From the NCBI GenBank assembly GCA_017410585.1, contig JAFQQM010000001.1, positions 7,343 to 71,342 of the forward strand: a stretch of DNA of 64,000 nucleotides, in the 5' to 3' direction. Made by a program: the position numbers and the translations under genes. The notes below the pieces were generated by a model. That model made no database searches and was not told the origin of the DNA. It saw only the letters and a program-made list of their open reading frames with translations. Shown here in pieces: positions 1-64,000 of this stretch. Position 1 is the first letter of the stretch, and every line of letters starts with the position of its first letter. This DNA comes from Clostridia bacterium. Its GTDB lineage: Bacteria > Bacillota > Clostridia > Oscillospirales > Acutalibacteraceae.

Positions 1-30
1 GATATCAAGATATCTTGATATCATTATATC
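1..30. repeat. Phased (G/T)ATATC octamer array with a 22-bp perfect palindrome, cut by the window edge
   Basis: GATATCAA GATATCTT GATATCAT TATATCAT. Positions 1-22 (GATATCAAGATATCTTGATATC) are a perfect palindrome. Positions 1-24 are identical to 3481-3504. Confidence 0.85.
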
Positions 31-245
31 ATTTTGCTTTTACGGGCTATTGCGCGCTCTTGTAAATTATGATTGATTTTTTGCGGGTACTGTGATAATA
101 TAGAATCATACCACACAACAATTTCATCTTTTAGCAGACATTGAAGTTTGCGTTTTTATCTTTTGGTAAAAATGCGGGCTCTTTTTCGCATACTTTAATG
201 TTTGCTGAATTGTTGTGTGGTAGCAACTGCGGGTCGCATTTTTCG

Positions 246-278
246 GTGTGTGTGACTTCGGTTGCACACACTTTTTTT
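246..278 (+). terminator. Rho-independent terminator-like hairpin with a UUCG loop
   Basis: An 11-bp stem (GTGTGTGTGAC / GTTGCACACAC, two G-U pairs), a TTCG loop, then a T7 run. Confidence 0.7.
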
Positions 279-359
279 ATTTCTATACTGCCAGCATAGG
301 ACTTTTGGTGAAAAAGCGTGTATAGTTAATATTATAATATAAAAAGTGAGGACGGAAAA

Positions 360-1694
360 ATGAAAAGATTTTTAGCGGTGGTTGTTGCAGTGGTTCTGTT
401 GGTATTTGTCGCTGGTTGCGGTGGCGAGTCAGGCGCAACGGGTGGCACGACGACAACGACCACGACCACGACGACCACGACACGGAATCCTAATCCGACC
501 GACAAAGTGTATGACGGGGACTATGAGTACACTTATAACGGAGAATCGAAGGGTTATAGTGTCAAGTATGTTGGTGATAAGAATGCCACATTCGCTGCTG
601 ACATTAAAGCAAGCGTTGAGGGCTGGCCGGTAGTTGCCATCGAACAGTATGCATTTTCTAATGGTTTTCAAACGACCTTCTGCACCGGGTTGACGAGCGT
701 CACCATTCCGGACAGTGTGACGAGTATTGGGGATCGTGCTTTCTTCGGTTGCACCGGCCTGACGAGCATCACCGTTGATTCAGAAAATACCAGCTACTCT
801 TCTTATGGCGGCGTATTATTCAACAAAGATAAAACAGAACTTATCTTGTATCCCGGCGGCAAGACGGAAGCGAGTTATGTCATCCCGGACAGTGTGACGA
901 GCATTGGGGAAGATGCTTTCTCCGATTGCAGAAGTCTGACGAGCATCACCATCCCGGATAGCGTGACCAGCATTGGCGGCTGGGCTTTCTACGATACCGG
1001 ATATTACTTAGATCCGAACAATTGGGAAAACGACGTTCTGTATATTGGAAATCATTTAATAGCTGCAACTGTTTCCGGCGATTATATCTTAAAAGACGGT
1101 ACCAAAGTGATTGCTGACCATGCTTTCAATGATTGCGATAGTCTGACGAGCATCACCATCCCCGATAGTGTGACCAGCATCGGGGGCAGTGCGTTCTCCG
1201 GGTGCAGTGGTCTGACCAGCATTGTCATCCCTGACAGCGTGACGAGCATTGGGGAATGGGCTTTCAGAAATTGCACCGGCTTGACGAGTATTACCATCCC
1301 CGACAGCGTGACTGCAATTGGGAAAAACGCGTTTAGAGAATGCGCAAGCCTCACGAGCATCACCATTCCCGACAGCGTGACCAGCATTGGGGATTCTGCT
1401 TTCTACGACTGCAGCAGTCTGACCAGCATCACCATCCCGGACAGCGTCACCAGCATTGGGCGGTCTGCTTTCCAAGGTTGTACCGGTCTAACCAGCGTTT
1501 CCATCCCGGACAGCGTGACAATCATTTATTACGCCGCTTTCTCTGGTTGCACCAATTTGACGAGCGTAACCTATGAAGGTACCGTCGCACAGTGGAATGA
1601 GATTGATATTAGACAATTTTTGGATGAAGACGCCTTCGACGATAGTTCTGTTACTGAAGTCAAGTGTTCCGATGGTGTTGTGATAATTGAATAA
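360..1694 (+). CDS. BspA-type leucine-rich-repeat (LRR_5-like) surface lipoprotein
   Basis: Signal peptide with lipobox VAGC and a poly-Thr linker. More than 10 repeats of about 23 aa of the form SLTSITIPDSVTSIGxxAFxxC. An RBS-like AGTGAGGA lies upstream. Confidence 0.85.
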   Translation: MKRFLAVVVAVVLLVFVAGCGGESGATGGTTTTTTTTTTTTRNPNPTDKVYDGDYEYTYNGESKGYSVKYVGDKNATFAADIKASVEGWPVVAIEQYAFSNGFQTTFCTGLTSVTIPDSVTSIGDRAFFGCTGLTSITVDSENTSYSSYGGVLFNKDKTELILYPGGKTEASYVIPDSVTSIGEDAFSDCRSLTSITIPDSVTSIGGWAFYDTGYYLDPNNWENDVLYIGNHLIAATVSGDYILKDGTKVIADHAFNDCDSLTSITIPDSVTSIGGSAFSGCSGLTSIVIPDSVTSIGEWAFRNCTGLTSITIPDSVTAIGKNAFRECASLTSITIPDSVTSIGDSAFYDCSSLTSITIPDSVTSIGRSAFQGCTGLTSVSIPDSVTIIYYAAFSGCTNLTSVTYEGTVAQWNEIDIRQFLDEDAFDDSSVTEVKCSDGVVIIE

Positions 1695-1766
1695 CTTAGA
1701 GCCTTTGAGCCAATTGTTCTAATTGGTTCTGGAATGACGTGAAGGAATATTAAGGGGGATAAACTT

Positions 1767-3065
1767 ATGAAAAAGCTCGCAATTATTCTGGCATTGTTAA
1801 TGGTTCTTACTCTTTGCTTGTCTGCTTGCACTGGGGCTAACTCTTCGGGCGACCCCACGCCGTTAGACGGGGTAGAGGACAGCTACGGCAACTTTGAATC
1901 TTCGGACTCCGCGCCGTTAGACGGGGTGGAGGACAGCTACGACGACTTTAAACCTGTAACCACCAATCCAAATACTCCTCCTCCGGAGGAAACGGTGTAT
2001 GATAAAACATCTGACGGAGAGTTTGAGTATTGTTACGATGCTCAAAAAGGCGGTTATGTGCTCAAATGTCTCGACAACGAAAAGCCCTATAGAGCAGTAA
2101 TTGCTCTAAAAGACAATATTAACGGAATACCGGTTGTTGCAATTGGCGCTAAAGCGTTTTGGTATTGCGGAACCCTCAAGAGCATTACTATCCCGGAGAG
2201 CGTAACGAGCATTGGTGCTTGTGCATTTTGGGGTTGCACTAGTTTGACTAGCATCACCATTCCCGATAGCGTCACCAGCATTGGTTACAGTGCGTTTTAT
2301 GAATGCAAAAGCCTTGTTAGCGTAACGATTGGAAATAGCGTAACCGCAATCGAAGAATATACTTTCTGCGATTGTGAAAGTCTTGAGAACATTATCATTC
2401 CCGATAGCGTTGCCTATATCGGCGAACGAGCGTTCTATGAATGTTACAACCTTACTAGTGCAAAAATTGGAAACGGGGTTACCAGCATTGATTATCAGGC
2501 ATTCTATAAGTGTGAAAACCTGACCAGCTTGACCATAGGAAACAGTGTCACCAGCATTGGGGAAGGTGCATTTAGATATTGCGAAAGTCTCGAGAGCATT
2601 ACCATTCCCAATAGTGTCACCAGTATTGGGAATCTTGCTTTTGCGGATTGCGAAAGTCTCGAGAGCATTACCATTCCCAATAGTGTCACTGACATTGGCA
2701 TACAAGCGTTTATGTGTTGCGAAAGTCTTGCTAGCGTAACTATTGGAAACGGTGTCACTAGCATTGGCGAAGGCGCGTTTAACGCTTGTGAAAGCCTTGC
2801 CAGAGTGACTATGGGAAACAGTGTCACCAGTATTGGGGAAAGTGCATTTTCGGGCTGTAGCAGTCTGACCAGCATCACCATCCCGAACAGTGTTATCACG
2901 ATTTACGCAGCAGCGTTCATTAGCTGCGAGAAATTAACGAATATTATATATGATGGAACGGTTGAACAGTGGAATACGGTTTCATTAGGAAAATATTGGA
3001 AGGGCTACTCTCTAGGCATCGAAGTGAAGTGCTCAAATGGGGTTGTGAAGACAGATTCATACTGA
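1767..3065 (+). CDS. BspA-type leucine-rich-repeat surface lipoprotein, paralog of 360..1694
   Basis: Lipobox LSAC, a duplicated PLDGVEDSY linker and the same LRR unit (SLxSITIPNSVTSIGxxAF). The C-terminal YDGTVEQWN...VKCSNGVV motif is shared with the upstream gene. RBS is AAGGGGG. Confidence 0.85.
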   Translation: MKKLAIILALLMVLTLCLSACTGANSSGDPTPLDGVEDSYGNFESSDSAPLDGVEDSYDDFKPVTTNPNTPPPEETVYDKTSDGEFEYCYDAQKGGYVLKCLDNEKPYRAVIALKDNINGIPVVAIGAKAFWYCGTLKSITIPESVTSIGACAFWGCTSLTSITIPDSVTSIGYSAFYECKSLVSVTIGNSVTAIEEYTFCDCESLENIIIPDSVAYIGERAFYECYNLTSAKIGNGVTSIDYQAFYKCENLTSLTIGNSVTSIGEGAFRYCESLESITIPNSVTSIGNLAFADCESLESITIPNSVTDIGIQAFMCCESLASVTIGNGVTSIGEGAFNACESLARVTMGNSVTSIGESAFSGCSSLTSITIPNSVITIYAAAFISCEKLTNIIYDGTVEQWNTVSLGKYWKGYSLGIEVKCSNGVVKTDSY

Positions 3066-3090
3066 TTTAGAAATTATTAAATAATAAACA

Positions 3091-3120
3091 AAGGGGTGGC
3101 GTTTCGCTACCCCTTTCTTG
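3091..3120 (+). terminator. Terminator-like hairpin after the second LRR gene
   Basis: AAGGGGTGGCG-TTT-CGCTACCCCTT followed by a T-rich tail. Confidence 0.55.
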
Positions 3121-3134
3121 TCCCCCGCCGTACA

Positions 3135-3164
3135 TTGACTATGCCCGTTCTGACGTGGTATAAT
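3135..3164 (+). promoter_or_regulatory. Sigma-A-type promoter (TTGACT-N18-TGgTATAAT)
   Basis: -35 TTGACT at 3135-3140 and an extended -10 TGGTATAAT ending at 3164. Confidence 0.5.
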
Positions 3165-3177
3165 ATATAGAGCCTTT

Positions 3178-3219
3178 GAGCCAATTATTCCGAAAGGAAT
3201 GGTTGGCTCTTTTTATTTT
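3178..3219 (+). terminator. Strong intrinsic-terminator-like hairpin in the leader of the small ORF
   Basis: A 14-bp stem (GAGCCAATTATTCC / GGAATGGTTGGCTC), a GAAA loop, then TTTTTATTTT. It begins only about 10 nt after the predicted transcription start site. Confidence 0.6.
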
Positions 3220-3233
3220 GTAAGGAGGTAAAT

Positions 3234-3431
3234 ATGGATAAGCAAAGCATTGCGAAATTGAAGCGGGATTTGCTGAAAAACGAGCCGTACGATCCGGCGA
3301 AAAACGCGCAGGCGATCTTCGGTCCGGCGAAAAACGTGCAGGCGATCTTCAATCCGGCGCATTCCACCGAGTTGCACTCCGCCGGCGATACATCCTCTCC
3401 CAACATCCCCCTTGACAAACAAATGATATAA
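3234..3431 (+). CDS. Small hypothetical protein (65 aa) with an internal 10-aa tandem repeat
   Basis: Strong RBS (AAGGAGG, 7 nt before the ATG). Contains PAKNAQAIFG / PAKNVQAIFN repeats. I recognise no homology. Confidence 0.35.
   Translation: MDKQSIAKLKRDLLKNEPYDPAKNAQAIFGPAKNVQAIFNPAHSTELHSAGDTSSPNIPLDKQMI
3293..3359. repeat. 30-bp tandem repeat, about 2.2 copies
   Basis: TCCGGCGAAAAACG(C/T)GCAGGCGATCTTC(GG/AA) twice, then a partial third copy. Confidence 0.9.
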
Positions 3432-3504
3432 TGATATCATTATATCAAGATATCATTATATCAAGATATCATTATATCAAGATATCAAGATATCTTGATA
3501 TCAT
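3425..3504. repeat. Iteron-like array: ten (G/T)ATAT(C/A) hexamers phased every 8 bp, ending in a 22-bp perfect palindrome
   Basis: Three exact copies of the 16-bp unit GATATCATTATATCAA (3433-3480), then GATATCAAGATATCTTGATATC (3481-3502). It sits immediately upstream of the RHH gene. Confidence 0.9.
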
Positions 3505-3549
3505 CGGCGGGAGGCCAAGAGTGTTTTTGATGAAAGAGAGGGTTTGGAT

Positions 3550-3777
3550 ATGGATATGGATATGAAAAAGAAACCGGTAGAGAGCAGAGCGTTGGAGGTG
3601 GGGGATCGTTTGAAGCAGACGATCATCCGTTTGAGTCCCGAAATGCATCATCGTTTGAAGAGCGAGTTGTCGCTGGACGGACGCTCGATGGTGGATTTTT
3701 TCACCGATGCGGCCAAGGCGTATCTCAAAGATAAAAAGCAGTATACCGACGACGTGACCCGTATTTTGCATCGGTAA
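3550..3777 (+). CDS. Ribbon-helix-helix (CopG/Arc/ParG-like) DNA-binding protein
   Basis: TIIRLSPEMHHRLKSELSLDGRSMVDFFTDAAKAYL fits a beta-strand / helix / G-turn / helix RHH pattern. RBS is AAGAGAGGG, 7 nt before the ATG at 3550. The track ORF starts at a TTG at 3544. Confidence 0.6.
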   Translation: MDMDMKKKPVESRALEVGDRLKQTIIRLSPEMHHRLKSELSLDGRSMVDFFTDAAKAYLKDKKQYTDDVTRILHR

Positions 3778-3828
3778 TCTTGCATTTTTCCGCTTGGCGG
3801 AGTATACTTATCTCAAGAGGTGTTGAGA

Positions 3829-4893
3829 ATGAAACGAGTTTGGATCGCGGTTTTGTGCTTGGCGATGCTGTGCTGTTTGCTCGGCTGTGATATCTCCGGC
3901 GGCTCGCCTGTTCCGGGCGGTACCGGCGATGGCGGTGGCAACGGCAGTGGCGGCGGTGGCGGCAATTCCTCGCCGGTGGTGCCGATGCAGTACAATATCG
4001 TCACCGGTCTGGAAGATATCCCCGAAGGCTCGCCCACCCGTCCGATCGGCATTATGTTGGCTAACGACGTGCGCGCCCGTCCGCAGGGCGGCATCGACGA
4101 GGCGGATATGATCATCGAGATCGAATACCAAGCCGGCGTCACCCGTCTGCTGACCGTGTTCGGCTCGGCCGACAAGGTGCCGGACGTCAATCCTATCCGC
4201 TCGGCTCGTTCGCCGATGGTGCAGGTGGCGCAGGCGATGGGGCTGGTTTACGTCCATGCCGGCGGTTCCGAACCGGCGCTCAATCTGATCGCCACCTCCG
4301 ACATCGACAACCTCAATGCCGGCAATTTCTACGAGGATTGCTTCTGGTACGACGATGCGTTGTATGATATTCGTGGGGCGGTGGAATACACCTACACCAC
4401 CAACAAACAGGGTCTTCAATATCCGTTGGAATACCTCGGCTACGACACCGCGCCGATCCGCGATATGCCGTATGCTTTCGGCACCGTCTTTGGCGGTGAG
4501 ACCGCCAACGTGGCGGAAATCCGCCAGTCCTACGGTCTGTATTCCACCTTTGTCTACGACGAGGACACCGCGCTGTACACCAAGTACATCGGTGATGCGT
4601 CTTCCACCGAGAAGCACGTTTCGCTGGACGGCGATCCGTTGCAGTTTGCCAACGTCATCGCGTTGTACGGGTATCAGTATTACGAGTGGAACGAGGTCAC
4701 CATCAACTACGATTTCACCAGCGGTTACGGCAAGATCATCTCGGGCGGTAAAGCCCGTGACGTTACCTACGAACTGGATACCGAGGGTTTCACCATCTAC
4801 GAGATGGACGGCACGGTCGCCAAGGTCGCCCGTGGTAAGACCTACATCGGCTTTATCAACGACTACTGGGAAGACGAACTGAATCTGGCATAA
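3829..4893 (+). CDS. DUF3048 (YerB-like) lipoprotein
   Basis: Lipobox LLGC and a Gly-rich linker. RPIGIMLANDVRARPQGGIDEADMIIEIEYQAGVTRL resembles the DUF3048 family. The ATG at 3829 is preferred (RBS AAGAGG) over the GTG at 3820. Confidence 0.8.
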   Translation: MKRVWIAVLCLAMLCCLLGCDISGGSPVPGGTGDGGGNGSGGGGGNSSPVVPMQYNIVTGLEDIPEGSPTRPIGIMLANDVRARPQGGIDEADMIIEIEYQAGVTRLLTVFGSADKVPDVNPIRSARSPMVQVAQAMGLVYVHAGGSEPALNLIATSDIDNLNAGNFYEDCFWYDDALYDIRGAVEYTYTTNKQGLQYPLEYLGYDTAPIRDMPYAFGTVFGGETANVAEIRQSYGLYSTFVYDEDTALYTKYIGDASSTEKHVSLDGDPLQFANVIALYGYQYYEWNEVTINYDFTSGYGKIISGGKARDVTYELDTEGFTIYEMDGTVAKVARGKTYIGFINDYWEDELNLA

Positions 4894-4894
4894 G

Positions 4895-4928
4895 AAAAAC
4901 TCCCGATGCGTTTGCATCGGGAGTTTTT
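4895..4928. terminator. Bidirectional intrinsic terminator
   Basis: A-run, CTCCCGATGC-GTTT-GCATCGGGAG, then a T-run. It lies between convergent genes. Confidence 0.85.
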
Positions 4929-4938
4929 GGTTTCACAT

Positions 4939-5367
4939 TTATTCTTTGTTGTCGCAGTCTTCGTCGCAGCAACTGCAATCGCCGTCACACTCTTCGATAT
5001 CGAAGGTGAGCAGTTCGCCGCACTCCGGACACTCGATGCCCTCGTCGGCCAGCAATTCTTCTTCGCTGACTTCAAATTCCGCGTCGCAATGCGGGCAGGC
5101 AACCTCGAACAGATCGTCGTCGAAGTCGTAATCCTCGTCCTCATCCTCTTCGTACAGCAGATCTTCCACGTCCGCGAGATCTTCGTCGATCTCATCGACC
5201 TGCTCGCCCAGTTCGGTCAGTTCTTCGCCGAGGTCTTCCATATCCAGCGCCATATCGTTCAAAACGTCGATGATAGCCGCCAGTACTTTGCCTTCCTTGC
5301 TGTCGGTGTCCAGAGCCATACCCTCGACCAGACCCTTGAGGTAAGCAACCTTTTCCGTCGTCGTCAT
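4939..5367 (-). CDS. Acidic zinc-ribbon protein (CPHC...CPEC) with a Cys-rich C-terminal tail
   Basis: 142 aa, very D/E-rich, with two CxxC pairs plus CDGDCSCCDEDC. Located directly downstream of efp. Confidence 0.7.
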   Translation of the reverse strand: MTTTEKVAYLKGLVEGMALDTDSKEGKVLAAIIDVLNDMALDMEDLGEELTELGEQVDEIDEDLADVEDLLYEEDEDEDYDFDDDLFEVACPHCDAEFEVSEEELLADEGIECPECGELLTFDIEECDGDCSCCDEDCDNKE

Positions 5368-5405
5368 AATCGGTTCCTCCTTAAAATGAAGATAGGGGAG
5401 TGGCT

Positions 5406-5963
5406 TTACGCACGCTCCATGTATTCACCGGTACGGGTGTCGATACGGATCATTTCGCCTTCGTTGATGAACAGCGGCACACGAACTTCGGCGCCGGTCT
5501 CCAGCGTCGCCGGTTTGGTGGCGTTGGTGGCGGTGTTGCCCGCGAAGCCCGGATCGGTCTGGGTGACCTGCAGTTCCACAAAGTTCGGCGGCTCGACAGC
5601 GAACACGGTGCCCTTGAAGGAAGCAACCTTGCACACCATATTTTCCTTCACAAAACGGAAGTTATCGCCCAGCGTATCGGCATTGAGCGGGACCATATCG
5701 TAGGTCTCCGGATCCATAAAGTAGTACAGATCGCCGTCGTTGTAGGAATACTCCATATCCTTGCGCTCGATGTAAGCGGTCGGGAACTTATCGTTCGGGT
5801 TGAAGGTGCGCTCCACCGTCGTACCCGCGATGACATTCTTGATCTTGGTGCGGACGAAGGCAGCGCCCTTGCCCGGCTTGACATGCTGGAATTCCACGAT
5901 CTGATAGACGTTACCGTCCATCTCAAAGGTCATACCGTTTCTGAAATCGCCTGCTGTAACCAT
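5406..5963 (-). CDS. efp: Elongation factor P
   Basis: 185 aa. The N-terminus [37 protein letters not shown] is canonical EF-P. Confidence 0.97.
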
Positions 5964-6049
5964 ACTTAAAAATCCTCCTATATTGGGTTATACTCTATTT
6001 TACCGCATTTTCCCTGCTAATGCAAGGGTAAACTGCAATATTTATAAAA

Positions 6050-6901
6050 TTATTTTGCGGCCTGCAACCAAAGTCGTTGCATCGCGGCGGCATCCGCCGT
6101 TTGGGTACCGGCCGACTCACAGATAAAGGTCGGGGTCCAACCGCGCTCGGCAATGAGTGCCATCAGCGGTGCCGGATCGGGACCGAAGACGGTGTCCTCA
6201 AAGGTGAGATGGCGTTTCTCGCCGCCGGCGGTGTACTCGATCTTGGAAAAATGGGAGTGGAATTGACTCGCCCGTTCTTGTCCCAGTTCGTTTTCCAACC
6301 GATCCAACAACGCCGCAAACTGGGCGGGGGTGGACATTTCGCCGTGGGTGCGGCTGTTGAGATGCCCGAAATCGACGGTAGGCAAAAACCGTTCGTCCAC
6401 GCGGCACATGGTCAGCACCTCGTCCAGCGTCCCCAACTGACCGATCTTGCCCATCGTTTCGGGGCAGATACGCACCGCCGACAGCCCGTTTTCGTCTAAT
6501 GCCTGCTGTGCGCGCCCAAGCGTTTCGCAGGCCAAGGCGGTCGCTTCTTCGCGGGATAATCCGCCCAGACCGCCCGGATGCACCACGATGCGGTCGCCGC
6601 CCAGACGGGTCACCGCCTCGGCGCTGTCTAAAATATATCGGATGGAGTTTACGCGCTTTTGCGGATCATCCGACGCCAGCGAGATGAAATACGGCGCGTG
6701 TAATGACAACTGAATGCCGTGCTCCTCTGCGCCTTTGCGCAGCGTTTCGGCGGTGGCGTCACTCAACCGCACGCCGCGTCCGCATTGGTATTCGTAGGCG
6801 TTTAAGCCGTAACCGGCCAGAAACGCGGGCATCTGCGCTGTGGATTTATAGCCGGCGGCCGCGAACGCTTCGCAGTTGCCGGCAGGACCGAAACGAATCA
6901 T
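6050..6901 (-). CDS. TIM-barrel protein of the xylose-isomerase-like / endonuclease IV-like (AP endonuclease 2) family
   Basis: 283 aa. MIRFGPAG...YEYQCGRGV...HAPYFISL...VVHPG motifs are typical of the family. Confidence 0.75.
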   Translation of the reverse strand: MIRFGPAGNCEAFAAAGYKSTAQMPAFLAGYGLNAYEYQCGRGVRLSDATAETLRKGAEEHGIQLSLHAPYFISLASDDPQKRVNSIRYILDSAEAVTRLGGDRIVVHPGGLGGLSREEATALACETLGRAQQALDENGLSAVRICPETMGKIGQLGTLDEVLTMCRVDERFLPTVDFGHLNSRTHGEMSTPAQFAALLDRLENELGQERASQFHSHFSKIEYTAGGEKRHLTFEDTVFGPDPAPLMALIAERGWTPTFICESAGTQTADAAAMQRLWLQAAK

Positions 6902-7407
6902 TTTTCCTTCTCCTTTTTCTCTAAAGCCGCCTTGGCACGGCGGCGGATACCGACTTCCAACCGACGGCGCAGTTTAAACGACCAACCGTCCTCCGGCCGG
7001 ATCGGCTCGGTCTGCGCGACCGGCAACCCCGCCAGTTTGGCGCCCAACACGTCGGTAAAACTCTGGTCACCGATCACCAGACATTGCGTTTTATCCACCC
7101 CCAGCGTCTTGACCGCACGGAAAAATCCAAACGGCAACGGTTTGCAGGAAAGTGCCACAAACGGTAATCCGATCCGCTCGGCAAACGGCCGGATGCGAAA
7201 CGCCTTGGAGTTGGATACGATCATCAGCAACAAGCCGGCGGCTGCCGCCTTGTCCAGCCACGTCCGTACCTCGTCGGAGATATCGGGGCAATGATGGGTG
7301 GTCAGCGTATTGTCTACGTCTAAAAGCAACGCTTTGTACCCGCTTTGTACCAACCGATCGGGGGATAGGTCGGTGATGCGGGGGATGAGATAGGTGGGGG
7401 TAAACAT
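6898..7407 (-). CDS. yqeG: YqeG-family HAD-IIIA phosphatase
   Basis: The LLLDVDNTL...MIVSNS...VIGDQSFTDVLG motifs are present. Overlaps the downstream gene by 4 nt. Confidence 0.85.
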   Translation of the reverse strand: MFTPTYLIPRITDLSPDRLVQSGYKALLLDVDNTLTTHHCPDISDEVRTWLDKAAAAGLLLMIVSNSKAFRIRPFAERIGLPFVALSCKPLPFGFFRAVKTLGVDKTQCLVIGDQSFTDVLGAKLAGLPVAQTEPIRPEDGWSFKLRRRLEVGIRRRAKAALEKKEKEK

Positions 7408-7428
7408 ACGGGCACCTCCGTCAAAAAG

Positions 7429-7462
7429 AAAAAAGCGAGCGGGATGGTTCCGCTCGCTTTTT
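7429..7462 (-). terminator. Intrinsic terminator after rpsU (bidirectional shape)
   Basis: AGCGAGCGG-GATGGTT-CCGCTCGCT flanked by A and T runs. Confidence 0.8.
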
Positions 7463-7474
7463 AGTTTGAATGCC

Positions 7475-7651
7475 TTACTTAAACTTGCGCTTACGAGCAG
7501 CCTCGGACTTCTTCTTACGCTTCACCGACGGCTTCTCATAGTGCTCGCGCTTACGCACTTCGGCGAGGACACCGGAACGGGCGCAGGACTTCTTCCAACG
7601 ACGGATCGCACTATCAAGGCTTTCGTTTTCTTTCACATGGACTTCTGACAT
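7475..7651 (-). CDS. rpsU: 30S ribosomal protein S21
   Basis: [21 protein letters not shown]...KRKFK. The start is taken at the internal Met, which is preceded by GGAGGGAGGG. Confidence 0.95.
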
Positions 7652-7708
7652 TCTGTATTCCCTCCCTCCGCTACTGCAGGGGTAATTTAGCACATAATGC
7701 TACTCTGT

Positions 7709-7737
7709 ATTATACCTTAAAACAAAACGTTAGTCAA
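7709..7737 (-). promoter_or_regulatory. Consensus sigma-A promoter for rpsU (TTGACT-N17-TATAAT)
   Basis: The minus strand reads CTTGACTAACGTTTTGTTTTAAGGTATAAT. Confidence 0.7.
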
Positions 7738-7762
7738 GAGGTAATTTTGCAAAAATGCAAAA

Positions 7763-10183
7763 TTATTTGCATACCAAGTTGACCAACTTGTTCGGCACGT
7801 ACAATTCGCGCACCAGCGTTTTGCCGGCGATCTCGGCGGCAACCTTTTCGTCCGCCTTGGCGGCGGCAAGTGCCTCTTCCTGCGTGGCATCGGCCGCGAT
7901 GGACACGCGACCGCGCAGTTTTCCGTTGACCTGCACGGCGATGACCACTTCGCTGTCCTTGCATTTTTCCTCGTCGTAGGTCGGCCACGGCTCATAGGCA
8001 ATGGTCTCGGTATGACCGAGCAACTGCCACATTTCTTCGCCGACGTGCGGGGTGATGCAGGAGAGCATCTTGATAATGCCCTCGGCGTATGCCTTGGGGC
8101 AGGAACCGACTTTGTACGCCTCGTTGATAAACACCATCATCTGCGCGATGGCGGTGTTGAAGCCCAACTGTTCGAAATCGCCGGTGACCTTTTTGACCGT
8201 CTGATGGTAGACCTTGGTCAGTTTTCCGTCGTCGGTATCGGTGAGATTGGCCGGCTCGGTGAAGAAATTCCACACGCGGTTGATGAACTTGCGCGCGCCC
8301 GCCACGCCGGTCGCAGACCACGGTTTGCTGACCTCCAGCGGACCCATAAACATTTCGTACAGGCGCAGGGTATCGGCGCCGTATTCACGGACGATGTCCG
8401 ACGGATTGACCACGTACTGCGGGAAACGCTTGCCCATCTTGATGCCGTTTTCGCCGAGGATCATCCCTTGGTGTACCAACTTCTTAAACGGCTCGATGAC
8501 GGGGGAGATGCCCTCGTCATACAGGAAACGGTTCCAGATACGGGAATAGATCAGGTGACCCACCGCGTGCTCCGGACCGCCGATGTACAGATCGACCGGC
8601 AACCAATGCTTCAGCAGTTTAGGATCGCACAATTCCTTGTCGTTGTGCGGGTCGATGTAGCGCATATAGTACCACGAAGAACCGGCACTGCCCGGCATGG
8701 TGGACGTCTCACGCTTGCCCTTGAGGCCGTTTTTGTCGTAGTATTTCCACTCCTCGGCGTTTTCCAACGGAGCCTGACCGCCGCGGCCTTTGTAATCTTC
8801 CAACACCGGCAACACCACCGGCAGTTCCTCGTCGGGCAGGAATACGGTCTGCCCGTCGTCGGTATAGACGCAAGGCACCGGTTCGCCCCAGTAACGCTGG
8901 CGGGCGAAGATCCATTCGCGGAAATGGTAGTTGTTCTTGCGACGGGCAACCCCCATTTCTTCCAACTTGACGGTGATGGCTTCTTTGGCGTCTTCCACCG
9001 TCATACCGGTAAATTCCGCCGAGTTGCAGAGGATGCAACCTTTGCCGAGGTAATCCTGCTTTTCAAACGCGCATTCGCTTACGTCGCGGCCTTCGATGAC
9101 CTGAATCATCGGGATGTTGTGCGCGACGGCATACTCAAAGTCACGCTGATCGTGACTCGGCACCGCCATCACCGCGCCGGTGCCGTAGTTGCCCAGCACG
9201 AAATCGCCGATATACACCGGCACTTCGCGGCCGTTGATCGGGTTGATGGCATAGATGCCCTCAAGCGGGCAACCGGTCTTGGTCTTGCTGGCATCGGTAC
9301 GGTCGATCTCGCTCTTCTTGGCGGCTTCCTTGATGTAGGCTTCCACCTGTTCGCGGTTTTGGACGCGATCCAACAGCGATTCGGTGATCTTGCCGTCCGG
9401 TGCAAGCACCATAAAAGTGATGCCGTAGATGGTTTCGATGCAGGTGGTGTAGATGGAGAACTGACCGCCGCCGACCAGTTGGAAATCCACTTCCACGCCG
9501 GTGGATTTGCCGATCCAGTTGCGCTGGATCTCTTTGGTGGATTCCGGCCAATCAATGAGATCGAGGCCTTCGAGCAGTTTTTCGGCAAACGCCGGCTGGT
9601 CGATGACCCACTGCATCATCATCTTCTTGACCACCGGATAACCGCCACGCTCGGATTTTCCGTCAATCACTTCGTCATTGGCCAAGACGGTGCCCAGTGC
9701 TTCGCACCAGTTGACCGGCATTTCGATCCGCTTGGCGTAGCCGGCTTCCCACAGTTTCTTGAAGATCCATTGCGTCCACTTGTAAAACTCCGGATCGGAG
9801 GTAGAGGTCATCTTGGACCAATCGTAGTCAAAGCCCAGTTCCTTGAGCTGACGGGAGAAGGTATCGATGTTTTTCTGCGTAAAACCGTTGGGATGGTTGC
9901 CGGTATCCACCGCATACTGCTCCGCCGGCAGACCGAAGGAATCGTAACCCATTGGGTGGAGTACGTTATAGCCCTGCATCCGCTTCATACGGGACATAAT
10001 GTCGGTGGCGGTGTATCCTTCGGGATGACCGGCGTGCAGACCGACACCGGACGGATACGGAAACATATCCAACGCATAGTATTTGGGCTTGGAGAAGTCC
10101 CAAACGTCGGTGTGGAAGGTGTCGTGCTCCTCCCAATACGCCTGCCATTTCTTTTCAATGTCGTGATGATTGTACTGTGCCAT
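7763..10183 (-). CDS. leuS: Leucine--tRNA ligase
   Basis: 806 aa. The HAGHPEGY (HIGH-type) motif and overall LeuRS sequence are unmistakable. Confidence 0.98.
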   Translation of the reverse strand: MAQYNHHDIEKKWQAYWEEHDTFHTDVWDFSKPKYYALDMFPYPSGVGLHAGHPEGYTATDIMSRMKRMQGYNVLHPMGYDSFGLPAEQYAVDTGNHPNGFTQKNIDTFSRQLKELGFDYDWSKMTSTSDPEFYKWTQWIFKKLWEAGYAKRIEMPVNWCEALGTVLANDEVIDGKSERGGYPVVKKMMMQWVIDQPAFAEKLLEGLDLIDWPESTKEIQRNWIGKSTGVEVDFQLVGGGQFSIYTTCIETIYGITFMVLAPDGKITESLLDRVQNREQVEAYIKEAAKKSEIDRTDASKTKTGCPLEGIYAINPINGREVPVYIGDFVLGNYGTGAVMAVPSHDQRDFEYAVAHNIPMIQVIEGRDVSECAFEKQDYLGKGCILCNSAEFTGMTVEDAKEAITVKLEEMGVARRKNNYHFREWIFARQRYWGEPVPCVYTDDGQTVFLPDEELPVVLPVLEDYKGRGGQAPLENAEEWKYYDKNGLKGKRETSTMPGSAGSSWYYMRYIDPHNDKELCDPKLLKHWLPVDLYIGGPEHAVGHLIYSRIWNRFLYDEGISPVIEPFKKLVHQGMILGENGIKMGKRFPQYVVNPSDIVREYGADTLRLYEMFMGPLEVSKPWSATGVAGARKFINRVWNFFTEPANLTDTDDGKLTKVYHQTVKKVTGDFEQLGFNTAIAQMMVFINEAYKVGSCPKAYAEGIIKMLSCITPHVGEEMWQLLGHTETIAYEPWPTYDEEKCKDSEVVIAVQVNGKLRGRVSIAADATQEEALAAAKADEKVAAEIAGKTLVRELYVPNKLVNLVCK

Positions 10184-10219
10184 GGGAAAATATCTCTCCT
10201 TTAATGAATTGCAAAATGA

Positions 10220-10576
10220 TCAGTCCACCCACGGGGTGATATCCAGATGCTCGCCGTCTTTCCACAGCCGCTCCAGATCGTAATAACGGCGCGTTTCCGG
10301 CTGAAACAGATGCACCACCACTCCGCCGAGATCCAGCAGTACCCATTTGGACTCCTGATATCCCTCGGTGCGACGCACCAACACGCCTTCCGCCGCCAGT
10401 TCATCCTCCACGTGATCCGCCAAACTGCGGACGTGGTTGGCGCTGGTGCCTTCCGCTACCACGAAATAATCGGTGATAATGGTGAGGCCGCTCACCCCGA
10501 TGGCGGAGATATCGCTTGCTTTATGCTTATCCAACGAGCGCACCACGCGCTCGCAAATGGCCAAACTATCCTTCAA
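10220..10576 (-). CDS. rsfS: Ribosome silencing factor RsfS
   Basis: 118 aa. ITDYFVVAEGTSANHVRSLADHV...WVLLDLGGVVVHLF is typical RsfS/YbeB. Confidence 0.93.
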   Translation of the reverse strand: MKDSLAICERVVRSLDKHKASDISAIGVSGLTIITDYFVVAEGTSANHVRSLADHVEDELAAEGVLVRRTEGYQESKWVLLDLGGVVVHLFQPETRRYYDLERLWKDGEHLDITPWVD

Positions 10577-10588
10577 ATCGGTTCCTCC

Positions 10589-11914
10589 TTATTCCAACTC
10601 GCCCGACTGTTTGACAGCCAACGCGGCGAAGGTCTCCGGCACCGTCTCGCTGGCGGTGGTGTTGCTCAATTCTTCCGCCATCAGATCCTCCGTGCCGATC
10701 TCGTCGCCGTAGGGGTTGAATTCCGCTTGCAGTAACGCCGCCAGATCATCCTTGTGCACCGAATAATAGGTGACACCGCCCGACTGCGATGCTTCACCCG
10801 GCATCATATAGAAGGTGAAATTCTGACGGTCCAACTTGCCGAGTTCGACGATCAGTTCGCACAGTTCCATGGCGTCGGTCTCCCAATAATCGCCGACCCG
10901 TTGCATCTTGATGGGGTTATCCCATACCTGCACGTTGCTGATGACGTCATCGTACATCGTCTGCGCATCCAATTGTGCCAAACGGTCAAACAGCGCCACC
11001 CACACGGCGCGGGTATCCAACTGATGCTGTACGTCGCCCGATACGCTGTCACCGGTGTAGGTGATATACTCCAGCACCGCCGCACCGTCCAAGGTCTGCT
11101 TGCCGGCGGGATATTCGGTCTCTGCCAAGGTCATATCCTCTTCCAGCACGATATCCAGACCGCCGATATAATCGATGGTCTCTTTGAGACTGCCGCGTTG
11201 GAACAGATAATAATTGTCTACCGGCAGACTGTATTCCACGTTGAATGCCCGCATCAGATCGGTCTGGCTGCTGCCCTTTTGGGTGGTCAGCATCGCTCCG
11301 CAGACGCTGTGGGTGTTTTCGCGGATCTCCGCCTCAAACACCTGCTTGGCGCATTCGGCACACCACACCAGATTTTTCGGATTTGCCCACAGATTGCCGA
11401 TCTTGTGGACGCCTTCCGCCCAACCGCTGTCGGCATTCAGATAGGTGTCGGTCGGGACCTGCATAACGTCCACCGTACCGGCTTTTCGGTCGTAGCAGAC
11501 GATGGACAGCGCGTCCATCTGCTGTTCCAGATCTTCACCGAACAGACCGACCACGTAGTAGGATACGTTTTCGTTACTCGATTGCACGTAGCCGATCAGA
11601 TCACCGCTGGGGACGTTCGGCGTTTGCTCGTTGTTATTGCCGAACAGATCGCGGATAAACGGCGCGACGATGAGCAACAACACCACGCACAATACGATCA
11701 GTAACGCCATCAGCACGTACATAACGATCTTGCCGACCGGTGCTTTCTTCTTTTTGCTCTTCTTGGCAGATGCCTTTTGCGAAGCCGCACGCTGGGTCAG
11801 ATTGACCGCCCCACCGCTGTTCTTCTTTGCCGGTGCCGCTTTTTTCGCCGGTGCCGGTTTAGAGGACGCCACGCGACCTGTCAGCGAAACCTTTTTGTTG
11901 TTGTCGTTAGCCAT
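10589..11914 (-). CDS. LCP (LytR-CpsA-Psr) family membrane protein
   Basis: A basic N-terminal tail, one TM helix and an extracellular domain with SIVCYDRKAGTVDVMQVPTDTYL. This position in the yqeK-rsfS operon is commonly occupied by an LCP protein. Confidence 0.65.
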   Translation of the reverse strand: MANDNNKKVSLTGRVASSKPAPAKKAAPAKKNSGGAVNLTQRAASQKASAKKSKKKKAPVGKIVMYVLMALLIVLCVVLLLIVAPFIRDLFGNNNEQTPNVPSGDLIGYVQSSNENVSYYVVGLFGEDLEQQMDALSIVCYDRKAGTVDVMQVPTDTYLNADSGWAEGVHKIGNLWANPKNLVWCAECAKQVFEAEIRENTHSVCGAMLTTQKGSSQTDLMRAFNVEYSLPVDNYYLFQRGSLKETIDYIGGLDIVLEEDMTLAETEYPAGKQTLDGAAVLEYITYTGDSVSGDVQHQLDTRAVWVALFDRLAQLDAQTMYDDVISNVQVWDNPIKMQRVGDYWETDAMELCELIVELGKLDRQNFTFYMMPGEASQSGGVTYYSVHKDDLAALLQAEFNPYGDEIGTEDLMAEELSNTTASETVPETFAALAVKQSGELE

Positions 11915-13110
11915 CAGACAAGTTCTCCTTTCTGTTGCAAACGGGCGGTGACCTCAGCCAAAGCGGCGGCGGTGTCGGGATGGACAGCCGCCCCTTTTTC
12001 GGTCAACGACCGCACGGTATACGAAAGCGAATAATGCAGGGCCAAGTCGGTCGACTCATCCACCAACCGCCGCATGACCGCCACGTCGGGATAATCCCGT
12101 CCTTCGGCGGTAAAATCCGCCAGAAACACGATGGTCTCCAGCAGGGTCATCCCCGCCTTGGCGGTGGTGTGATACCGCACCGCGCCGAGGATGTCCTCAT
12201 CGGTCAGCCCCAATATATTTTCCAGAAACACCGGCGCAAGGCGGGCATGCCACAACTTGGGTGCCTGTTTTTCCACGTGGTCCAGTTGGACGCCGAATTG
12301 CTCGGCGATGAGCCTCTGCTCCTCGGAGGACGCATCCTTGAGGATGTCGTGAAGCAGACCGGCGGTGTACGCCTTTTGTCGGTCGGCGCCGTATTTGTCC
12401 GCCAACCGTGCCGCTTCTTTGGCCACCGCCAGCGAATGCGCAAAGCGGTAGGGGGAGAGACGCTGTCGTAAAATTTCGGTATATTGCCGGTCGGCATCCG
12501 CCGTGCCGTTTTCGCGGTACAATCCCTCGGCCTCAATATACGCCGCTACCGCCTCCGGCAGCAACGCTTTCCAGCGGTCGTCACCCGCCGCCACACCGTC
12601 ACGGATGGCGGTGGAAGAGACGGTCGGTGCTTCCACCGGCAGCACGGCGGTCTTGGCGCCGCCGGCGGTCATTTTATCGGCCGCCGCCTGCAGTTTGACG
12701 GTATCCGCCCCGTCCCGCGCAATACCGCACAGGGTGCACATCGCGGTGATATCGGGGTACCGATACCATGTCGGCAGGGTCAAAAACATATCCGCGCCGG
12801 TCAGCAGAAACCATTCGTCCTGCGGCTGTGAAGCGGTCAGATGTTCCAGCGTATTCACCGTAAAACTGGCGCCGCCTTGGGCGATCTCCCAATCGGAAAC
12901 GGTTAGGAGCGGCTGTCCGTCTGCCAACAGCCGACACATCGCCAGCCGCTGTTCGCCGCTCGCACCGCCGCTTTTGAGTTTGTGCGGCGAAGCGGCACTG
13001 GGCATCAGCACCACCCGATCCAACCCCAATTCCTTGGCGCAACCGAGTGCCAGAGCAAGATGCCCGTTATGCGGGGGATCAAAACTCCCGCCGAATAATC
13101 CTATTCTCAT
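11914..13110 (-). CDS. nadD: Fusion protein: nicotinate-nucleotide adenylyltransferase (NadD) plus YqeK HD-domain hydrolase
   Basis: The N-terminus has GLFGGSFDPPHNGH (NadD). The C-terminal half has RFAHSLAVAKEA...GLLHDILKD (HD domain, YqeK). It is one uninterrupted 398-aa ORF. Confidence 0.9.
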   Translation of the reverse strand: MRIGLFGGSFDPPHNGHLALALGCAKELGLDRVVLMPSAASPHKLKSGGASGEQRLAMCRLLADGQPLLTVSDWEIAQGGASFTVNTLEHLTASQPQDEWFLLTGADMFLTLPTWYRYPDITAMCTLCGIARDGADTVKLQAAADKMTAGGAKTAVLPVEAPTVSSTAIRDGVAAGDDRWKALLPEAVAAYIEAEGLYRENGTADADRQYTEILRQRLSPYRFAHSLAVAKEAARLADKYGADRQKAYTAGLLHDILKDASSEEQRLIAEQFGVQLDHVEKQAPKLWHARLAPVFLENILGLTDEDILGAVRYHTTAKAGMTLLETIVFLADFTAEGRDYPDVAVMRRLVDESTDLALHYSLSYTVRSLTEKGAAVHPDTAAALAEVTARLQQKGELV

Positions 13111-13113
13111 CGC

Positions 13114-13410
13114 TTACTTACGGGGCAGCATAATGACCGGCTCTTCGGGATGACGGCGGTACAGCACGAAGGTGCGGCCGATGGTCATCACGACCTCGGC
13201 GCCCACCGCCTGTGCCAAGGCATCCGCCACCTCGCGCACCGTCTCCGGTGCGGTCTCCAGCACCTTGCCCTTGATGAGTTCCCGAGCGGTCAGCGCGTCA
13301 TCCGTCTGCTTGACGATGGTGTCCGCCAGACCGCTTTTGCCCACGTGGACGATGGCGTCCATCGCGTTGGCCAAACCGCGCAGATACGCGCGCTGTTTGC
13401 TTGTCAGCAT
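13114..13410 (-). CDS. yhbY: YhbY/CRM-domain RNA-binding protein
   Basis: 98 aa. LTSKQRAYLRGLAN...VHVGKSGL...ELIKGKV. Confidence 0.9.
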   Translation of the reverse strand: MLTSKQRAYLRGLANAMDAIVHVGKSGLADTIVKQTDDALTARELIKGKVLETAPETVREVADALAQAVGAEVVMTIGRTFVLYRRHPEEPVIMLPRK

Positions 13411-13985
13411 AGTGATTTCTCCAATTCTTCCTGTAGTTTTTGCTTGAATAGCCGCAGGGCCTTGCCGCGATGACTGATGGCGTCTTTTTCGCCGTCATCC
13501 AGTTCGGCAAAGGTGCGTCCGTCTTCGATCTCAAAGATCGGGTCATACCCAAACCCGCCGTCTCCGCGGCAGGCGGTACCGATATAGCCCTCGCAGATCC
13601 CTTCGGCGGTGATCACCCGCCCGTCGGGAAATACGCAACAGACCGCCGACACAAAACGGGCGGTCCGTTGAGGACGGGGGAGACCGGACAATTTTTGCAG
13701 GACGGTCAACTTCCGCTGTCCGACCGGTGCATAACGGGCGGTGCGCACCCCCGGTTCGCCGCCGAGTGCGTCAATACACAGCCCCGAATCATCCGCCACG
13801 GCGGGCTTGCCCGTCTCACGGCAGGCGGCCGCGGCCTTGATATACGCGTTTTCCGCAAAGGTCGCGCCGTTTTCTTCCGGCTCGCTGAGTCCTTCCACGG
13901 TCACGGCTTCAATACCCATCGGGGCGAGGATACGCCGCAACTCGGCCAGTTTGCCTTGATTATGCGTGGCAATGATATATTGCAT
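13404..13985 (-). CDS. rdgB: XTP/dITP diphosphatase (RdgB/HAM1 family)
   Basis: IATHNQGKLAE...ADDSGLCIDALGGEPGVRTARY...FGYDPIF. Confidence 0.92.
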   Translation of the reverse strand: MQYIIATHNQGKLAELRRILAPMGIEAVTVEGLSEPEENGATFAENAYIKAAAACRETGKPAVADDSGLCIDALGGEPGVRTARYAPVGQRKLTVLQKLSGLPRPQRTARFVSAVCCVFPDGRVITAEGICEGYIGTACRGDGGFGYDPIFEIEDGRTFAELDDGEKDAISHRGKALRLFKQKLQEELEKSLC

Positions 13986-13994
13986 AGTATACCC

Positions 13995-14903
13995 TCATTC
14001 CGCAAACAGACCGGCGGTAAATTCCTCCGGATCAAACGGTTGCAGATCGTCGACCCCTTCGCCGACACCCACAAACTTGACCGGCACTTTCAGATCCTCT
14101 TGGATCGCCAGTACCACGCCGCCGCGGGCGGTGCCGTCCAGTTTGGTCAGCACGATGCCGGAGATATCCGCCACCTGCTTGAACTCCCGCGCCTGATTGA
14201 CCGCATTTTGTCCGGTGGTGGCATCCAGCACCAACAGCGTTTCCTTGTCGGCATCCGGCAATTCCCGATCGATGATGCGGTGCATCTTCGCCAGTTCGTC
14301 CATCAGATTCTTTTTGTTGTGCAGACGGCCGGCGGTATCGCAGATGACCACGTCCGCACCGCGCGCCTTCGCCGCCGAGATGGTGTCAAACACCACCGCC
14401 GTCGGATCGGCTCCGGGGCCGTGCTTGATGATATCGCAACCGGCGCGTTCCGCCCAGATGGCAAGTTGGTCGATGGCCGCCGCACGGAAGGTATCCGCCG
14501 CACCGAGCAACACCGTCTTGCCCTCCGCCTTCAGACGGGCGGCGAGTTTGCCGATGCTGGTGGTCTTGCCGACGCCGTTGACGCCGATGACCAGTACCAC
14601 CGACGGCTTGGTGGTGAGTTTCAGTTCATTCTCACCGCTAAGCATTTCGGCAACCGTTTGCTGCAACAGTTCCCGCACCTCGGCGGCATCCTTGATATGT
14701 TCCTCTTTGGCGCGGCGGCGCAACTCGGCGCAGATCCGTCCCGAGGTATTGATACCGACGTCGCCGGCAATGAGGATCTCCTCCAATTCGTCGAACAACT
14801 CATCGTCCACTTTGCCAAAGGCGTTGAGCATCGAATTGATCGAGTTCATCAGCGAACCGCGTGTTTTCCGCAGGCCTTCGCCGATCTTGCTGAAAAATCC
14901 CAT
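13995..14903 (-). CDS. ftsY: Signal recognition particle receptor FtsY (NG domain only)
   Basis: VIGVNGVGKTTSIGKLA, DTAGRLH and TKLDGTARGG motifs. Confidence 0.95.
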   Translation of the reverse strand: MGFFSKIGEGLRKTRGSLMNSINSMLNAFGKVDDELFDELEEILIAGDVGINTSGRICAELRRRAKEEHIKDAAEVRELLQQTVAEMLSGENELKLTTKPSVVLVIGVNGVGKTTSIGKLAARLKAEGKTVLLGAADTFRAAAIDQLAIWAERAGCDIIKHGPGADPTAVVFDTISAAKARGADVVICDTAGRLHNKKNLMDELAKMHRIIDRELPDADKETLLVLDATTGQNAVNQAREFKQVADISGIVLTKLDGTARGGVVLAIQEDLKVPVKFVGVGEGVDDLQPFDPEEFTAGLFAE

Positions 14904-14912
14904 AGGTACTCC

Positions 14913-17900
14913 TTACTCGTTATCCTGGTTGAGTTTCAGACCGAGCCGCGCTTCCACTTCGCTGGCACGCAGTTCCAGCAGGGTGGTCACGCCCTTCTCC
15001 TGCATCGTGACACCGTACAGCACGTCGGCTTCTTCCATCGTGCCGCGACGGTGGGTGATGACGATAAACTGCGACTCGTCGGTCATACGGCGCAGATACT
15101 GTGCATAGCGGTCGACGTTGACGTCGTCCAACGCCGCTTCGATCTCGTCAAGTACGCAGAACGGCGACGGGGTGACCCGCAGAATAGCAAACAGCAACGC
15201 AATGGCGGTCAACGCCTTTTCGCCGCCCGATAGCGCATCGAGGTTCAAAATGACCTTGCCCGGCGGTTGCACGAACATATCGATGCCGGAGGACAGCACG
15301 TCGTCCGGATCTTGCAGTTTCAGTTCCGCCTTACCGCCGTCAAACAGTTCGGCAAAGATCTTGCCGAAATACCCGTTGATCTCATTAAAGCGCTCGATAA
15401 ATACGTCTCGCATCTGTCCGGTCAGATCGCCGATGAGGTCGAGCAATTCCTTGCGGGAGACCTCGACGTCGGTCACCTGCGTATACAGGAAATCGTAACG
15501 CTCTTTCACTTCTTTATACTCGTCGATCGCACCGACGTTGACGTGACCCAGACCGCGGATCTTGTTTTTCAGTTCCTGCAGACGGCGGGTCGCTTCGGTA
15601 ATATTTTCCAGCGGCGGCGCGATCGCTTCCGCTTCGGCGCGGGTGAGTTCGTATTCCTCGTACAGTTTGCGGATGATCTCGTCCGTCTCCAACTGCGCGG
15701 CGGTGGTCTTTTCTTCGATACGCGCCACCTCGCCGCCCAGACGTTCCTTCTCGTCGGAGGCTTCACGCTGTTGCTGACGCAACGCGGTCACGCCCGCTTC
15801 GCCTTCGGTGCGCTTGAGGATGAGCGCCTCGGCGGTGGCGGTCACGTCTGCCGCCCGCTGACGTCCGTCTGCCGCCTGCTGACGCAACTCGGCAATATTC
15901 TGTTCGATCTCGGCGTTTTGCTCCTGCACCGCCGCGATCTGTTGTTCCAGCGACTCGCAGAATCCGACCGCATCGTGCTGACGCTGTTCCAGAGACTGAA
16001 TGCTCATTTCCTGCGCTTCGATCTCTTTGCGGGCGGTCACCGCCGCCAACTTGAGTTCGGAAACGCGGTTGCCCAATTCTTCACGGGCACCGGCCAGTTC
16101 CTGCCGTCCGCCGGACAATTCCGCCAGTTCCTGCTCGATAGCGGCTTGTTTGGCCGCCACGTCCGCCGCCGACTGCACCGCCGCGGCGATCAGTTGTTTC
16201 TGTTCGGCTTCGCGGGTGTGCAAGGTGTCGATCTCGGTGCGGCAATCGGTCACCGCCGTGCGGCTGTTTTCCGCCGTTTCGGTCAGGCGACGCTGTTCCG
16301 CTTCCAAACGGATGAGGTCTTCCTGCGCGGTGGTCAATTCGCCTTGCGCACCGACCAAGGCGGCGGTGGCGGCGGATGCCTCCTGCTGTACGCTGTTTAA
16401 GGATGCCTTGGCATCTTCCAACTTGGCGACCGATTTGTTGTAATCCGCCTGCAACTTTTCGATCTCGGAGCGACGGGACAACAGACCCGCGCCCTTGACG
16501 TGCGAACCGCCGGTCAGCGAACCGCCGGCGTTGACCACCTGACCGTCCAGCGTGACGATGCGGAATTTATAATGGTAACGCTTGGCCAGCGCGGTGGCGT
16601 CGTCCAGCGTTTCTGCCACGACGATACGGCCGAGCAGGCTGACGAGGATCTCGCGGTAGCGCTCGTCGCAGGTGACCAGATCGGAGGCGATACCGACCAC
16701 GCCGAAAGCGTCTTCCACGCCCTTTTCGTCCAACGTGCGACCCTTGATGGTTTCGACGGGGAGGAAGGTGGCACGGCCGGCCTTGTTATTTTTCAGATAA
16801 GCAATGGCTTTCTTGGCGTCGTCTTCGCGGTCGCAGACGATGTTTTGCGCGTTGGCGCCCAGCGCCGTCTCGATGGCAAGCGCCACCTTACTCGGCACGT
16901 CGATGAGGCGGGTGATGGGGCCGCGAATGCCGCGAAGCGCGCCCGCCTCAGCCTGCTTGATGACCAATTTGACGCTGCCGGAGAAGCCTTCCATACTGTT
17001 TTCCAGATCTTCCAGCAACTTGATACGGCGACGTTTATCCTCGGCGTCCAGCGTCAACTGATCCACCTCGGCGCGCACCGTTTCCAACCGCTTGTTGCGG
17101 GAGTCGGCACGCATCTGATAGCCGCCGACGGTATTTTGCAGGGATTGCACCTGCTCTTTGCAGTTGTCCACCGCTTCCAGACTGTCAGCCAGTTCCTGCT
17201 CGGCGGCTTCGGCGGCGGCCTGACGCAGTTCCACCGCGGCGGTCAACTGGGACAACCGCAGTTCGATCTCGGAAAGAGAGGTCTCTCCGGCCGATTGCTG
17301 TACGCGGATATCCGCCATCTGTAACGCCAGCGCGGCGGCGTTGCGATTGGCTTGTTCCAGTTTGTTGCCCGCTTCATCGCTGGAACGGGAGAGCGCGTCC
17401 ATCTCTTCCGAAAGGGCGAGTTGTTGCTTCTCGGATTCGGCGATGGCGGCTTCCTTCTCCGCAATGACCGCACGGCAGGCGGCGATCTCTTGGTCGATTT
17501 GCGCTCCGCCGGTACGGCTCTGTTCGATCTCACTCTGCATACGGGCGATGTTTTCGTTGTTATGCAGAATATCGTTTTCGCGGACGGCAATATCACCGTC
17601 GCGGTGGGTGGCTTCTTCCTCAAAGAGTTGAGCCTGACGGCGCAGTTCGTCGATCTGTGCCGCCAGCAAAGCGGATTGCTCGCCGACCGCATCGATCTGA
17701 CGGTCGATGTCGTCGATCTTGTCCGCCGCCGCGTCGTATTGCACGCGCGCCAATTCCAACTTACCGCTCAGCGAACGGAGCGTATCCCGCGCTTTTTCGA
17801 TCTGATGCAACCACAGCGCGATCTCCAAGCCTTTGCGCTCGCCGGCGTATTCGAGGAATTTTTCCGCTTTCTTGGATTCGTGCTCCAACGGCCCCACACG

Positions 17901-18500
17901 GGATTCCAATTCGACCAACATATCCCGCAGACGCAGGAGGTTGGCTTCGGTGTTGGCCAGCCGGCGCTCCGCCTCGTTTTTGCGGAAACGGTATTTGGCG
18001 ATACCGGCCGCCTCTTCGAAAATTTCACGGCGGTCGGCGGATTTGGACGCTACGATATCCGCCACACGTCCCTGCCCGATGATGGAATAACCGTCCCGAC
18101 CGAGACCGGTATCCATAAACAGAAGTTGAATGTCGCGCAGACGAACGTTGGCGTTGTTGAGCATATAATCGCTGTCGCCCGAACGGTAGTACCGACGGGT
18201 GACGCGGACTTCATCGTTGTCAAAGTCCAACTTGCGGTCGGTGTTGTCGATGGTCAGCGATACCTCCGCAAAGCCGAGTGATTTACGGTCCTGCGTGCCG
18301 TTGAAGATGACGTCTTCCATCTTCGTACCGCGCAGGCTTTTGGACGATTGCTCGCCCAATACCCAGCGGATAGCATCGCTGATATTGGATTTACCGCTGC
18401 CGTTAGGCCCCACGACGGCGGTGATACCGGAATTGAAGTTCAGTATCGTCTTGTCGGGGAACGACTTAAAGCCGCGGATCTCAAGGGATTTCAGAAACAA
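14913..18500 (-). CDS. smc: Chromosome segregation protein SMC
   Basis: 1195 aa. N-terminal GPNGSGKSN, long coiled coils, a hinge, and C-terminal LSGGEKALTAIALLFA...LDEIEAALD. Confidence 0.97.
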   Translation of the reverse strand: MFLKSLEIRGFKSFPDKTILNFNSGITAVVGPNGSGKSNISDAIRWVLGEQSSKSLRGTKMEDVIFNGTQDRKSLGFAEVSLTIDNTDRKLDFDNDEVRVTRRYYRSGDSDYMLNNANVRLRDIQLLFMDTGLGRDGYSIIGQGRVADIVASKSADRREIFEEAAGIAKYRFRKNEAERRLANTEANLLRLRDMLVELESRVGPLEHESKKAEKFLEYAGERKGLEIALWLHQIEKARDTLRSLSGKLELARVQYDAAADKIDDIDRQIDAVGEQSALLAAQIDELRRQAQLFEEEATHRDGDIAVRENDILHNNENIARMQSEIEQSRTGGAQIDQEIAACRAVIAEKEAAIAESEKQQLALSEEMDALSRSSDEAGNKLEQANRNAAALALQMADIRVQQSAGETSLSEIELRLSQLTAAVELRQAAAEAAEQELADSLEAVDNCKEQVQSLQNTVGGYQMRADSRNKRLETVRAEVDQLTLDAEDKRRRIKLLEDLENSMEGFSGSVKLVIKQAEAGALRGIRGPITRLIDVPSKVALAIETALGANAQNIVCDREDDAKKAIAYLKNNKAGRATFLPVETIKGRTLDEKGVEDAFGVVGIASDLVTCDERYREILVSLLGRIVVAETLDDATALAKRYHYKFRIVTLDGQVVNAGGSLTGGSHVKGAGLLSRRSEIEKLQADYNKSVAKLEDAKASLNSVQQEASAATAALVGAQGELTTAQEDLIRLEAEQRRLTETAENSRTAVTDCRTEIDTLHTREAEQKQLIAAAVQSAADVAAKQAAIEQELAELSGGRQELAGAREELGNRVSELKLAAVTARKEIEAQEMSIQSLEQRQHDAVGFCESLEQQIAAVQEQNAEIEQNIAELRQQAADGRQRAADVTATAEALILKRTEGEAGVTALRQQQREASDEKERLGGEVARIEEKTTAAQLETDEIIRKLYEEYELTRAEAEAIAPPLENITEATRRLQELKNKIRGLGHVNVGAIDEYKEVKERYDFLYTQVTDVEVSRKELLDLIGDLTGQMRDVFIERFNEINGYFGKIFAELFDGGKAELKLQDPDDVLSSGIDMFVQPPGKVILNLDALSGGEKALTAIALLFAILRVTPSPFCVLDEIEAALDDVNVDRYAQYLRRMTDESQFIVITHRRGTMEEADVLYGVTMQEKGVTTLLELRASEVEARLGLKLNQDNE

Positions 18501-18530
18501 ATGCTGTCACATCCTTACTTTTGTGTTGAC

Positions 18531-19211
18531 TCAAAAGCCCATCAGCCGGAGGGCTTCGCGGGCAGCCTGCTGCTCCGCTTCTTTCTTGGTATGGCCGGTT
18601 CCTCGGCCGATGACGTTGGAATGCAGATGGACCTCTACGGTGAATTTCTTATCGTGATCCGGCCCTTTTTCGGCGACCAACACGTATTCGACGCGCTCGC
18701 CGGGGTTTTGCTGAATGATCTCTTGCAGTTGGGTCTTATGATCTTTAAACCGTGCCTGCCGACGGGCGGCCAGTTCTTTTTCCAGAAAGGGGAGAGCAAA
18801 CGCTCTGGCGGCGTCCAATCCGCCGTCTAAATAAATAGCGGCGACCAACGCCTCAAAGGCGTTTTCCAGATTGGAAGTGCGCTCCGCACCGCCGCCCAGT
18901 TGCTCTCCGTGGCCGAGGCGAAGATACGCCCCGACGTCCAGTTGACGGGAGTAGGAGGCGAGTGCCTCACTGCACACTACCGACGACCGTTGCTTGGATA
19001 AAGCGCCTTCGTTGCGGTCATCGTGATGATACAGATGGTTGGCGGCAATCAGCCCCAACACCGCATCTCCCAAAAATTCCATACGTTCGTTGCATTCGCC
19101 GCCCCGCCGTTCGTTGGCGTAGGAAGCGTGCGTCAACGCCGTTTCCAGCAGGGAGATATCCTTAAAGGTGTACCCCATATTCTGCTGTAAAGCGGTCAGA
19201 TCCGATCTCAT
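18531..19211 (-). CDS. rnc: Ribonuclease III
   Basis: NERMEFLGDAVL signature plus a C-terminal dsRBD (GPDHDKKFTVEV...GHTKKEAEQQAA). Confidence 0.95.
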   Translation of the reverse strand: MRSDLTALQQNMGYTFKDISLLETALTHASYANERRGGECNERMEFLGDAVLGLIAANHLYHHDDRNEGALSKQRSSVVCSEALASYSRQLDVGAYLRLGHGEQLGGGAERTSNLENAFEALVAAIYLDGGLDAARAFALPFLEKELAARRQARFKDHKTQLQEIIQQNPGERVEYVLVAEKGPDHDKKFTVEVHLHSNVIGRGTGHTKKEAEQQAAREALRLMGF

Positions 19212-20215
19212 CCCACATCCTCCGCTTTCGTAGCCATCGCCTCGGCAATGCGGGTGGGAATATCCGCTTGGGCGGCTTCCGCCGCCACGCGGATGGCATT
19301 CATAAACGCCACGCGGTTGGCGTTGCCGTGTGCCTTGATGACCGTCTTGCGGACACCCAACACCGGCGCGCCGCCGTGCGCGGATGCGCTCATTTTCTTT
19401 TTCAGCGAACCGAGATACGGCTTGACCAACGCCCCGCCGAGAATGGTCAGCAGGTTGGTGTGGAAGATGCTCTTGATGTTTTTCAACAGCATATCGGCTG
19501 TGCCTTCCATCGTTTTAAGCAGTACGTTGCCGGAGAAACCGTCCGCTACGACCACGTCCGCCGCCCCGTACGGCACCGCCCGCGCCTCCACGTTACCGAT
19601 GAAATGCAGGTCGCTTTCCGAAAGCAGTTTGTACGCCTGCTGTTGCAGATCGCCGCCCTTGTGCTCCTCAACGCCGTTGTTCAGCAGACCGACGGTGACG
19701 TCCTCACTTTGCTTGATGACCTTGGACATATACAGCGCGCCCATCTGTGCAAACTGCAACAGCATTTCGGGACGACACTCGGCGTTGGCACCCATATCCA
19801 ACAGCAGAAACGGCTTGGTGCCCGACGGCAGTACCGACGCAAACGCCGGACGGCTGACACCTTGGATCCGCTTGACGATGAAGGTGGCACCCATCAACAC
19901 CGCACCGGAACTGCCGGCGGTGACAAACGCATCGCCTTCGCCGGCGGCGACCGCCTGCAACCCGACACCCATCGAACTGTTTTTATGTTCTTTCAGAATG
20001 CTTTTCGGTTCGTCGTCCATCGTCAGCACGTCGGTGGTATGGCAGATCTCGATGCCGTCCATCGCCACGCCGTTTGCGGCGGCACAGTCGCGGATAGCCT
20101 GCTCATCGCCGCACAGCACGACGGTATGACCGTACGCCTTCACCGCATCGGCGGCTCCTTGAATGGCCGCGAGAGGGGCGTTATCGCCGCCGAAAGCATC
20201 TACGTAGATTCTCAT
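19208..20215 (-). CDS. plsX: Phosphate acyltransferase PlsX
   Basis: MRIYVDAFGGDNAP. The ATG at 20215 (GGAGG 8 nt upstream) is preferred over the TTG at 20230 used by the track. Confidence 0.95.
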   Translation of the reverse strand: MRIYVDAFGGDNAPLAAIQGAADAVKAYGHTVVLCGDEQAIRDCAAANGVAMDGIEICHTTDVLTMDDEPKSILKEHKNSSMGVGLQAVAAGEGDAFVTAGSSGAVLMGATFIVKRIQGVSRPAFASVLPSGTKPFLLLDMGANAECRPEMLLQFAQMGALYMSKVIKQSEDVTVGLLNNGVEEHKGGDLQQQAYKLLSESDLHFIGNVEARAVPYGAADVVVADGFSGNVLLKTMEGTADMLLKNIKSIFHTNLLTILGGALVKPYLGSLKKKMSASAHGGAPVLGVRKTVIKAHGNANRVAFMNAIRVAAEAAQADIPTRIAEAMATKAEDVG

Positions 20216-20329
20216 CCATGTTTCCTCCAAACTACGGAAAATTCCAATGTACTATTATATATTATTATATTTAATTTGTCAATTCAGTTTCTTATGAAAT
20301 TTCCCTTGCGTTTGCGGGAAAAGTATGAT

Positions 20330-20797
20330 ATGATACAAAACGGAAAGGATGTGAGGCATACGGAAAGCGTCAAAGGCATTGTCGAGAGTACCATCTCGCT
20401 GGATAAGTCCTCTTGCTACTTTATGAAGAGCGGCAAATGTGCGCTGAGTATCATCGGTGATTTTTCGTTTTCCCGCCTGCGGTTAGATCCTTCCGACGTG
20501 CTGTATTGCCCCAATCTGTTCCGCCAGATGACCGGCAAAGACAAATCCAAACCGGTCAATATCATCCCGTGCGAATGCGGACACGCCGAAGTGGTCAGCG
20601 GTCAGCAACGCGCTTGTATTGCCAGCCAAAAGCGTCTGCGTGTGGCGGTGGCGGCGGCGGGGGAAGAAAGTTACCCGCTGTGTAGTGTTTGCGGTAGCCA
20701 AATGACCTTGGATGAGACGGCGGCGCAGGCCGGCGGTCTGCGTGTGGTCACCGTCCACGCGGTCATCGAACCGCCCAAGAAACCCCGAAAGAAATAA
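20330..20797 (+). CDS. Hypothetical Cys-rich (putative zinc-binding) protein
   Basis: Only the 3' part of track ORF 19268..20797 is non-antisense. It has CPNL, CECGH and CSVCGS motifs and a basic tail, and is followed by a terminator. The start is uncertain (20294 or 20330). Confidence 0.45.
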   Translation: MIQNGKDVRHTESVKGIVESTISLDKSSCYFMKSGKCALSIIGDFSFSRLRLDPSDVLYCPNLFRQMTGKDKSKPVNIIPCECGHAEVVSGQQRACIASQKRLRVAVAAAGEESYPLCSVCGSQMTLDETAAQAGGLRVVTVHAVIEPPKKPRKK

Positions 20798-20798
20798 G

Positions 20799-20837
20799 AA
20801 AAAAGGACCTTTGGAAACCCCAAAGATCCTTTTTTTT
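20799..20837. terminator. Bidirectional intrinsic terminator shared by convergent genes
   Basis: A-run, AGGACCTTTGG-AAACC-CCAAAGATCCT, then a T8 run. Confidence 0.85.
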
Positions 20838-20994
20838 AATCGACAAACCCGTCGTATCGCATAAATCGCTCGAAATCACGAAGCGCCTGCTTGTCCTGCT
20901 CGGTCAGCACCGGCTCGGGTGGCAGCGGACGGCGGCGTTTGCCAAGCAACCACCCCAGCCAAAAGGCGGGTATGGCGAGAAGCATTCCCCACAT
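20836..20994 (-). CDS. Small membrane protein (52 aa), last gene of the phage-like cluster; not in the supplied ORF track
   Basis: Own translation: MWGMLLAIPAFWLGWLLGKRRRPLPPEPVLTEQDKQALRDFERFMRYDGFVD. AAAGGAGG lies 8 nt upstream of the ATG. It has one N-terminal TM helix. Confidence 0.6.
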   Translation of the reverse strand: MWGMLLAIPAFWLGWLLGKRRRPLPPEPVLTEQDKQALRDFERFMRYDGFVD

Positions 20995-21008
20995 GACCCA
21001 CGCCTCCT

Positions 21009-21734
21009 TTAGCGACCGAGTACGCGCTTGCGTAGCGCATACACCAGTTCGACGTAATGCGGATAGAAGCGGGTGCCGGCGTAGTAGTCGTTGTTGCCCA
21101 GCAGACGGATGTACTGCGATAAGTCGCTGGCAGAATAGCCGGAACTGCCGCTGCCGGAACTGCCGCTGCCGGAACCGCCGCCGTTTGCTTTGGCGGCGGA
21201 GACCGCCGCGTTATACTGTGCCTTCGCGCTGTCGTTGGCTTGCGCCATCAACGCCTCCAGCGAGTTTTGCATGTCGGTCTGTGCCTGCGTTTCCGCCTTG
21301 GCTTTTTGTTCGCCGAGCCATTGTTCGTTGCCCGCCAACACGTTGAACAGTTCTTCCCGCAACCCGTTGATCGCCGCCTGCTGTTGCAAGGCGGTGTTCG
21401 CGTCCGCTTTGGAGCGGGTGGTGGCAATAGCGGTCTGTTGCGAGCGGTTTAACCCGCTGTCGCCTAACCCCAGATTGGCCATTTGTTCCGCCACCGTCTT
21501 GCGGGAGACCGCCTCACGGATGGCATTGCGGTCGTATAACCCGCGGTACTGTTGCTCGGTCGCCTGCATCTGCGAATCAAACGCCTTCTGATGTCGGCTG
21601 TTCATACCGGCCGCCGTCTGTTCCAGATTGGCAAACACCTTTTTGAGTTGGGCTTTACGCTTCTTTTCGTATTCTTCCTGCTGCGCCAACGCATCCTGTT
21701 GCGCTTGCGCCAAATAGCCGGAATAGGAACTCAT
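21009..21734 (-). CDS. Phage-like structural or internal protein, Q/A-rich coiled coil with a GS linker (function unknown)
   Basis: The start is taken at MSSYSG (AAAGGAGA RBS). It is Gln/Ala-rich and helical, with a GGGSGSGSSGSGSSG linker and a basic C-terminal domain. Confidence 0.6.
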   Translation of the reverse strand: MSSYSGYLAQAQQDALAQQEEYEKKRKAQLKKVFANLEQTAAGMNSRHQKAFDSQMQATEQQYRGLYDRNAIREAVSRKTVAEQMANLGLGDSGLNRSQQTAIATTRSKADANTALQQQAAINGLREELFNVLAGNEQWLGEQKAKAETQAQTDMQNSLEALMAQANDSAKAQYNAAVSAAKANGGGSGSGSSGSGSSGYSASDLSQYIRLLGNNDYYAGTRFYPHYVELVYALRKRVLGR

Positions 21735-21748
21735 AACGGATTCTCCTT

Positions 21749-23746
21749 TCATTGGATAGAAAATGTGATGCCGCGCCAAGCGACCGATCGGTCTGTTTCT
21801 GCGCGCAGCGAGAAACGGCGTACCCGCCGCAGGGCGAGAAACGCCCGCGCAAAGCCGTTTTCATCGGTGGTGACCGTCCGTTTGTCACCGTCGCCGGCCG
21901 GTCGGTCGCCGGAAGGCAACAGGGTGAGAGGCGCATACGGCGAACCGCTTTCCAGCGTCACCGTCCGCACCGTCTTACGGCGGTCTTCCCGTCCGGCGGT
22001 CAGATGAGGCAACTGCAACATCGAGTGGATGGGGGATTCGCCGTCGACCGTGTCGACCTCGCCGCCCAATATCCACAATTGCTTGTCGCCGATCAAAAGC
22101 GGTGTTTCGCCGTCGACGATCGCGGTTGCCTGTACACCGGACGGCAATTCCCAACGGTACCAAGCCAAACGGCTTTGTAACGTGCTGTCGGCGGTGCCGG
22201 TACCGACTGCCGCCAGACCGGCGGTGCGGTAATCAAACAAAAAGATCTGCGTTCCCGCCATCAACAGATAATGCCCATAGCAATCGGCGGCACAGCGAAT
22301 AGCCCCTTGGCTCTGTTGCAACAGCGGCCACACCGCCTGCCCGATCTCCCGCACGTTGCGCTCGCTGTAGATGTTGCCGCTGACCAGCATATACACCCGC
22401 CCGTCACTGTTGGTCCATACCAGACGGTTGTCACACAGCGCCAGCGTGTCGGGAAGGTCACAGCCGACGTTCCACGCGATCAGTGCCAACGGGAATTGTG
22501 CCACCGCGGTTTCGATGTCGGTCACCGTTCCGTTCTCCAGTGCGGCGGTCAACGCCTCGCTGTCGGTCACGCCGACCGTATACGAACTGTACCACACCTC
22601 GGTCTCCTTGAAGATGACCAGCATATCCGCCTGTTTCTTGAGTGCCGTAATGGCTTGTCCTGCCTGCCCAACGCGGGTGTCGTTGTTTTCCGGCAGATAG
22701 GCGATGTTGTCTATCGCGCTGTAACAGAGGCGGCTCGGTTCCTGATGACTGCCCGCCAGAAAACAGCGGGTGCCGCCGCCCAAACCGGCGGTACTGCCGC
22801 CAAACCACGTTGCCACCGTCATCGAACGGATCAACTCCCGATCAGCCGGCTGATCGGTCAGCGGTCGATAGGTGAATATCAATGAACTCCATTTTTCGGT
22901 GTCCGGTACCGCTACTTTGGTGCTGTTGTCCTGAAACCATACCACGCCGGTCTGCGGCGACCAGCACACGACGTACCCGCTGATGGGATCGGTAGAGACC
23001 AATCCGTCGCCGGTATCGCTGACCAGCGGGATATTAAAGTCCGTTGCCCCACGCAACGTCACCACCAGACGGGCGGGACGGTGCCGCGTAAAGGACGGTA
23101 AGGTATGATAAGGCAGTCCGTCGGTTGGGAAAAATTCCATTTTAAACGCTTCGGTCAGCCGGTTGTACGGTTCGTACACGGTACCGGCGGCCACCGTCAT
23201 CGCTTTCGCCATTTCGTAGGTCTCTGCGCCGCGTGCCGCGATAAGCACCGTCGGTACGTAGATATCCAATTGGGTCAGCGTGCCGTCGTAGTCGAGCGAA
23301 TAGGGGACACCGTCGATGTACATCATCGCCAACCCATCCCCGCCGCTGATCGGCAACAACTGGGTCGGCAACGTTTGCCAATCGGCGGTGGTGTTTTGCC
23401 GTACGATGGAAAATCGTCCGGACGCTTCGCAGAAGACCGCCCCCAGCGCATAACCGCTGATCAGGGTGTGCAGTAAGAGCAGGAGTTGACCGCGCTGGCC
23501 GTTGAATACCAGCGGCTCAGGCAACAGCACCTGCCGCACCACCGTGCCGAAATTGGGAAACTGGTCGTCGGTCGGCCGTACGCCGGGGCGGGTGCGTAAA
23601 GCCCCGTCCTTCCACCATAGATTGCAGGCATCCCGCAGGCGGTTGGCATCGATGGCGGCGTCATCGCTGACGCGGTCGATCCCACCGCTTAAAGCGGAAA
23701 GGCGCAGACGGCTCTCCGCCGTTCGCCCGTAAGAGGGATATTGCAT
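21749..23746 (-). CDS. Phage-like tail/nozzle candidate (665 aa), directly downstream of portal
   Basis: Position after portal, large size, beta-rich repeats (VWTNSDGRVYMLVSG, HYLLMAGTQIFLFDY) and a strong RBS. No family is assigned from memory. Confidence 0.6.
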   Translation of the reverse strand: MQYPSYGRTAESRLRLSALSGGIDRVSDDAAIDANRLRDACNLWWKDGALRTRPGVRPTDDQFPNFGTVVRQVLLPEPLVFNGQRGQLLLLLHTLISGYALGAVFCEASGRFSIVRQNTTADWQTLPTQLLPISGGDGLAMMYIDGVPYSLDYDGTLTQLDIYVPTVLIAARGAETYEMAKAMTVAAGTVYEPYNRLTEAFKMEFFPTDGLPYHTLPSFTRHRPARLVVTLRGATDFNIPLVSDTGDGLVSTDPISGYVVCWSPQTGVVWFQDNSTKVAVPDTEKWSSLIFTYRPLTDQPADRELIRSMTVATWFGGSTAGLGGGTRCFLAGSHQEPSRLCYSAIDNIAYLPENNDTRVGQAGQAITALKKQADMLVIFKETEVWYSSYTVGVTDSEALTAALENGTVTDIETAVAQFPLALIAWNVGCDLPDTLALCDNRLVWTNSDGRVYMLVSGNIYSERNVREIGQAVWPLLQQSQGAIRCAADCYGHYLLMAGTQIFLFDYRTAGLAAVGTGTADSTLQSRLAWYRWELPSGVQATAIVDGETPLLIGDKQLWILGGEVDTVDGESPIHSMLQLPHLTAGREDRRKTVRTVTLESGSPYAPLTLLPSGDRPAGDGDKRTVTTDENGFARAFLALRRVRRFSLRAETDRSVAWRGITFSIQ

Positions 23747-23759
23747 ACGTGCCCTCCTT

Positions 23760-25430
23760 TCAGATGACCGGCAGTTCGTCAGCCGGCGGGGTCTCCTTCA
23801 ACTCCCGCAACAGACCGGACAGATTCGGCACCGTGCCCTTCGGCAAGCGCGACAGATACTGCAACGGGGTGATGACCTGACGCTCAAACAGGTTATCCAG
23901 CGTTTGCACCGATTGCGCTTCACTCCACAACGTCGAAGCCCCGACGTCCGCTTTTACCGAGATAATGACGTCGGCAAACCGTCTGCCGTCAAACGGCAGA
24001 TACCAGATACCGCTGTCGTCCTCGATCTTGAGACTGCGTGGCCCGTACTGGGTCACCCAGAACTCCGCCCAGATGCGGGCAACCTCCTCCACAAACGCAT
24101 AAAAATGATTTTGCATCGTCTGCATCGGCATAGTTGCCGCTTCACGCAAGGCGATGATCGCGGAGGTGTTGTTGGGGTTCATATTGCCGAGTGCCGCGTC
24201 GTTGGCACCGGATTGGCTCATCGTGTTGCTGATGAGTGAGGAGATATTGGCATCGAACTGCGGCGAGAAGTTGGGCGGTTGCACGTAACGGATGGCGGAA
24301 TTGACGTCCTCTGCCGAACCGTATACGCGGATGACCTGACCGGGATCGTTGCTCACCTTCTGTTGCACCACGTCGCCGTTGACCACCATCATCGGGATAC
24401 CCATCATCATCACCGCCCATACGCTGGCGGTGACCATACGGTTGATGGCGATCTGGTTGGGGATCAAATGGGTGATCTCGCTTTCGCCGTAGATACAGCG
24501 GCGGCGCGGTTCCCACTCGAATTTGGCGATCGGGTACAGGCGTACCCCCAGTTCCCACGCCGGCCGTACCACCACTTTGCCGCAGACGCGGACCGCCTTG
24601 ATGACCGACGTTTGACCGGTCTTGTCCCACTCGCGGTAGAACTTGGTGATGACCGTCGCCTTGCCGTCGGCTTGTTCGCCCTCGCCGCCGGCGGTGAAAT
24701 CGTCCGGCTTGAGTTCTTCGGCCGCCGCACTGCGCCCCAGCCGCCTCATTTCCAGACGGATATCGTCGATGCGGCGACGCTGTGCGACCAAAATGTAGGG
24801 TTGCTCTTGCAGGTTGTCGTTGGCGGGATCGCCGAAACAGACGTTTTCGATGTCCAGTATCTCGCAACGGATGTCGCCGCGGATGGGAACGGTGTGCGCC
24901 TCATCGGCGTACAGACCGGTTTGCAGACGGTCGTCCCAATAGGTATACAGTAAGCCGGTGCCGGCAATGTACGCCTGTCTTAGCACCTTGCTTTTCAGTT
25001 CATCAAAACGTAATCGCTCGGCGGTGACGCGGAAATAATCGGATAACGCCGTCATCACCAGATTGATCTCCTCGTCGGCGGTGATCGGTTCGGTCGGCAT
25101 CAGTCCGCCTGCTAAACCGGCCCGCAGTTGCCCGATACGCTCCTGCGTATCCAACGTGTTCGGCACGCCGTCGGCGCTGTAACTGACCGCCACCGGATTG
25201 GAACCGATGACCGACATTTTATAGTCGCCGATGCGTTTGATGATGTTTTCTCTCACCAGCGGTCGCTCGGCGGAGGCGTTGATGCCGTGCCATTGATCGC
25301 CGATGTAAAATCGTTCGTTGACTTTGCATTGCTCAAAGAGACCCCGCCGACCGAGTCCCGCTTTGTAGGAACATCCGGCGGCGTATTCGTCCGCAATGCG
25401 AATGGGGGAATCCCATTTCAGAGTTGACAA
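23760..25430 (-). CDS. Phage portal protein (TTG start)
   Basis: 556 aa, immediately downstream of TerL. It has an NERFYIGDQW motif as in portal/connector proteins. AAGGAGG lies 8 nt before the TTG. Confidence 0.75.
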   Translation of the reverse strand: MSTLKWDSPIRIADEYAAGCSYKAGLGRRGLFEQCKVNERFYIGDQWHGINASAERPLVRENIIKRIGDYKMSVIGSNPVAVSYSADGVPNTLDTQERIGQLRAGLAGGLMPTEPITADEEINLVMTALSDYFRVTAERLRFDELKSKVLRQAYIAGTGLLYTYWDDRLQTGLYADEAHTVPIRGDIRCEILDIENVCFGDPANDNLQEQPYILVAQRRRIDDIRLEMRRLGRSAAAEELKPDDFTAGGEGEQADGKATVITKFYREWDKTGQTSVIKAVRVCGKVVVRPAWELGVRLYPIAKFEWEPRRRCIYGESEITHLIPNQIAINRMVTASVWAVMMMGIPMMVVNGDVVQQKVSNDPGQVIRVYGSAEDVNSAIRYVQPPNFSPQFDANISSLISNTMSQSGANDAALGNMNPNNTSAIIALREAATMPMQTMQNHFYAFVEEVARIWAEFWVTQYGPRSLKIEDDSGIWYLPFDGRRFADVIISVKADVGASTLWSEAQSVQTLDNLFERQVITPLQYLSRLPKGTVPNLSGLLRELKETPPADELPVI

Positions 25431-25454
25431 GAGTTTGTCCTCCTTTTTTGCTTG

Positions 25455-26738
25455 TTATCCCCAACCTCCGCGGAAATCGGCGGCGTTCCATTCGGAGCGT
25501 CTTTGCGGGATTTGGGCGTCGGGATGGGGTGTTTGGATGTCGGTCATCGCATACCGCAACGCATCCATCAGATGATTGTCACGGTCGACCGGTCGGTTGA
25601 TGCCGCTACCGTCGGCGTTTTTGTCCCAGACGTACGCCGACAACTCCCGCACCGTGTTGACACAGCGGGGATGCACCGTGATGTGATAGGCTTGTAACTG
25701 CTGAATGCCGTTGCGGATGCTGTCCGGTCCTTTGATCGCCGCCCGCAACCGCGAAAGACCCAGCCTTCGCAGTTCCTCATTGGATTTCGGTTCGGCGGCA
25801 TCGGCACGGATCCGCTCCTTGGCGTATCCTTTCCGAATGATCGTCTCGGCGATGTCTCCGTTGAGCATACGGGTCTGGTAATGCTCGTCAAAGATATACA
25901 ACTGCTTGGCGACCGGATCGGCCGCCGCCGCGATAAACGCCGTCGGATCGTTGGAATACCCGTAGTCGAGGCCGAAGACACGGGTATAACTCGCCGGCAA
26001 CGCCGCGATGTCAAACGGTCGTATCTCCCAATTTTCGAAGATCAGCCCGTCGGCGATGCCCCAATCGCCCAATCCCGCCACGCGGTAGAGTTGCGGTTGT
26101 GCGTCTTTCATCCGCTCGTATCGCCGTCGGTCGACTTCGTCCAGAAATTCGTTGCAGAGGTAGTTGGTGGTAAACACCGCCGTATCGCTGTCGGGGTGGT
26201 CGAAAAACCGCGCCTTGAGCCAATGTTTTTCCGACCACGGATTGAAGGTCACCGTCGTCTGCTTAAACAGCGGCGGAGGCAACGCCCCACGGGGTACCGA
26301 CAAGTCCAACTTATCAAAATCGTGTTCGCTGACGATCTCGGAGGCTTCCTCTACCCAGACCCAGCAGAGATACCCTTCCGGCACCGTGGCGGAGGCAAGT
26401 TTGTCCACATCGTCAAATCCTCGAAACAAGATGCGCTGTCCGGTGGGTTTAAACTCCAAAGACAGCGGATGTTCGGTCGCTTTCCACAGTGCCGACACCC
26501 GCAACCGTCGGATCGCCCACAGCAACTGCGCAAAGGTGGAATCGTGGTGGGTGTTGGCTACCGCTCGGACCACCAACAGATTGGCTTCGGGATATTTCAT
26601 CAGATGGTAGATATACCACAGTGCGGTCGTCGCGGATTTTTTAGAGGCTTTGCCGCCTTTTAAAACACGGTATCGCTTGCGGCAATGCCAGAATTCTCTG
26701 TACCCGCCGCCGACGATATCCGGTAAATGTACCGTCAT
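25455..26738 (-). CDS. Phage terminase large subunit (PBSX/Terminase_3-like)
   Basis: YRVLKGGKASKKS (P-loop), WVWVEEASE (Walker B) and FGLDYGYSNDPTAF (RNase H-like nuclease). Confidence 0.9.
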   Translation of the reverse strand: MTVHLPDIVGGGYREFWHCRKRYRVLKGGKASKKSATTALWYIYHLMKYPEANLLVVRAVANTHHDSTFAQLLWAIRRLRVSALWKATEHPLSLEFKPTGQRILFRGFDDVDKLASATVPEGYLCWVWVEEASEIVSEHDFDKLDLSVPRGALPPPLFKQTTVTFNPWSEKHWLKARFFDHPDSDTAVFTTNYLCNEFLDEVDRRRYERMKDAQPQLYRVAGLGDWGIADGLIFENWEIRPFDIAALPASYTRVFGLDYGYSNDPTAFIAAAADPVAKQLYIFDEHYQTRMLNGDIAETIIRKGYAKERIRADAAEPKSNEELRRLGLSRLRAAIKGPDSIRNGIQQLQAYHITVHPRCVNTVRELSAYVWDKNADGSGINRPVDRDNHLMDALRYAMTDIQTPHPDAQIPQRRSEWNAADFRGGWG

Positions 26739-26751
26739 AAGGCACCTCGCG

Positions 26752-27192
26752 TTACTTGTCGCCCTTCTTTTCCAGCGTGATCTTCAGCCGCTCTGCCAAC
26801 TTTTGTAAAAAGGTCGGCAACGGCACTCCCAACTCGCTGACGTTTTCCAAAATACTGATCAGTTCGTTGACGATCAGCCAGAAGGTCACCAGAAGCCCGA
26901 CCGCAAAGCGGACGGTCATATCGACCCCCAGCGTCTGGGCGGCTTCGGCGATGACGTAATCGGTCACCAACCCCACCGCCACCACCGCCAGATTGGCGAT
27001 CTTTTTTAAAATTCCGCTGATACCCACGCGGCTGCACAGCGTTTTGGTCACCACCGCTTTGGCGATGCCGGTACCGTAATCCACCAGCATGACCAACAAC
27101 AGCACCGCCACAGGGACGGCCAGTTGCGAAAAGCAGGCGGCGACTGCCGCCGCCGCCGAAGCGAGCACAGCGCGGAAAGTCGTTGCTTGCAT
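26752..27192 (-). CDS. Phage holin (LL-H / Phage_holin_4_1-like)
   Basis: 146 aa with multiple TM helices. It has the DYGTGIAKA...SRVGISGILKKI motif and a charged C-terminus. Confidence 0.85.
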   Translation of the reverse strand: MQATTFRAVLASAAAAVAACFSQLAVPVAVLLLVMLVDYGTGIAKAVVTKTLCSRVGISGILKKIANLAVVAVGLVTDYVIAEAAQTLGVDMTVRFAVGLLVTFWLIVNELISILENVSELGVPLPTFLQKLAERLKITLEKKGDK

Positions 27193-27216
27193 CGTGATTC
27201 ACCTCTCAGGGGTAGT

Positions 27217-27239
27217 CCCCCGCCCACGTTGGGCGGGGG
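27217..27239 (-). other. GC-rich stem-loop between the capsid and holin genes
   Basis: CCCCCGCCCA-ACG-TGGGCGGGGG, a perfect 10-bp stem with no U-tract. Confidence 0.7.
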
Positions 27240-27247
27240 ACGGGGGA

Positions 27248-28162
27248 TTATTCAGCCAACGCGGCGACGATACCGCCGCCCAGACTGTTTTTGACAAACA
27301 GATCGTAGTACACGCGGTAATCGATCTTGTACGCATCCGCCACTTGGTTCTGATCCGGCGTGAAGGTGCGGGTCTTTTCGGTCTTTTTGACCAGCGAAGC
27401 CGCACGCTTGGGCATCAGCAACAGGCTGATCCCCCACGCATCGGAAGCCGGCTGGAAGCCGCCTTCGGCCTGACCGTCGGTGGTGCCGTCACGGAAGGTA
27501 TACTTGGTCTTCATACGGCTCTTTTCCACCGGAATGAGCGCCACACCGTTGAGGGTGGTGACTTCGGTGGTGATCTCACCCTTCTGCATCTGGTTGACGG
27601 TCATCATACGGGCGATCTCTTCCGAACGCTGCAACGCGGCGATGACCGCATAATCCACAAACGCCACCAGTTCCTCGTCGTAGCCGACGGCGTCACGCGC
27701 CATTTCCACCGCTTCGCTGAACATCTTGTACGGCGCGGTCAGATCGGTATCGAGCACCTGACCGTTCTCCGAGGCGTAGGCCGCCAGTTTGGAGAGGTTG
27801 TAGGCGTCCATTTCGGGAACGACCTTGGTGCGGACGAATTCCGCCAGCACCTCGCCGGCCAGATTGGCAATGCCGGTCTCATCTTCGTCCTCTCGGTCGA
27901 GTTGGAAGGAACGGCCGCGGTCCATCGCCAGCGTGTACGGCTGGTTGGAGACCTGAATGCTGCCGCCCACAAAGCCGGTGTCGCGGTCGTAGTTGCCCAG
28001 ACCGGACATATCCACTTCGGGGATCAGCACCGTCTTGGCGCCGACAAACTTGGCGCGCAGTGCGTTATCGGCAAGGAAACCGGTCGCGGCCTTCTGTACA
28101 ACGGCTTTGTCCAGTTCCTGCGTCATCGCGGTATTAAATTCGATCGTGTTGATAGTAGACAT
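27248..28162 (-). CDS. Phage major capsid protein
   Basis: 304 aa, preceded by a scaffold-like gene. The N-terminus MSTINTIEFNTAMTQELDKAVVQKAATGF resembles capsid proteins of Firmicutes phages. Strong RBS. Confidence 0.8.
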   Translation of the reverse strand: MSTINTIEFNTAMTQELDKAVVQKAATGFLADNALRAKFVGAKTVLIPEVDMSGLGNYDRDTGFVGGSIQVSNQPYTLAMDRGRSFQLDREDEDETGIANLAGEVLAEFVRTKVVPEMDAYNLSKLAAYASENGQVLDTDLTAPYKMFSEAVEMARDAVGYDEELVAFVDYAVIAALQRSEEIARMMTVNQMQKGEITTEVTTLNGVALIPVEKSRMKTKYTFRDGTTDGQAEGGFQPASDAWGISLLLMPKRAASLVKKTEKTRTFTPDQNQVADAYKIDYRVYYDLFVKNSLGGGIVAALAE

Positions 28163-28186
28163 CGTTGTTTCTCCTTTTCTTTTCGT

Positions 28187-28909
28187 TTAGATTCGACTGC
28201 GGAATCCCTGCAGGAAGGATCGGCTGGTCGCCGTCACCCCGTCTTCCGGTATCGAGCGGAGCGATCCGACCGCCACCGCCGAAGCGGCGGCCGCCGCCTG
28301 CTGTGCCTGTCCGACCCGACGTTGCTGTGCATAGGCGTGCGCCAGCCAGCATTCGGTCAACGACCGTCCGCTTTCGGCCGCCTGCCGCCACAATGATTCG
28401 GGTAGCGAATCGACGTCGCCCACTTCCGGATAGGCCGCTTTGAGCGCCAAAAACTCCTCGGTCAGACGTTCGTTCATCAGCGCCTGCCCGTCCGCTTCCG
28501 CCGCTTCGGTGATCGGCGCGTGGCGTGCCGCCAGCAATTCCCTTGCCGCGGCTTCGTTGCCGCCCACTTCCTTTAGCAATTCCTCGTATTGTACTTCTTC
28601 CAGCGCTTCTGCCATCTTTTCGACGGCTTGCTCCGGTCGTGAACAACCCAACGCCCGACCGATGGTCTTCAGCCGTTCAAATTGAGGGGAAAACTGTTCA
28701 AACCGTAAGCCTTTTTGCAACAGGCCGGTGACGCGCTGGGTGTCGTCGGCCTGCACGCGGACCACCTCGCCGTTGTATACGGGGAGATAGACACCGCTTT
28801 CCGCTTCTGCGGGTCGGTTGTCGGCATCGGTCGGGGTATTGACCTCCGCCGCGGGGGACGTGCCTGTATCTTCAGCGGTTGGGATACCCGCTTGGATTTT
28901 TTCTTCCAT
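28187..28909 (-). CDS. Scaffolding-protein candidate
   Basis: 240 aa, acidic, A/E/L-rich and helical, immediately upstream of the capsid gene. Confidence 0.5.
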   Translation of the reverse strand: MEEKIQAGIPTAEDTGTSPAAEVNTPTDADNRPAEAESGVYLPVYNGEVVRVQADDTQRVTGLLQKGLRFEQFSPQFERLKTIGRALGCSRPEQAVEKMAEALEEVQYEELLKEVGGNEAAARELLAARHAPITEAAEADGQALMNERLTEEFLALKAAYPEVGDVDSLPESLWRQAAESGRSLTECWLAHAYAQQRRVGQAQQAAAAASAVAVGSLRSIPEDGVTATSRSFLQGFRSRI

Positions 28910-28926
28910 CGTCGTTTCCTTTCTTT

Positions 28927-29295
28927 TTAAGCGATATTCCGCGGCAACGCATCAATGCGCTGTTCGGTCGTAGTCAGCAACCCGCGTTTGCGGTTGTAAA
29001 TGAGCGCAAACGCCGCTTCGGTGTTGGTATCGCCCTCGGCGATCGCCAATAGCATCGCCACACCGTACGGCATCACCTCATCCAGTAACCGCCGCGAAAG
29101 CGGCAACGGCATCGACATATCGGTGATCGTCGACGGCGCTGTGCCGCTGGCGTAGGACAACTCGCTGTAGATCTGCCGTACCGCCGCCAACCCATGCCGA
29201 TTGGCGGAGCGTGCCGCTTCCGAGTCGATGTCGCCGTTTTGGTCGGTGTAACCCATCAGAGTCAACGCTCGCTGTAAGATCTGATTGCCGTTCAT
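28927..29295 (-). CDS. Small phage protein, head-tail adaptor/connector candidate
   Basis: 122 aa and helical. The call rests on size and context only. Confidence 0.4.
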   Translation of the reverse strand: MNGNQILQRALTLMGYTDQNGDIDSEAARSANRHGLAAVRQIYSELSYASGTAPSTITDMSMPLPLSRRLLDEVMPYGVAMLLAIAEGDTNTEAAFALIYNRKRGLLTTTEQRIDALPRNIA

Positions 29296-29296
29296 T

Positions 29297-30052
29297 TCAC
29301 TTCACCGCCTTCTCTGCGACCCAGCCGGTCACGTAGCCGGCCTTGCCGACCCATTCGGGGCGCACCGTAATACGCACCCGACCGCTCACTACCGCCTTAT
29401 CCCAACGGTAATAGGTGCCGGTGGCGGTGCCTGCCGCCGTTTTGGCGCTGGCAGACACGTATAACGGCTCGCGCTTAAGTGTAAAGCCTTTTGACTTGCC
29501 ATCATCGGCCGGCACCGGCTCTTTCTCGGTGCGGTAGGGGACGTCGTACAACTCGCAAATGGCGCGAACAGTATCTTCCGCCATCTTCGCCATATTTCTG
29601 TGGAACCACTGGCAATCCGCCGCATTGTCGTGAAAAATCAGTTCGTCGTAAAGGCAAACGGCTTTCGTCGCACGGATCTCGTACAGTTCGCGGTTGACCA
29701 CCACCTTGTGGGTGGTCGGCACCGTTTTGCGGTGCTTGTGCAGGATGTTGGCGGCACTTTTGTTGGTGCTGTCATCCCAGCACATGGTCATCGAATACCG
29801 TCCGCCGCCGGCATTGGTGTGTGCCACGTAATGCAGATCGGCGTTCCACGCATTCGACTCCGCCACGCGGTCGATCATCGCGTCGGTGCCGGTTGCCGGA
29901 CCGCCTCGTTTGACCGAAAATCCCAATGCCTTCAATCGTTTTTCCACGATATCCATATACTGTCCGCAGTGGGTGTTCTCACTGCATTTTCCTTCACACT
30001 TGGTGGGGTTGTCACTGCCGTGCAGTGCCGGAGACAGATAGATCTTTGCCAT
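29297..30052 (-). CDS. N-acetylmuramoyl-L-alanine amidase endolysin with an SH3-like C-terminal domain
   Basis: IYLSPALHGSDN...DLHYVAHTNAGGG (Amidase_3-type zinc site). The C-terminus YYRWDKAVVSGRVRIT...GWV is SH3b-like. Confidence 0.8.
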   Translation of the reverse strand: MAKIYLSPALHGSDNPTKCEGKCSENTHCGQYMDIVEKRLKALGFSVKRGGPATGTDAMIDRVAESNAWNADLHYVAHTNAGGGRYSMTMCWDDSTNKSAANILHKHRKTVPTTHKVVVNRELYEIRATKAVCLYDELIFHDNAADCQWFHRNMAKMAEDTVRAICELYDVPYRTEKEPVPADDGKSKGFTLKREPLYVSASAKTAAGTATGTYYRWDKAVVSGRVRITVRPEWVGKAGYVTGWVAEKAVK

Positions 30053-30055
30053 CGT

Positions 30056-31147
30056 TTATCCCTCCTTTACAAGCAGATGCAAAGTGGCGTTGGTGCCGGT
30101 ATCGTTGACCACCGCGCCGCCGCCGGTCAGATCGGCGATCAGCGATCCGCATGCGCCGCTATTAAATTGGTATTGCACGATCGCGCGATGGGTTCCGCTG
30201 TAGTTGGTGCAATGCAACTGAATGTAGGACAGATCGCTCAGCAAAATGCCGCCGCCCACGGACAGCGAAAGACGCTCGCCCATACCGGTGATGAAAGCGT
30301 TTTTCGGGATGCTCATCGACTTGTAGGCGGTCAGTGTGTAGGAGGTAAATTGCGGCACGGCCGCATTTTCCACGTACGGTGCGTTGATGATGGACCAGAC
30401 GTTGCCGTTTTTGAGGATCTGCGCGCAGGCTTTTTTGCCGGTGGAGGTGGTAATGGCAAACTGTGCGTACCAACTGTGATCGCACAGGGTCATAAAACCG
30501 AGCAGATTGCCGTATACCAGATAGACCATCCGACCGCTTTTGTACGCCTCGCTGATGACGTCGTAAGTGGTCTGACCGTACACTGCAAACAGCGGCATCC
30601 GGTTTTCCACTTCGGTCACCAGCCCATCGGCGATCTCCTCGGCGACCGCCGCCTTGTCCACCGCCTGCGCGGCGGCCAGTTCTGCCGTATCGGCGCATCG
30701 TTCCGCTACCTCGGCATCCTTCGCCACCGCCATCAGCATTTCGGATAAACTGTGCTTGATGACCGGCAGGTTCTCCGCTTCGCGGTCGTCAAAGTACACC
30801 GTGCCGGTCATCACCGTCGCGGCGGACAGTTCGTTGCCCGCTTGGTCAAATTCGGTGGCGATCAGTCGCACACAGCAACGTCCGCCTGCCTGTGTGAAGG
30901 GACGGGTCAGCCTTTGGGAGACCAACCCGACGTTGTCGGGTTTCTGCAGATCGCCGACCACCAGCGACCCACAGCCGTTGACCATTTCAATACGAAAATA
31001 CACGCTGTCGCCGACCGTTGCGTCCGGCGGCAGGAAACCGACGAGGCAACGCCCGTTATCGCCCTGCACTCCCGCATACTGCGGCGCAGTGGGTGTGCAT
31101 ACGCCGTTTTTCATCTGAAAGATCACGTTCAGATTGGGTTGAATCAT
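30056..31147 (-). CDS. Phage-like tail fibre / receptor-binding candidate (363 aa)
   Basis: An N-terminal beta domain, a central Ala/Glu-rich helical segment (AVAKDAEVAERCADTAELAAAQAVDKAAVAEE) and a C-terminal beta domain. No family is recognised. Confidence 0.45.
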   Translation of the reverse strand: MIQPNLNVIFQMKNGVCTPTAPQYAGVQGDNGRCLVGFLPPDATVGDSVYFRIEMVNGCGSLVVGDLQKPDNVGLVSQRLTRPFTQAGGRCCVRLIATEFDQAGNELSAATVMTGTVYFDDREAENLPVIKHSLSEMLMAVAKDAEVAERCADTAELAAAQAVDKAAVAEEIADGLVTEVENRMPLFAVYGQTTYDVISEAYKSGRMVYLVYGNLLGFMTLCDHSWYAQFAITTSTGKKACAQILKNGNVWSIINAPYVENAAVPQFTSYTLTAYKSMSIPKNAFITGMGERLSLSVGGGILLSDLSYIQLHCTNYSGTHRAIVQYQFNSGACGSLIADLTGGGAVVNDTGTNATLHLLVKEG

Positions 31148-31165
31148 AAAGTCACTCCTTTGTCG

Positions 31166-31540
31166 TTACTCGGACAGTTCCGCTTCACCGGTAAACGCGA
31201 TGTTGAGATCGGCGCGTACGTCGGCTTTGTCGGTGTATCCGAAATTGTTTTTGCCGAGAAATGCCGCACCGGTATGACTGCCGGTCTTCATCAATTCTTC
31301 GGCCAGTGCCGCCCCGATGCGGTAATACTGCTCGCACAGCAGACGGCGGATGCGTGTTTCGGCGGGGGAGAGGACGGTCGGCTCGGCGTGGACGTACGCT
31401 AAAAATGCCTCGCGAGATAGACCCAGACCCGCCGCCAATCGCTCCACCGTCAGCGGAACACCTCGCTTTTCGGCGATCGCTTCGGCCTGTTCGATCGCCT
31501 CCTTGACCCGCTTGGGACTGCGGAAAATGTTGTTTGCCAT
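31166..31540 (-). CDS. Phage terminase small subunit
   Basis: The start is at the internal Met (MANNIFRSPK...) with an AAAGGAGG RBS. It has an HTH-like LTVERLAAGLGLSREAF segment and a C-terminal AAFLGKNNFGYTDK motif typical of TerS. Confidence 0.75.
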   Translation of the reverse strand: MANNIFRSPKRVKEAIEQAEAIAEKRGVPLTVERLAAGLGLSREAFLAYVHAEPTVLSPAETRIRRLLCEQYYRIGAALAEELMKTGSHTGAAFLGKNNFGYTDKADVRADLNIAFTGEAELSE

Positions 31541-31661
31541 CAATGCTTGCCTCCTTTCGCTTTGAGCATACCACGTTACTGCCGTGCAAAACGGATAGCC
31601 ACCGCCTTGCCGGCAACTGTAGCCCGCCTGCACTCCGGCTGTAAAAGATTTGCTCATACCC

Positions 31662-31690
31662 TTGATTTTTTTGCACAAAAGGCTTATAAT
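31662..31690 (+). promoter_or_regulatory. Sigma-A promoter for the kinase gene (TTGATT-N17-TATAAT)
   Basis: -35 at 31662-31667 and -10 at 31685-31690. Confidence 0.65.
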
Positions 31691-31733
31691 GGTATCCTAT
31701 CTGTTTACCCAAACGTATTTGGAGGTTGTCTTT

Positions 31734-33032
31734 ATGCCTACAGTTTCCCAATGGAGAGAAGCGCTCGGTAGCGGTCATTACGACCGTTCGCTGGCTTACT
31801 TATACGGTGAGGACGGCGTTTTTGCCGCCCGCACCCGCTATCTGCGCGTAATCGACGGGTATGTTGCCACTTTCGGTGAACCGTCCGACCTGCGCCTGTT
31901 TTCCGCTCCCGGTCGCACCGAGATCGGCGGCAACCATACCGACCACAACCACGGCCGTACGCTGGCCGCTTCGGTGGATATGGACGTCATTGCGGCGGTC
32001 GAAGCGACCGACGGTGATATTGCCGTCCAATCGGAAGGCTACCCGATGGATCGTGTTTCCCCGTGGGAACTGCAGGCGGTCGAAGAGGAAAAAGGCCGTT
32101 CGGTCTCGCTCGTCCGCGGTCTGGCCGCCCGTTTTGCCCATTTTGGGTGGGAGATCGGCGGCTTTAACGCCTACACCATCTCCTCCGTCCCGAAGGGGTC
32201 GGGTCTGTCCTCTTCCGCCGCCTATGAAGTGCTGTTGGCCACCGTGCTCAACGCGCTGTATAACGACGGCTCCATCTCCCGCCTTGAACTCGCCAAAGCG
32301 TCGCAGTACGCCGAGTGTGTGTATTACGGCAAACCGTGCGGTCTGCTGGATCAGACGGCGTCCTCGGTCGGCGGTATCGTGACCATGGACTTTGCCGACC
32401 CGACCGATCCGGCGGTGGAATCGGTGGCGGTCAAATTCGATGACTTCGGTCTGTCGCTGTGTGTGGTGGACGCTCACGCCGACCACGCCGACCTCACCGA
32501 CGAATACGCCGCCGTTACTCGCGAGATGAAGGCGGTCTCTCAGCAACTGGGCGTCCAGTTTCTGCGTGAGACGGATTACGCTTCGCTGTTGGCCAATATG
32601 CCGGCTGTCCGCGCATCCTGCGGCGACCGTGCGGTGTTACGTGCGTTGCATTTCTTTGCGGAGGACGCTCGCGTCCCGCAGCAGGTGGAAGCACTTCGCT
32701 CCGGTGACGTCGACGCATTTTTGAAACTCATCAAAGAATCGGGCAATTCCTCGTTTGAATATTTACAAAACGTCTATCCCTGCGGCGCCACCACGGCGCA
32801 GGCGCTGGCGGTCGCGTTGGCGGTTGCTCAGAGCGAACTGGGCGACGAGGGCGCTTGGCGTGTCCATGGCGGCGGTTTCGGCGGCACGATCTTGTGCTTC
32901 GTTTCGCATACCAAGACCGCCGATTTCGTCCGTTGTATGGACGCTATCTTCGGAAAGGACAGTTGCCGTGTGTTGCGTATCCGTCCGATCGGCGGTGCGG
33001 AACTCGGCGGTGACCACGTGATGTCGGTATGA
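31734..33032 (+). CDS. GHMP-family sugar kinase, galactokinase-like
   Basis: PGRTEIGGNHTDHNHG and PKGSGLSSSAA (GHMP ATP motif). GGAGG lies 8 nt before the ATG at 31734. Confidence 0.8.
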   Translation: MPTVSQWREALGSGHYDRSLAYLYGEDGVFAARTRYLRVIDGYVATFGEPSDLRLFSAPGRTEIGGNHTDHNHGRTLAASVDMDVIAAVEATDGDIAVQSEGYPMDRVSPWELQAVEEEKGRSVSLVRGLAARFAHFGWEIGGFNAYTISSVPKGSGLSSSAAYEVLLATVLNALYNDGSISRLELAKASQYAECVYYGKPCGLLDQTASSVGGIVTMDFADPTDPAVESVAVKFDDFGLSLCVVDAHADHADLTDEYAAVTREMKAVSQQLGVQFLRETDYASLLANMPAVRASCGDRAVLRALHFFAEDARVPQQVEALRSGDVDAFLKLIKESGNSSFEYLQNVYPCGATTAQALAVALAVAQSELGDEGAWRVHGGGFGGTILCFVSHTKTADFVRCMDAIFGKDSCRVLRIRPIGGAELGGDHVMSV

Positions 33033-33607
33033 TCATTCACGATATTTCCCGCGGGTTGCTCGCTTCGCCGGTGTATCCCGGCGATCCGACTCCGTCGTTG
33101 CAAAAACAAAAGGATATGGCGTTCGGCGACCTGTACAATCTCACCGCGCTGTCGCTGTCGTCCCATAACGGCACCCATTTAGACGCCCCGTTGCACTTCG
33201 TGCCGGACGGTGCGGATATTCCGGCCGTTCCGCTGACGCAGGTGGTGGGGGAATGTACGGTGGCGGAGTTTTCCGGTGCCATCCTCGCCACCGACGTGGA
33301 AGATCTGCTCCCGTCGGTCAAGGACCGCCGTTTGCTTATTAAAGGGGAGGCTTGGGTCACCCCGTCGGCCGCCTACCTGCTCTCCGACCTGCAGTTGCTC
33401 GGTACGGAGCAGACGTCGATCGCTCCGCCGGAGCATACTGCCTCGGTGCATCGCCACCTGCTGGCGGAAAACACCGTGTTGCTGGAAAATCTCGATCTCT
33501 CCGGCGTCAAGCCCGGCACGTATTTCTTGGTGGCCGCCCCTTTGAAGGTGGAGGGGGCGGAAGGCGCACCGGTCCGCGCCCTGCTGTTTGAAAAAGAGAC
33601 GTGGTAA
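33029..33607 (+). CDS. Cyclase-family protein (arylformamidase-like)
   Basis: HNGTHLDAPLHF signature. The start overlaps the upstream stop (ATGA). Confidence 0.8.
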   Translation: MIIHDISRGLLASPVYPGDPTPSLQKQKDMAFGDLYNLTALSLSSHNGTHLDAPLHFVPDGADIPAVPLTQVVGECTVAEFSGAILATDVEDLLPSVKDRRLLIKGEAWVTPSAAYLLSDLQLLGTEQTSIAPPEHTASVHRHLLAENTVLLENLDLSGVKPGTYFLVAAPLKVEGAEGAPVRALLFEKETW

Positions 33608-33615
33608 AAAAACGC

Positions 33616-33644
33616 TTGCATTTTGTCAAACGGTGTGTTATACT
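33616..33644 (+). promoter_or_regulatory. Sigma-A promoter (TTGCAT-N17-TGtTATACT) for the metK leader
   Basis: -35 at 33616-33621 and an extended -10 at 33636-33644. Confidence 0.7.
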
Positions 33645-33663
33645 GTCCTTTGCAAAAATGAAT

Positions 33664-33812
33664 AATCTTCTTATCAAGAGTGACGGAGGGAACAGGCCCT
33701 ACGATGTCCGGCAACCTGTCGCGTAAGCGAAAAGGTGCCAAATCCTGCGGGTAAAACCGAAAGATGAGTGCTGAAAAAGCGACGCTGTCGGGTTTCCCGA
33801 CAGCGTCTTTTT
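33664..33812 (+). ncRNA. SAM-I (S-box) riboswitch with an intrinsic terminator
   Basis: CTTATCAAGAGTGACGGAGGGAACAGGCCCTACGATGTCCGGCAACC...AAGGTGCCAAATCCTGC...GAAAGATGAG matches the S-box consensus. The terminator GCGACGCTGTCGGG-TTTC-CCGACAGCGTC-TTTTT follows, and metK is downstream. Confidence 0.9.
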
Positions 33813-33840
33813 ATGTGTAATTATTAGGAGGTATAAGAAT

Positions 33841-35031
33841 ATGGCAAAACGATTATTCACTTCGGAATCGGTGACCGAAGGTCATCCCGATAAACTTTGC
33901 GATCAGGTCTCGGATGCGGTGTTGGATGCGATCCTCGCCCAAGATCCGGAGGCGCACGTCGCCTGCGAAACGGCCACCACCACCGGTATGGTCATCGTGA
34001 TGGGCGAGATCACCACCACCGCCACGGTGGACTTTCAGTCCATCGTCCGCGAAGTGGTATGCGATATCGGCTACAACGACGCGTCCACGTATTTTGACGG
34101 CAACTCCTGCGCGGTGCTGACCACCGTCCACGGTCAGTCGCCCGATATTGCCATGGGCGTCAACAACGCGCTGGAAGCGCGTGACGGCTTTGATACCGAT
34201 TACGACCGCGTCGGTGCGGGCGATCAGGGTATGATGTTCGGTTATGCCTGCGACGAGACCCCCGAACTGATGCCGTTGCCCATCTCGTTGGCGCAGAAAC
34301 TGGCGATGCAGTTGACTGCTGTGCGTAAGGACGGTACCCTGCCGTATCTGCGTCCGGACGGCAAAACGCAGGTGACGGTGGAGTACGACGAAAACAACGT
34401 CCCCGTCCGTGTGGATACGGTGGTCGTTTCCACCCAGCACGACGAGCAGGTCTCGTTGGAGACCATCCGTGCCGACCTCATCGAGAAGGTCATCCGTCCG
34501 ATCGTCCCCGCCTCGTTGCTGGATGACGACACCCGTGTGTTGGTCAATCCCACCGGCCGCTTCGTCATCGGCGGCCCGCACGGCGACAGCGGTCTGACCG
34601 GCCGTAAGATCATTGTCGATACCTACGGTGGCTACGCCTGCCATGGCGGCGGTGCCTTCTCGGGCAAAGACCCGACCAAGGTGGACCGCTCGGCGGCGTA
34701 TATGGCTCGCTATGCGGCGAAAAACCTCGTTGCGGCCGGTCTGGCCAAACGTTGCGAGGTGCAACTCGCCTACGCCATCGGCGTGGCCAACCCCGTTTCG
34801 GTGCGTGTGGATACCGAGGGGACCGGCAAACTGCCGGACGATTTGCTGGCGGAAGCGCTGAAGAAAGCGTTTGATTTCCGTCCGGCCGCCATCATCGATA
34901 CGCTGAAACTGCGTGCGCCGATCTATCGCCGCTTGGCGGCGTACGGCCATATGGGCCGCGAAGATCTCGGTGTGCAGTGGGAGAAGACCGATCGCGTGGA
35001 ATCCCTGCGCAAGGCCGTCGAAACGCTGTAA
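33841..35031 (+). CDS. metK: S-adenosylmethionine synthase
   Basis: [29 protein letters not shown] and GGGAFSGKD motifs. Confidence 0.98.
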
Positions 35032-35042
35032 CCAAAAAACTC

Positions 35043-35074
35043 ACCGCCCGATGCGTGTCATCGGGCGGTATTTT
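35043..35074 (+). terminator. Intrinsic terminator after metK
   Basis: ACCGCCCGATG-CGTGT-CATCGGGCGGT-ATTTT. Confidence 0.85.
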
Positions 35075-35146
35075 GCCCTATAACCCCTTGATTTGACCGG
35101 CGTTTTTGTCGTAAATGACAAAATGTCACAAACCGAAAAAAAGGTC

Positions 35147-35175
35147 TTGCATCCTATCGCGAAATGTGCTATAGT
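35147..35175 (+). promoter_or_regulatory. Sigma-A promoter (TTGCAT-N17-TATAGT) for the ACT-hom-thrB-ask operon
   Basis: -35 at 35147-35152 and -10 at 35170-35175, preceded by TGC. Confidence 0.6.
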
Positions 35176-35226
35176 GTATTCCATAGCAAAACACCTGTTT
35201 TCGGACGGCGGACAGAGGAGGCGCTT

Positions 35227-35673
35227 ATGGCAACCGGATGGATACTGGTCGACGCGTCGGTCTTGCCGGAGGTTTTCGGCCGTGTGTTGGAGGCGCAAGA
35301 GCACCTGCATGCCGGTCGTGCCGCCACGGCAGCGGAGGCCGCGCGTATGGCGGGGATATCCCGCAGTGCATACTATAAATATAAGGACGCGGTGCAGAGT
35401 TTCAATGCTTCGCAACCGGAGCAACTCTTGACGGTGCACTTATTGCTTCGGGATAAACCCGGCGTTCTTTCGGCGGTGCTGTCGGCCTTTGCGGATAGCG
35501 GTGCCAATATTCTTACCGTCAATCAGAACATCCCCACCGACGGTCGTGCTTCGGTCTCGGTTTCGGCGCGGACAGAACATCTGTCCCGACCGGTGGAACA
35601 ATTCCTGCAATCGTTGCGGGAGTTGTCCGGAGTGGAAAAGATCACCCGTACCGAGATCGGTACAACTGTATAA
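35227..35673 (+). CDS. ACT-domain protein (UPF0735/PheB-like)
   Basis: An N-terminal HTH-like segment (AAEAARMAGISRSAYYKYK) and an ACT fold (LLLRDKPGVLSAVLSAFADSGANILTVNQ). RBS is AGAGGAGG. Confidence 0.75.
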   Translation: MATGWILVDASVLPEVFGRVLEAQEHLHAGRAATAAEAARMAGISRSAYYKYKDAVQSFNASQPEQLLTVHLLLRDKPGVLSAVLSAFADSGANILTVNQNIPTDGRASVSVSARTEHLSRPVEQFLQSLRELSGVEKITRTEIGTTV

Positions 35674-35691
35674 ACGAAAGGTGAAAGATCA

Positions 35692-36927
35692 ATGGTTAAG
35701 ATTGCAATTTTAGGCTACGGCACGGTCGGCTCGGGTGTCGCAGAGGTGCTGGTGAAAAACGCCGCCGGTATCGCGCAGAAAGCGGAGCAAGAGATCCGCA
35801 TCGCTCGTATTCTGGATATCCGTGATTTTCCGGAGGATCCGCTGTGGCCTTGCTTTACCAAAAACTTTGAGGATATCGTCAACGATCCGGAGATCTCCAT
35901 CGTGGTGGAGACGATGGGCGGACTGAAATTTGCCTATCCGTTTGTCAAGGCATGCTTGGAAAACGGCAAAAGCGTGGTCACCTCCAATAAGGAACTGGTC
36001 GCCGCCAAGGGTGACGAGTTGCTGGAGATCGCCCGCGAAAACAACCTGAACTTCCTGTTCGAAGCCAGCGTCGGCGGCGGTATTCCGATCCTCCGTCCGT
36101 TGGATCAGTGTTTGGCGGCCAACGAAGTGACCGAGGTGGCGGGTATCTTAAACGGCACCACCAACTTTATGCTCACCAAGATGATCGAAGAGCAGATGAG
36201 TTTTGAAGAGGCGCTGAAACTGGCGCAGGACCTCGGCTATGCCGAGCGGGATCCCTCCGCCGATATCGAAGGCGCCGACGCCTGCCGTAAGACTTGCATT
36301 TTGGCGTCGCTGGCATTTGGCCGTCACGTGTTCCCCGAGCAGGTACAGACGCAGGGTATCACCGCGGTCTCTTTGGACGACGTGGCGGCGGCCGCCGCGG
36401 CAGACGGCGTTATCAAACTGATCGGTCGCACCCGCCGCGAAGGGGAGAAGATCTACGCTTTTGTGGCACCGACCGTTATTCCGAAGACCAGTCTCATTGC
36501 GGACGTCCGCGACGTGTTCAACGGCATTCTGGTGCGCGGTAACGCCATCGGCGACGTGGTGTTCTACGGTCGTGGAGCGGGCAAACTGCCCACCGCCTCG
36601 GCTGTCGTTGCCGACGTGATCGACGAGGTCAAACATCTCGAAAACCGCAAAAATCTCTATTGGGGTAAAGGCGATCCCGATTACGTGTTGCCGCAAAGCG
36701 GCTTTGAGACGGCGTGGCTTCTGCGCCTGTCGGCGAAGGACAAGGACGCCTGCGTGGCCGAATTGACCGCCGCCTTCGGTGAGGTCAAGGTGCTGTCCCG
36801 TGAAGGTGCCGCCGCGGATGAAGTGCTGGTCATCACGCCGGTTCTGCCGGAGAGTGTGACCGATAAAAAACTGGGCGATCTCCGGACCGCTTCGGTGGTC
36901 AGTGCTCTGCGGATGGCGGACTTTTGA
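35692..36927 (+). CDS. hom: Homoserine dehydrogenase
   Basis: ILGYGTVGSGV Rossmann motif, NKELVA, GILNGTTNFML and a C-terminal ACT-like region. Confidence 0.95.
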   Translation: MVKIAILGYGTVGSGVAEVLVKNAAGIAQKAEQEIRIARILDIRDFPEDPLWPCFTKNFEDIVNDPEISIVVETMGGLKFAYPFVKACLENGKSVVTSNKELVAAKGDELLEIARENNLNFLFEASVGGGIPILRPLDQCLAANEVTEVAGILNGTTNFMLTKMIEEQMSFEEALKLAQDLGYAERDPSADIEGADACRKTCILASLAFGRHVFPEQVQTQGITAVSLDDVAAAAAADGVIKLIGRTRREGEKIYAFVAPTVIPKTSLIADVRDVFNGILVRGNAIGDVVFYGRGAGKLPTASAVVADVIDEVKHLENRKNLYWGKGDPDYVLPQSGFETAWLLRLSAKDKDACVAELTAAFGEVKVLSREGAAADEVLVITPVLPESVTDKKLGDLRTASVVSALRMADF

Positions 36928-37817
36928 TGATGTGGAAACTAACTGTTCCGGCGTCCTCCGCCAATCTCGGTGCCGGCTTTGATGCTCTGGGAATTGCGCT
37001 GACGCTGTACAATCGGGTATGGATCGAAGAAGCCGACGGTTGCTTTATCGAATCCAAAGACGGCATCGCCGTCCCTACCGGACCCGACAATATGATCTAC
37101 GATACGGTGCGGCATTTGTATGAACAATGCGGTCGCCCGTTTTCCGGCCTGCATATCCTGCAGGAAAACAACATCCCGATGACCCGCGGTCTCGGCAGTT
37201 CCTCTGCCTGTTTGGTCGCCGGTCTGTTGGGCGGTAACCACCTGCTGGGGGAACCGTTTAGCAAGAAAGAATTGCTCGACCGTGCCGCCCAGTTAGAGGG
37301 TCACCCCGACAACGTCGCACCGGCGTTGCTCGGCGGCTTGGTAACGGCGGTGATGGAGGATGGCGAAGTCCACGCGGTCAGCGTGCCGGTCAACCCCAAA
37401 TTCCGCTTTGCGGTGTTTGTTCCGTCCTTTGAACTGCCCACCGAAAAAGCCCGCGCGGTGTTGCCCACGCAGGTCTCTCGCTTAGATGCGGTGTACAACT
37501 TGTCGCGTGCGGCGCTGATGACCGCTTCGCTGTTTTCCGGTGACGTGGAAAACCTGCGTATTGCCGCGCAGGATCGCCTGCATCAGCCGTACCGCTTTCC
37601 GTTTATTCCCAACGGTGAGCGGGTCATCCGTCTGGCCTACGATCTCGGCGCCTACTGCGTTTGCATCAGCGGTGCCGGTCCGTCGCTTTTGGCAATCACA
37701 GAGGACGAACGCTTTGCGGAAAAAGCCAAACAGCAACTGGCCGATTACGGCCTAAACGATTGGCAGATCCGTGAATATGCCTGCGACCCGTGGGGCGCCA
37801 AGGCAGAATGTATTTGA
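36927..37817 (+). CDS. thrB: Homoserine kinase
   Basis: VPASSANLGAGFD and PMTRGLGSSSA (GHMP) motifs. The ATG overlaps the hom stop. Confidence 0.93.
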   Translation: MMWKLTVPASSANLGAGFDALGIALTLYNRVWIEEADGCFIESKDGIAVPTGPDNMIYDTVRHLYEQCGRPFSGLHILQENNIPMTRGLGSSSACLVAGLLGGNHLLGEPFSKKELLDRAAQLEGHPDNVAPALLGGLVTAVMEDGEVHAVSVPVNPKFRFAVFVPSFELPTEKARAVLPTQVSRLDAVYNLSRAALMTASLFSGDVENLRIAAQDRLHQPYRFPFIPNGERVIRLAYDLGAYCVCISGAGPSLLAITEDERFAEKAKQQLADYGLNDWQIREYACDPWGAKAECI

Positions 37818-37847
37818 ATCCCATTTTCCGAGAAGGAGGAAAACTGT

Positions 37848-39053
37848 ATGTTGATAGTACAAAAATTCGGCGGTAGTTCGGTTGCCGATGCGGAACGCGT
37901 GATGCGCGTGGCGCGGATCGTAACCGAGAAATACCGCCAAGGTCATGAGATGGTGGTCGTGGTGTCCGCTCAGGGTGATACCACCGATGACCTCATCGAA
38001 AAGGCCAACGAGATCAACCCCAATGCCAACAAGCGCGAAATGGATATGCTGATGGCGGCGGGCGAGCAGATCTCAATCTCGCTGTTGGCGATGGCGATCG
38101 AAAGCCTCGGTTGTCCGGCGGTGTCGTTGCTTGGTTGGCAGGCGGGTTTCCGCACCACTTCCAAACACGGCGTGGCGCGTATCCGCCGTGTGGAAACGGA
38201 ACGCATCCGTAACGAACTGGATCAGAAAAAGATCGTGGTGGTCGCCGGTTTTCAGGGCATTGACAAGAACGAGGATATGACCACCCTCGGCCGCGGCGGC
38301 TCGGATACCAGCGCGGTGGCGATCGCGGCGTCGATGCACGCCGACCTTTGCCAGATCTATACCGACGTGGAAGGCGTGTTCACCGCCGACCCGCGTAAGA
38401 TTCCGGCAGCCAAGAAATTAGACGAGATCACCTACGACGAGATGTTGGAATTGGCAACCCTCGGCGCACAGGTGTTAAACAACCGCTCGGTCGAAATGGC
38501 CAAGAAATACGGCGTGGAACTGGAAGTCATTTCCAGTTTTACCAATCGTCCGGGCACCATCGTTAAGGAGGTTATCAATATGGAAAAAATGCTGATCAAG
38601 AGTGTCGCAAAGGACACCGACATTGCGCGTATCGTGGTAATGGGCGTGCCGGATGAACCGGGCATCGCCTTCAAACTGTTCTCCCGCGTGGCGAAAGCCC
38701 ACATCAACGTAGACATCATTCTGCAGTCGGTCGGCCGTGACGGCACCAAGGATATCTCCTTCACCGTGCCGAAGAAGGACGGCGAGGCGGCGGTCGAGGC
38801 TCTTCGCGATTATTGCGATAAGGTCGGCGCGCTGGAATTGTCCGCTCGGACCGACGTGGCGAAGGTGTCCATCGTTGGCGCCGGTATGGAGACCCATGAG
38901 GGCGTGGCGGCGCAGATGTTTGAAGCGCTGTCGGATGCCAACATCAATATCCGTATGATCTCCACCTCGGAGATCAAGATCTCGGTGCTGATCGATGCCG
39001 ATGACGCCGAGCGTGCCGTGGCGGCGGTCCACGCCAAGTTCTTCGAGAACTGA
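37848..39053 (+). CDS. lysC: Aspartate kinase
   Basis: VQKFGGSSV, TLGRGGSDTSA and two C-terminal ACT domains. Confidence 0.95.
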   Translation: MLIVQKFGGSSVADAERVMRVARIVTEKYRQGHEMVVVVSAQGDTTDDLIEKANEINPNANKREMDMLMAAGEQISISLLAMAIESLGCPAVSLLGWQAGFRTTSKHGVARIRRVETERIRNELDQKKIVVVAGFQGIDKNEDMTTLGRGGSDTSAVAIAASMHADLCQIYTDVEGVFTADPRKIPAAKKLDEITYDEMLELATLGAQVLNNRSVEMAKKYGVELEVISSFTNRPGTIVKEVINMEKMLIKSVAKDTDIARIVVMGVPDEPGIAFKLFSRVAKAHINVDIILQSVGRDGTKDISFTVPKKDGEAAVEALRDYCDKVGALELSARTDVAKVSIVGAGMETHEGVAAQMFEALSDANINIRMISTSEIKISVLIDADDAERAVAAVHAKFFEN

Positions 39054-39119
39054 TAGTCGACAAAAGGGACGGGAATTTTCCCGCCCCTTTATTCCATCAT
39101 AGAGAGGAGGGGGTAGGAT

Positions 39120-39761
39120 TTGGAAATTTTATATGAGGATGACCGGCTGTGGTTATGTGTAAAGCCGGTTGGCTTGTCATCCGAAGAAAACGGGGAACGC
39201 CCCAGCGTCCCGCTGTATCTCAAACAACAGGGCGCGGTCTACGTCGGCACCGTCCATCGGCTGGATGTGGTCACCGGCGGCGTGATGGTATATGCCAAAG
39301 ATCCCGCCTCAGCGGCCGCTCTTTCTGCCGCATTTGCGGAGGGGAAAGCCGATAAGGAGTATCTGGCCGTCATCGAAGGAAAGCCCGAGAAAACGAGCGA
39401 TACGCTGACCGACCAGCTGTTTCACGATCGGCGTAGCGGCAAGAGTTTTGCGGTATCCCGCCCCCGCAAAGGCGCCAAAGAAGCGATACTGGATTACACC
39501 CTGTTAGAGACGGTGGAGACTCCCAAAGGCTTCCGCTCTCTGCTCCGTATCCGCTTGCACACCGGCCGCACCCACCAGATCCGCGCACAATTTGCTTCCC
39601 GAAAACTACCCCTCTGTGGTGACGGACGGTACGGCGGTCGGGATAACGCCTGCTCTCCGGCATTGTGGTGTCATTCCCTTTCTGTGGCAAACGTAAAGGG
39701 AATATCCTTGCCACCGGATCAATATCCGTGGAATCTTTTTTCTGGGATATCCGCCCTCTGA
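39120..39761 (+). CDS. RluA-family pseudouridine synthase (TTG start)
   Basis: VHRLDVVTGGVMVYAK (catalytic Asp motif) and HTGRTHQIRAQ. Confidence 0.85.
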   Translation: MEILYEDDRLWLCVKPVGLSSEENGERPSVPLYLKQQGAVYVGTVHRLDVVTGGVMVYAKDPASAAALSAAFAEGKADKEYLAVIEGKPEKTSDTLTDQLFHDRRSGKSFAVSRPRKGAKEAILDYTLLETVETPKGFRSLLRIRLHTGRTHQIRAQFASRKLPLCGDGRYGGRDNACSPALWCHSLSVANVKGISLPPDQYPWNLFSGISAL

Positions 39762-39772
39762 AAGTGCATACC

Positions 39773-39807
39773 AAACGCCTGCTTCATCGAAAAAGCAGGC
39801 GTTTTTT
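39773..39807 (+). terminator. Intrinsic terminator
   Basis: AAACGCCTGCTT-loop-AAGCAGGCGTTT-TTTT. Confidence 0.85.
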
Positions 39808-39951
39808 TCATGCGCAGGGGGTAGATATTTGGTTAAATTCTTTCTCACTTTGCCTTTCGCTTGATCAAAAGAGGGGAAAGGCGATAGGGCAAACCGGCGA
39901 TCCGGACTATTTTTCTGATAAAATTTTCCAAATAGGCAAGCAGAATCCACC

Positions 39952-39980
39952 TTGACACCGCCGCAAACATTCTTTATAAT
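39952..39980 (+). promoter_or_regulatory. Perfect-consensus sigma-A promoter P1 (TTGACA-N17-TATAAT)
   Basis: TTGACA at 39952-39957 and TATAAT at 39975-39980. Confidence 0.7.
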
Positions 39981-40060
39981 ATTGGTATAATAATCTTGTA
40001 TAACTTTTTTTGTTCAAAATTGTCATTTTGACGAAATTTTGCGTTTAAAAATTATAATCC

Positions 40061-40089
40061 TTGACAAATTAGTGATTAAATGTTATAAT
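40061..40089 (+). promoter_or_regulatory. Perfect-consensus sigma-A promoter P2 (TTGACA-N17-TGtTATAAT)
   Basis: TTGACA at 40061-40066 and TATAAT at 40084-40089 with a TG extension. Confidence 0.75.
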
Positions 40090-40091
40090 GT

Positions 40092-40107
40092 ATGAAACCG
40101 GTTTCAT
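40092..40107. promoter_or_regulatory. cre/LacI-family operator palindrome ATGAAACCGGTTTCAT
   Basis: A perfect 16-bp palindrome whose core TGAAACCGGTTTCA fits TGWAANCGNTNWCA. It starts 3 nt after the P2 -10 element. Confidence 0.7.
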
Positions 40108-40197
40108 AAACTTGAAACCTCGTTTACCGTATGATACCGGAAGGCAGAAATGCTTGCCGGTCAGCGATACCCACCCGTAACGCAAGGAGGACCCGTT

Positions 40198-43100
40198 ATG
40201 AAAAGATCCATTCGCGCCCTGATGAAGAAAGGCCTGCCGCTGTTAATGACGGCGGTGCTGTTGCTTGGCTGCTTCAGTATGCTTGGCACAGCGGCGTATT
40301 CCTCGCCGGTCACCAACGGCGGCTTTGAGGAGACCGACAGCCTCGGTTATCCGATCGGCTGGCTGTTGCAGGCGAATACCGCTGTTTCGGCTGTCCGTGT
40401 TCCGGCGGGCGGTCAGAGCGGTGCATGGCTGCGTTTGCCTGCCGGCTCCGACGTCGCTGTCGTTGAGACGGAAGAGTCGTATGCCTTGGCGGTGGATCCG
40501 TCCTCGCCTTATACGCTGTCTTTCTATGGCTGGGCAGAAGGCGACCTGATCCCGACGGTCGTACAGTTGCAGGCTGACGGTACCGGCTCGGCTGACGGCA
40601 ACCTTGAGTTGTCTGCGGGCGTCGTTTCGGATACGGCCGAATGGACCGAGCGAGAAATCACTTTCGTAACCTCCGCGGATACCGTGGCGGTCATTTTGCG
40701 TTTTACGGCGATCGGTGGTAACGCCGGTCTGGACGGTGTCGACCTGCAGGGAGGGCTGTACGCCGATAACTCTTCGGTCATTCTCCGACCGGAAAATATC
40801 GTCTACGGGTCTGCTGTCAACAACAATCTGCTGGTAAACGGTGACTTTGAAGACGGCACCACCAAATGGGACGTCAGCGCCGGCGGCAGTATCATCGGTG
40901 CCGGCTTTGCGCACGGCGGCGAAGGTTACGCCGTACTCGACCGTTCCGGCGGTGCGGGTACCGTTGATCTGTTCACCGAACAGTTTCCGGTGCAACCCAA
41001 CACCGAATATACCATTTCCTACTGGAAATACAGTGAAGCGCAGACCCAGACGTATTGCACCATTCGGTTGTGCAACGCTTCCAACGGCATCATCAGCAGT
41101 TCCAACAAAGGCACCGGTCTGATCGCCACCGAGGGTTGGCAGCAATATAGTTGGACCTTCACCACCACGGCGGAGACCCGCTATGTGCGGATCGACTTCC
41201 AGCACAACGCCGGTACCGGTATCAGTTATATTGATGACGTTACCGTTACCGCCGCCGGCTCGGATGAAAATATCATCCCCAACGGCGATTTTGAAAACGG
41301 GATGTCCAAATGGGTCAACGGCAGCAGCGGCGGCGCCACCGGCTCGGTGGCCGTTTCGGTGGGTGCTTACGCCGGCAACGGCGCGCTCAAACTCGACCGT
41401 ACCGATCGCGGCGGCACGCTGTACGGTATGTCCAACCAGTTTGCGGTGCAACCCAACACCGAGTACACGGTCACCTACTGGGAAAAGGTCACCGCCATCG
41501 GTCAGGCGTACGTGGCGGTGCAGGAATTTGGCACGGCCGGTCACCTCGGCGGCACCAATTTTAACGTGAAATACAACACCGTTTCCACTCCGTGGACGCA
41601 GAAGAGTTTCACCTTTACCACCAAAGCAAACGCCACCGCCATCCGTATCGACCTGTACATCAACGACGGTGCCGGTATTGCGTACTTTGACGAGGTCACT
41701 GTCGTACCGACCCAGTCTATCGGTACCGAGCCGGATACGCCCGATCTGCCGGATGACATCACCAATCTCGTTCCCAACGGCGATTTTGAGCAGCAGTTTG
41801 CCAACTGGCAAAAGGTCAACGACGGCAGTTTCGGTAACGTGACTATGTCCAACGTTGCCCACGGCGGCGACTATGCGCTGAAACTGACCCATACCGGCAC
41901 CGACGGCCAGACCGTTGCTGTCAACTCCAACCTCGTTCCGGTGGAGCCGAATACCGAATATATCATCACCTACTGGCAAAAGATTGAATCCCGCGCCCAG
42001 TCCTATCTGCTCATCTACGAGCACAGCCCGAGCAGTTATACCAGTCTCGGCGTGCAAAACGTCGTTTCGCAGGTGATGGATTGGACGCAGAAGAGTTTCA
42101 CCTTCACCACTTCCGCCAATACCGATTCCATCCGCATCGACTTCAACTGCAATGCGTATCGCGGTGTCGTGTATTTTGACGACGTGGTGCTTTGCAAGAC
42201 CGCCGACCTGCCGGTGGAGGAAAAGGACCCCGACGACCACGGCGGCGATCTGAATCTTCCTTCCAATGCCACCAATCTGCTGGCAAACGGTGCGTTTGAC
42301 GTCAACACCAACGGCTACAACCTAAACGGTGCGGCGTCGCTGGTCAACAAGACGCTGAAACTGACCGACGCGGTCTCTTCCAACTACGTGATGACCACCG
42401 TGCCGGTCAAGGCAGGGGAAAGTTACGTGCTTTCCTTCTACGTCTACGTTTCCAAGGTGACCGCCGGTTTTGATTTCAGCGTGGCGATGTTCGGTAACGG
42501 TACGGTCAACGGTGGCACGGTGGAATGGGTCGTTCCGTCCATCAAGGAAGCCACCGGCGATTGGAAATACGTTACCTACAAATGGACCGCCGCCAACACC
42601 GGCAACGTCCAGATCGCGTTTAAAAACTACAGCAGTACCGCCGGCGGTACCTATTATCTGGACGATATCTCGGTGTACGAGGTGATCAAGACCGGCAACC
42701 TGATCATCGATCAGGGTCACGACGCCACCTTTGATAAGGCGGGGCTGGCCGGTTGGATGCTCAGCGGCGCCAACGTGTCGTGGGACAGCGCCGAGCAGGC
42801 GATGAAACTGGACCACCAGAATATGGCGGCAGGGGAGACCACCCACAACGCCTACGTCAACGTCAACCCGTTGCTCACCATCGAGCCGAATACCAACTAC
42901 CAGTTCAGTTGGAAACATAAGACCAGCGGCACCCCGATCTCGGTGATCATCCTCACCCTGTACAACGGCAGTACGCAGGTCGGCGTCAAGCAGATCAACT
43001 TAAGCCGCAGTGAAAACTGGGTGGCAGACGACTGGATCCTGAATTCCGGCAACGCTACCTCTCTGCGTATCGACCTGCAGACGCAGGGCGGCGAAGCCCC

Positions 43101-46100
43101 CGAAAACCGCGGTATTTTGTGGTTTGACGATCTGTCGGTCCGCGCCACCAACGAGGCGGCGTATACCGGCCTGTTAAACGGCGACTTCGAAAATGCGACC
43201 GATCTTCGCTTCTGGGCGGTGCTCGGCGGTCATCCGTGCATCTCCACCTCGGTGGTGCATGCCGGCATCAAGGCACTGATGCTCGATCGCGGCTATATGA
43301 CCGACCCGAACAACTCCGCCGTTTCCGAAGCGATTGCCCAAAACGGCATTGCGGTCGAAGGCGGCAAGAGTTACCAGATCAACTATTTCCAGAAGATCGT
43401 CGGCGGCGGTCAGATCTTTGTCAAGATCGTAGAATACAACGCCGCCGGTAACCGCATCTCCAACACCAACTACAACATTACCCACGTCACCGGTGACGTG
43501 GATTGGAAGAAGATGGCTATCCGTTTCCAGACCCGCACCGACGCGGTGGCCATCGGTATCGAACTGTATAACAACCTCGGCAACGGCATCGCCTATATTG
43601 ACGATATCAGCATGACCGAGATCGATTCCATTGTCGATCCGCTGGTCCCGCAAAACGGCGACTTTGCCTACCGCGATTTCAATAAGTGGAAGGAAGTCTC
43701 CCATCAGCCGACCGAACGTAACGGTCAGACGCTGGCCGGTCAGGATACCGTTGCCGGTCGGTTTGAGTTCCACGAAGACGAGGCGGGTCTGTCCGGTATT
43801 GCCGGCTTCAGTTCGCAGGGCTTCGGCCGTATCGAGTCGTGGGGCGTGATGAAGTACTACGACTTGAACGGTCAGCGTACTACTTCGGGCGACTACTTCG
43901 GTATGAACTCCGCCATCACCCCGATTGCTCAGCCGAACGGTGCTTATGCGGTGGAACTGTATCTCCGTACCAATGCGGAGGCGCGTGACCGTCTGGTGCG
44001 CGTGATGATCACCCGCTATGACGATCAAAACGGCAATCCGGTGCAGATCACTTCGGCCCCCAACACCGTATTTGACCTCCGCTTGGACGATACCGACGAC
44101 TGGCAGAAGATCAAGGTGTGGTTTGACGGCAACGGAGCGGATTACGTCACCGTGACCGTGCTGATGTTTGACGGTGACTCCGGCGAGACCGCCGTGATCG
44201 ACGTCGACTGCGTCTCGATGACCACCTTGTCTTCCGAGCCGATCGGCGGCAACTACGATATGCAGATCGGTGAACTGGGCGGCAGTCCGGCTAACTGGTC
44301 GAAGGGCGGCCACAGCGGCTCGACGCTGACGCTGGTCGAATCCCCGTCCGGTGTTGCCGGCGATATGGCGGCCAAACTGACCTATCCGACCAACGACTAC
44401 GAGCATACCGAAATGCCGTATGCGGTGGCGATGTCTCAACTGGTGCCGGTCAAGGCCGGTCGCGTGTACGAGATCAGTTACTGGGCCAAGGTCAACGGCT
44501 ACGCCCGTACCAACGGCTGGTTGGACGTTATCCAGTTTAAGGATGCCAAGCAGACTTCGGCGGTCAGCGGTTCTCCGAACGGTATGTATCGCCAATGGGC
44601 ACAGTATAAAGATACTTCCACTTGGCAGAAGGTCAGTTTCACGCTGCGTACCACCACCAAGTTTGCGGTGGAGGATATCTATCTCCGCCTTGATTTCGCT
44701 ATTCGCGGCGAGGGCGAATTCCTTTTCGATAACGTTTCGGTCCGCGAACTGACCGACGAAGAGACCGCCCCGAACTTTGACTTTGAAAACGATCTGAATA
44801 ACGACGATATTCCGGATACTTGGTATATGAGCCTTGGCCGCGATATGGTCGGTTACCGCGAGATCGACGATACCTTCTGGCACGACGGCAAGCAGAGTAT
44901 GCATATCGTCCGCCAGAGCGCCTCGGAGCACGGCTTCGTGGATTCTTGCACCCTGTTTCCGGTCACCGCCGGCTACGTGTACGAGTTCTCGTATTGGTAC
45001 GCTTCCTGCAACGCTTCTCCCGAGGCGTATATGCGGATGGATATGTACTTCTACGACGAAAACGGTAACAAACTGATGGAAAACGGCGCCCAGCGCTACG
45101 TCCGCGGCCGTCAGGCGACCCTCAACGGCAACAGCGAGCGGGATGCATGGTCGCAGAACTACACCCGTAGCGAAGTGCCGAGCGGCGCCGTCTACGCCTC
45201 CTTGCAGTTCTACTACACCAAGGGTGACTCCGAGGTGTGGGTGGACGATATCTGCGTCGTGCCGGTGATGGATTCGCCCGCTACTGCCGATACCACCTTC
45301 AACATCATTACCCACAGCGATTTCCATGCGGTCACTTCGGATGGCGAGATTCCGAAATGGTCGTTGCTGTCCGACTCCGGTACCGCCGATTTCTCGGTGG
45401 TCAACAAGCCGGAGGATGCCGACTACGATAAGTACGACAACGCCTACAGTTATTTTGATGAGAATCAGCAACTGCAGACCGAGTACTACGACGACTACGG
45501 CCGCTTAACGGTGACCGACGGTCAGCATTATATGAAGTACACCACCACCGGCGTGATGACCAACTACCAGTATCAGGTGCTTGGCCGTTACCGCAGTGAT
45601 AAGTCGGCTACCGCCGAGGTGCGCTTCTACGACTACAAGGGCACGCTGATCGCCGAAAAGACCAAGCAGATCGACCTCGCTCCGACGGCGGGCGAATGGG
45701 CGGAGTACAACTTCGACTTCATCGCTCCGAGCCATACCTACGTCAGCGTGTTGTTGGGTCTGGACGAAGCGGGTACGCTGGAGACCGATAACCTGCTCAT
45801 TATGCAGACCGGTCAGCCGCTCACGCAGGGTGCTTGGTCAGGTAAATGGGTCTGGTACAACGAAGACCCGAAGCAGGAAGCACAAAACCAGTATCGCTTC
45901 TTCCGCTACGAATTCGAACTGGATGAAGAGATCACCTATGCACCGTTGCAGATCACCGCAGACGACCAGTTCACGCTGTACGTCAACGGGGAAGAGGTGT
46001 GCAACACCATCAACACCACCGACGAGTGGTCTAACGTGCAGGTGCTGTTCCTCACCGGCGAAAACGATGAGGGCGAAGAGGTCAATTACCTCCGCAAGGG

Positions 46101-49100
46101 CAAAAATATCTTTGCCATCAAGGTAATGAACGGCGTTTCCGAAGCCGGTCTGATCTTCGACGGTAAGTGGACCACCGCCAGCGGTGCGAGCGTGTCGATC
46201 GTTTCGATCAACGACGAGAGCATCCGTGCGACCAAGACCAACGATCCGGGTAACATCCGCGTTGAACCGCAGGATGACGCCAAGGGCAACAAGTGGTATG
46301 CGCTGGATTACGAGATGACCCTGACCGACGAGCCGGTTGCCGAGAAATGGTCGCTGACCCGTTCCTTCGGTGTGCCGCCGTGCCAGCCGTGGGGCAACAT
46401 CTTCTATACCTCCTCGCTGTACAGCCACAACTCCATCGAGATCACCAACTTGGTGGGGGACAACGCCACCGTTACCGACGGCGTGTACGAGTTTGAGATG
46501 AGTTTGATCCTCAAGGAAAAACTCACTTCTTCGCTGCCGCTCAAAGCGACCATCTGGGTCAAGAACTCGGTCAACCAAGCCTCTTCCGGCAGCCTCGTAC
46601 CGGTGACCAACACCGATATGACCGCGTGGCCGGTGGGTCAGGAATTCACCGTCAAGTTCCGTATGCGCGTGCCGTCCTACCTTGAGAGCGGACGCTATAC
46701 GTTGCAATGGGACGATACCTATATCAGCATCTCCAACAGCGATATCACCGACGGCAAATTCATCAGTTTCCGCCTGATCAACGAGACTTCTTCGGATGAA
46801 AAGACGGTGGCGGAGATGCAGATGTTTAACGGCGCTCCGACTATGATCGTCAACGGGGAGCCGGTGTCCTTCTGGGCGTATTCCCGTCCCGACTACAACC
46901 AGTTCACTTGGGATCACGAAGCGGCGATGATCAATTCCGGTATGGAAGTGTACGTCGTCCGTCAGGGCGGTCTGGGTAAGAACTCGCTGGATTTCTGCTG
47001 GCCGGCCGACGGCGTTGTGGACTACGACGCATTTGACGACCCGATCTACGAGACGCTCTCCAATAATCCCGATGCCTACCTGTGTGTGCAGGTCGGTGTC
47101 TTCGCTCCGGAATGGTGGTTTGACGCCCATCCGGAAGACCGCGTACTGTGCAGTACGGCGGACGGTTTCAACCGCTATGCGGAATCCAACTCCTTCGCGT
47201 CCGAGACCTTCAACGTCGCGGCCGGCGAAGTGGTGCGCAAACTGATGGAACACATGAAGGAGCAAAGTTATTACTCCCGCGTGATCGACATTCAGGTCAC
47301 CTGCGCCACTTCGTTTGAAGGTATGTATTGGAGTTCCCAATCGCTTACGCAGTTTGCCGACTACAGCGAGCCGTTCATCAAGGGCTTCCAGAAATGGCTG
47401 GAGCAGAAGTACGGCACGGTGGAGGCTCTGCAGAAGGCGTGGGGGGACAACACCATCACCACCTTCTACGACTACGAGGACTACGATTGGTCCCAGTGGA
47501 GCGAATGGGTCAAGCAGGGCTATTCCGAGATCGAACGCTGGCGGATGGTCCTGCCCGAGTGGGAAGACCATATCAAGGACGTTCGTATCCGTCCGCTGAC
47601 CTATCCGGAGCAGGTGGCATACATCGAAGCCTCCGGCAATAACGGCACCTTCCTCAATATGAGTAAGGGTGTCGAACAGCAGATTCAGGATAGCAACGAC
47701 TACCTGATGGAGACCATCACCGATGCCTACCTCTACTGGGGCGGTATCGTGGATGAAGTGCTGGAAGGCGAAAAACTGATGAGTTGCTACAACGGCTACC
47801 TGTTCGCCGGTGCCGGCGCGCAGGATATTCCGTCCCAGCACACCGCCTTTACCCGCTTGCTGGAGTCCGGTCTGTACGATATGTTCGTCTCGCCGGCTTC
47901 GTATGCCGAGCGTGACCTCGGCACCTCGGATACCTTTATGGGCGCGCAGGATACCATCCAGTCCTACGGTAAGATGGCCATCATCGAGGAAGACCACCGT
48001 TCCAGCCTCAACCGCCCCTTCGGTGCGGCATGGGATGCGGGTGACGACCTCGGTGTCGGCGCTACCCGTACGATGGAAGAATTCCTGCAGCAGGTCAAGA
48101 AAAACACCGCCAACGCCATGGTCAACGGCAACGGCGTGTGGATGTTTGATATGCAAGGCGGCTGGTACGATGACGACCAGTTCTATCAACTGTCGCAGGA
48201 GATCAAGGAGGAATGGGATATTTCCCAGTTCCTCGATAAGGATCTCACCTCGGAGGTCGCTTACTATATCGACGAAGATATGACCACCTATTTTGTTCGT
48301 GACTTTACCGGCAAGACGGCACAGCAGATGGTGTACAGCGGTTTCCGTATGCAGCGCAAAGAACTGCAACGTCTGGGCGACAGTTTCGACGTCTACCTGA
48401 CCTCGACGCTGGCCGCCGATAAGGTGCCGGATCACAAGATCAATATCATCTTCGGTGCGTATGAACTGACCGCCGAAGAACGTGCCGGTATCGAGCGCAA
48501 CCTGATGAAGGACGGTAAGATCGTCGTTTGGGCGTACGCCAACGGTCTCACCGACGGCAACGTCAACGACATCGAACTGATGTCCTCGCTGATCGGCATT
48601 CCGCTGGTGCTGGATGACCGCTACGGCAACGATACGGTCATCATCACCGATGAAAGCGCCGATAAGAATGCTCTCGGCTATATGACTAACGGCATCACCG
48701 GTATGGTCTACGGCGCGCAGGAATCCATCGAGCCGTACAACCAGTCCCCGATCATCTACGGCGACGCCTCGCGGATGGATAGCACCTACACCGTCCTCGG
48801 TCATATGCGGGATAACGGCGCCCCCGGTCTGATTGCCAAGGATATGGGCAACTGGACCAGCGTCTATTCCGCCGCCACGTCCATTCCGGCGGAGATGATC
48901 CGCAATCTGATGGCGATGACCGACGTGCACACCTACACCGACGACCTGTCGATGAACGTGTTCTCCAACGGGGCATACGTCACGGCGCATTCCGCTTCGG
49001 AAGGCACCAAGACCCTCAAATTGGACGGCCGCTACGCTGTCTACGACGTGTACGCGGGTGAGTTCGTGTCGATGGATACGGACACCATCACCTACGAAAA

Positions 49101-49686
49101 CACCGAAAACGATACCAAACTGTACCGCCTGACCGCCCCGAACACCTATCTGGCGGTCTCCCGTATCCGTGGCGGCCACGGCACCATCTCAACGGTCGGT
49201 GCGACCGAGGTGCCGGTCGGCGAAGGCTATTCGCTGACCGTCAAGCCGGACGACGGCTACGAGATCGACAGTATCACGGTCAACGGTGAGACGGTCAAAG
49301 CGACCGACAAACTGGACTGGGATACGCTGGAGGGCAACCTCTCGATTCTGGTCAAGTTCAAGAAGATCGCCACCCCGTCGGATGAGCCGACCCCGCCGGC
49401 AGAGGACGATACCCCGTCTGCGCCGGACAATACGCCGTCCGGCCCGTCGGACGACACGCCGGAACCCCCCTCGGACGAACCGTCCGCACCGGGTACCGAC
49501 GAACCGGAATTCTTGGAGCCGACCATCATCGAGATCATCAATAAGGTGACCCGCCTCAACTGGACGGCGGTGTTCGGTATCATCAACACGGTCGGCACCG
49601 TCGGTGTCGGCATCGGTATGCTGATCTGGTTTATCCTGTTCTTCAAGAAGAAAAAAGAGCAGGAAGAAGCGCAGAAAGGAGAATAA
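40198..49686 (+). CDS. Giant (3162 aa) secreted multi-CBM, GH42-like glycosidase-like protein with a C-terminal TM anchor
   Basis: The start is at MKRSIRAL (AAGGAGG RBS) with a signal peptide. About ten CBM4/9-like modules run from NGDFE... to ...YFDDV. Then come a galactose-binding-like domain (WVWYNED...LYVNGEEV), a TIM-barrel-like core (FQKWLEQKYGTVEALQKAWG; IIEEDHR), a Pro-rich linker and a hydrophobic helix followed by KKKK. Confidence 0.85.
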   Translation: MKRSIRALMKKGLPLLMTAVLLLGCFSMLGTAAYSSPVTNGGFEETDSLGYPIGWLLQANTAVSAVRVPAGGQSGAWLRLPAGSDVAVVETEESYALAVDPSSPYTLSFYGWAEGDLIPTVVQLQADGTGSADGNLELSAGVVSDTAEWTEREITFVTSADTVAVILRFTAIGGNAGLDGVDLQGGLYADNSSVILRPENIVYGSAVNNNLLVNGDFEDGTTKWDVSAGGSIIGAGFAHGGEGYAVLDRSGGAGTVDLFTEQFPVQPNTEYTISYWKYSEAQTQTYCTIRLCNASNGIISSSNKGTGLIATEGWQQYSWTFTTTAETRYVRIDFQHNAGTGISYIDDVTVTAAGSDENIIPNGDFENGMSKWVNGSSGGATGSVAVSVGAYAGNGALKLDRTDRGGTLYGMSNQFAVQPNTEYTVTYWEKVTAIGQAYVAVQEFGTAGHLGGTNFNVKYNTVSTPWTQKSFTFTTKANATAIRIDLYINDGAGIAYFDEVTVVPTQSIGTEPDTPDLPDDITNLVPNGDFEQQFANWQKVNDGSFGNVTMSNVAHGGDYALKLTHTGTDGQTVAVNSNLVPVEPNTEYIITYWQKIESRAQSYLLIYEHSPSSYTSLGVQNVVSQVMDWTQKSFTFTTSANTDSIRIDFNCNAYRGVVYFDDVVLCKTADLPVEEKDPDDHGGDLNLPSNATNLLANGAFDVNTNGYNLNGAASLVNKTLKLTDAVSSNYVMTTVPVKAGESYVLSFYVYVSKVTAGFDFSVAMFGNGTVNGGTVEWVVPSIKEATGDWKYVTYKWTAANTGNVQIAFKNYSSTAGGTYYLDDISVYEVIKTGNLIIDQGHDATFDKAGLAGWMLSGANVSWDSAEQAMKLDHQNMAAGETTHNAYVNVNPLLTIEPNTNYQFSWKHKTSGTPISVIILTLYNGSTQVGVKQINLSRSENWVADDWILNSGNATSLRIDLQTQGGEAPENRGILWFDDLSVRATNEAAYTGLLNGDFENATDLRFWAVLGGHPCISTSVVHAGIKALMLDRGYMTDPNNSAVSEAIAQNGIAVEGGKSYQINYFQKIVGGGQIFVKIVEYNAAGNRISNTNYNITHVTGDVDWKKMAIRFQTRTDAVAIGIELYNNLGNGIAYIDDISMTEIDSIVDPLVPQNGDFAYRDFNKWKEVSHQPTERNGQTLAGQDTVAGRFEFHEDEAGLSGIAGFSSQGFGRIESWGVMKYYDLNGQRTTSGDYFGMNSAITPIAQPNGAYAVELYLRTNAEARDRLVRVMITRYDDQNGNPVQITSAPNTVFDLRLDDTDDWQKIKVWFDGNGADYVTVTVLMFDGDSGETAVIDVDCVSMTTLSSEPIGGNYDMQIGELGGSPANWSKGGHSGSTLTLVESPSGVAGDMAAKLTYPTNDYEHTEMPYAVAMSQLVPVKAGRVYEISYWAKVNGYARTNGWLDVIQFKDAKQTSAVSGSPNGMYRQWAQYKDTSTWQKVSFTLRTTTKFAVEDIYLRLDFAIRGEGEFLFDNVSVRELTDEETAPNFDFENDLNNDDIPDTWYMSLGRDMVGYREIDDTFWHDGKQSMHIVRQSASEHGFVDSCTLFPVTAGYVYEFSYWYASCNASPEAYMRMDMYFYDENGNKLMENGAQRYVRGRQATLNGNSERDAWSQNYTRSEVPSGAVYASLQFYYTKGDSEVWVDDICVVPVMDSPATADTTFNIITHSDFHAVTSDGEIPKWSLLSDSGTADFSVVNKPEDADYDKYDNAYSYFDENQQLQTEYYDDYGRLTVTDGQHYMKYTTTGVMTNYQYQVLGRYRSDKSATAEVRFYDYKGTLIAEKTKQIDLAPTAGEWAEYNFDFIAPSHTYVSVLLGLDEAGTLETDNLLIMQTGQPLTQGAWSGKWVWYNEDPKQEAQNQYRFFRYEFELDEEITYAPLQITADDQFTLYVNGEEVCNTINTTDEWSNVQVLFLTGENDEGEEVNYLRKGKNIFAIKVMNGVSEAGLIFDGKWTTASGASVSIVSINDESIRATKTNDPGNIRVEPQDDAKGNKWYALDYEMTLTDEPVAEKWSLTRSFGVPPCQPWGNIFYTSSLYSHNSIEITNLVGDNATVTDGVYEFEMSLILKEKLTSSLPLKATIWVKNSVNQASSGSLVPVTNTDMTAWPVGQEFTVKFRMRVPSYLESGRYTLQWDDTYISISNSDITDGKFISFRLINETSSDEKTVAEMQMFNGAPTMIVNGEPVSFWAYSRPDYNQFTWDHEAAMINSGMEVYVVRQGGLGKNSLDFCWPADGVVDYDAFDDPIYETLSNNPDAYLCVQVGVFAPEWWFDAHPEDRVLCSTADGFNRYAESNSFASETFNVAAGEVVRKLMEHMKEQSYYSRVIDIQVTCATSFEGMYWSSQSLTQFADYSEPFIKGFQKWLEQKYGTVEALQKAWGDNTITTFYDYEDYDWSQWSEWVKQGYSEIERWRMVLPEWEDHIKDVRIRPLTYPEQVAYIEASGNNGTFLNMSKGVEQQIQDSNDYLMETITDAYLYWGGIVDEVLEGEKLMSCYNGYLFAGAGAQDIPSQHTAFTRLLESGLYDMFVSPASYAERDLGTSDTFMGAQDTIQSYGKMAIIEEDHRSSLNRPFGAAWDAGDDLGVGATRTMEEFLQQVKKNTANAMVNGNGVWMFDMQGGWYDDDQFYQLSQEIKEEWDISQFLDKDLTSEVAYYIDEDMTTYFVRDFTGKTAQQMVYSGFRMQRKELQRLGDSFDVYLTSTLAADKVPDHKINIIFGAYELTAEERAGIERNLMKDGKIVVWAYANGLTDGNVNDIELMSSLIGIPLVLDDRYGNDTVIITDESADKNALGYMTNGITGMVYGAQESIEPYNQSPIIYGDASRMDSTYTVLGHMRDNGAPGLIAKDMGNWTSVYSAATSIPAEMIRNLMAMTDVHTYTDDLSMNVFSNGAYVTAHSASEGTKTLKLDGRYAVYDVYAGEFVSMDTDTITYENTENDTKLYRLTAPNTYLAVSRIRGGHGTISTVGATEVPVGEGYSLTVKPDDGYEIDSITVNGETVKATDKLDWDTLEGNLSILVKFKKIATPSDEPTPPAEDDTPSAPDNTPSGPSDDTPEPPSDEPSAPGTDEPEFLEPTIIEIINKVTRLNWTAVFGIINTVGTVGVGIGMLIWFILFFKKKKEQEEAQKGE

Positions 49687-49690
49687 AACC

Positions 49691-51178
49691 ATGAAAAAAT
49701 CCATTCGAATCCTGACGCTGCTGATCGGGCTGGTCTTTCTCTTTTCCGCCACCGGTTGCAATCTGTTTATCACCGAAGAGGTAACGAGCACCTCGATCAG
49801 TTGGCCGTCCACCTCCGCTACAACGACCACCACCTCGACCGGTACCGGTGACACCACCGGTACCGGCGGGGCGGATACCCCGACCGGCAACGGTACCACC
49901 ACGGCGACCACCACGAAGACCACCGCCGGTGTACGTACCGAGCCGAAACTCTCCGGTAAACTGGAACTGCAGATCTTCACGAACGAATCCCAGACCGCCG
50001 ACGGCGGCTGGACCACCGTCATCAACGAGTTTGAGGATGCCACCGGCGTGTCGGTGACCGCCCATATCGGTTCCTCGGTCAACACGATGATGTCCGGCCG
50101 TTGGAAGAAGGACAATCCGCCGGATATGGTCTGGATCGACGGTTCGGGTATTTCCGATCTGGTGTACGAGACCTCCGGTAAGTTCTACGATATCACCTCG
50201 CTTTATGAGGACGGCTACGTTTATGGCACCAACACCCGTATCCGCGACGTCATCGACCCGAATATGATGACCCGCAATAACGGCAAGATTATGCGTATGC
50301 CGCTGTTGTCCACGGCGGGCGGCGTGTGGTACGATGCCAAGTTCTTCAAAGAGAACAACTTCACCGTCCCCAACAACTACACCGAACTGCTGACCATGGC
50401 GAAGCAGGCGAAGGCGGCGGGTTATGCGTCCTATACCTATCCGGGTATGTACGCCAGTTACTGCCTCTCCAACTTCATTATGCCGGCGGTCGCGGCTTAC
50501 GGTCAGGAGTACACCGATCAGTTCCTGTCCGGCAGTAAGGCGGCGGTAGGGGACTCCCGCTTTAAGAAGATCCTGCAAAATTACACCGACTTCTGCCGTA
50601 CCGACGGCTACCTGATGCCCAGCACCACCACCGCGGATCACACCACGGTGCAGCAGCGCTGGATCACCCACAAATGCCTGCTCATCGCCAACGGTCTGTG
50701 GTTGCCGGATGAGACCCGCAAACTGTGGGCAAAGCAGAACTTCGATATGACTTGGCATCCCTCGCCGATGATCGAAGAAGGTCAGAAACAGACGGTGCTC
50801 ATCACCGCCAAAAAGGTTGCCGTTGCTTCCAAGGCCAAGAATCTGGATAACGCGCTGGCGTTTGTCCGCTTCATTCTCCGTGAAGATTCCCAAAATACGC
50901 TGATGTATTCCTTCGGCTATATGGGTGTCCGCACCGATATGCAGTTTGACGTGCAGAAATTCGTGCGGGAAGCCGGTGGCTCGGACGCTTCGCTTTCCAC
51001 CGCGTCGGCGCTGTCGTATATCAACAGCAACAAGGTCGACCGCGTCTATTGGAACGAGAGTTGGGGTCAGTTGGGCGATATCATCGCCGCCGAACTGAAT
51101 AATCTGGCAATGAAAGGCGGCTCTGCCACGGTGGACAGCGCGCTGTCGAAGATTTTGTCGGAATGCGGTAAACCGTAA
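49691..51178 (+). CDS. ABC sugar transporter substrate-binding lipoprotein (family 1)
   Basis: Lipobox SATGC, a Thr/Gly-rich linker and an SBP_bac_1-like body. RBS is AAAGGAGA. Confidence 0.85.
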   Translation: MKKSIRILTLLIGLVFLFSATGCNLFITEEVTSTSISWPSTSATTTTTSTGTGDTTGTGGADTPTGNGTTTATTTKTTAGVRTEPKLSGKLELQIFTNESQTADGGWTTVINEFEDATGVSVTAHIGSSVNTMMSGRWKKDNPPDMVWIDGSGISDLVYETSGKFYDITSLYEDGYVYGTNTRIRDVIDPNMMTRNNGKIMRMPLLSTAGGVWYDAKFFKENNFTVPNNYTELLTMAKQAKAAGYASYTYPGMYASYCLSNFIMPAVAAYGQEYTDQFLSGSKAAVGDSRFKKILQNYTDFCRTDGYLMPSTTTADHTTVQQRWITHKCLLIANGLWLPDETRKLWAKQNFDMTWHPSPMIEEGQKQTVLITAKKVAVASKAKNLDNALAFVRFILREDSQNTLMYSFGYMGVRTDMQFDVQKFVREAGGSDASLSTASALSYINSNKVDRVYWNESWGQLGDIIAAELNNLAMKGGSATVDSALSKILSECGKP

Positions 51179-51198
51179 GAAAGGGGGAGGGTTAAACG

Positions 51199-52101
51199 AT
51201 GTTACAACAAAAACGGAAAAAAGGCTTATCCCGCTCCCAACGGGGATTTTTGTGGGCCTTCGGTATCCCGACGTTGCTTTTGTATATCTACATCTGCATC
51301 GTCCCGATGTTCTCGTCGGTGCTGGATAGTTTCTACCAGTGGGACGGCTACGGCCCCAAGACGTGGGTCGGCCTGCAAAACTACGTCGAGATCTTCTCCG
51401 ATCCGGTATTCCATACCTCGATCATCAACGACGTGTTGATCGTCTTCTTCAAAGAACTTCTCATCTGCGTTCTCGCCACCGCCTTTGCGGTGTCGCTGAC
51501 CCGTGCGAAGTTCTCCCGAGCGGAAAGCGGCGTTTACCGCTTCCTGTTCTACCTGCCGAATATCCTCTCGGTCATCGTCATCACCCGTGTGTGGAAGTTC
51601 GTGTTTGAACTGGGACTGTTCGATTCTATCCTGCAGTTGTTCGGTTTCAACTGGACTTCCCCCAACGGCTGGCTGGCCGATTATCCGCTCCCCATCATCA
51701 TTTTTGTGGCGAGTTGGTGCGGTATCGGTAGTTATATGATCATTATGATCTCCGCCATCAACAATATCTCCAAGGAGATCTACGAGGCGGCCGAGATCGA
51801 CGGAGCGGGTCAGTTCCGTCAACTGTTCTCTATCACCATCCCGACCATCCTGCCGCAGGTGCGGTATATGATCGTTTCCATCCTGACCTCCTCGCTGGCG
51901 GCCAACCTCAACTTGGTGTTGCCGTTTACGGGTGGCGGACCGGGTACCAAGTCCTATGTTATGGGCTACTACGTCTACCACGCCGCGTATACCGAGTTTG
52001 AGGTCGGCTACGCCAATGCGGCGGCGCTGTTGCTGATGCTGATCAGTGTGGTCTTGGCCGGTACGGTCAATACGCTGATCGCGCGAAAGGAGGATCGGTA
52101 A
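51199..52101 (+). CDS. Carbohydrate ABC transporter permease (MalF-like)
   Basis: Six TM segments and an EAA loop (EAAEIDGAGQFRQLFSITIP). Confidence 0.9.
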   Translation: MLQQKRKKGLSRSQRGFLWAFGIPTLLLYIYICIVPMFSSVLDSFYQWDGYGPKTWVGLQNYVEIFSDPVFHTSIINDVLIVFFKELLICVLATAFAVSLTRAKFSRAESGVYRFLFYLPNILSVIVITRVWKFVFELGLFDSILQLFGFNWTSPNGWLADYPLPIIIFVASWCGIGSYMIIMISAINNISKEIYEAAEIDGAGQFRQLFSITIPTILPQVRYMIVSILTSSLAANLNLVLPFTGGGPGTKSYVMGYYVYHAAYTEFEVGYANAAALLLMLISVVLAGTVNTLIARKEDR

Positions 52102-52103
52102 CG

Positions 52104-53255
52104 ATGGCTAATAAGACCCAATCCTACCGTGAGCCTCTGGGCAAAGCCCCTCGCATTGCGATCGGACTGTTGCTTGGACTGCAGATCATTGCTCTGCTGT
52201 TCAATATCGCTAACGGCGGCATCCGCTGGCCGGATCTGTCGCAGGGCTTGACCCCCACCGCCGTTTCCGACCTCGGCGCGGTCATCGGTCTGTTCCTGCC
52301 GGCGCTTCTGGCGATCGGCCTGCTGTTGGTGGTCACCATCCACGATGGCGTTGCCCACCGCGAAACGCCGCTCAGCGTCGTGCTTCGCTGGATCTTGCGC
52401 TTCCTGCTGATCGTGTGGTCGGCACTGGTGCTGTTTCCGGTCATCTGGATGCTGTATTCCTCGCTTCGCACGGCGATGGAGTTTATCGAAAGCCCGTGGG
52501 CGCTTCCCACCGCCTTTGATTTCTCCAACTACGTCACCGCGTGGAAGGAATCCAATTTTGCTTCCTACGTGCTCAATACGGTGCTCATCACCGGCGGCAC
52601 CACCGTGCTGTTCTTCCTGATGCTCACCACCACCTCCTACATCCTCGGCAAATACAAGTTCAAACTGAACAAGGTGTTCAACGGTTTTTACTTCGTTGCC
52701 ATGATGATCCCGTCCATCCTCGTCCTCGTCCCGCTGTATTTCCAGTTGGAAGGGGTCGGCGAGTTGGTCAACGAGATCATTCTGGCGATCACCGGCGAGG
52801 CGGGTACTTTCAGTATGACCGACAACCGCGTGGTGTTGCTGATCGTGTACGCGGTGCAGGCGTTGCCGCCGTCCATCTTCTTGGTCACCGGCTTCGTCCG
52901 TAGCATCAATAACAGTTTTCTGGAAGCCGCCTATATGGACGGCGCAGGGGAGTGGTACATCTACCAGAAGATCATTCTTCCGTTTATCAAACCGATCGTG
53001 TTGTTCCAATGCCTGACCGTGTTTATGGCGACGTGGAACGAATACACGATGGCGTTTACCTTCCTCGGCCTCACCGAAGAACACCACACCATCTCGGTCG
53101 GCCTGCAACACATCACCGAGATCTTCAGCCGCGGTCAGGAATTCGGCGTTATCTTCGCCGCTCTGACCATTTCGATGGCTCCGATTTTGGTGCTGTACGG
53201 CATCTTCCAGAAACAGATCTTAAACGGCACCGATTCCGCTGAAGGTCTGAAATAA
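52104..53255 (+). CDS. Carbohydrate ABC transporter permease (MalG-like) with an extended N-terminus
   Basis: EAA loop (EAAYMDGAGEWYIYQKIILP). It carries about 100 extra N-terminal residues with additional hydrophobic helices. Confidence 0.88.
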   Translation: MANKTQSYREPLGKAPRIAIGLLLGLQIIALLFNIANGGIRWPDLSQGLTPTAVSDLGAVIGLFLPALLAIGLLLVVTIHDGVAHRETPLSVVLRWILRFLLIVWSALVLFPVIWMLYSSLRTAMEFIESPWALPTAFDFSNYVTAWKESNFASYVLNTVLITGGTTVLFFLMLTTTSYILGKYKFKLNKVFNGFYFVAMMIPSILVLVPLYFQLEGVGELVNEIILAITGEAGTFSMTDNRVVLLIVYAVQALPPSIFLVTGFVRSINNSFLEAAYMDGAGEWYIYQKIILPFIKPIVLFQCLTVFMATWNEYTMAFTFLGLTEEHHTISVGLQHITEIFSRGQEFGVIFAALTISMAPILVLYGIFQKQILNGTDSAEGLK

Positions 53256-53276
53256 CACTTTATTTTAACGGGATTT

Positions 53277-53302
53277 CCCCGTGCTGTATGGACAGCACGG
53301 GG
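53277..53302 (+). other. Intra-operon GC-rich hairpin without a U-tract
   Basis: CCCCGTGCTGT-ATGG-ACAGCACGGGG, an 11-bp perfect stem. Confidence 0.7.
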
Positions 53303-53349
53303 ATGTCTCGCGTTTCCATTGAATTTCATTCAGAGGAGATTTGATATAA

Positions 53350-56300
53350 ATGAAAGCGGTTTCCCATTTAAGTAAACCTATAAAACGGATTCTTTCGATC
53401 GGTCTGTCGCTTTGCTTGTTGCTGGCGGCGGTACCGGCCGTTTTGCTGCCCGGTTTTGCGGCATCCTCGGTTGCCGGTGCAGAACCTCCGACCGAACTGA
53501 CCGCCACCTATCAAGGCAGTAATCTGATCACCAATTCGTCTTTTGACAGTTCGTCGCTGAGTTTTTGGAATGCGAATTCCTCCACCGGCCTGAACCGTGT
53601 CACCGATCCGGTGGAAAGTGATTACGCGCTGAGGGTAAACCAGTCATGGTCTGTCTTTAACAAGCCCAACACCCTTTTTGCCGTCTCCGACAGCATCAGC
53701 GACGTGACCGGCGGTGCCACCTACGAATTCAGTGCCAAGGTGTATAATCCGGATACCACGGCTCAGTCGACCGCGTATCTGGTGCTGACCGAAAGCACCG
53801 GCACCACCACTTGGTCGACGGCCGTGCAGGGTACGGTGTCGGAATGGACCAAGATATCCGGTATCATCACGCTGGATGCGGCCACCACCTCGGTGACGCT
53901 TGCTTTTTACTTCAAACTTTTTGATGCCGACGCGGATAACGAGGAAACGTGGTATATGGACGATATCTCTCTGTATCGTACCACCGAGCAACTGATTACG
54001 GCATCGGATACCACGGTCAACACCACCTTTGACAGCGATATCAAAACGTGGATGCTTAACCAGCAACTGTCCGATTCCGACCTCAGTATCCCCACCGCCG
54101 CTTACCGTCGGGATACCACCTACGTCCGTAGCGGTGCCGGTAGCCTGTATTTCGGCAAGGATGCTCCCGAAGCCCCTGTCTATCTGGATTCTTCGGTGAA
54201 GATTCCGGTAGAGGAGAATAAGGATTACACTTGGGGTCTGTGGTACACTTCTCACGACAGTACCGCTACGGCGCGTCTGGACGTGTTGTTGTACGATAGC
54301 AACGGTGTGCAGACGGGCGTTCTCTACGGTCGTGAATTTATGCTTTCTCGTGCGGATACGTTACACGATTGGAAAATGGTTGCCACCACCGAAGCCATGC
54401 CCAGCGGTACGGCGTATGCGTCCTACCGCTTGCATATTGAAAGCGGCCGTGCGCAGATCTTTGTAGACGACGTGTTCGGCTACGAGAGCACCGGCAAACT
54501 GGTTATTGGCTCGGTCACGGCCGGTGAAACGGTTGCGGCCGATCTGCTGACCGCCGGTTACACCTATTGTGCCAATATGGCCGGCTCGCTGGCCTTTACC
54601 GACTTAAACGGCAACGCCCTTTCCGGCTTCTCTGTCATCGCTGACCAGAACTTCACCGTTCCTTCCACGGCGGTTGCCGCTTCCTTCACCCCCGCTTCGT
54701 CCGGTATACTGGAATTTGAGTGGTTGAGCAGTCCGACACAGGATGACGCCGGTTGGACGGCTCAGGTGGCTTGGTACCCCGAGGACGAGCCGAATAGCGG
54801 CACCCCCAAACTAACCTACTACCGCCTCAGTTTTTACGTGGAAAAAGCGGTTCGTCGGGCAACCGTTCAGTTGGCGGCGCCTAACAATATCAAGGGCTTT
54901 TATCTCAACGATGTGGGCGGCTTTGTCATCAACAACGTCCCGCTGACCGGTGATAACGCCACCAAACGCATCGCGGCTTCGACGGTGGATATCTCCAATA
55001 CCCTGCATTTCGGCAACAACCTGCTGGCTACCGCCGCCTACCACAGTGGTGATGCCAATTTCGCCGGCTTGATCGCTCAGATCGACGTCGAGTATACCGA
55101 TGGCACGGTTGCCCGTTTCGGTACCGGCTTGTCCAACACCGTGACCACCACCTCGTCGATGGCAATCGCGGCCGGTGACAACCCCGACATCATTGTACAG
55201 AACAACCAGAGTGCCAATTGGTATGCGACCAACGATACCAGTGGCTGGATCTGGAAACCGGCACAGATGCGCGGTACGCCGCCGTTTGACGGCAAGATCG
55301 GCTCGGTTGCCTATGACTGGGCATACGACCTGTTCAATCAGCGTGCCATCGTTTCCCCAAGCACCACGAACGTGACCGTTTCCGGTGTGGCAGGGGAGAA
55401 GATCTCGGCACTGGTGCCGTATACCGACCTGAAAAACACGCCGGTCAGCCCCACCCGTGTCCGTTTGTTTATCGGTGATACCTACTACGCGACCTCCACG
55501 ATGACCGTCGCCACCGAGACCGACGGTGCCGCAGACGGCAACGGTCTGCTGAAGTTGACGGTGGATGTTCCCGATTACCTGCCGACCGGCAACTATTTGG
55601 TTCGTCCGTACCATTGCGATCTCGACCTACTCTCTGCCGATCGCCTCTTGAATATCGATCTCACCGCTTCCGGCAAGACCGCCGGTATTGGCAAACTGAC
55701 AACGGTCACGGTGGCCGGTGCCGATACCGAAACGGTGGAAAATGCGGTGGATTCGATGGTCAACGGCGGTTTCGAAAACGGCAGTAACAACTGGTCGCTG
55801 TCCGGCACCGGTGCAACGGTTGTCGGTTCGTCCTTCGCGCAAGACGGCGAAAAGTACGGTGTACTCGACCGTAGCACTTCGACGGCAACCGCTCAGTTGT
55901 ACTGCAATCAGTTTGCGGTACAGCCCAATACCGAATACACGCTGAGTTTTTGGAAATACAGCGAGGTCGCGACCCAAACGTATTACACGATCCATTGCTG
56001 CAATTCCTCCAATGGGATTATCACGTCCCAAAACGGCGGTACCGGCTACGTAGCCACCGACGGCTGGCAACAGATCACCCGTACCTTTACCACCACGGCG
56101 GATACCGCGTATCTGCGTATCGACCTGTCGCATAACGCCGGTGCTTCGCAGGCGGTCAGTTACGTCGATAACGTGTCTGTCTGCGCTACCGCCGATCCTT
56201 CGGTCAACCTGTTGCCCAACGGCAGTTTTGAAAACGGTATGACCGGTTGGGCCAGCGGCGGTGCCGCACCTGCCTCGGTTGCCACCTCTCCTGCCACGCA

Positions 56301-59300
56301 TTCCGGCAACGGAATGCTCAAGTTGGAGGATGCCAACGGCAGTGCCTACGCTAACTCCTATCTGCTGAGCGTTAACGCAAACGCTACCTACACGCTGTCT
56401 TATTGGCAGAGAACGACCGGTGCCCCCACCACCTACGTCAATCTGCACTATGTGAATGGTAGCGGTAGTTATTCCTCCTTCTGGAACAAAAACGTAACCT
56501 ATAATGCGTACGGCTGGACGCTGAAGACTCATACCTTTACCACAGCGGCCGATACGAAGCAAGTGCGTATTGACTTTAACGTCAACGCCGGTTCCGGCGG
56601 TGTGGTTTACGTTGATGACGTTACCCTCACCACCACGGTGAATGAGTCGGTCGGTACCACTGCCGATAAGACGGTGCTGACCGTCAACGGTATGAAGCAA
56701 AGCCCTGTGATGTACCTTCGCACGTTCGGCAAGAGCAAGGCGTATTACGATTTCGACGTGCTCTCCGCTTACGCGGCAAGCGGCGTCCGTCTGTATGCCA
56801 CCTTCGGCGGTATGCTCGGTGACGTTTCCACCACCGGGTCCATCCCCGTCTGGAACGAGGACGGCAGTATCAACACGGCCGCTCTGGATGAGGACGTTTA
56901 CGAGATCTTGGATGTCAACCCCAACGCGATGGTGCTGTACAACATCGATATGGATGCCCCCGACTGGTGGAAGACAGCCAATCCCAACGAATGCTTCACC
57001 TACACCGATGCCACCGGTAGCCATACGGCTGTTTCGTGGGCATCGACCGCCTATCGCAACGACGCGGTCGCGGTACTACAGCAGATCGTGAATTACCTGT
57101 ATAACGAGGCTCCTTACCGCCACCGTCTGTTCGGTATTCGCTTTACCGGCGGTAGCACCTACGAATGGATCACCAACGGCACTCCGGAAGGCACCGCCTT
57201 CGACAGCACCGCCGCGATGGTTGCCGCGGTCAACGCCGAACTGGGTGGTACTTCCTATACCGCCAATGAGATCCGCACCGCCATCACCTCTGAGGGAAAC
57301 ATCGCCCTGCTGAATATGAACAGCGAAAACGGCCGTATCGCCTACGCCTACAACCGCCTGATGTCCCAGTCCATTACGGATAGCATTCTGGCGTATGCAG
57401 ACGTGGTGAAGACCGTCTCGGGCGATAATTGGTTGGCGGGTGCCTACAACGGCTACCTCTGGAACTTCACCTCTTCCGAGGCGATCGGCTCGGCACACAC
57501 CACCGTGGGTGACCTGCTGGAAAGCGATTTGATCGACTTTATCGCCTCTCCCGTGACCTACGGTGAGCGTACCGCCGGTCACTATCCGACCGGTATGGCT
57601 CTGTCCGAGAGCGTGCAAGCGCACGGTAAACTGTATTTCTTAGAGCAGGATAACCGTACGCTCCGTGCCGCCGCCAGCAACACAGAAGCCAACTCGGTCG
57701 GTAAGGTCGATACGCTGAAAGAATCGGTCGACCAACTCACCCGTGATCTGGCGATCGACTTTGTCAAGAACAACGGCTGGTGGACGCTGGATATGGAAGG
57801 CGGCTGGTTCTCGGATGCCGCGATCACCGAGCGTATCGGTCAGATCAAATCCGAGTACGATCTGTCCTTGGCACTGGATACCGGCACGAATAGTGAGATC
57901 GCGGTGGTTATCGGTGACGATACCTACGATTATTTCTACAACGGTCACCTCGCCGGCAACTCCTCCAAGTCCTCCTATCTGCTGACTCGCCTGTACAAGC
58001 AACAGCGGATAGAACTGGCTAAACTCGGTACTTCTTACGATACCTACGCGGTGTCCGATGTGAACGCGGTCGACTTTGTCGACTACAAGTTGACGGTGGT
58101 CATTTCTCCGTTTGGTATGACCGCCGAGCAGGCAAACGCCATTAAAGCCGGCGGCGGTACCGTCTTGTGGATTTATCTTCCGGGTCATTTCGGTGACGGT
58201 ACCTCCCTCACCGACTACACCCTGACCGTCGGTGACCAGTACGCCCCGATGCAGGCGACCTACGGTGACTACCTCTTCGGTACCGCTACCTACGGGACCG
58301 GTCCGAAGGTAACCGTTGACGCTACCGGTGCCACTGTGCTGGCCGATTACGTCGGTGGTACGCCGGCGGTGGTTTCCAAGGCGGTTACCGGCACCTACAA
58401 CTACACCTCCGTTTACTCGGCGGTTCCGGCGGTTCCGGCCGTCCTACTCCGTCAGCTGGCGGATGAAGCCGGCGTCCACCGCTATACGGCGGATAAGGAC
58501 GCGGTTGTGGAAAGCAATAACAGTTACCTGACCGTTACGGCGCTGTACGGCGGAGAGAAGACCGTCACCCTGCCCGAGGCCAAATACGTCTATAACGTTT
58601 TGACCGGTGAGAATTACGGCGTTACCGATACGTTCACCGTCACGCTGGACGATAACCAGACGGCTATCTTCCGCGTGACCGACGAGGCGTACACCTCTCC
58701 GGCGGCAACCCCGTCCGACCACGGCGGCGATGACCAACTGCCTGCCGGTGCGGTCAACCTGCTCAACGGCGGCGACTTCTCGTCGACCACCGCGTCCGGC
58801 TGGAATAAATCCGGTAACTTTGCTACCACCGCGACCATTGCCGACGGTATGCTCTCTTTTGCGAACACCACGGCAACCTCGTATTTGACCTTCAATACCG
58901 TCAATCTCATCCCCGGTGCGACCTACACCTACTCGCTGTACTATTGGGTCACCGAAATTTCCAATACGCAGGTGGATATCCGTACCCGTGTGTTGAATGG
59001 TGCCGACGTGAAGGATCTTCATATTCAGGAACATTGGATCACCAAACTCAGTGATGGTTGGAACCGCCTGTCGGTTACCTTTACGATTCCGGCGGATACG
59101 ACCGAAACCTCGATGCGCGTGTGGCTGTACAATGCGGCCGCCCCCACCAACAGTGCATATCCGGGCACCATCTACTACGATGACGTGTCGCTCATCTGTG
59201 AACAGCACTACATTGGCATCGACAGCGAGGATGAAAACGACGTCTTAAATGCGGTGTATTACAACGTCAATATGAATCCCTCCGGCACAGACTACAGCCG

Positions 59301-61095
59301 TGATAACGTCGTGATCGATACCGACAGCACCCTCCCGTTGAAGGGCGGTGTGTACTCCTACACCAAGTTCCCTGTCACGCTGTACGATGCCGGTACCGGC
59401 ACCACCGCAACCTATTATTCCTACGTTGGTGGCGGCTCCGACTATGATCAGATCTATATGTACACGGCGGAGAGTGCCTCGGCTGACCCGTCCACCACGC
59501 CGATGAAGGAGGCCGCCAACGGCTCGATCTTTACCATTCCGGCCGGCAGTTCCTTCACCTACCGCGACACCACTGTCTACTTTGTGCAGGATTTTGTACT
59601 GACCAAGAGCGGCAACACGTGGACCCCCAAGGTAACCGTGACCGACCACACCACCGCTGTGGATGGTGGTCGTTACATCCCCGACGGAATGAACGCGGCT
59701 GACGATATTTTTATGAGTACGGGTGAACTGACCGCCGGTGCCGGTGGCTTTACGCTGGGTAACGGCGGCTCCAACCCGACCGGCTCGTCCCCGATCTTTG
59801 CCGACGGTATCGTGTCCGCCGAGGACGTCACCGGCCAGATCGCCAACGCGAACTACTGGTTTATCCAGACTCCGGCCATCACGGTCGAGGCGGGCGCTAC
59901 CTACCAGTTGTCCTACTACATCTGGGTGACCGATGCCACCTCGTTGCAGTACGATATGTACGTGGATTCCGCCATCGCGCCGGTCAAGGCTTCGTTGGAT
60001 TTTGCGCTCAACCGCGCCGGTAAGACGAACGTCAAGATCGGTGCAAACTACTATGACCTGACCGCCTCCTCCGCCAATACCGCGGCGATCACCGCGGCCA
60101 CCGGCGGCTGGAAACTGGTCACCTACACGTGGGAAGCGGCACAGAGCGGCACCGGTAGTTTCTATCTGAAGAACTACGGCAGCGGCCCGTCCACCTACTA
60201 CATCGACGACGTCGCGCTGTATCAATTGGAAGAGTCGACGGTCGAGTTTGAGGGCGCCACCGCCACCTTGTCCGACCGTATCCACCTCAATTTCCACGTC
60301 TCTTCGCCCAAGACCTTCGCTTTGAACGACGAACTGAAGGTGAAATTCACCTACACCGGCCGTAAGGGCACGGTGACCGAATGGGTGAACGTGGATACCG
60401 ATACGGTCGAAAACGGCAACTACGTCTTCCCGCTTAAGAGTCTGGTCGCCGCTTATATGGCGACCGAGATCACCGCCGAGGTCGGCGTCGGCACCACCGA
60501 TGCCTTCACGGTGAAGGATTCCATGACCTACTCGGTCCGCGAATACGGCAACGCCATCCTTACCGGCGACTATGCGCAGAAGTATAAGGATGCCGCTTCG
60601 ATGATGCTCAACTACGGTGCATGGGCACAGCAGTACTTCGGTTATAACGAGGAAGACCTCGCCAACTCGGTACTGCCCGAAGCCGATCGCGTCAGCGACA
60701 CGGCAACGTGGCTGGCACAGATTGATAATATCAATCAGTACAAGGCGACCGTCACCGACAAGTTGGATAGTTTTGTCGGCTACACCTTGCTGTTGCAGGA
60801 TGGTACGGCCCTGCGTATCTACTTTAACGAGCAGGTGACCGCCACCGTCGACGGTGCGGCTGTCACGGCGGTCAAAGACGGCGACAGCGAACGCTGGTAT
60901 ATCGAAATTGCCGGTGTCGGTGCGGCGGATCTGGACGTGCCTCATACGGTCGTGATCAACGGCACGATGACCATTTCCAACCTGAGCGCGCTGACCCCTG
61001 CCCGTACGGTTGCCAACAGCGATAGCCGGTCGGAGAATTTCCGCAATATGTGCATCTCGCTGATTCTGTATGCACAAATGGTCAATCAACTGTAA
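53350..61095 (+). CDS. Giant (2581 aa) secreted multi-CBM, GH42-like glycosidase-like protein, paralogous in part to 40198..49686
   Basis: It has a signal peptide and CBM-like modules (NGGFENGSNNW...QPNTEYTLSFWKYSE...YVDNVSV) closely resembling those of giant 1. The TIM-barrel-like core has STYEW and YFLEQDNR motifs. There is no C-terminal TM helix. Confidence 0.85.
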   Translation: MKAVSHLSKPIKRILSIGLSLCLLLAAVPAVLLPGFAASSVAGAEPPTELTATYQGSNLITNSSFDSSSLSFWNANSSTGLNRVTDPVESDYALRVNQSWSVFNKPNTLFAVSDSISDVTGGATYEFSAKVYNPDTTAQSTAYLVLTESTGTTTWSTAVQGTVSEWTKISGIITLDAATTSVTLAFYFKLFDADADNEETWYMDDISLYRTTEQLITASDTTVNTTFDSDIKTWMLNQQLSDSDLSIPTAAYRRDTTYVRSGAGSLYFGKDAPEAPVYLDSSVKIPVEENKDYTWGLWYTSHDSTATARLDVLLYDSNGVQTGVLYGREFMLSRADTLHDWKMVATTEAMPSGTAYASYRLHIESGRAQIFVDDVFGYESTGKLVIGSVTAGETVAADLLTAGYTYCANMAGSLAFTDLNGNALSGFSVIADQNFTVPSTAVAASFTPASSGILEFEWLSSPTQDDAGWTAQVAWYPEDEPNSGTPKLTYYRLSFYVEKAVRRATVQLAAPNNIKGFYLNDVGGFVINNVPLTGDNATKRIAASTVDISNTLHFGNNLLATAAYHSGDANFAGLIAQIDVEYTDGTVARFGTGLSNTVTTTSSMAIAAGDNPDIIVQNNQSANWYATNDTSGWIWKPAQMRGTPPFDGKIGSVAYDWAYDLFNQRAIVSPSTTNVTVSGVAGEKISALVPYTDLKNTPVSPTRVRLFIGDTYYATSTMTVATETDGAADGNGLLKLTVDVPDYLPTGNYLVRPYHCDLDLLSADRLLNIDLTASGKTAGIGKLTTVTVAGADTETVENAVDSMVNGGFENGSNNWSLSGTGATVVGSSFAQDGEKYGVLDRSTSTATAQLYCNQFAVQPNTEYTLSFWKYSEVATQTYYTIHCCNSSNGIITSQNGGTGYVATDGWQQITRTFTTTADTAYLRIDLSHNAGASQAVSYVDNVSVCATADPSVNLLPNGSFENGMTGWASGGAAPASVATSPATHSGNGMLKLEDANGSAYANSYLLSVNANATYTLSYWQRTTGAPTTYVNLHYVNGSGSYSSFWNKNVTYNAYGWTLKTHTFTTAADTKQVRIDFNVNAGSGGVVYVDDVTLTTTVNESVGTTADKTVLTVNGMKQSPVMYLRTFGKSKAYYDFDVLSAYAASGVRLYATFGGMLGDVSTTGSIPVWNEDGSINTAALDEDVYEILDVNPNAMVLYNIDMDAPDWWKTANPNECFTYTDATGSHTAVSWASTAYRNDAVAVLQQIVNYLYNEAPYRHRLFGIRFTGGSTYEWITNGTPEGTAFDSTAAMVAAVNAELGGTSYTANEIRTAITSEGNIALLNMNSENGRIAYAYNRLMSQSITDSILAYADVVKTVSGDNWLAGAYNGYLWNFTSSEAIGSAHTTVGDLLESDLIDFIASPVTYGERTAGHYPTGMALSESVQAHGKLYFLEQDNRTLRAAASNTEANSVGKVDTLKESVDQLTRDLAIDFVKNNGWWTLDMEGGWFSDAAITERIGQIKSEYDLSLALDTGTNSEIAVVIGDDTYDYFYNGHLAGNSSKSSYLLTRLYKQQRIELAKLGTSYDTYAVSDVNAVDFVDYKLTVVISPFGMTAEQANAIKAGGGTVLWIYLPGHFGDGTSLTDYTLTVGDQYAPMQATYGDYLFGTATYGTGPKVTVDATGATVLADYVGGTPAVVSKAVTGTYNYTSVYSAVPAVPAVLLRQLADEAGVHRYTADKDAVVESNNSYLTVTALYGGEKTVTLPEAKYVYNVLTGENYGVTDTFTVTLDDNQTAIFRVTDEAYTSPAATPSDHGGDDQLPAGAVNLLNGGDFSSTTASGWNKSGNFATTATIADGMLSFANTTATSYLTFNTVNLIPGATYTYSLYYWVTEISNTQVDIRTRVLNGADVKDLHIQEHWITKLSDGWNRLSVTFTIPADTTETSMRVWLYNAAAPTNSAYPGTIYYDDVSLICEQHYIGIDSEDENDVLNAVYYNVNMNPSGTDYSRDNVVIDTDSTLPLKGGVYSYTKFPVTLYDAGTGTTATYYSYVGGGSDYDQIYMYTAESASADPSTTPMKEAANGSIFTIPAGSSFTYRDTTVYFVQDFVLTKSGNTWTPKVTVTDHTTAVDGGRYIPDGMNAADDIFMSTGELTAGAGGFTLGNGGSNPTGSSPIFADGIVSAEDVTGQIANANYWFIQTPAITVEAGATYQLSYYIWVTDATSLQYDMYVDSAIAPVKASLDFALNRAGKTNVKIGANYYDLTASSANTAAITAATGGWKLVTYTWEAAQSGTGSFYLKNYGSGPSTYYIDDVALYQLEESTVEFEGATATLSDRIHLNFHVSSPKTFALNDELKVKFTYTGRKGTVTEWVNVDTDTVENGNYVFPLKSLVAAYMATEITAEVGVGTTDAFTVKDSMTYSVREYGNAILTGDYAQKYKDAASMMLNYGAWAQQYFGYNEEDLANSVLPEADRVSDTATWLAQIDNINQYKATVTDKLDSFVGYTLLLQDGTALRIYFNEQVTATVDGAAVTAVKDGDSERWYIEIAGVGAADLDVPHTVVINGTMTISNLSALTPARTVANSDSRSENFRNMCISLILYAQMVNQL

Positions 61096-61108
61096 GGAGG
61101 GGAAACCA

Positions 61109-61252
61109 ATGAAACAATATCAAAGTCCGGAATGGTTGGTCTTCCGCCTTCCGATGCTGTCTGTTTTGACCGCCAGCGGCGATCCCGACGAATGGGAGAC
61201 GGATATCGTCCCCCCGACCGAGGACGATTACGATCCCAACGCCGAAGAGTAA
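61109..61252 (+). CDS. Small acidic peptide (47 aa), last ORF of the operon
   Basis: AAGGAGGGG RBS 8 nt upstream of the ATG. Sequence: MKQYQSPEWLVFRLPMLSVLTASGDPDEWETDIVPPTEDDYDPNAEE. A terminator follows. Confidence 0.55.
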   Translation: MKQYQSPEWLVFRLPMLSVLTASGDPDEWETDIVPPTEDDYDPNAEE

Positions 61253-61260
61253 GCCCCAAT

Positions 61261-61290
61261 GCTCCCGATGCGAAAGCGTCGGGAGCTTTT
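61261..61290 (+). terminator. Intrinsic terminator ending the giant operon
   Basis: GCTCCCGATGC-GAAA-GCGTCGGGAGC-TTTTCT. Confidence 0.85.
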
Positions 61291-61304
61291 CTCTTGCGTA
61301 ACAC

Positions 61305-61333
61305 TTGACAAAAGTAACCAATCCCGATATGAT
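61305..61333 (+). promoter_or_regulatory. Sigma-A promoter (TTGACA-N17-TATGAT) for the LacI-family gene
   Basis: TTGACA at 61305-61310 and TATGAT at 61328-61333. Confidence 0.6.
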
Positions 61334-61363
61334 AATAAGGAAGTCTTTATTAGTGGAGAGCCT

Positions 61364-62341
61364 ATGAATATTTATGATATTGCCGAAAAATCTGGTGTCT
61401 CGGTATCCACCGTTTCCCGCGTTATCAACGGTACGGCCCGTGTGCGTGAGGAGACCAAGCAAAAGGTACTGAGCGTCATCCGCGATACCGGTTTCCAGCC
61501 GAACGCCTTTGCGCAGGCGCTCAATTTCAACAGTATGGGTATGATCGGCGTGCTGTGCACCAACTTTGCCGACTCGTACTATTCCCGCGTGGTGGCGCAT
61601 CTGGAAAAACACCTGCGTGATAATAACCTCAACGTGACGTTGGTCTGCCCCGGTCAGACCATTGCGGAGAAAAAGGAAGGCATTCGTGCGCTCAAGGCGA
61701 AAGGCGTTGACGCGATCGTGCTGATCGGCGCCACCTTTCTGGAATTGGAGCGGGAATTTATTGCGGATATTTCCGCCACTTGCCCGCTGTTTACCTTGAG
61801 TTACCACCACCTTGACCTCCCCAACGTCCATTCGGTCTGTTGTGATGAACGCGGTGCGGTCAAGGACGTGGTGACCAAACTGATCGCGGCGGGTCTGCCG
61901 CGCGTGCTGTTTGTGTGCGAACATATCCAAAACAGTAACAACACCAAGTACAGCGGCTACCGCGACGCCTACGAGGCTTGCGGTCTGCCGTTGCCGGAAT
62001 TGTTGCTTCCGACGGGTTGCTACACCGCCGAGGCGGAACCGATCATTGCCGATTTTCTGGCGGCCAACGCCGACCGGATCGACGCGGTACTGACCGGTAA
62101 CGATGAGTTGGCGGCGTTTACGCTTAAGGCGATGCACCGCTTGGGTATCAGCCGTCCGGTGGTCGGTTTTAACAATTCGCTTTTATCCCAGCAGGTCATT
62201 CCGGAACTGACCAGTGTGGATAACCGCGTAGAGGAGATGTGCCGCCTGACCGCCGCCAATCTGGTCGCTAAACTGCAAAAACAAGAGGTTCCGCAAAGAA
62301 CGGTCATTTCCGCCGAACTGGTCCGCCGTGAATCTTTTTGA
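61364..62341 (+). CDS. LacI-family transcriptional regulator
   Basis: The start is at MNIYDIAEKSGVSVSTVSRVING (classic LacI HTH), followed by a periplasmic-binding-like sugar domain. Confidence 0.92.
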   Translation: MNIYDIAEKSGVSVSTVSRVINGTARVREETKQKVLSVIRDTGFQPNAFAQALNFNSMGMIGVLCTNFADSYYSRVVAHLEKHLRDNNLNVTLVCPGQTIAEKKEGIRALKAKGVDAIVLIGATFLELEREFIADISATCPLFTLSYHHLDLPNVHSVCCDERGAVKDVVTKLIAAGLPRVLFVCEHIQNSNNTKYSGYRDAYEACGLPLPELLLPTGCYTAEAEPIIADFLAANADRIDAVLTGNDELAAFTLKAMHRLGISRPVVGFNNSLLSQQVIPELTSVDNRVEEMCRLTAANLVAKLQKQEVPQRTVISAELVRRESF

Positions 62342-62345
62342 TCAG

Positions 62346-62381
62346 AGATCCCTTACGTCGTGCGACGTAAGGGATCTTTTT
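62346..62381 (+). terminator. Intrinsic terminator
   Basis: AGATCCCTTACGTCG-TG-CGACGTAAGGGATCT-TTTT. Confidence 0.85.
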
Positions 62382-62489
62382 ATGAATTTTCTGTGATATT
62401 TCGGAAAAATCCTTTGCGTTTTATGGCGGCTTGTGCTATACTATAATCTGTATAAGTATTATTATGCCAAAAAATGGGGGACCACCGGT

Positions 62490-63092
62490 ATGATCTACAG
62501 TTTGCGCGGAACGCTGACGGCGTTGGAGCCGTCTTTGGCGGTGCTGGAATGCGGCGGTGTGGGCTTTGCTTGCCACATTACGACAAACACCGCTCGCCGT
62601 CTGCCGCCGATCGGGCAGGAAGTGATGCTCTACACCATCTTAAACGTCCGTGAGGATGCGATGGATCTGTTCGGCTTTGCCGAGCAAGCAGAACTCCATT
62701 GCTTCAAACAACTCACCTCGGTGTCCGGTGTCGGCCCCAAGGCCGCCAACGCGATCTTGTCCGAACTGTCGCCCGAGCGGCTGGCATCGGCGGTGGCGAT
62801 GGGGGATTTTAAAGCGATCACCCGCGCTAACGGCGTCGGTCCCAAACTCGCCCAGCGCGTGGTACTGGAACTGAAGGATAAACTGGGTATTCCGGTCGCT
62901 GTCGGCGGCAATACGGTCGCACCGTCATCCGCCGCTCGCCCCGCTACCGGCAACGCCGAGGAAGCGGTCCGCGCCCTGACCACGCTGGGCTTTACCGCCG
63001 GCGAAGCCGCCGAGGCGGTTGGTCGCTTGGACGGTAGCCTGCCGGTCGAAAAACTGATTCACGATGCGCTCAAAGCATTGGCAAGGAGATAA
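62490..63092 (+). CDS. ruvA: Holliday junction branch migration complex subunit RuvA
   Basis: MIYSLRGTL...GVGFACHITTNT...SGVGPKAANAILS. Confidence 0.95.
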   Translation: MIYSLRGTLTALEPSLAVLECGGVGFACHITTNTARRLPPIGQEVMLYTILNVREDAMDLFGFAEQAELHCFKQLTSVSGVGPKAANAILSELSPERLASAVAMGDFKAITRANGVGPKLAQRVVLELKDKLGIPVAVGGNTVAPSSAARPATGNAEEAVRALTTLGFTAGEAAEAVGRLDGSLPVEKLIHDALKALARR

Positions 63093-63095
63093 CCG

Positions 63096-64000
63096 ATGAT
63101 CTACGAAGGAAACGACGAACTGGATCTGGAAGACCGCTTGGTCTCCACCGGCTACCTGCCGGAGGACGATGCGGACAATCCGTTGCGTCCCAAACGCCTG
63201 ACCGAATACATCGGACAGGAGAAAAATAAGGAAAATCTTTCCATCTACATCAATGCCGCCCTGCAACGCCACGACGTGCTCGATCACGTGTTGCTGTACG
63301 GCCCTCCCGGTTTGGGTAAGACGACGCTGGCGGCCATCATTGCTGCCGAAATGGGGGTCAACTTCCGCGTCACTTCCGGTCCGGCGCTGGCTCGCCCCGG
63401 CGATCTGGCGGCGTTGTTGACCAGTTTGGAACCGGGCGACGTGCTGTTCATTGACGAGATCCACCGTCTGCCCCGCACGGTGGAGGAGATCCTCTATCCG
63501 GCGATGGAGGATTTCACCATCGACATTATGAACGGGAGCGGTCCGGGCGCGCAGTCTATCCACCTGCCGCTGGATAAATTCACCCTCATCGGTGCCACCA
63601 CCCGTGCCGGTCAGTTGTCGGCGCCTCTGCGCGACCGCTTCGGCGTCGTGTTGCGCTTGGAACTGTATACCAACGAGGAACTGGCAAAGATCGTCACCCG
63701 TAGCGCTCATATCCTCGGGATGGAGATCGATCCGGACGGTGCGATGGAGGTCGCATCCCGTAGCCGCGGTACGCCCCGTATTGCCAACCGCTTCTTGCGC
63801 CGCGTGCGTGACTTTGCGCAGGTGATGAACGGCGGTCATATCGACAAACACGCCGCCGACGTGGCATTGGCGCGGATGGAAGTGGACGAACTCGGTCTGG
63901 ATATGGTCGACCGTCGCCTGCTGGAAGGGATGATCAAGCACTACCGCGGCGGTCCGGTCGGTCTGGAGACCATCGCCGCCGTTATCGGCGAGGAAGCCAT
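63096..64000 (+). CDS. ruvB: Holliday junction DNA helicase RuvB (3' end beyond the window)
   Basis: Own translation: [12 protein letters not shown]...[14 protein letters not shown]...[10 protein letters not shown]...RGTPRIANR. The ORF is open at the window end. Confidence 0.95.

Follow-up and report, generated by a model that had tools for sequence, protein, structure and literature searches.

The Clostridia bacterium assembly GCA_017410585.1 (GTDB lineage Bacteria; Bacillota; Clostridia; Oscillospirales; Acutalibacteraceae) carries a block of twelve phage-type genes in a single 10.7-kb operon, all on the minus strand and separated by intergenic gaps of 1-55 nt. The window, meaning the whole stretch of DNA that was analysed, is 64,000 nt long (contig JAFQQM010000001.1, positions 7,343-71,342, forward strand). 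The block occupies its positions 20836-31540, and the coordinates, gaps and common orientation of the original prediction are all confirmed. Every host carrying the block is an uncultured MAG. The genes are listed below in operon order, followed by the features at the operon end.

31166-31540, minus strand: g1, small terminase TerS, 124 aa; residues 28-52 may form an HTH-like segment, and the gene invariably opens the block
30056-31147, minus strand: g2, fibre / receptor-binding protein, 363 aa; by alignment, its N-terminal anchor is conserved and is followed by a coiled coil and a variable C-terminal beta domain
29297-30052, minus strand: g3, endolysin, N-acetylmuramoyl-L-alanine amidase, 251 aa (Pfam Amidase_3, E 7e-8; phrog_435 endolysin, E 2.6e-15)
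28927-29295, minus strand: g4, probable head-to-tail adaptor, 122 aa, by size and gene order
28187-28909, minus strand: g5, probable scaffolding protein, 240 aa, by size and gene order
27248-28162, minus strand: g6, major capsid protein (MCP), 304 aa (phrog_422 major head protein, E 4.5e-79)
26752-27192, minus strand: g7, holin, 146 aa (Pfam Phage_holin_4_1, E 1.7e-30)
25455-26738, minus strand: g8, large terminase TerL of the PBSX family, 427 aa (Terminase_3, PF04466, and Terminase_3C; TIGR01547, E 9e-48)
23760-25430, minus strand: g9, portal, 556 aa, TTG start (P22_portal / SU10_portal; phrog_156, E 6e-29)
21749-23746, minus strand: g10, podovirus tail nozzle / tail tubular protein B, 665 aa, by structure match
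21009-21734, minus strand: g11, coiled-coil protein with a Gly-Ser repeat, 241 aa, a candidate tail tip or plug
20836-20994, minus strand: g12, 52-aa protein with an N-terminal hydrophobic segment; last gene of the block in clades A and B (see below)
20799-20835, both strands: bidirectional intrinsic terminator at the operon end, with a 17-bp stem and T runs on both strands
20351-20797, plus strand: conserved gene for a 148-aa Cys-rich protein, between the block and plsX, converging on the terminator

AGGAG-like ribosome-binding sites precede all twelve genes, as had been claimed, but those of g4, g7 and g8 are weaker. TerS matches the GP3_package family with an E-value of 4.7e-5, under the Pfam cut-off, and the same family is matched by four of eight orthologues; its profile matched HTH segments of PDB chains weakly and non-significantly. 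The AF2 model of the fibre has a pLDDT of 69.5, and its N-terminal domain resembles the upper-baseplate (BppU-type) proteins of TP901-1, 80alpha and NF5 (E 3e-5 to 7e-4). The capsid protein shares 30-40% identity with its counterparts in Firmicutes phages, and it has no NCBIfam match at E <= 0.01, so it does not belong to the N4-gp56 family.

The 665-aa, 241-aa and 52-aa proteins had all been described as membrane proteins. The first of these is instead predicted to be the tail nozzle: its AF2 model (pLDDT 88, pTM 0.85) matches in Foldseek the nozzles T7 gp12 and P22 gp10 and those of Sf6, SU10 and E1004 (E 5e-18 to 1e-12), and its matches in BFVD are titled "tail tubular protein B" and "P22 Gp10". 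Only the 52-aa product of g12 looks membrane-spanning. Family searches gave no match for g4, g5 or g11. The adaptor and scaffold labels of the original prediction are kept as probable, by size and position: the homologue of g4 in phage relatives sits in the portal/nozzle interval, and g5 lies directly upstream of the capsid gene in every relative. A homologue of g11 comes next after the nozzle in every relative, a position that makes it a candidate tail tip or plug.

The locus is arranged as metK-cyclase-galK, block, plsX-rnc-smc. The placement between the plsX operon and a sugar-kinase gene stands, with two corrections: Pfam annotation of the flanks makes the kinase galactokinase-like, and the Cys-rich gene intervenes before plsX. 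The stem-loop at the operon end reads as a terminator on both strands, in keeping with what had been described there.

Other expectations, of what the block should lack, also hold. Pfam annotation of the block and about 10 kb on either side found no integrase, replication, or repressor/regulator genes, and integrase, replication and repressor genes were likewise not found among further scanned ORFs of the window; alpA and primase are absent from the block and annotated flanks. Family searches found no sheath, tube, or tape-measure gene in the block, whose tail is of nozzle type, and the block contains no ejection-protein homologue, though fibre, nozzle and adaptor are present. There is no tRNA within the 64-kb window, and no direct or att repeats bracket the block. 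GC, GC3 and codon usage agree with those of the flanking genes (RSCU r = 0.92), which bears out a judgement first made by eye. Lacking integrase, replication and immunity genes, the element has no way to persist other than being passed down vertically as part of the host chromosome.

Conservation and selection

At least five species-level lineages share both the gene order and its chromosomal location. In clade A (the window species, L094, L005, L085, and L007/L250) the twelve genes keep one order and always lie directly upstream of plsX-rnc-smc. The opposite flank is cyclase-galK, with an asnB insertion in the L250/L007 lineage; asnB also shows at the edge of the L085 locus. Clade B consists of more distant Acutalibacteraceae MAGs, which keep the gene order and the metK-cyclase flank, while the flank on one side differs between the two clades. 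A tree of TerL, portal and MCP recovers clades A and B as monophyletic. The block is present in all contigs that encode the species' exact RNase III protein and extend upstream of plsX; no empty site occurs among contigs with that exact protein that reach the site. Strain-specific presence between att repeats, which had been named as an outcome that would refute the idea, is thus not what the contigs show.

Every lineage seen in clade A has all twelve reading frames intact. Values of dN/dS are 0.02-0.3 for all genes, the sole exception being the C-terminal part of the fibre compared with L007 (0.6). TerS, TerL, portal and MCP are among the most constrained genes (0.05-0.18, with TerL at 0.05-0.07), g12 has values of 0.07-0.27, and the fibre is among the quickest-evolving. 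Synonymous divergence from L094 is 0.52-0.69 for element genes and 0.40-0.57 for flanking host genes; within clade B the corresponding values are 0.32-0.86 and 0.45. Element dS is therefore roughly equal to that of flanking housekeeping genes, and the block diverges in step with its host. At the protein level, TerL (87-90% amino-acid identity) is conserved similarly to Smc, PlsX, and RNase III (77-93%). The block is inherited vertically with the host, under purifying selection on all twelve genes, as expected from the earlier view of it as maintained rather than decaying. That most phage modules are missing could suggest an inert prophage remnant kept by chance, but intact frames throughout clade A, dN/dS far below 1 at saturating dS, and order and locus conserved across two deep clades refute this explanation, barring an unrecognised artefact, and we give it almost no weight.

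Phage relatives and sister elements

The phage relatives of the block (group C, with loci such as L090, L091 and L112-L157) are uncultured podophages of gut Oscillospirales, on contigs of up to 33-39 kb, with homologues of TerL, scaffold, MCP, portal, adaptor, nozzle and g11. TerL, MCP and portal are 50-66% identical between the two, and the nozzle 25-35%. Group C genes run TerS-TerL-scaffold-MCP-portal-adaptor-nozzle-g11-giant protein, so that the block, at about one third of the size, is reshuffled by comparison; it also lacks the 2,300-aa internal proteins (MuF_C, ART-PolyVal) and the many accessory genes of these phages. All 58 of the IMG/VR relatives carry the phage order, and the arrangement of the block is absent from IMG/VR, which, like the monophyly of clades A and B, speaks against a circulating virus. 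A search for the gene set in larger phage genomes had been proposed as a way of exposing a recent deletion remnant, and homologues do occur there; since they are distant and differently ordered, the block is not such a remnant. Nor is it an intact temperate podophage of the group C type, having neither a contig of genome scale, nor accessory genes, nor the giant internal virion protein. Three further compact elements, L066, L079 and L092, are sisters of the block, and sister compact elements retain an S24 repressor.

Such a repressor would suit a phage satellite or mini-phage, similar to a capsid-forming PICI (cf-PICI), that needs a helper for replication, integration, or induction. The block is likewise compact, with its own capsid and packaging genes, and a 12.7-kb Butyricicoccaceae cluster of similar content has been likened to capsid-forming satellites (preprint 10.64898/2026.07.08.737213). 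This explanation is already disfavoured, and we consider it very improbable. It does not fit the absence of integrase, alpA, primase and replication genes, nor the fixed locus, at which element dS roughly matches host-flank dS across species, nor the lack of empty sites and of IMG/VR occurrences. The block also has tail and lysis genes of its own, which cf-PICIs are described as lacking.

The giant internal/ejection protein of the phage relatives is missing from the block, and DNA delivery may for that reason be impaired. This is one of several points in favour of a PBSX-like killer particle or programmed-lysis device, kept for killing competitors or for releasing DNA or cell contents, in which packaged DNA would be incidental and not productively delivered. 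The TerL is of the PBSX family, the operon includes holin and amidase genes as an integral part, and fast evolution of the fibre is expected for a targeting device. Against it, the strong constraint on TerS, TerL, portal and MCP suggests that filled heads matter. We know of no mechanism by which a short, non-contractile tail would kill. Finally, the precedent from a related family, the FpGTA of Faecalibacterium prausnitzii, carries host DNA (Borodovich et al., Nat Commun 2026, PMC12946183). We regard such a device as unlikely.

Promoter region

Two features lie upstream of TerS.

31565-31573, minus strand: extended -10 element TGGTATGCT, in which TGGTAT is invariant in six aligned sequences from clades A and B
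31584-31643, minus strand: phased T[GA]CA[GC] repeats at -103, -92, -81 and -48 from the ATG, with 11-bp phasing

The TGGTATGCT site is the probable operon promoter, and would give a leader of about 18 nt. The repeat copy at -48 overlaps the -35 position, and repeat positions are identical in the window, L085, and L250, against a background rate for the motif of 0.34 per 100 nt per strand. Clade B retains one 11-bp-spaced pair, at -58 and -47. The repeats are putative transcription-factor sites. No regulator gene for the block was identified, and the conserved extended -10 together with the phased repeats suggests control by a factor encoded outside it.

Proposed mechanism

The block has tailed-phage structural and packaging genes, no genes for replication, integration or excision, and a history of vertical inheritance under purifying selection, which are among the features by which gene transfer agents (GTAs) and other viriforms are recognised. 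From the genes, it is probably a domesticated, podovirus-derived particle cassette of this type. The original reading as a GTA-like or domesticated particle is supported to that extent by locus conservation, purifying selection and the lack of att repeats; a comparison of the locus between species had been suggested, and it found the block at the same site elsewhere with dS roughly matching its flanks. None of the checks on the refuting conditions named with that reading overturned it.

We infer its expression, particle assembly, the nature of the packaged DNA (random or pac-started), and delivery into recipients, as follows. One operon would be read from the conserved extended -10 promoter, which a host transcription factor probably controls by binding to the 11-bp-phased repeats. 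Portal, scaffold and capsid protein would form a procapsid, to be filled by a headful mechanism through TerS and the PBSX-family TerL. Adaptor, nozzle, coiled-coil tail-tip protein, and the fast-evolving fibre would make up the short tail, and the same operon would yield the holin and amidase. In a fraction of cells, particles would fill with chromosomal DNA, be freed by lysis, and attach to related cells via the fibre.

The putative HTH-like segment of TerS hints at pac-directed rather than random packaging. In a rival reading, the block would be a fixed site of lateral transduction only, with TerS and an internal pac starting headful packaging from the unexcised locus into the adjoining chromosome, so that flanking genes are preferred over the genome at random. 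Several observations suit this scenario. TerS, which may keep the segment, has its weak match to the P22 gp3 family, and an element without integrase never excises. Capsid and scaffold are as long as in the phage relatives on contigs of up to 33-39 kb; their unchanged length gives no sign of a shrunken capsid unable to hold the 10.7-kb element. The founder of the TerL family, PBSX of Bacillus subtilis, is a defective phage-like element that packages pieces of host DNA of about 13 kb and is released by lysis. Without a replication module there would be few DNA copies per cell, however, no pac site was identified, and the flank that differs between clades A and B means that no particular cargo is conserved. 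We consider lateral transduction as the sole role unlikely.

Returning to the GTA-type cassette, its parts can be joined into one more ambitious reading, which we advance tentatively, its chance falling somewhat short of even. The block would be the smallest self-contained GTA known, with head, packaging, short tail and lysis genes in one 10.7-kb operon. It would descend by independent domestication and radical reshuffling from a podophage lineage with free members on contigs of up to 33-39 kb, inherited since before the split of two deep Oscillospirales lineages and switched on by a host factor acting on the phased promoter repeats. The block and its sisters L066, L079 and L092 would then be the loci still missing for GTA-like packaging in gut Clostridia other than Faecalibacterium.

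Comparison with known systems

RcGTA and other alphaproteobacterial GTAs (viriforms; PMC9662315) share with the block a domesticated, vertically inherited cluster of tailed-phage structural genes under purifying selection, without self-replication. RcGTA is released by lysis, and the block encodes a holin and amidase. RcGTA differs in its siphovirus-type long tail and its organisation, a head-tail cluster of about 15 kb plus several dispersed loci, whereas the block has a short-tail gene set and all its genes in one place. RcGTA production also requires the host regulators CtrA and GafA, and about 4 kb fits into the T=3 capsid of RcGTA (PMC9662315). PBSX is, like the block, a phage-like element of Firmicutes with a TerL of family TIGR01547, but it is about 28 kb long, with a contractile tail, its own repressor and sigma-like regulators, none of which occur in the block. 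As a PBSX-like defective prophage, the block fits by its TerL family but not by its tail, which is of nozzle type, with no sheath, tube or tape-measure gene, nor by regulators, of which none was found.

Capsid-forming PICIs (Alqurainy et al. 2023, as cited in 10.64898/2026.07.08.737213) are as compact (about 10-13 kb), with their own capsid, portal and terminase. They are described as strain-to-strain mobile islands that have an integrase, regulators and replication genes but no genes for tail or lysis; the block is the opposite throughout. DNA of the Butyricicoccaceae genome QXXE01 (Oscillospirales) is represented uniformly in VLP fractions, and the 12.7-kb cluster of this genome encodes TerS and TerL, capsid functions, a holin and an endolysin (bioRxiv 10.64898/2026.07.08.737213). 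By description, this cluster is single and compact as the block is, but includes a transcriptional activator.

The closest known system is FpGTA, a podovirus-like, GTA-like element whose 40-nm particles hold about 8.5-9 kb of random host DNA (PMC12946183). Its report in 2026 puts out of date the original statement that no such system had been described in Clostridia. Both hosts belong to one wide assemblage of gut Clostridia, the Ruminococcaceae / Oscillospiraceae and their relatives, and both elements have a podovirus-like head and short-tail set, with TerS, TerL, portal, scaffold and capsid in an operon of about 10 kb, plus holin and endolysin, and no replication or integration genes. FpGTA is near-ubiquitous in its host genus, which we count as a further likeness. 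It differs in having two loci about 125 kb apart (I, head and packaging; II, baseplate, fibre, RBP and lysis) where the block is a single operon. Its capsid protein is annotated as N4-gp56 family and its TerL as "Terminase-like family" (Supplementary Data 2), while the block has a PBSX-family TerL and a capsid without NCBIfam match, a separation made by annotation. Its TerS is described as without an obvious DNA-binding domain, whereas that of the block may keep an HTH-like segment, and FpGTA is backed by experiment. Given capsid and TerL families that differ by annotation, and one locus rather than two, we did not assign the block to the FpGTA lineage; by annotation and locus organisation it is likely a GTA-type element distinct from that of Faecalibacterium.

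Packaging of host DNA in the manner of GTAs is common in gut Ruminococcaceae and Oscillospiraceae, with genes tied to particles only in Faecalibacterium, and GTA-like packaging also occurs in other Oscillospirales whose loci are not known (PMC12946183). The block would be a second cassette of podovirus type, more compact and apparently of independent origin, fixed and conserved across Clostridia lineages of the ruminant and human gut; if so, domestication of short-tailed phages has occurred repeatedly within the order. This offers concrete candidate loci for virome data, and its single twelve-gene operon may serve as a minimal model of a phage reduced to a host-owned DNA-packaging particle.

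Gene content and layout of the block

The best-supported interpretation makes the 12-gene block a particle cassette of the gene transfer agent (GTA) type, domesticated from a podovirus; gene content and evolutionary pattern support the reading put forward in the original prediction. Such a cassette would assemble capsids, fill them by means of its PBSX-family large terminase (TerL), presumably by a headful route, attach a short tail and a variable fibre to the filled capsids, and release the particles through holin and amidase. It would persist by vertical descent only.

Features in the window (coordinates, strand, description)
360-3065 (+): low-GC stretch with two BspA-type LRR proteins (444 and 432 aa)
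20351-20797 (+): 148-aa Cys-rich ORF (CxC...CxxC)
20799-20835 (both strands): hairpin with a 17-bp stem, scored as a terminator on both strands
20836-31540 (-): the block
21138-21182 (-): 15-nt tandem repeat in g11
31584-31643 (-): T[GA]CA[GC] repeats
33668-33770 (+): SAM riboswitch upstream of metK (RF00162, 79.5 bits)
40150-49683 and 53350-61092 (+): giant ORFs of 3,178 and 2,581 aa with CBM_4_9 domains

All 12 ORFs first recognized by eye are present, running from 31540 down to 20836 with intergenic gaps of 1-55 nt and an AGGAG-like ribosome-binding site before each, and the operon ends, as had been proposed, on the bidirectional hairpin. The window has no tRNA gene, and the block is not bracketed by direct repeats: a search for att-like ones gave chance-level families only. 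The host-like composition is likewise borne out, with GC, GC3 and codon usage matching those of neighbouring housekeeping genes (RSCU r = 0.92). For about 10 kb on each side the flanks encode housekeeping functions only: a lysC-like kinase, thrB, hom, metK, a cyclase and galK on one side, and plsX, rnc, smc, ftsY, Ham1, YhbY, nadD and LytR on the other. The conserved 148-aa Cys-rich ORF, overlooked originally, separates the block from plsX and is read toward the terminator that the two share; it has no Pfam family. A scan of the remaining ORFs of the window found leuS, the two LRR proteins, the two giant CBM-containing proteins, an ABC sugar transporter and a LacI regulator. The giant ORFs (one weak GH42 match) flank the transporter, and the regulator comes after. 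The low-GC stretch (GC 0.44-0.48 versus ~0.57 elsewhere) may be foreign DNA.

Genes of the block and their assignments
g1: small terminase (TerS), P22-gp3-type; weak match, E 4.7e-5, below the Pfam cut-off
g2: predicted fibre, 363 aa
g3: endolysin, Amidase_3
g4: adaptor-sized protein
g5: scaffold-like protein
g6: major head protein, phrog_422 (E 4.5e-79)
g7: holin, Phage_holin_4_1
g8: large terminase, PBSX family; Terminase_3 and Terminase_3C, TIGR01547
g9: portal, P22/SU10-like
g10: tail nozzle, 665 aa
g11: coiled-coil protein
g12: 52-aa protein

The predicted set of head, short-tail, lysis and packaging genes is supported, its nozzle by structure match. NCBIfam leaves the capsid protein, portal, TerS and scaffold unnamed; Pfam and PHROGs return nothing for g2, g4 and g5, and Pfam nothing for g11 and g12. 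Compared by sequence with PDB chains, the nozzle profile, the portal and the capsid protein gave nothing significant; g10, originally taken for a membrane protein, is recognized through its fold only. An AlphaFold model built on 30 homologues (pLDDT 88, pTM 0.85) matches the podovirus tail nozzles of E1004, T7 gp12, P22 gp10, Sf6, SU10, Pa223 and PhiM1 (PDB, E 5e-18 to 1e-12), as well as viral models named "Tail tubular protein B" and "P22 Gp10". At the sequence level g10 matches only virion proteins from phages of Bacillus megaterium, Page and Pony among them.

In the g2 protein the first ~140 aa form a conserved domain, and the coiled coil and C-terminal beta domain that follow are variable. 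Its model is of moderate quality (pLDDT 69.5); there the N-terminal domain is similar to upper-baseplate proteins of the BppU type from TP901-1, 80alpha and NF5, and the predicted architecture is that of a trimeric fibre or receptor-binding protein. Fibre gene identity is 29-48% between lineages whose TerL is 86-87% identical (P0146-P0148; locus L250, 6073-7266). In one strain-level assembly (L002, 1-700) the break falls inside the fibre gene.

Since g4, g5 and g11 have no family matches, they are assigned by position. In all phage relatives a g4 homologue lies between portal and nozzle and a g11 homologue follows the nozzle, on which basis g4 would be the adaptor and g11 a tail-tip or plug protein; g5, directly upstream of the capsid gene, is the probable scaffold. 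The tandem repeat in g11 encodes a Gly-Ser linker, and its copy number varies between strains (product 241 or 246 aa; L096-L100 and L109).

Relatives and locus groups

Homologues of the nozzle fall into 91 clusters. A profile scan over one genome per species found 97 loci, of which 80 were kept; nearly all belong to gut MAGs, from animals and humans, labelled Acutalibacteraceae, Oscillospiraceae or "Clostridia". Mapping the 12 proteins and flanks onto these loci gave four groups, clades A and B and groups C and D.

Clade A comprises the window species (many strains), L094, L005, L085 and L007/L250. Its members share an identical 12-gene order. The block stands directly upstream of the 148-aa gene, which every clade A lineage has (67-97% identity) and clade B lacks, and of plsX-rnc-smc-ftsY. 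L250, the same species as L007 at 99.9% nucleotide identity, reads metK-(TIR gene)-cyclase-galK-asnB-block, which indicates that the metK-cyclase-galK flank of the window is also conserved and that asnB was inserted in the L250/L007 lineage. The TIR-domain (ThsB-like) gene between metK and cyclase (L250, 806-1621) was seen in this one clade A species.

Clade B (L008-L010, L076, L088, L252 and L254, labelled Acutalibacteraceae) has the clade A order plus a 271-aa gene after the fibre (L252, 6921-7736), with metK-cyclase on its left and a cytidylate-kinase-like gene and a sigma-70 gene on its right. In most members the capsid protein carries a CarboxypepD_reg (Ig-like) C-terminal extension (383 versus 304 aa; L252, 10001-11152). 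In L254 gene calling splits the scaffold gene into ORFs of 43 and 211 aa (2500-3316), which may reflect a frameshift or a sequencing error.

Group C, the large majority of genome loci together with all 58 IMG/VR relatives, consists of real phages and prophages. Its order is TerS-TerL-scaffold-MCP (major capsid protein)-portal-adaptor-nozzle-g11, followed by an internal protein of ~2,300 aa (MuF_C or ART-PolyVal), with many small accessory genes and contigs of up to 33-39 kb. The block is without the giant internal protein of these phages, which makes a PBSX-like role conceivable, with particles whose DNA is not productively delivered. Its capsid and scaffold proteins are no shorter than those of the phages, and TerS may keep an HTH-like segment (weak; HTH matches of the TerS profile to PDB chains were weak and non-significant only), so that pac-initiated packaging of the neighbouring chromosome in situ, instead of random packaging, is a live alternative.

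Group D holds other compact cassettes (L066, L079, L092, L023 and L125), in which no integrase was seen. The order is TerS-TerL-portal-scaffold-MCP-adaptor-nozzle, with TerS-portal-TerL in L023 and portal-TerL in L125. L066 (4300-16300) sits between folP/Band_7 and trmD/ffh, and L092 (4100-13400) between gapdh and clpP/ftsK; L092 and L079 (3700-11400) have an adjacent HTH and S24 repressor, L079 also a Myb-like protein. These three, set among housekeeping genes of other Oscillospirales, are possibly domesticated as well, or SOS-inducible.

A neighbour-joining tree of TerL, portal and MCP makes clades A and B monophyletic, with group D sister to both. A search with the capsid protein shows a clear gap in identity (clades A and B at least 71% identity, everything else at most 65%) and found no cultured carrier. 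A metagenome scan with the clade A and B TerL profile returned group C and D orders only and no further A- or B-type loci. An abundant human-gut group (L195, L198 and L199, contigs of 79-141 kb) has the order TerL-scaffold-MCP-portal-adaptor-nozzle, with a galK homologue ~10 kb upstream.

Selection and inheritance

The proposed check, whether the block occupies the same locus in related species under purifying selection, comes out in its favour in clade A, where order and flanks are conserved and pairwise NG86 comparison of the window with the four other lineages gives dN/dS of 0.02-0.3 for every gene, the sole exception being the variable C-terminal part of the fibre against L007 (0.6). Element and flanking host genes have similar synonymous divergence: relative to L094, dS is 0.52-0.69 for the element and 0.40-0.57 for the flanks, and relative to L005 and L085 it approaches or exceeds 1 in both. 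Amino-acid identity of TerL (87-90%) is on par with that of smc, plsX and rnc (77-93%). For L252 versus L254 in clade B, dS is 0.32-0.86 for the element and 0.45 for the flanks, and dN/dS across the clade is 0.11-0.5. In the window species an identical RNase III protein is encoded on 24 contigs, each from an independent sample; the block is on every listed contig that extends upstream of plsX, with no empty site among those listed. Contigs of the organism occur in the XIEF21 samples and in SRR12529xxx, ERZ2865xxxx and ERZ2725xxxx runs. The fixed locus, a divergence that parallels the host's and the selection data speak against both a helper-dependent satellite and an inert remnant. Within the cassette TerL, portal and capsid protein are the most constrained, and fibre, nozzle and g11, which would make contact with a target cell, evolve fastest.

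Promoter region

The block contains no regulator gene. Clades A and B both conserve an extended -10 element (TGGTATGCT / TGGTATAAC) that precedes the TerS ATG by ~25 nt. Upstream of it T[GA]CA[GC] repeats stand at -103, -92, -81 and -48 from the ATG, with positions and 11-bp phasing identical in three clade A species (the window, L085 and L250), against a background rate of 0.34 per 100 nt; clade B has an 11-bp-spaced pair at -58 and -47. The repeats look like phased binding sites for an external factor. LytTR-type sites were considered as a match and set aside, their support being inconsistent across species.

Comparison with known systems

Originally no described clostridial system was recognized in the block. 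A podovirus-like GTA is now known from gut Clostridia: FpGTA, a GTA-like element of Faecalibacterium, forms 40-nm particles with ~8.5-9 kb of random host DNA, and its genes lie in two operons, one of 10.5 kb for head and packaging and a separate one of 5.5 kb for tail and lysis (PMC12946183). The block is therefore not a new category. The same study reports GTA-like packaging in Gemmiger, Ruminococcus callidus, Onthomonas and Christensenellaceae, where the loci were not found (PMC12946183), and for Butyricicoccaceae a July 2026 preprint puts forward a 12.7-kb cluster with similar genes as either a candidate GTA or a candidate satellite (10.64898/2026.07.08.737213). The group D locus L092 was considered as an FpGTA-I homologue and rejected, being from a "Clostridia bacterium" MAG with a PBSX-type TerL and no Prp-like match.

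At the level of annotation, the FpGTA capsid is assigned to the N4-gp56 family, whereas the capsid protein of the block has no NCBIfam match, and the FpGTA TerL is named "Terminase-like family", whereas that of the block is of the PBSX family. FpGTA is also split over two operons and the block is a single one. For these reasons the block is not filed as a member of FpGTA; set apart by annotation names, it would appear to be a separate domestication. The block would work as FpGTA does. Its lineage, found in uncultured gut Clostridia, is compact, organized as one operon and inherited from ancient times; it has compact sister elements and can be tested directly in existing virome data.

Follow-up and report, generated by a model that had tools for sequence, protein, structure and literature searches.

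A probable Gram-positive polysaccharide-utilisation operon of a gut Clostridia bacterium with two giant, CBM-rich proteins that carry GH42-like cores

The Gram-positive polysaccharide-utilisation loci (gpPULs) of Roseburia and Eubacterium rectale combine degrading enzymes, an ABC carbohydrate transporter and a LacI-type regulator, and the polymer is captured by carbohydrate-binding modules (CBMs) on the secreted enzymes (PMC5320581). Bifidobacterium longum HypBA2, a GH121 protein acting on extensin beta-L-arabino-oligosaccharides, is a multi-domain extracellular exo-glycosidase held in the membrane by a C-terminal transmembrane anchor; the small oligosaccharide it releases is taken up by the ABC transporter of the same cluster (PMC7263609). 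GH42 enzymes, including those of Bacillus circulans (3TTS) and B. infantis (Bga42A, 8IBS) and the B. animalis alpha-L-arabinopyranosidase (5XB7), consist of a (beta/alpha)8 barrel bearing two catalytic glutamates, an alpha/beta domain and a beta-sandwich. They are typically intracellular and without CBMs, and their catalytic motifs are N-E and M-E. Clan GH-A barrels with GH42-like accessory domains are also found in GH164 (the Bs164 beta-mannosidase), in GH167, in the GH35-type Ignavibacterium beta-1,2-glucosyltransferase and in archaeal exo-beta-glucosaminidases.

The window, the 64-kb stretch of Clostridia DNA analysed here, contains what is probably a Gram-positive polysaccharide-utilisation operon of an uncultured gut Clostridia bacterium, acting by expression, capture, cleavage and import. 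Six ORFs, all on the + strand and of the sizes given in the first-pass annotation, extend over about 21 kb with gaps of 4, 20, 2, 94 and 13 nt in operon order, a spacing that suggests co-transcription. The elements of the locus are as follows.

39773-39804, terminator belonging to the gene upstream of the operon
39952..39980, + strand, promoter 1, perfect TTGACA-N17-TATAAT (12/12 match)
40061..40089, + strand, promoter 2, perfect TTGACA-N17-TATAAT (12/12), extended TG
40091..40106, + strand, perfect 16-bp palindrome ATGAAACCGGTTTCAT, candidate LacI-family/cre-type operator
40198..49686, + strand, giant A, 3162 aa
49691..51178, + strand, solute-binding lipoprotein (SBP), 495 aa, lipobox-like SATGC, Thr/Gly-rich tether
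51199..52101, + strand, ABC permease 1, 300 aa, Pfam BPD_transp_1
52104..53255, + strand, ABC permease 2, 383 aa, N-terminal extension kept in orthologs
53269..53340, + strand, pair of stable RNA hairpins in the gap between permease 2 and giant B, the second covering the Shine-Dalgarno of giant B
53350..61095, + strand, giant B, 2581 aa
61109..61252, + strand, 47-aa ORF, acidic C-terminal half, strong Shine-Dalgarno
61261..61286, + strand, intrinsic operon terminator, 11-bp stem with 8 GC pairs, T-run
61364..62341, + strand, LacI-family regulator after the operon, 325 aa

The single promoter region and single terminator proposed earlier were both located, the former as two sigma-70 promoters and the latter at 61261-61286, the sole strong terminator downstream of the operon. 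The LacI-family gene, also noted earlier, lies beside the operon and has its own promoter-like site at 61305-61333. Sites matching TTGACA-N17-TATAAT at 12/12 positions occur three times in the window, where 0.01 would be expected. The palindrome starts 1 nt past the -10 box of promoter 2, and its 14-bp core also matches the cre consensus TGWAANCGNTNWCA; the orthologous locus L003 has ATGGAAGCGCTTACAT upstream of its giant. The palindrome fits the CcpA cre consensus as well as it does the local LacI, and control by the neighbouring LacI, the putative regulator, is plausible. The 47-aa ORF has AAGGAGG 7 nt upstream, and its 15 variants all have 47 aa and are identical throughout residues 20-43. 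Neither giant ORF is an assembly artefact; identical proteins sit on several independent contigs.

Giant A starts at an ATG that follows an AAGGAGG ribosome-binding site (the longest ORF begins at 40150). It corresponds to GenBank MBQ2938777.1, annotated merely as 'carbohydrate binding domain-containing protein'. From the N terminus it consists of a signal peptide, a CBM array, a CBM67-like domain, an Ig-like region, a GH42-like core, an InlB-B-repeat-like domain, a Pro/Asp/Glu-rich linker and a C-terminal transmembrane anchor.

40312..45210, + strand, CBM array, aa 39-1671, 9 detected CBM4/9-type jelly-roll modules
45829..46281, + strand, CBM67-like beta-sandwich, aa 1878-2028, Asp-Asp pair intact (ITADDQFTLYVNG)
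46813..49146, + strand, GH42-like three-domain core, aa about 2206-2983
47317-47319, + strand, predicted acid/base E2374
47986-47988, + strand, predicted nucleophile E2597
49543..49647, + strand, predicted C-terminal transmembrane anchor, hydrophobic run aa 3131-3149, then Lys-rich tail

The anchor is read from the sequence, from which giant A is predicted to be a membrane-anchored protein; a C-terminal hydrophobic segment also ends many A-type relatives. Two segments, aa 1124-1351 and 1672-1877, each about 200 aa long, have no domain assignment.

Giant B is a secreted protein with no recognisable anchor in its sequence. Its order is signal peptide, two CBMs, degenerate CBM67-like domain, Ig-like region, two CBMs, GH42-like core, CBM, unknown region, CBM and a C-terminal module that matches no known fold.

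54748..55197, + strand, CBM67-like domain, first Asp of the pair lost (AAPNN)
55759..56577, + strand, CBM pair between the CBM67-like/Ig region and the core
56617..58692, + strand, GH42-like core, aa about 1090-1781
57163-57165, + strand, predicted acid/base E1272
57643-57645, + strand, predicted nucleophile E1432
60220..61092, + strand, C-terminal module, 290 aa, two beta-sandwiches with helical hairpins

Both giants carry many CBM4/9-like modules, as the first-pass annotation had claimed. Pfam CBM_4_9 covers six stretches in giant A (E 4.8e-53) and four in giant B (E 6.5e-33), and an HMM derived from these same modules detects nine and six, respectively. The motifs cited earlier as a sign of paralogy are present in both proteins, and the CBM pair of giant B is 48% identical to modules 2-3 of giant A (E 8e-71). 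The closest solved relatives, 2zez and 2zew (E 1e-7), are two modules of 144-147 residues from an 'S-layer associated multidomain endoglucanase', which we take to be the CBM16 modules of ManA.

The predicted catalytic unit also includes the CBM67-like beta-sandwich, intact in A and degenerate in B. In giant A this domain matches residues 128-272 of SaRha78A (3w5m, E 1.7e-6), a Pleurotus lectin and the N-terminus of RhaB, and it shares 33% identity with the N-terminal domain of a GH78 (E 4e-9). Sequence similarity to CBM67-type domains spans some 150 residues and takes in the W-x-W...R-x-F-R...A-D-[DN]...V-N-G motifs. CBM67, the rhamnose-binding type, is described as a calcium-dependent module with a conserved Asp pair (PMC4690510, PMC11512411). 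Giant A and 46 of the 48 family domains retain this pair, which is reported to bind both calcium and sugar, whereas the first Asp is gone from B. Here, however, the domain sits on a GH42-like core and not on a GH78, and its sugar specificity is putative; CBM67-type lectins may be promiscuous, to judge from the title of a paper cited in PMC11512411, 'promiscuous binding driven by geometry'.

Multiple lines of evidence support the earlier description of both cores as TIM-barrel-like and GH42-resembling. Giant A matches Pfam PF02449 with 32.8 bits (cutoff 21), and an AlphaFold model of its core has a pTM of 0.85, the least confident part (pLDDT <50) being residues 197-211 of the model, around the acid/base Glu loop. 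The AlphaFold/Foldseek check called for earlier returned a glycosidase fold for the core of A: the top matches are all GH42 (3tts, 8ibs and 5xb7) and cover all three domains, with E values of 1e-25 to 1e-21, target-normalised TM scores of 0.68-0.71 and identities of 12-14%. GH35-type proteins are also good fold matches, the match to GH167 is much weaker (E 5.5e-12), and a family profile matches neither Bs164 nor GH167 chains at the sequence level. Two further families differ from the core: GH173 resembles GH5/GH30, and GH165 is a beta-propeller. The core of giant B has no direct Pfam GH42 match and was assigned by alignment to that of A (30.5% identity, E 3e-52).

Among 162 aligned sequences, E2374 is retained in 160, E2597 in 153 and D2599 in all 162. 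The Asn that precedes the acid/base Glu in clan GH-A is absent from the clade in this alignment; the residue after that Glu is Trp in 146 of the 162 relatives and Gly in giant A. The clade signatures are G-x3-E-W and K-x4-E-x-D-x-R, and 3,778 representatives (clusters at 50% identity) fall within E<=1e-30. Together, these sequence comparisons suggest that the cores belong to a separate, large GH42-related clade, apparently uncharacterised and lacking the Asn-Glu signature; no member of known activity was found among solved structures or in the literature searched. It is unlikely that the cores are instead divergent members of GH42 proper, beta-galactosidases or alpha-L-arabinopyranosidases that trim galactan or arabinogalactan, in which case the enzyme would not be new. 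Such an assignment would agree with the best fold matches, with PF02449 above cutoff in A and precomputed for most relatives, and with the name 'beta-galactosidase' given to one relative in GenBank. However, identity to the GH42 structures is just 12-14%, the family profile aligns with them (E 4e-17) only along the N-terminal half of the barrel, and the signatures, with the nucleophile in E-x-D-x-R, replace the N-E and M-E of GH42. Unlike GH42 enzymes, the giants are extracellular and four to five times larger, and in them the core is joined to CBM arrays and a CBM67-like domain. Other lineages first described as distant relatives of GH42 have become families of their own, presumably including the 'GH42-like' carrageenan-locus enzymes as the later GH167. 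GH164 was earlier GH42_dist (PMC6442616), and its founding member is Bs164 (PMC7105311).

Both cores are predicted to be catalytically active. That the giants serve chiefly as adhesins or glycan-binding scaffolds with catalytically dead cores is very improbable, even though binding modules make up most of their mass, A lacks the Trp after the acid/base Glu, the CBM67-like domain of B is degenerate, and CBM-bearing partner proteins without a core occur in related loci (1375 aa in L017, 1183 aa in L015). Against this, both glutamates are kept in A and B, together with D2599, R2601, K2592 and other family-invariant residues, and such close linkage with an oligosaccharide importer implies product release.

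The 94-nt spacer in front of giant B folds at -42.7 kcal/mol (z = -8.3), its hairpins match no Rfam family, and a cre-like site overlaps the start codon of giant B. These features, together with locus L002, which lacks a second giant and has an intrinsic terminator after its permeases, raise the idea of two expression units, with A, the SBP and the permeases as the core unit and B and the 47-aa ORF expressed or translated apart. This idea is doubtful: neither a promoter-like site nor a T-run terminator was found in the spacer, all genes share one strand, and in L003, L012 and L017, too, the gene right behind the permeases encodes a large CBM protein.

Proteins of this size and module count are indeed unusual, as first noted, but not unique. 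Among the top 150 family representatives there are about 20 diverged giant clusters with the order CBM array, CBM67-like domain and core, and these giants adjoin SBP and permease genes. A giant followed by an SBP and two permeases is found in L002, L003, L012, L013, L016 and L017; the contigs of L001 and L010 stop before this link could be read through. In the relatives, the unit of A, SBP and permeases is the only conserved part, with the second giant variable.

The neighbours of these diverged relatives provide a lead to the substrate, although no rhamnose or uronate genes are present at the window's own locus. Orthologous GH78-like (alpha/alpha)6 proteins occur in L003, L014 and L017. L016 has rhaM immediately ahead of its giant, and a monosaccharide ABC system, an HpcH/HpaI aldolase and an SDR are encoded close by. 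Hexuronate-catabolism genes of the Mannitol_dh-family and SAF-domain (UxaB/UxaA-like) kinds lie beside the B-type giants of L014 and L015 and beside a distant member of the family in L009, and GFO/MocA oxidoreductases are present in L013, L015 and L016. The target may, tentatively, be a glycan that bears rhamnose and probably contains uronic acids; arabinogalactan-protein/gum-arabic-type side chains, rhamnogalacturonan-I stubs and bacterial exopolysaccharides would be examples. A non-plant target, either microbial (bacterial or fungal cell wall or exopolysaccharide) or a host mucin-type glycan, is likewise possible without being favoured. Bacterial polysaccharides commonly contain rhamnose and uronic acids, the nearest NCBIfam models of the SBP are chitobiose/GlcNAc-type binders (with scores far under their cutoffs), and L012 has a GH20-like gene close to its giant. 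Against a non-plant target, close relatives come from cattle colon, roe deer rectum and human gut, herbivore and human hindguts rich in plant fibre; no sulfatase, sialidase or fucosidase genes were found across the loci examined; and the CBM67-bearing SaRha78A frees rhamnose from gum arabic (PMC4052742).

In the proposed scheme, lifting of repression at the palindromic operator would allow high expression from the two consensus promoters. Giant A, held on the cell by its C-terminal anchor, would capture the polymer with its N-terminal CBM4/9-type array. Its catalytic unit, comprising the CBM67-like calcium/sugar-binding sandwich, the Ig-like domain and the three-domain core with two catalytic glutamates, would then act as a retaining glycosidase on an equatorial glycosidic bond of the beta-D or alpha-L type. 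Secreted giant B, with its paralogous core, would make a second, probably different cleavage, and may be docked to the cell surface through its C-terminal module. The tethered SBP and the two permeases would take up the released oligosaccharides, with import powered by an ATPase encoded elsewhere and breakdown completed by intracellular enzymes also encoded elsewhere.

Compared with HypBA2, which has an (alpha/alpha)6 fold, far fewer binding modules and intracellular enzymes encoded in its own cluster, the giants have TIM barrels and the locus lacks such enzymes. Two giants flanking an ABC importer, read from the outset as a Gram-positive PUL-like arrangement, agree with the published definition of a gpPUL (PMC5320581). 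Unlike the described gpPULs, the locus has no intracellular GH, its substrate is not readable from known CAZy families, and its only two enzymes are giants of one uncharacterised clade. The locus is a Gram-positive PUL of an already known kind; the enzyme clade behind it is an unstudied one.

The operon at 39952-61290 consists of six genes, all on the + strand, bracketed by a promoter region and a terminator as the first-pass annotation had described it. Two giant proteins, A and B, flank the genes for an SBP and two permeases, and a 47-aa ORF comes last:

39952-39980, + strand: promoter, 12/12 match to TTGACA-N17-TATAAT
40061-40089, + strand: promoter, 12/12 match to TTGACA-N17-TATAAT
40198-49686, + strand: A, 3162 aa, ATG after an AAGGAGG ribosome-binding site
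49691-51178, + strand: SBP, 495 aa
51199-52101, + strand: permease 1
52104-53255, + strand: permease 2, 383 aa
53350-61095, + strand: B, 2581 aa
60220-61092, + strand: C-terminal module of B, its last 290 residues
61109-61252, + strand: 47-aa ORF, with its own AAGGAGG
61261-61286, + strand: terminator, the sole strong one after the operon
61364-62341, + strand: LacI-family gene, starting at 61364 and not at the longer ORF start

Successive genes are separated by the short gaps expected from that description (4, 20, 2, 94, and 13 nt). The longest ORF for A begins at 40150, 16 codons before the chosen ATG. Upstream of the operon, an rluA-like gene has its own terminator (39773-39804), and downstream the LacI-family gene has its own promoter-like site (61305-61333). 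Perfect TTGACA-N17-TATAAT sites number three in the 64-kb window versus 0.01 expected; the third, a sigma-70 consensus promoter at 20254-20282 on the - strand, lies just upstream of a plsX-like gene (19208-20230, - strand). The giant ORFs are not assembly artefacts, because the exact A and B proteins recur on several independent contigs. In GenBank they are MBQ2938777.1 and MBQ2938781.1, each a "carbohydrate binding domain-containing protein" of a Clostridia MAG.

The 47-aa ORF is preceded by a strong Shine-Dalgarno sequence. Its 15 variants in public data carry substitutions concentrated in the N-terminal half, and residues 20-43 (LTASGDPDEWETDIVPPTEDDYDP) are invariant in all 15, a pattern suggesting that purifying selection acts on a genuine small acidic protein. 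An overlapping 58-aa ORF (61132-61308) is a spurious frame; the genuine small ORF is that at 61109-61252. In L013, one of the related loci compared (those with L numbers), a 48-aa ORF of similar composition is found at 6054-6200, ahead of a cohesin-like gene.

Both giants carry the arrays of CBM4/9-like modules that had been read from the sequence. Pfam CBM_4_9 (PF02018) matches six stretches of A (E 4.8e-53) and four of B (E 6.5e-33), and an HMM built from the modules themselves finds nine in A and six in B; two more stretches of A, each ~200 aa long, are probably divergent modules. The motifs by which some modules had been called paralogous occur in both proteins, and a tandem CBM pair of A shares 48% identity with its counterpart in B. 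Each giant begins with a signal peptide. A ends in a hydrophobic helix followed by a Lys-rich tail, and this helix is preceded by a domain resembling InlB-B repeats, with a score under the Pfam cutoff, and by a linker rich in Pro, Asp, and Glu. That sub-threshold match, at the A C-terminus only, was all that a Pfam search of the inter-domain pieces returned, with nothing significant. B has no recognisable anchor.

The catalytic cores of A and B had been described as TIM-barrel-like and similar to GH42 beta-galactosidases. By sequence, the resemblance is partial. PF02449 matches A with 32.8 bits (cutoff 21) over model positions 2-185 of 376 only, and B has no Pfam match to it; the B core aligns with that of A at 30.5% identity (E 3e-52) and 26.5% identity (E 3e-11). 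Searches of PDB sequences return only GH42 beta-galactosidases, which match in the N-terminal half of the barrel only (E 1.6e-6 with A alone and E 4e-17 with a profile of the family, that is, the GH42-related clade to which the A and B cores belong). The AlphaFold model of the A core (pLDDT 77.5, pTM 0.85) extends the likeness to all three domains of the GH42 fold: the TIM barrel, the alpha/beta "trimerisation" domain, and the beta-sandwich. The best Foldseek matches to this model are all GH42 (E 1e-25 to 1e-21, 12-14% identity), with alignments of 824-872 columns across whole chains and TM 0.68-0.71 normalised to the target. GH35-type proteins of the same architecture rank next, and GH167 follows much more weakly.

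Several other families were weighed against GH42. GH167 is rejected since its structure 9whd is a much weaker fold match than the GH42 structures; neither GH167 chains nor Bs164 (GH164) appeared in the family-profile search of PDB sequences, and with no Bs164 match GH164 is ruled out as well. GH173, as GH5/GH30-like, and GH165, as a beta-propeller, were set apart by description. For GH147, a TIM-barrel family (founding members include WP_029428318.1), no solved structure turned up.

Alignment places the catalytic Glu pair of GH42, the acid/base after beta-4 and the nucleophile after beta-7, in both giants. In an alignment of 162 family sequences, the predicted acid/base (E2374 in A, E1272 in B) is kept in 160 and the predicted nucleophile (E2597 in A, E1432 in B) in 153, while the Asp two residues past the nucleophile is present in all 162; the nucleophile motif of the family is K-x4-E-x-D-x-R. 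Clan GH-A has an Asn-Glu signature at the acid/base. This signature is absent from the family: the position just ahead of the acid/base Glu varies (E, G, S, A, F, Y), with Phe in A and Tyr in B. The A core shares the predicted fold and the Glu pair with GH42, and the clade of A and B lacks the Asn. From sequence and the predicted model, we conclude that the cores are putative retaining glycosidases of the clan GH-A type, in a clade that is a relative of GH42 and probably separate from it. The likeness to GH42 stands for the fold and the Glu pair, and probably not for membership of ordinary GH42.

This clade is large. When the family alignment was used in an exhaustive HMMER search, 3,778 cluster representatives (clustering at 50% identity) reached E<=1e-30, although a word-indexed homolog search with the core showed only 11 distant matches and gained none when rerun with the alignment. 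The top 150 representatives are all full-length matches of ~600 bits or more. A search for a characterised member among the ~3,800 clusters at 50% identity found none; the most specific annotations in the clade are "beta-galactosidase" and "carbohydrate binding domain-containing protein".

A domain of ~150 residues before the A core (aa 1878-2028), missed in the first-pass annotation, is predicted to be a CBM67/rhamnosidase-N beta-sandwich. It matches residues 128-272 of SaRha78A (3w5m; E 1.7e-6), which we take to be the CBM67 module of that enzyme, and further matches are to both domains of the Pleurotus ostreatus lectin and to the N-terminus of Bacillus RhaB. It is also 33% identical (E 4e-9) to the N-terminal domain of a GH78 encoded in another locus. 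Such a domain is present in 48 of the 162 family sequences and precedes the core in all except P0216. CBM67 modules are described as calcium-dependent, with two conserved Asp residues (PMC4690510, PMC11512411), and this acidic pair is described as binding both calcium and sugar (PMC11512411). By alignment and these secondary sources, on which the residue-level statements rest, Asp occupies the first position in 46 of the 48 domains, and D or N the second in all 48. The domain of A keeps the Asp pair (A-D-D), whereas the pair is degenerate in B (P-N), one of the two domains without the first Asp. In B, two CBMs, closest to modules 2-3 of A, are inserted between the CBM67-like domain and the core. 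CBM67-type lectins can be promiscuous; a paper cited in PMC11512411 is titled "promiscuous binding driven by geometry".

The A architecture recurs. Orthologs of A are found in three genomes: a Clostridia MAG from cattle colon (83% identity), a MAG from roe deer rectum (54%), and the human gut "Ruminococcaceae" UMGS1163 (53%); a scan of a metagenome collection with a close alignment returned only the UMGS1163 contig again. In all three, SBP and permease genes follow A as far as the contigs extend. Among the top 150 family representatives, ~20 proteins of 2,000-3,160 aa have the module order of A, and many of these giants end in a hydrophobic segment. Giants of this size are unusual, as had been noted, but they are not unique, given these ~20 diverged proteins. 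In every readable giant locus (L010, L012, L013, L016, L017), SBP and permease genes lie directly downstream of the A-type giant. What comes after the permeases varies. L002 has an intrinsic terminator there and no gene, L003 has a second giant, L012 encodes a 1732-aa protein that carries a dockerin (21974-27172), and L017 encodes a 1375-aa CBM protein whose C-terminus matches the C-terminal module of B. Because of this variation, A, the SBP, and the permeases are best viewed as the conserved unit, with B as an accessory partner.

The last 290 residues of B define an unannotated domain family with the motif YSVREYA...MLNYGAxAQxYFGY...LAN. Pfam and PDB sequence searches with this module gave no match. 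Among its homologs (P0226-P0237) are stand-alone secreted proteins of 250-340 aa and fusions to BspA-type LRRs or to a cohesin. The predicted model is confident (pLDDT 89.9) and has two beta-sandwiches linked by helical hairpins, for which Foldseek finds generic two-Ig matches only (TM 0.2-0.3). A small protein encoded in L013 (6239-7321) combines a cohesin with a Listeria-Bacteroides repeat, and this and the dockerin of L012 hint that these systems may assemble on the cell surface through cohesin-dockerin pairing. The homolog fusions, with the cohesin and dockerin genes, suggest that the B module may have a docking or assembly role.

The ABC sugar importer placed between the giants, a candidate for the CUT1 type, is likewise seen in the domain content, with a family-1 SBP and two BPD_transp_1 permeases. 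Importers in Firmicutes are usually powered by a shared ATPase encoded elsewhere, and none of the operon and neighbouring proteins that were scanned is an ABC_tran ATPase. The SBP carries a lipobox-like SATGC and a long tether rich in Thr and Gly. Among solved structures, an unnamed family-1 SBP is the closest to it (E 3e-15). As a substrate clue the operon SBP was set aside, NCBIfam chitobiose-type models scoring far below their cutoffs. In permease 2 the ABC membrane domain starts at residue 177, after a hydrophobic N-terminal extension of ~100 aa or more; the orthologs in L002 and L003 keep this extension.

LacI control had also been proposed. A LacI-family gene is indeed adjacent, and a perfect 16-bp palindrome, ATGAAACCGGTTTCAT (40091-40106), begins 1 base past the -10 box of the second promoter. 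From its sequence it would be an operator of the LacI-family type, but it is also an exact fit to the CcpA cre consensus. The site fits both equally, and either the LacI-family protein or CcpA may act on it. A comparable palindrome precedes the giant in L003, where a LacI gene lies upstream; regulators at other giant loci are AraC, a two-component system, or ROK. A half-degenerate site of the cre/LacI type, TGAAAGCGGTTTCC (53351-53364), overlaps the start codon of B. It has two mismatches relative to the promoter-proximal palindrome and could be due to chance, 3.1 sites with <=3 mismatches being expected in the window. In the 94-nt spacer between permease 2 and B (53256-53349), two hairpins are predicted at -42.7 kcal/mol (z = -8.3), and the downstream one covers the Shine-Dalgarno sequence of B. 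No T-run follows them, and an Rfam scan of the whole operon, spacer included, gave zero family matches. The hairpins may tune expression of B relative to the transporter, or stabilise the mRNA.

By the definition of a Gram-positive PUL (gpPUL) in PMC5320581, the PUL-like reading is borne out: the locus has two GH-like giants of predicted enzyme activity, an SBP with two permeases, and a LacI-family gene. A gpPUL is a known kind of system, built here from an unstudied GH42-related clade with a giant, recurrent architecture.

A galactokinase-like gene (31650-33032, 460 aa, with GalKase_gal_bdg and GHMP kinase domains) is not part of this locus, because housekeeping genes and a terminator intervene; the 7 kb between it and the operon holds metK, hom, thrB, lysC, and rluA-like genes. 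A cyclase-family gene comes after the galactokinase-like gene. Elsewhere in the window, a phage-derived cluster on the - strand (21000-31200) encodes a terminase large subunit (25455-26738), a portal protein (23760-25430), and an amidase (29297-30052), with several ORFs lacking Pfam matches, and is probably a prophage remnant. Two adjoining BspA-type leucine-rich-repeat surface proteins at 360-3065 lie in a stretch of GC 0.46 (~0.57 elsewhere) that may be horizontally acquired DNA.

The locus in the window has no intracellular sugar-processing genes of its own, whereas related loci have them. In L016, rhaM is immediately upstream of the A-type giant, with a monosaccharide ABC system, an HpcH/HpaI aldolase, and an SDR close by, so that the giant appears to sit inside an L-rhamnose utilisation region. 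This contig (1-28508, GCA_017414965.1) also encodes a 2-hydroxyacid dehydrogenase and a LacI-type regulator. GH78-like (alpha/alpha)6 orthologs, 37-73% identical among themselves, are found in L003, L014, and L017. In L014 and L015, B-type giants are flanked by Mannitol_dh-family and SAF-domain genes, which we take to resemble UxaB and UxaA of hexuronate catabolism; the distant family member in L009 has a neighbour of the same kind. GFO/MocA oxidoreductases occur in L013, L015, and L016. The contexts of distant small family members (L004, L006, L007, L009) are weakly informative.

Together, the CBM67-like domain and these related-locus genes point, tentatively, to a rhamnose-bearing, probably uronate-containing glycan as the target, a possible if rather doubtful assignment that draws on diverged relatives and on a domain type whose lectins can be promiscuous. 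Because clan GH-A enzymes cut equatorial bonds, two candidates fit better than the RG-I backbone: beta-GlcA or beta-Gal linkages that adjoin rhamnose, such as those in arabinogalactan-protein side chains with a Rha-GlcA end, and Gal-beta-1,4-Rha stubs on RG-I. SaRha78A, a known CBM67 enzyme, frees rhamnose from gum arabic (PMC4052742).

It is conceivable, and on present evidence unlikely, that A and B represent an uncharacterised GH family sister to GH42 in which the calcium-dependent CBM67-like domain supplies a subsite for a terminal or neighbouring L-rhamnose. If so, the activity would be new to the clan, for example freeing Rha-uronate disaccharides from the side chains of arabinogalactan-protein, or cutting the Gal-beta-1,4-Rha stubs of rhamnogalacturonan-I. 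If the cores are plain beta-galactosidases, interest would be reduced to their unusual size and architecture. If the specificity is new, CAZy would gain a family or subfamily, gut metagenomes of ruminants and humans would be better annotated, and enzymes for pectin or gum-arabic-type glycans might follow. Gut Firmicutes break down much of the hindgut fibre, and for most of their loci the substrate cannot be assigned. The recurrent module order, the conserved ABC link, and a substrate short list from neighbour genes (GH78-like, rhaM, UxaA/UxaB-like, and GFO/MocA in related loci) offer a practical entry point, and, if the rhamnose-subsite reading is true, the giant CBM-array forms would be a way for gut Clostridia to harvest such glycans at the cell surface.
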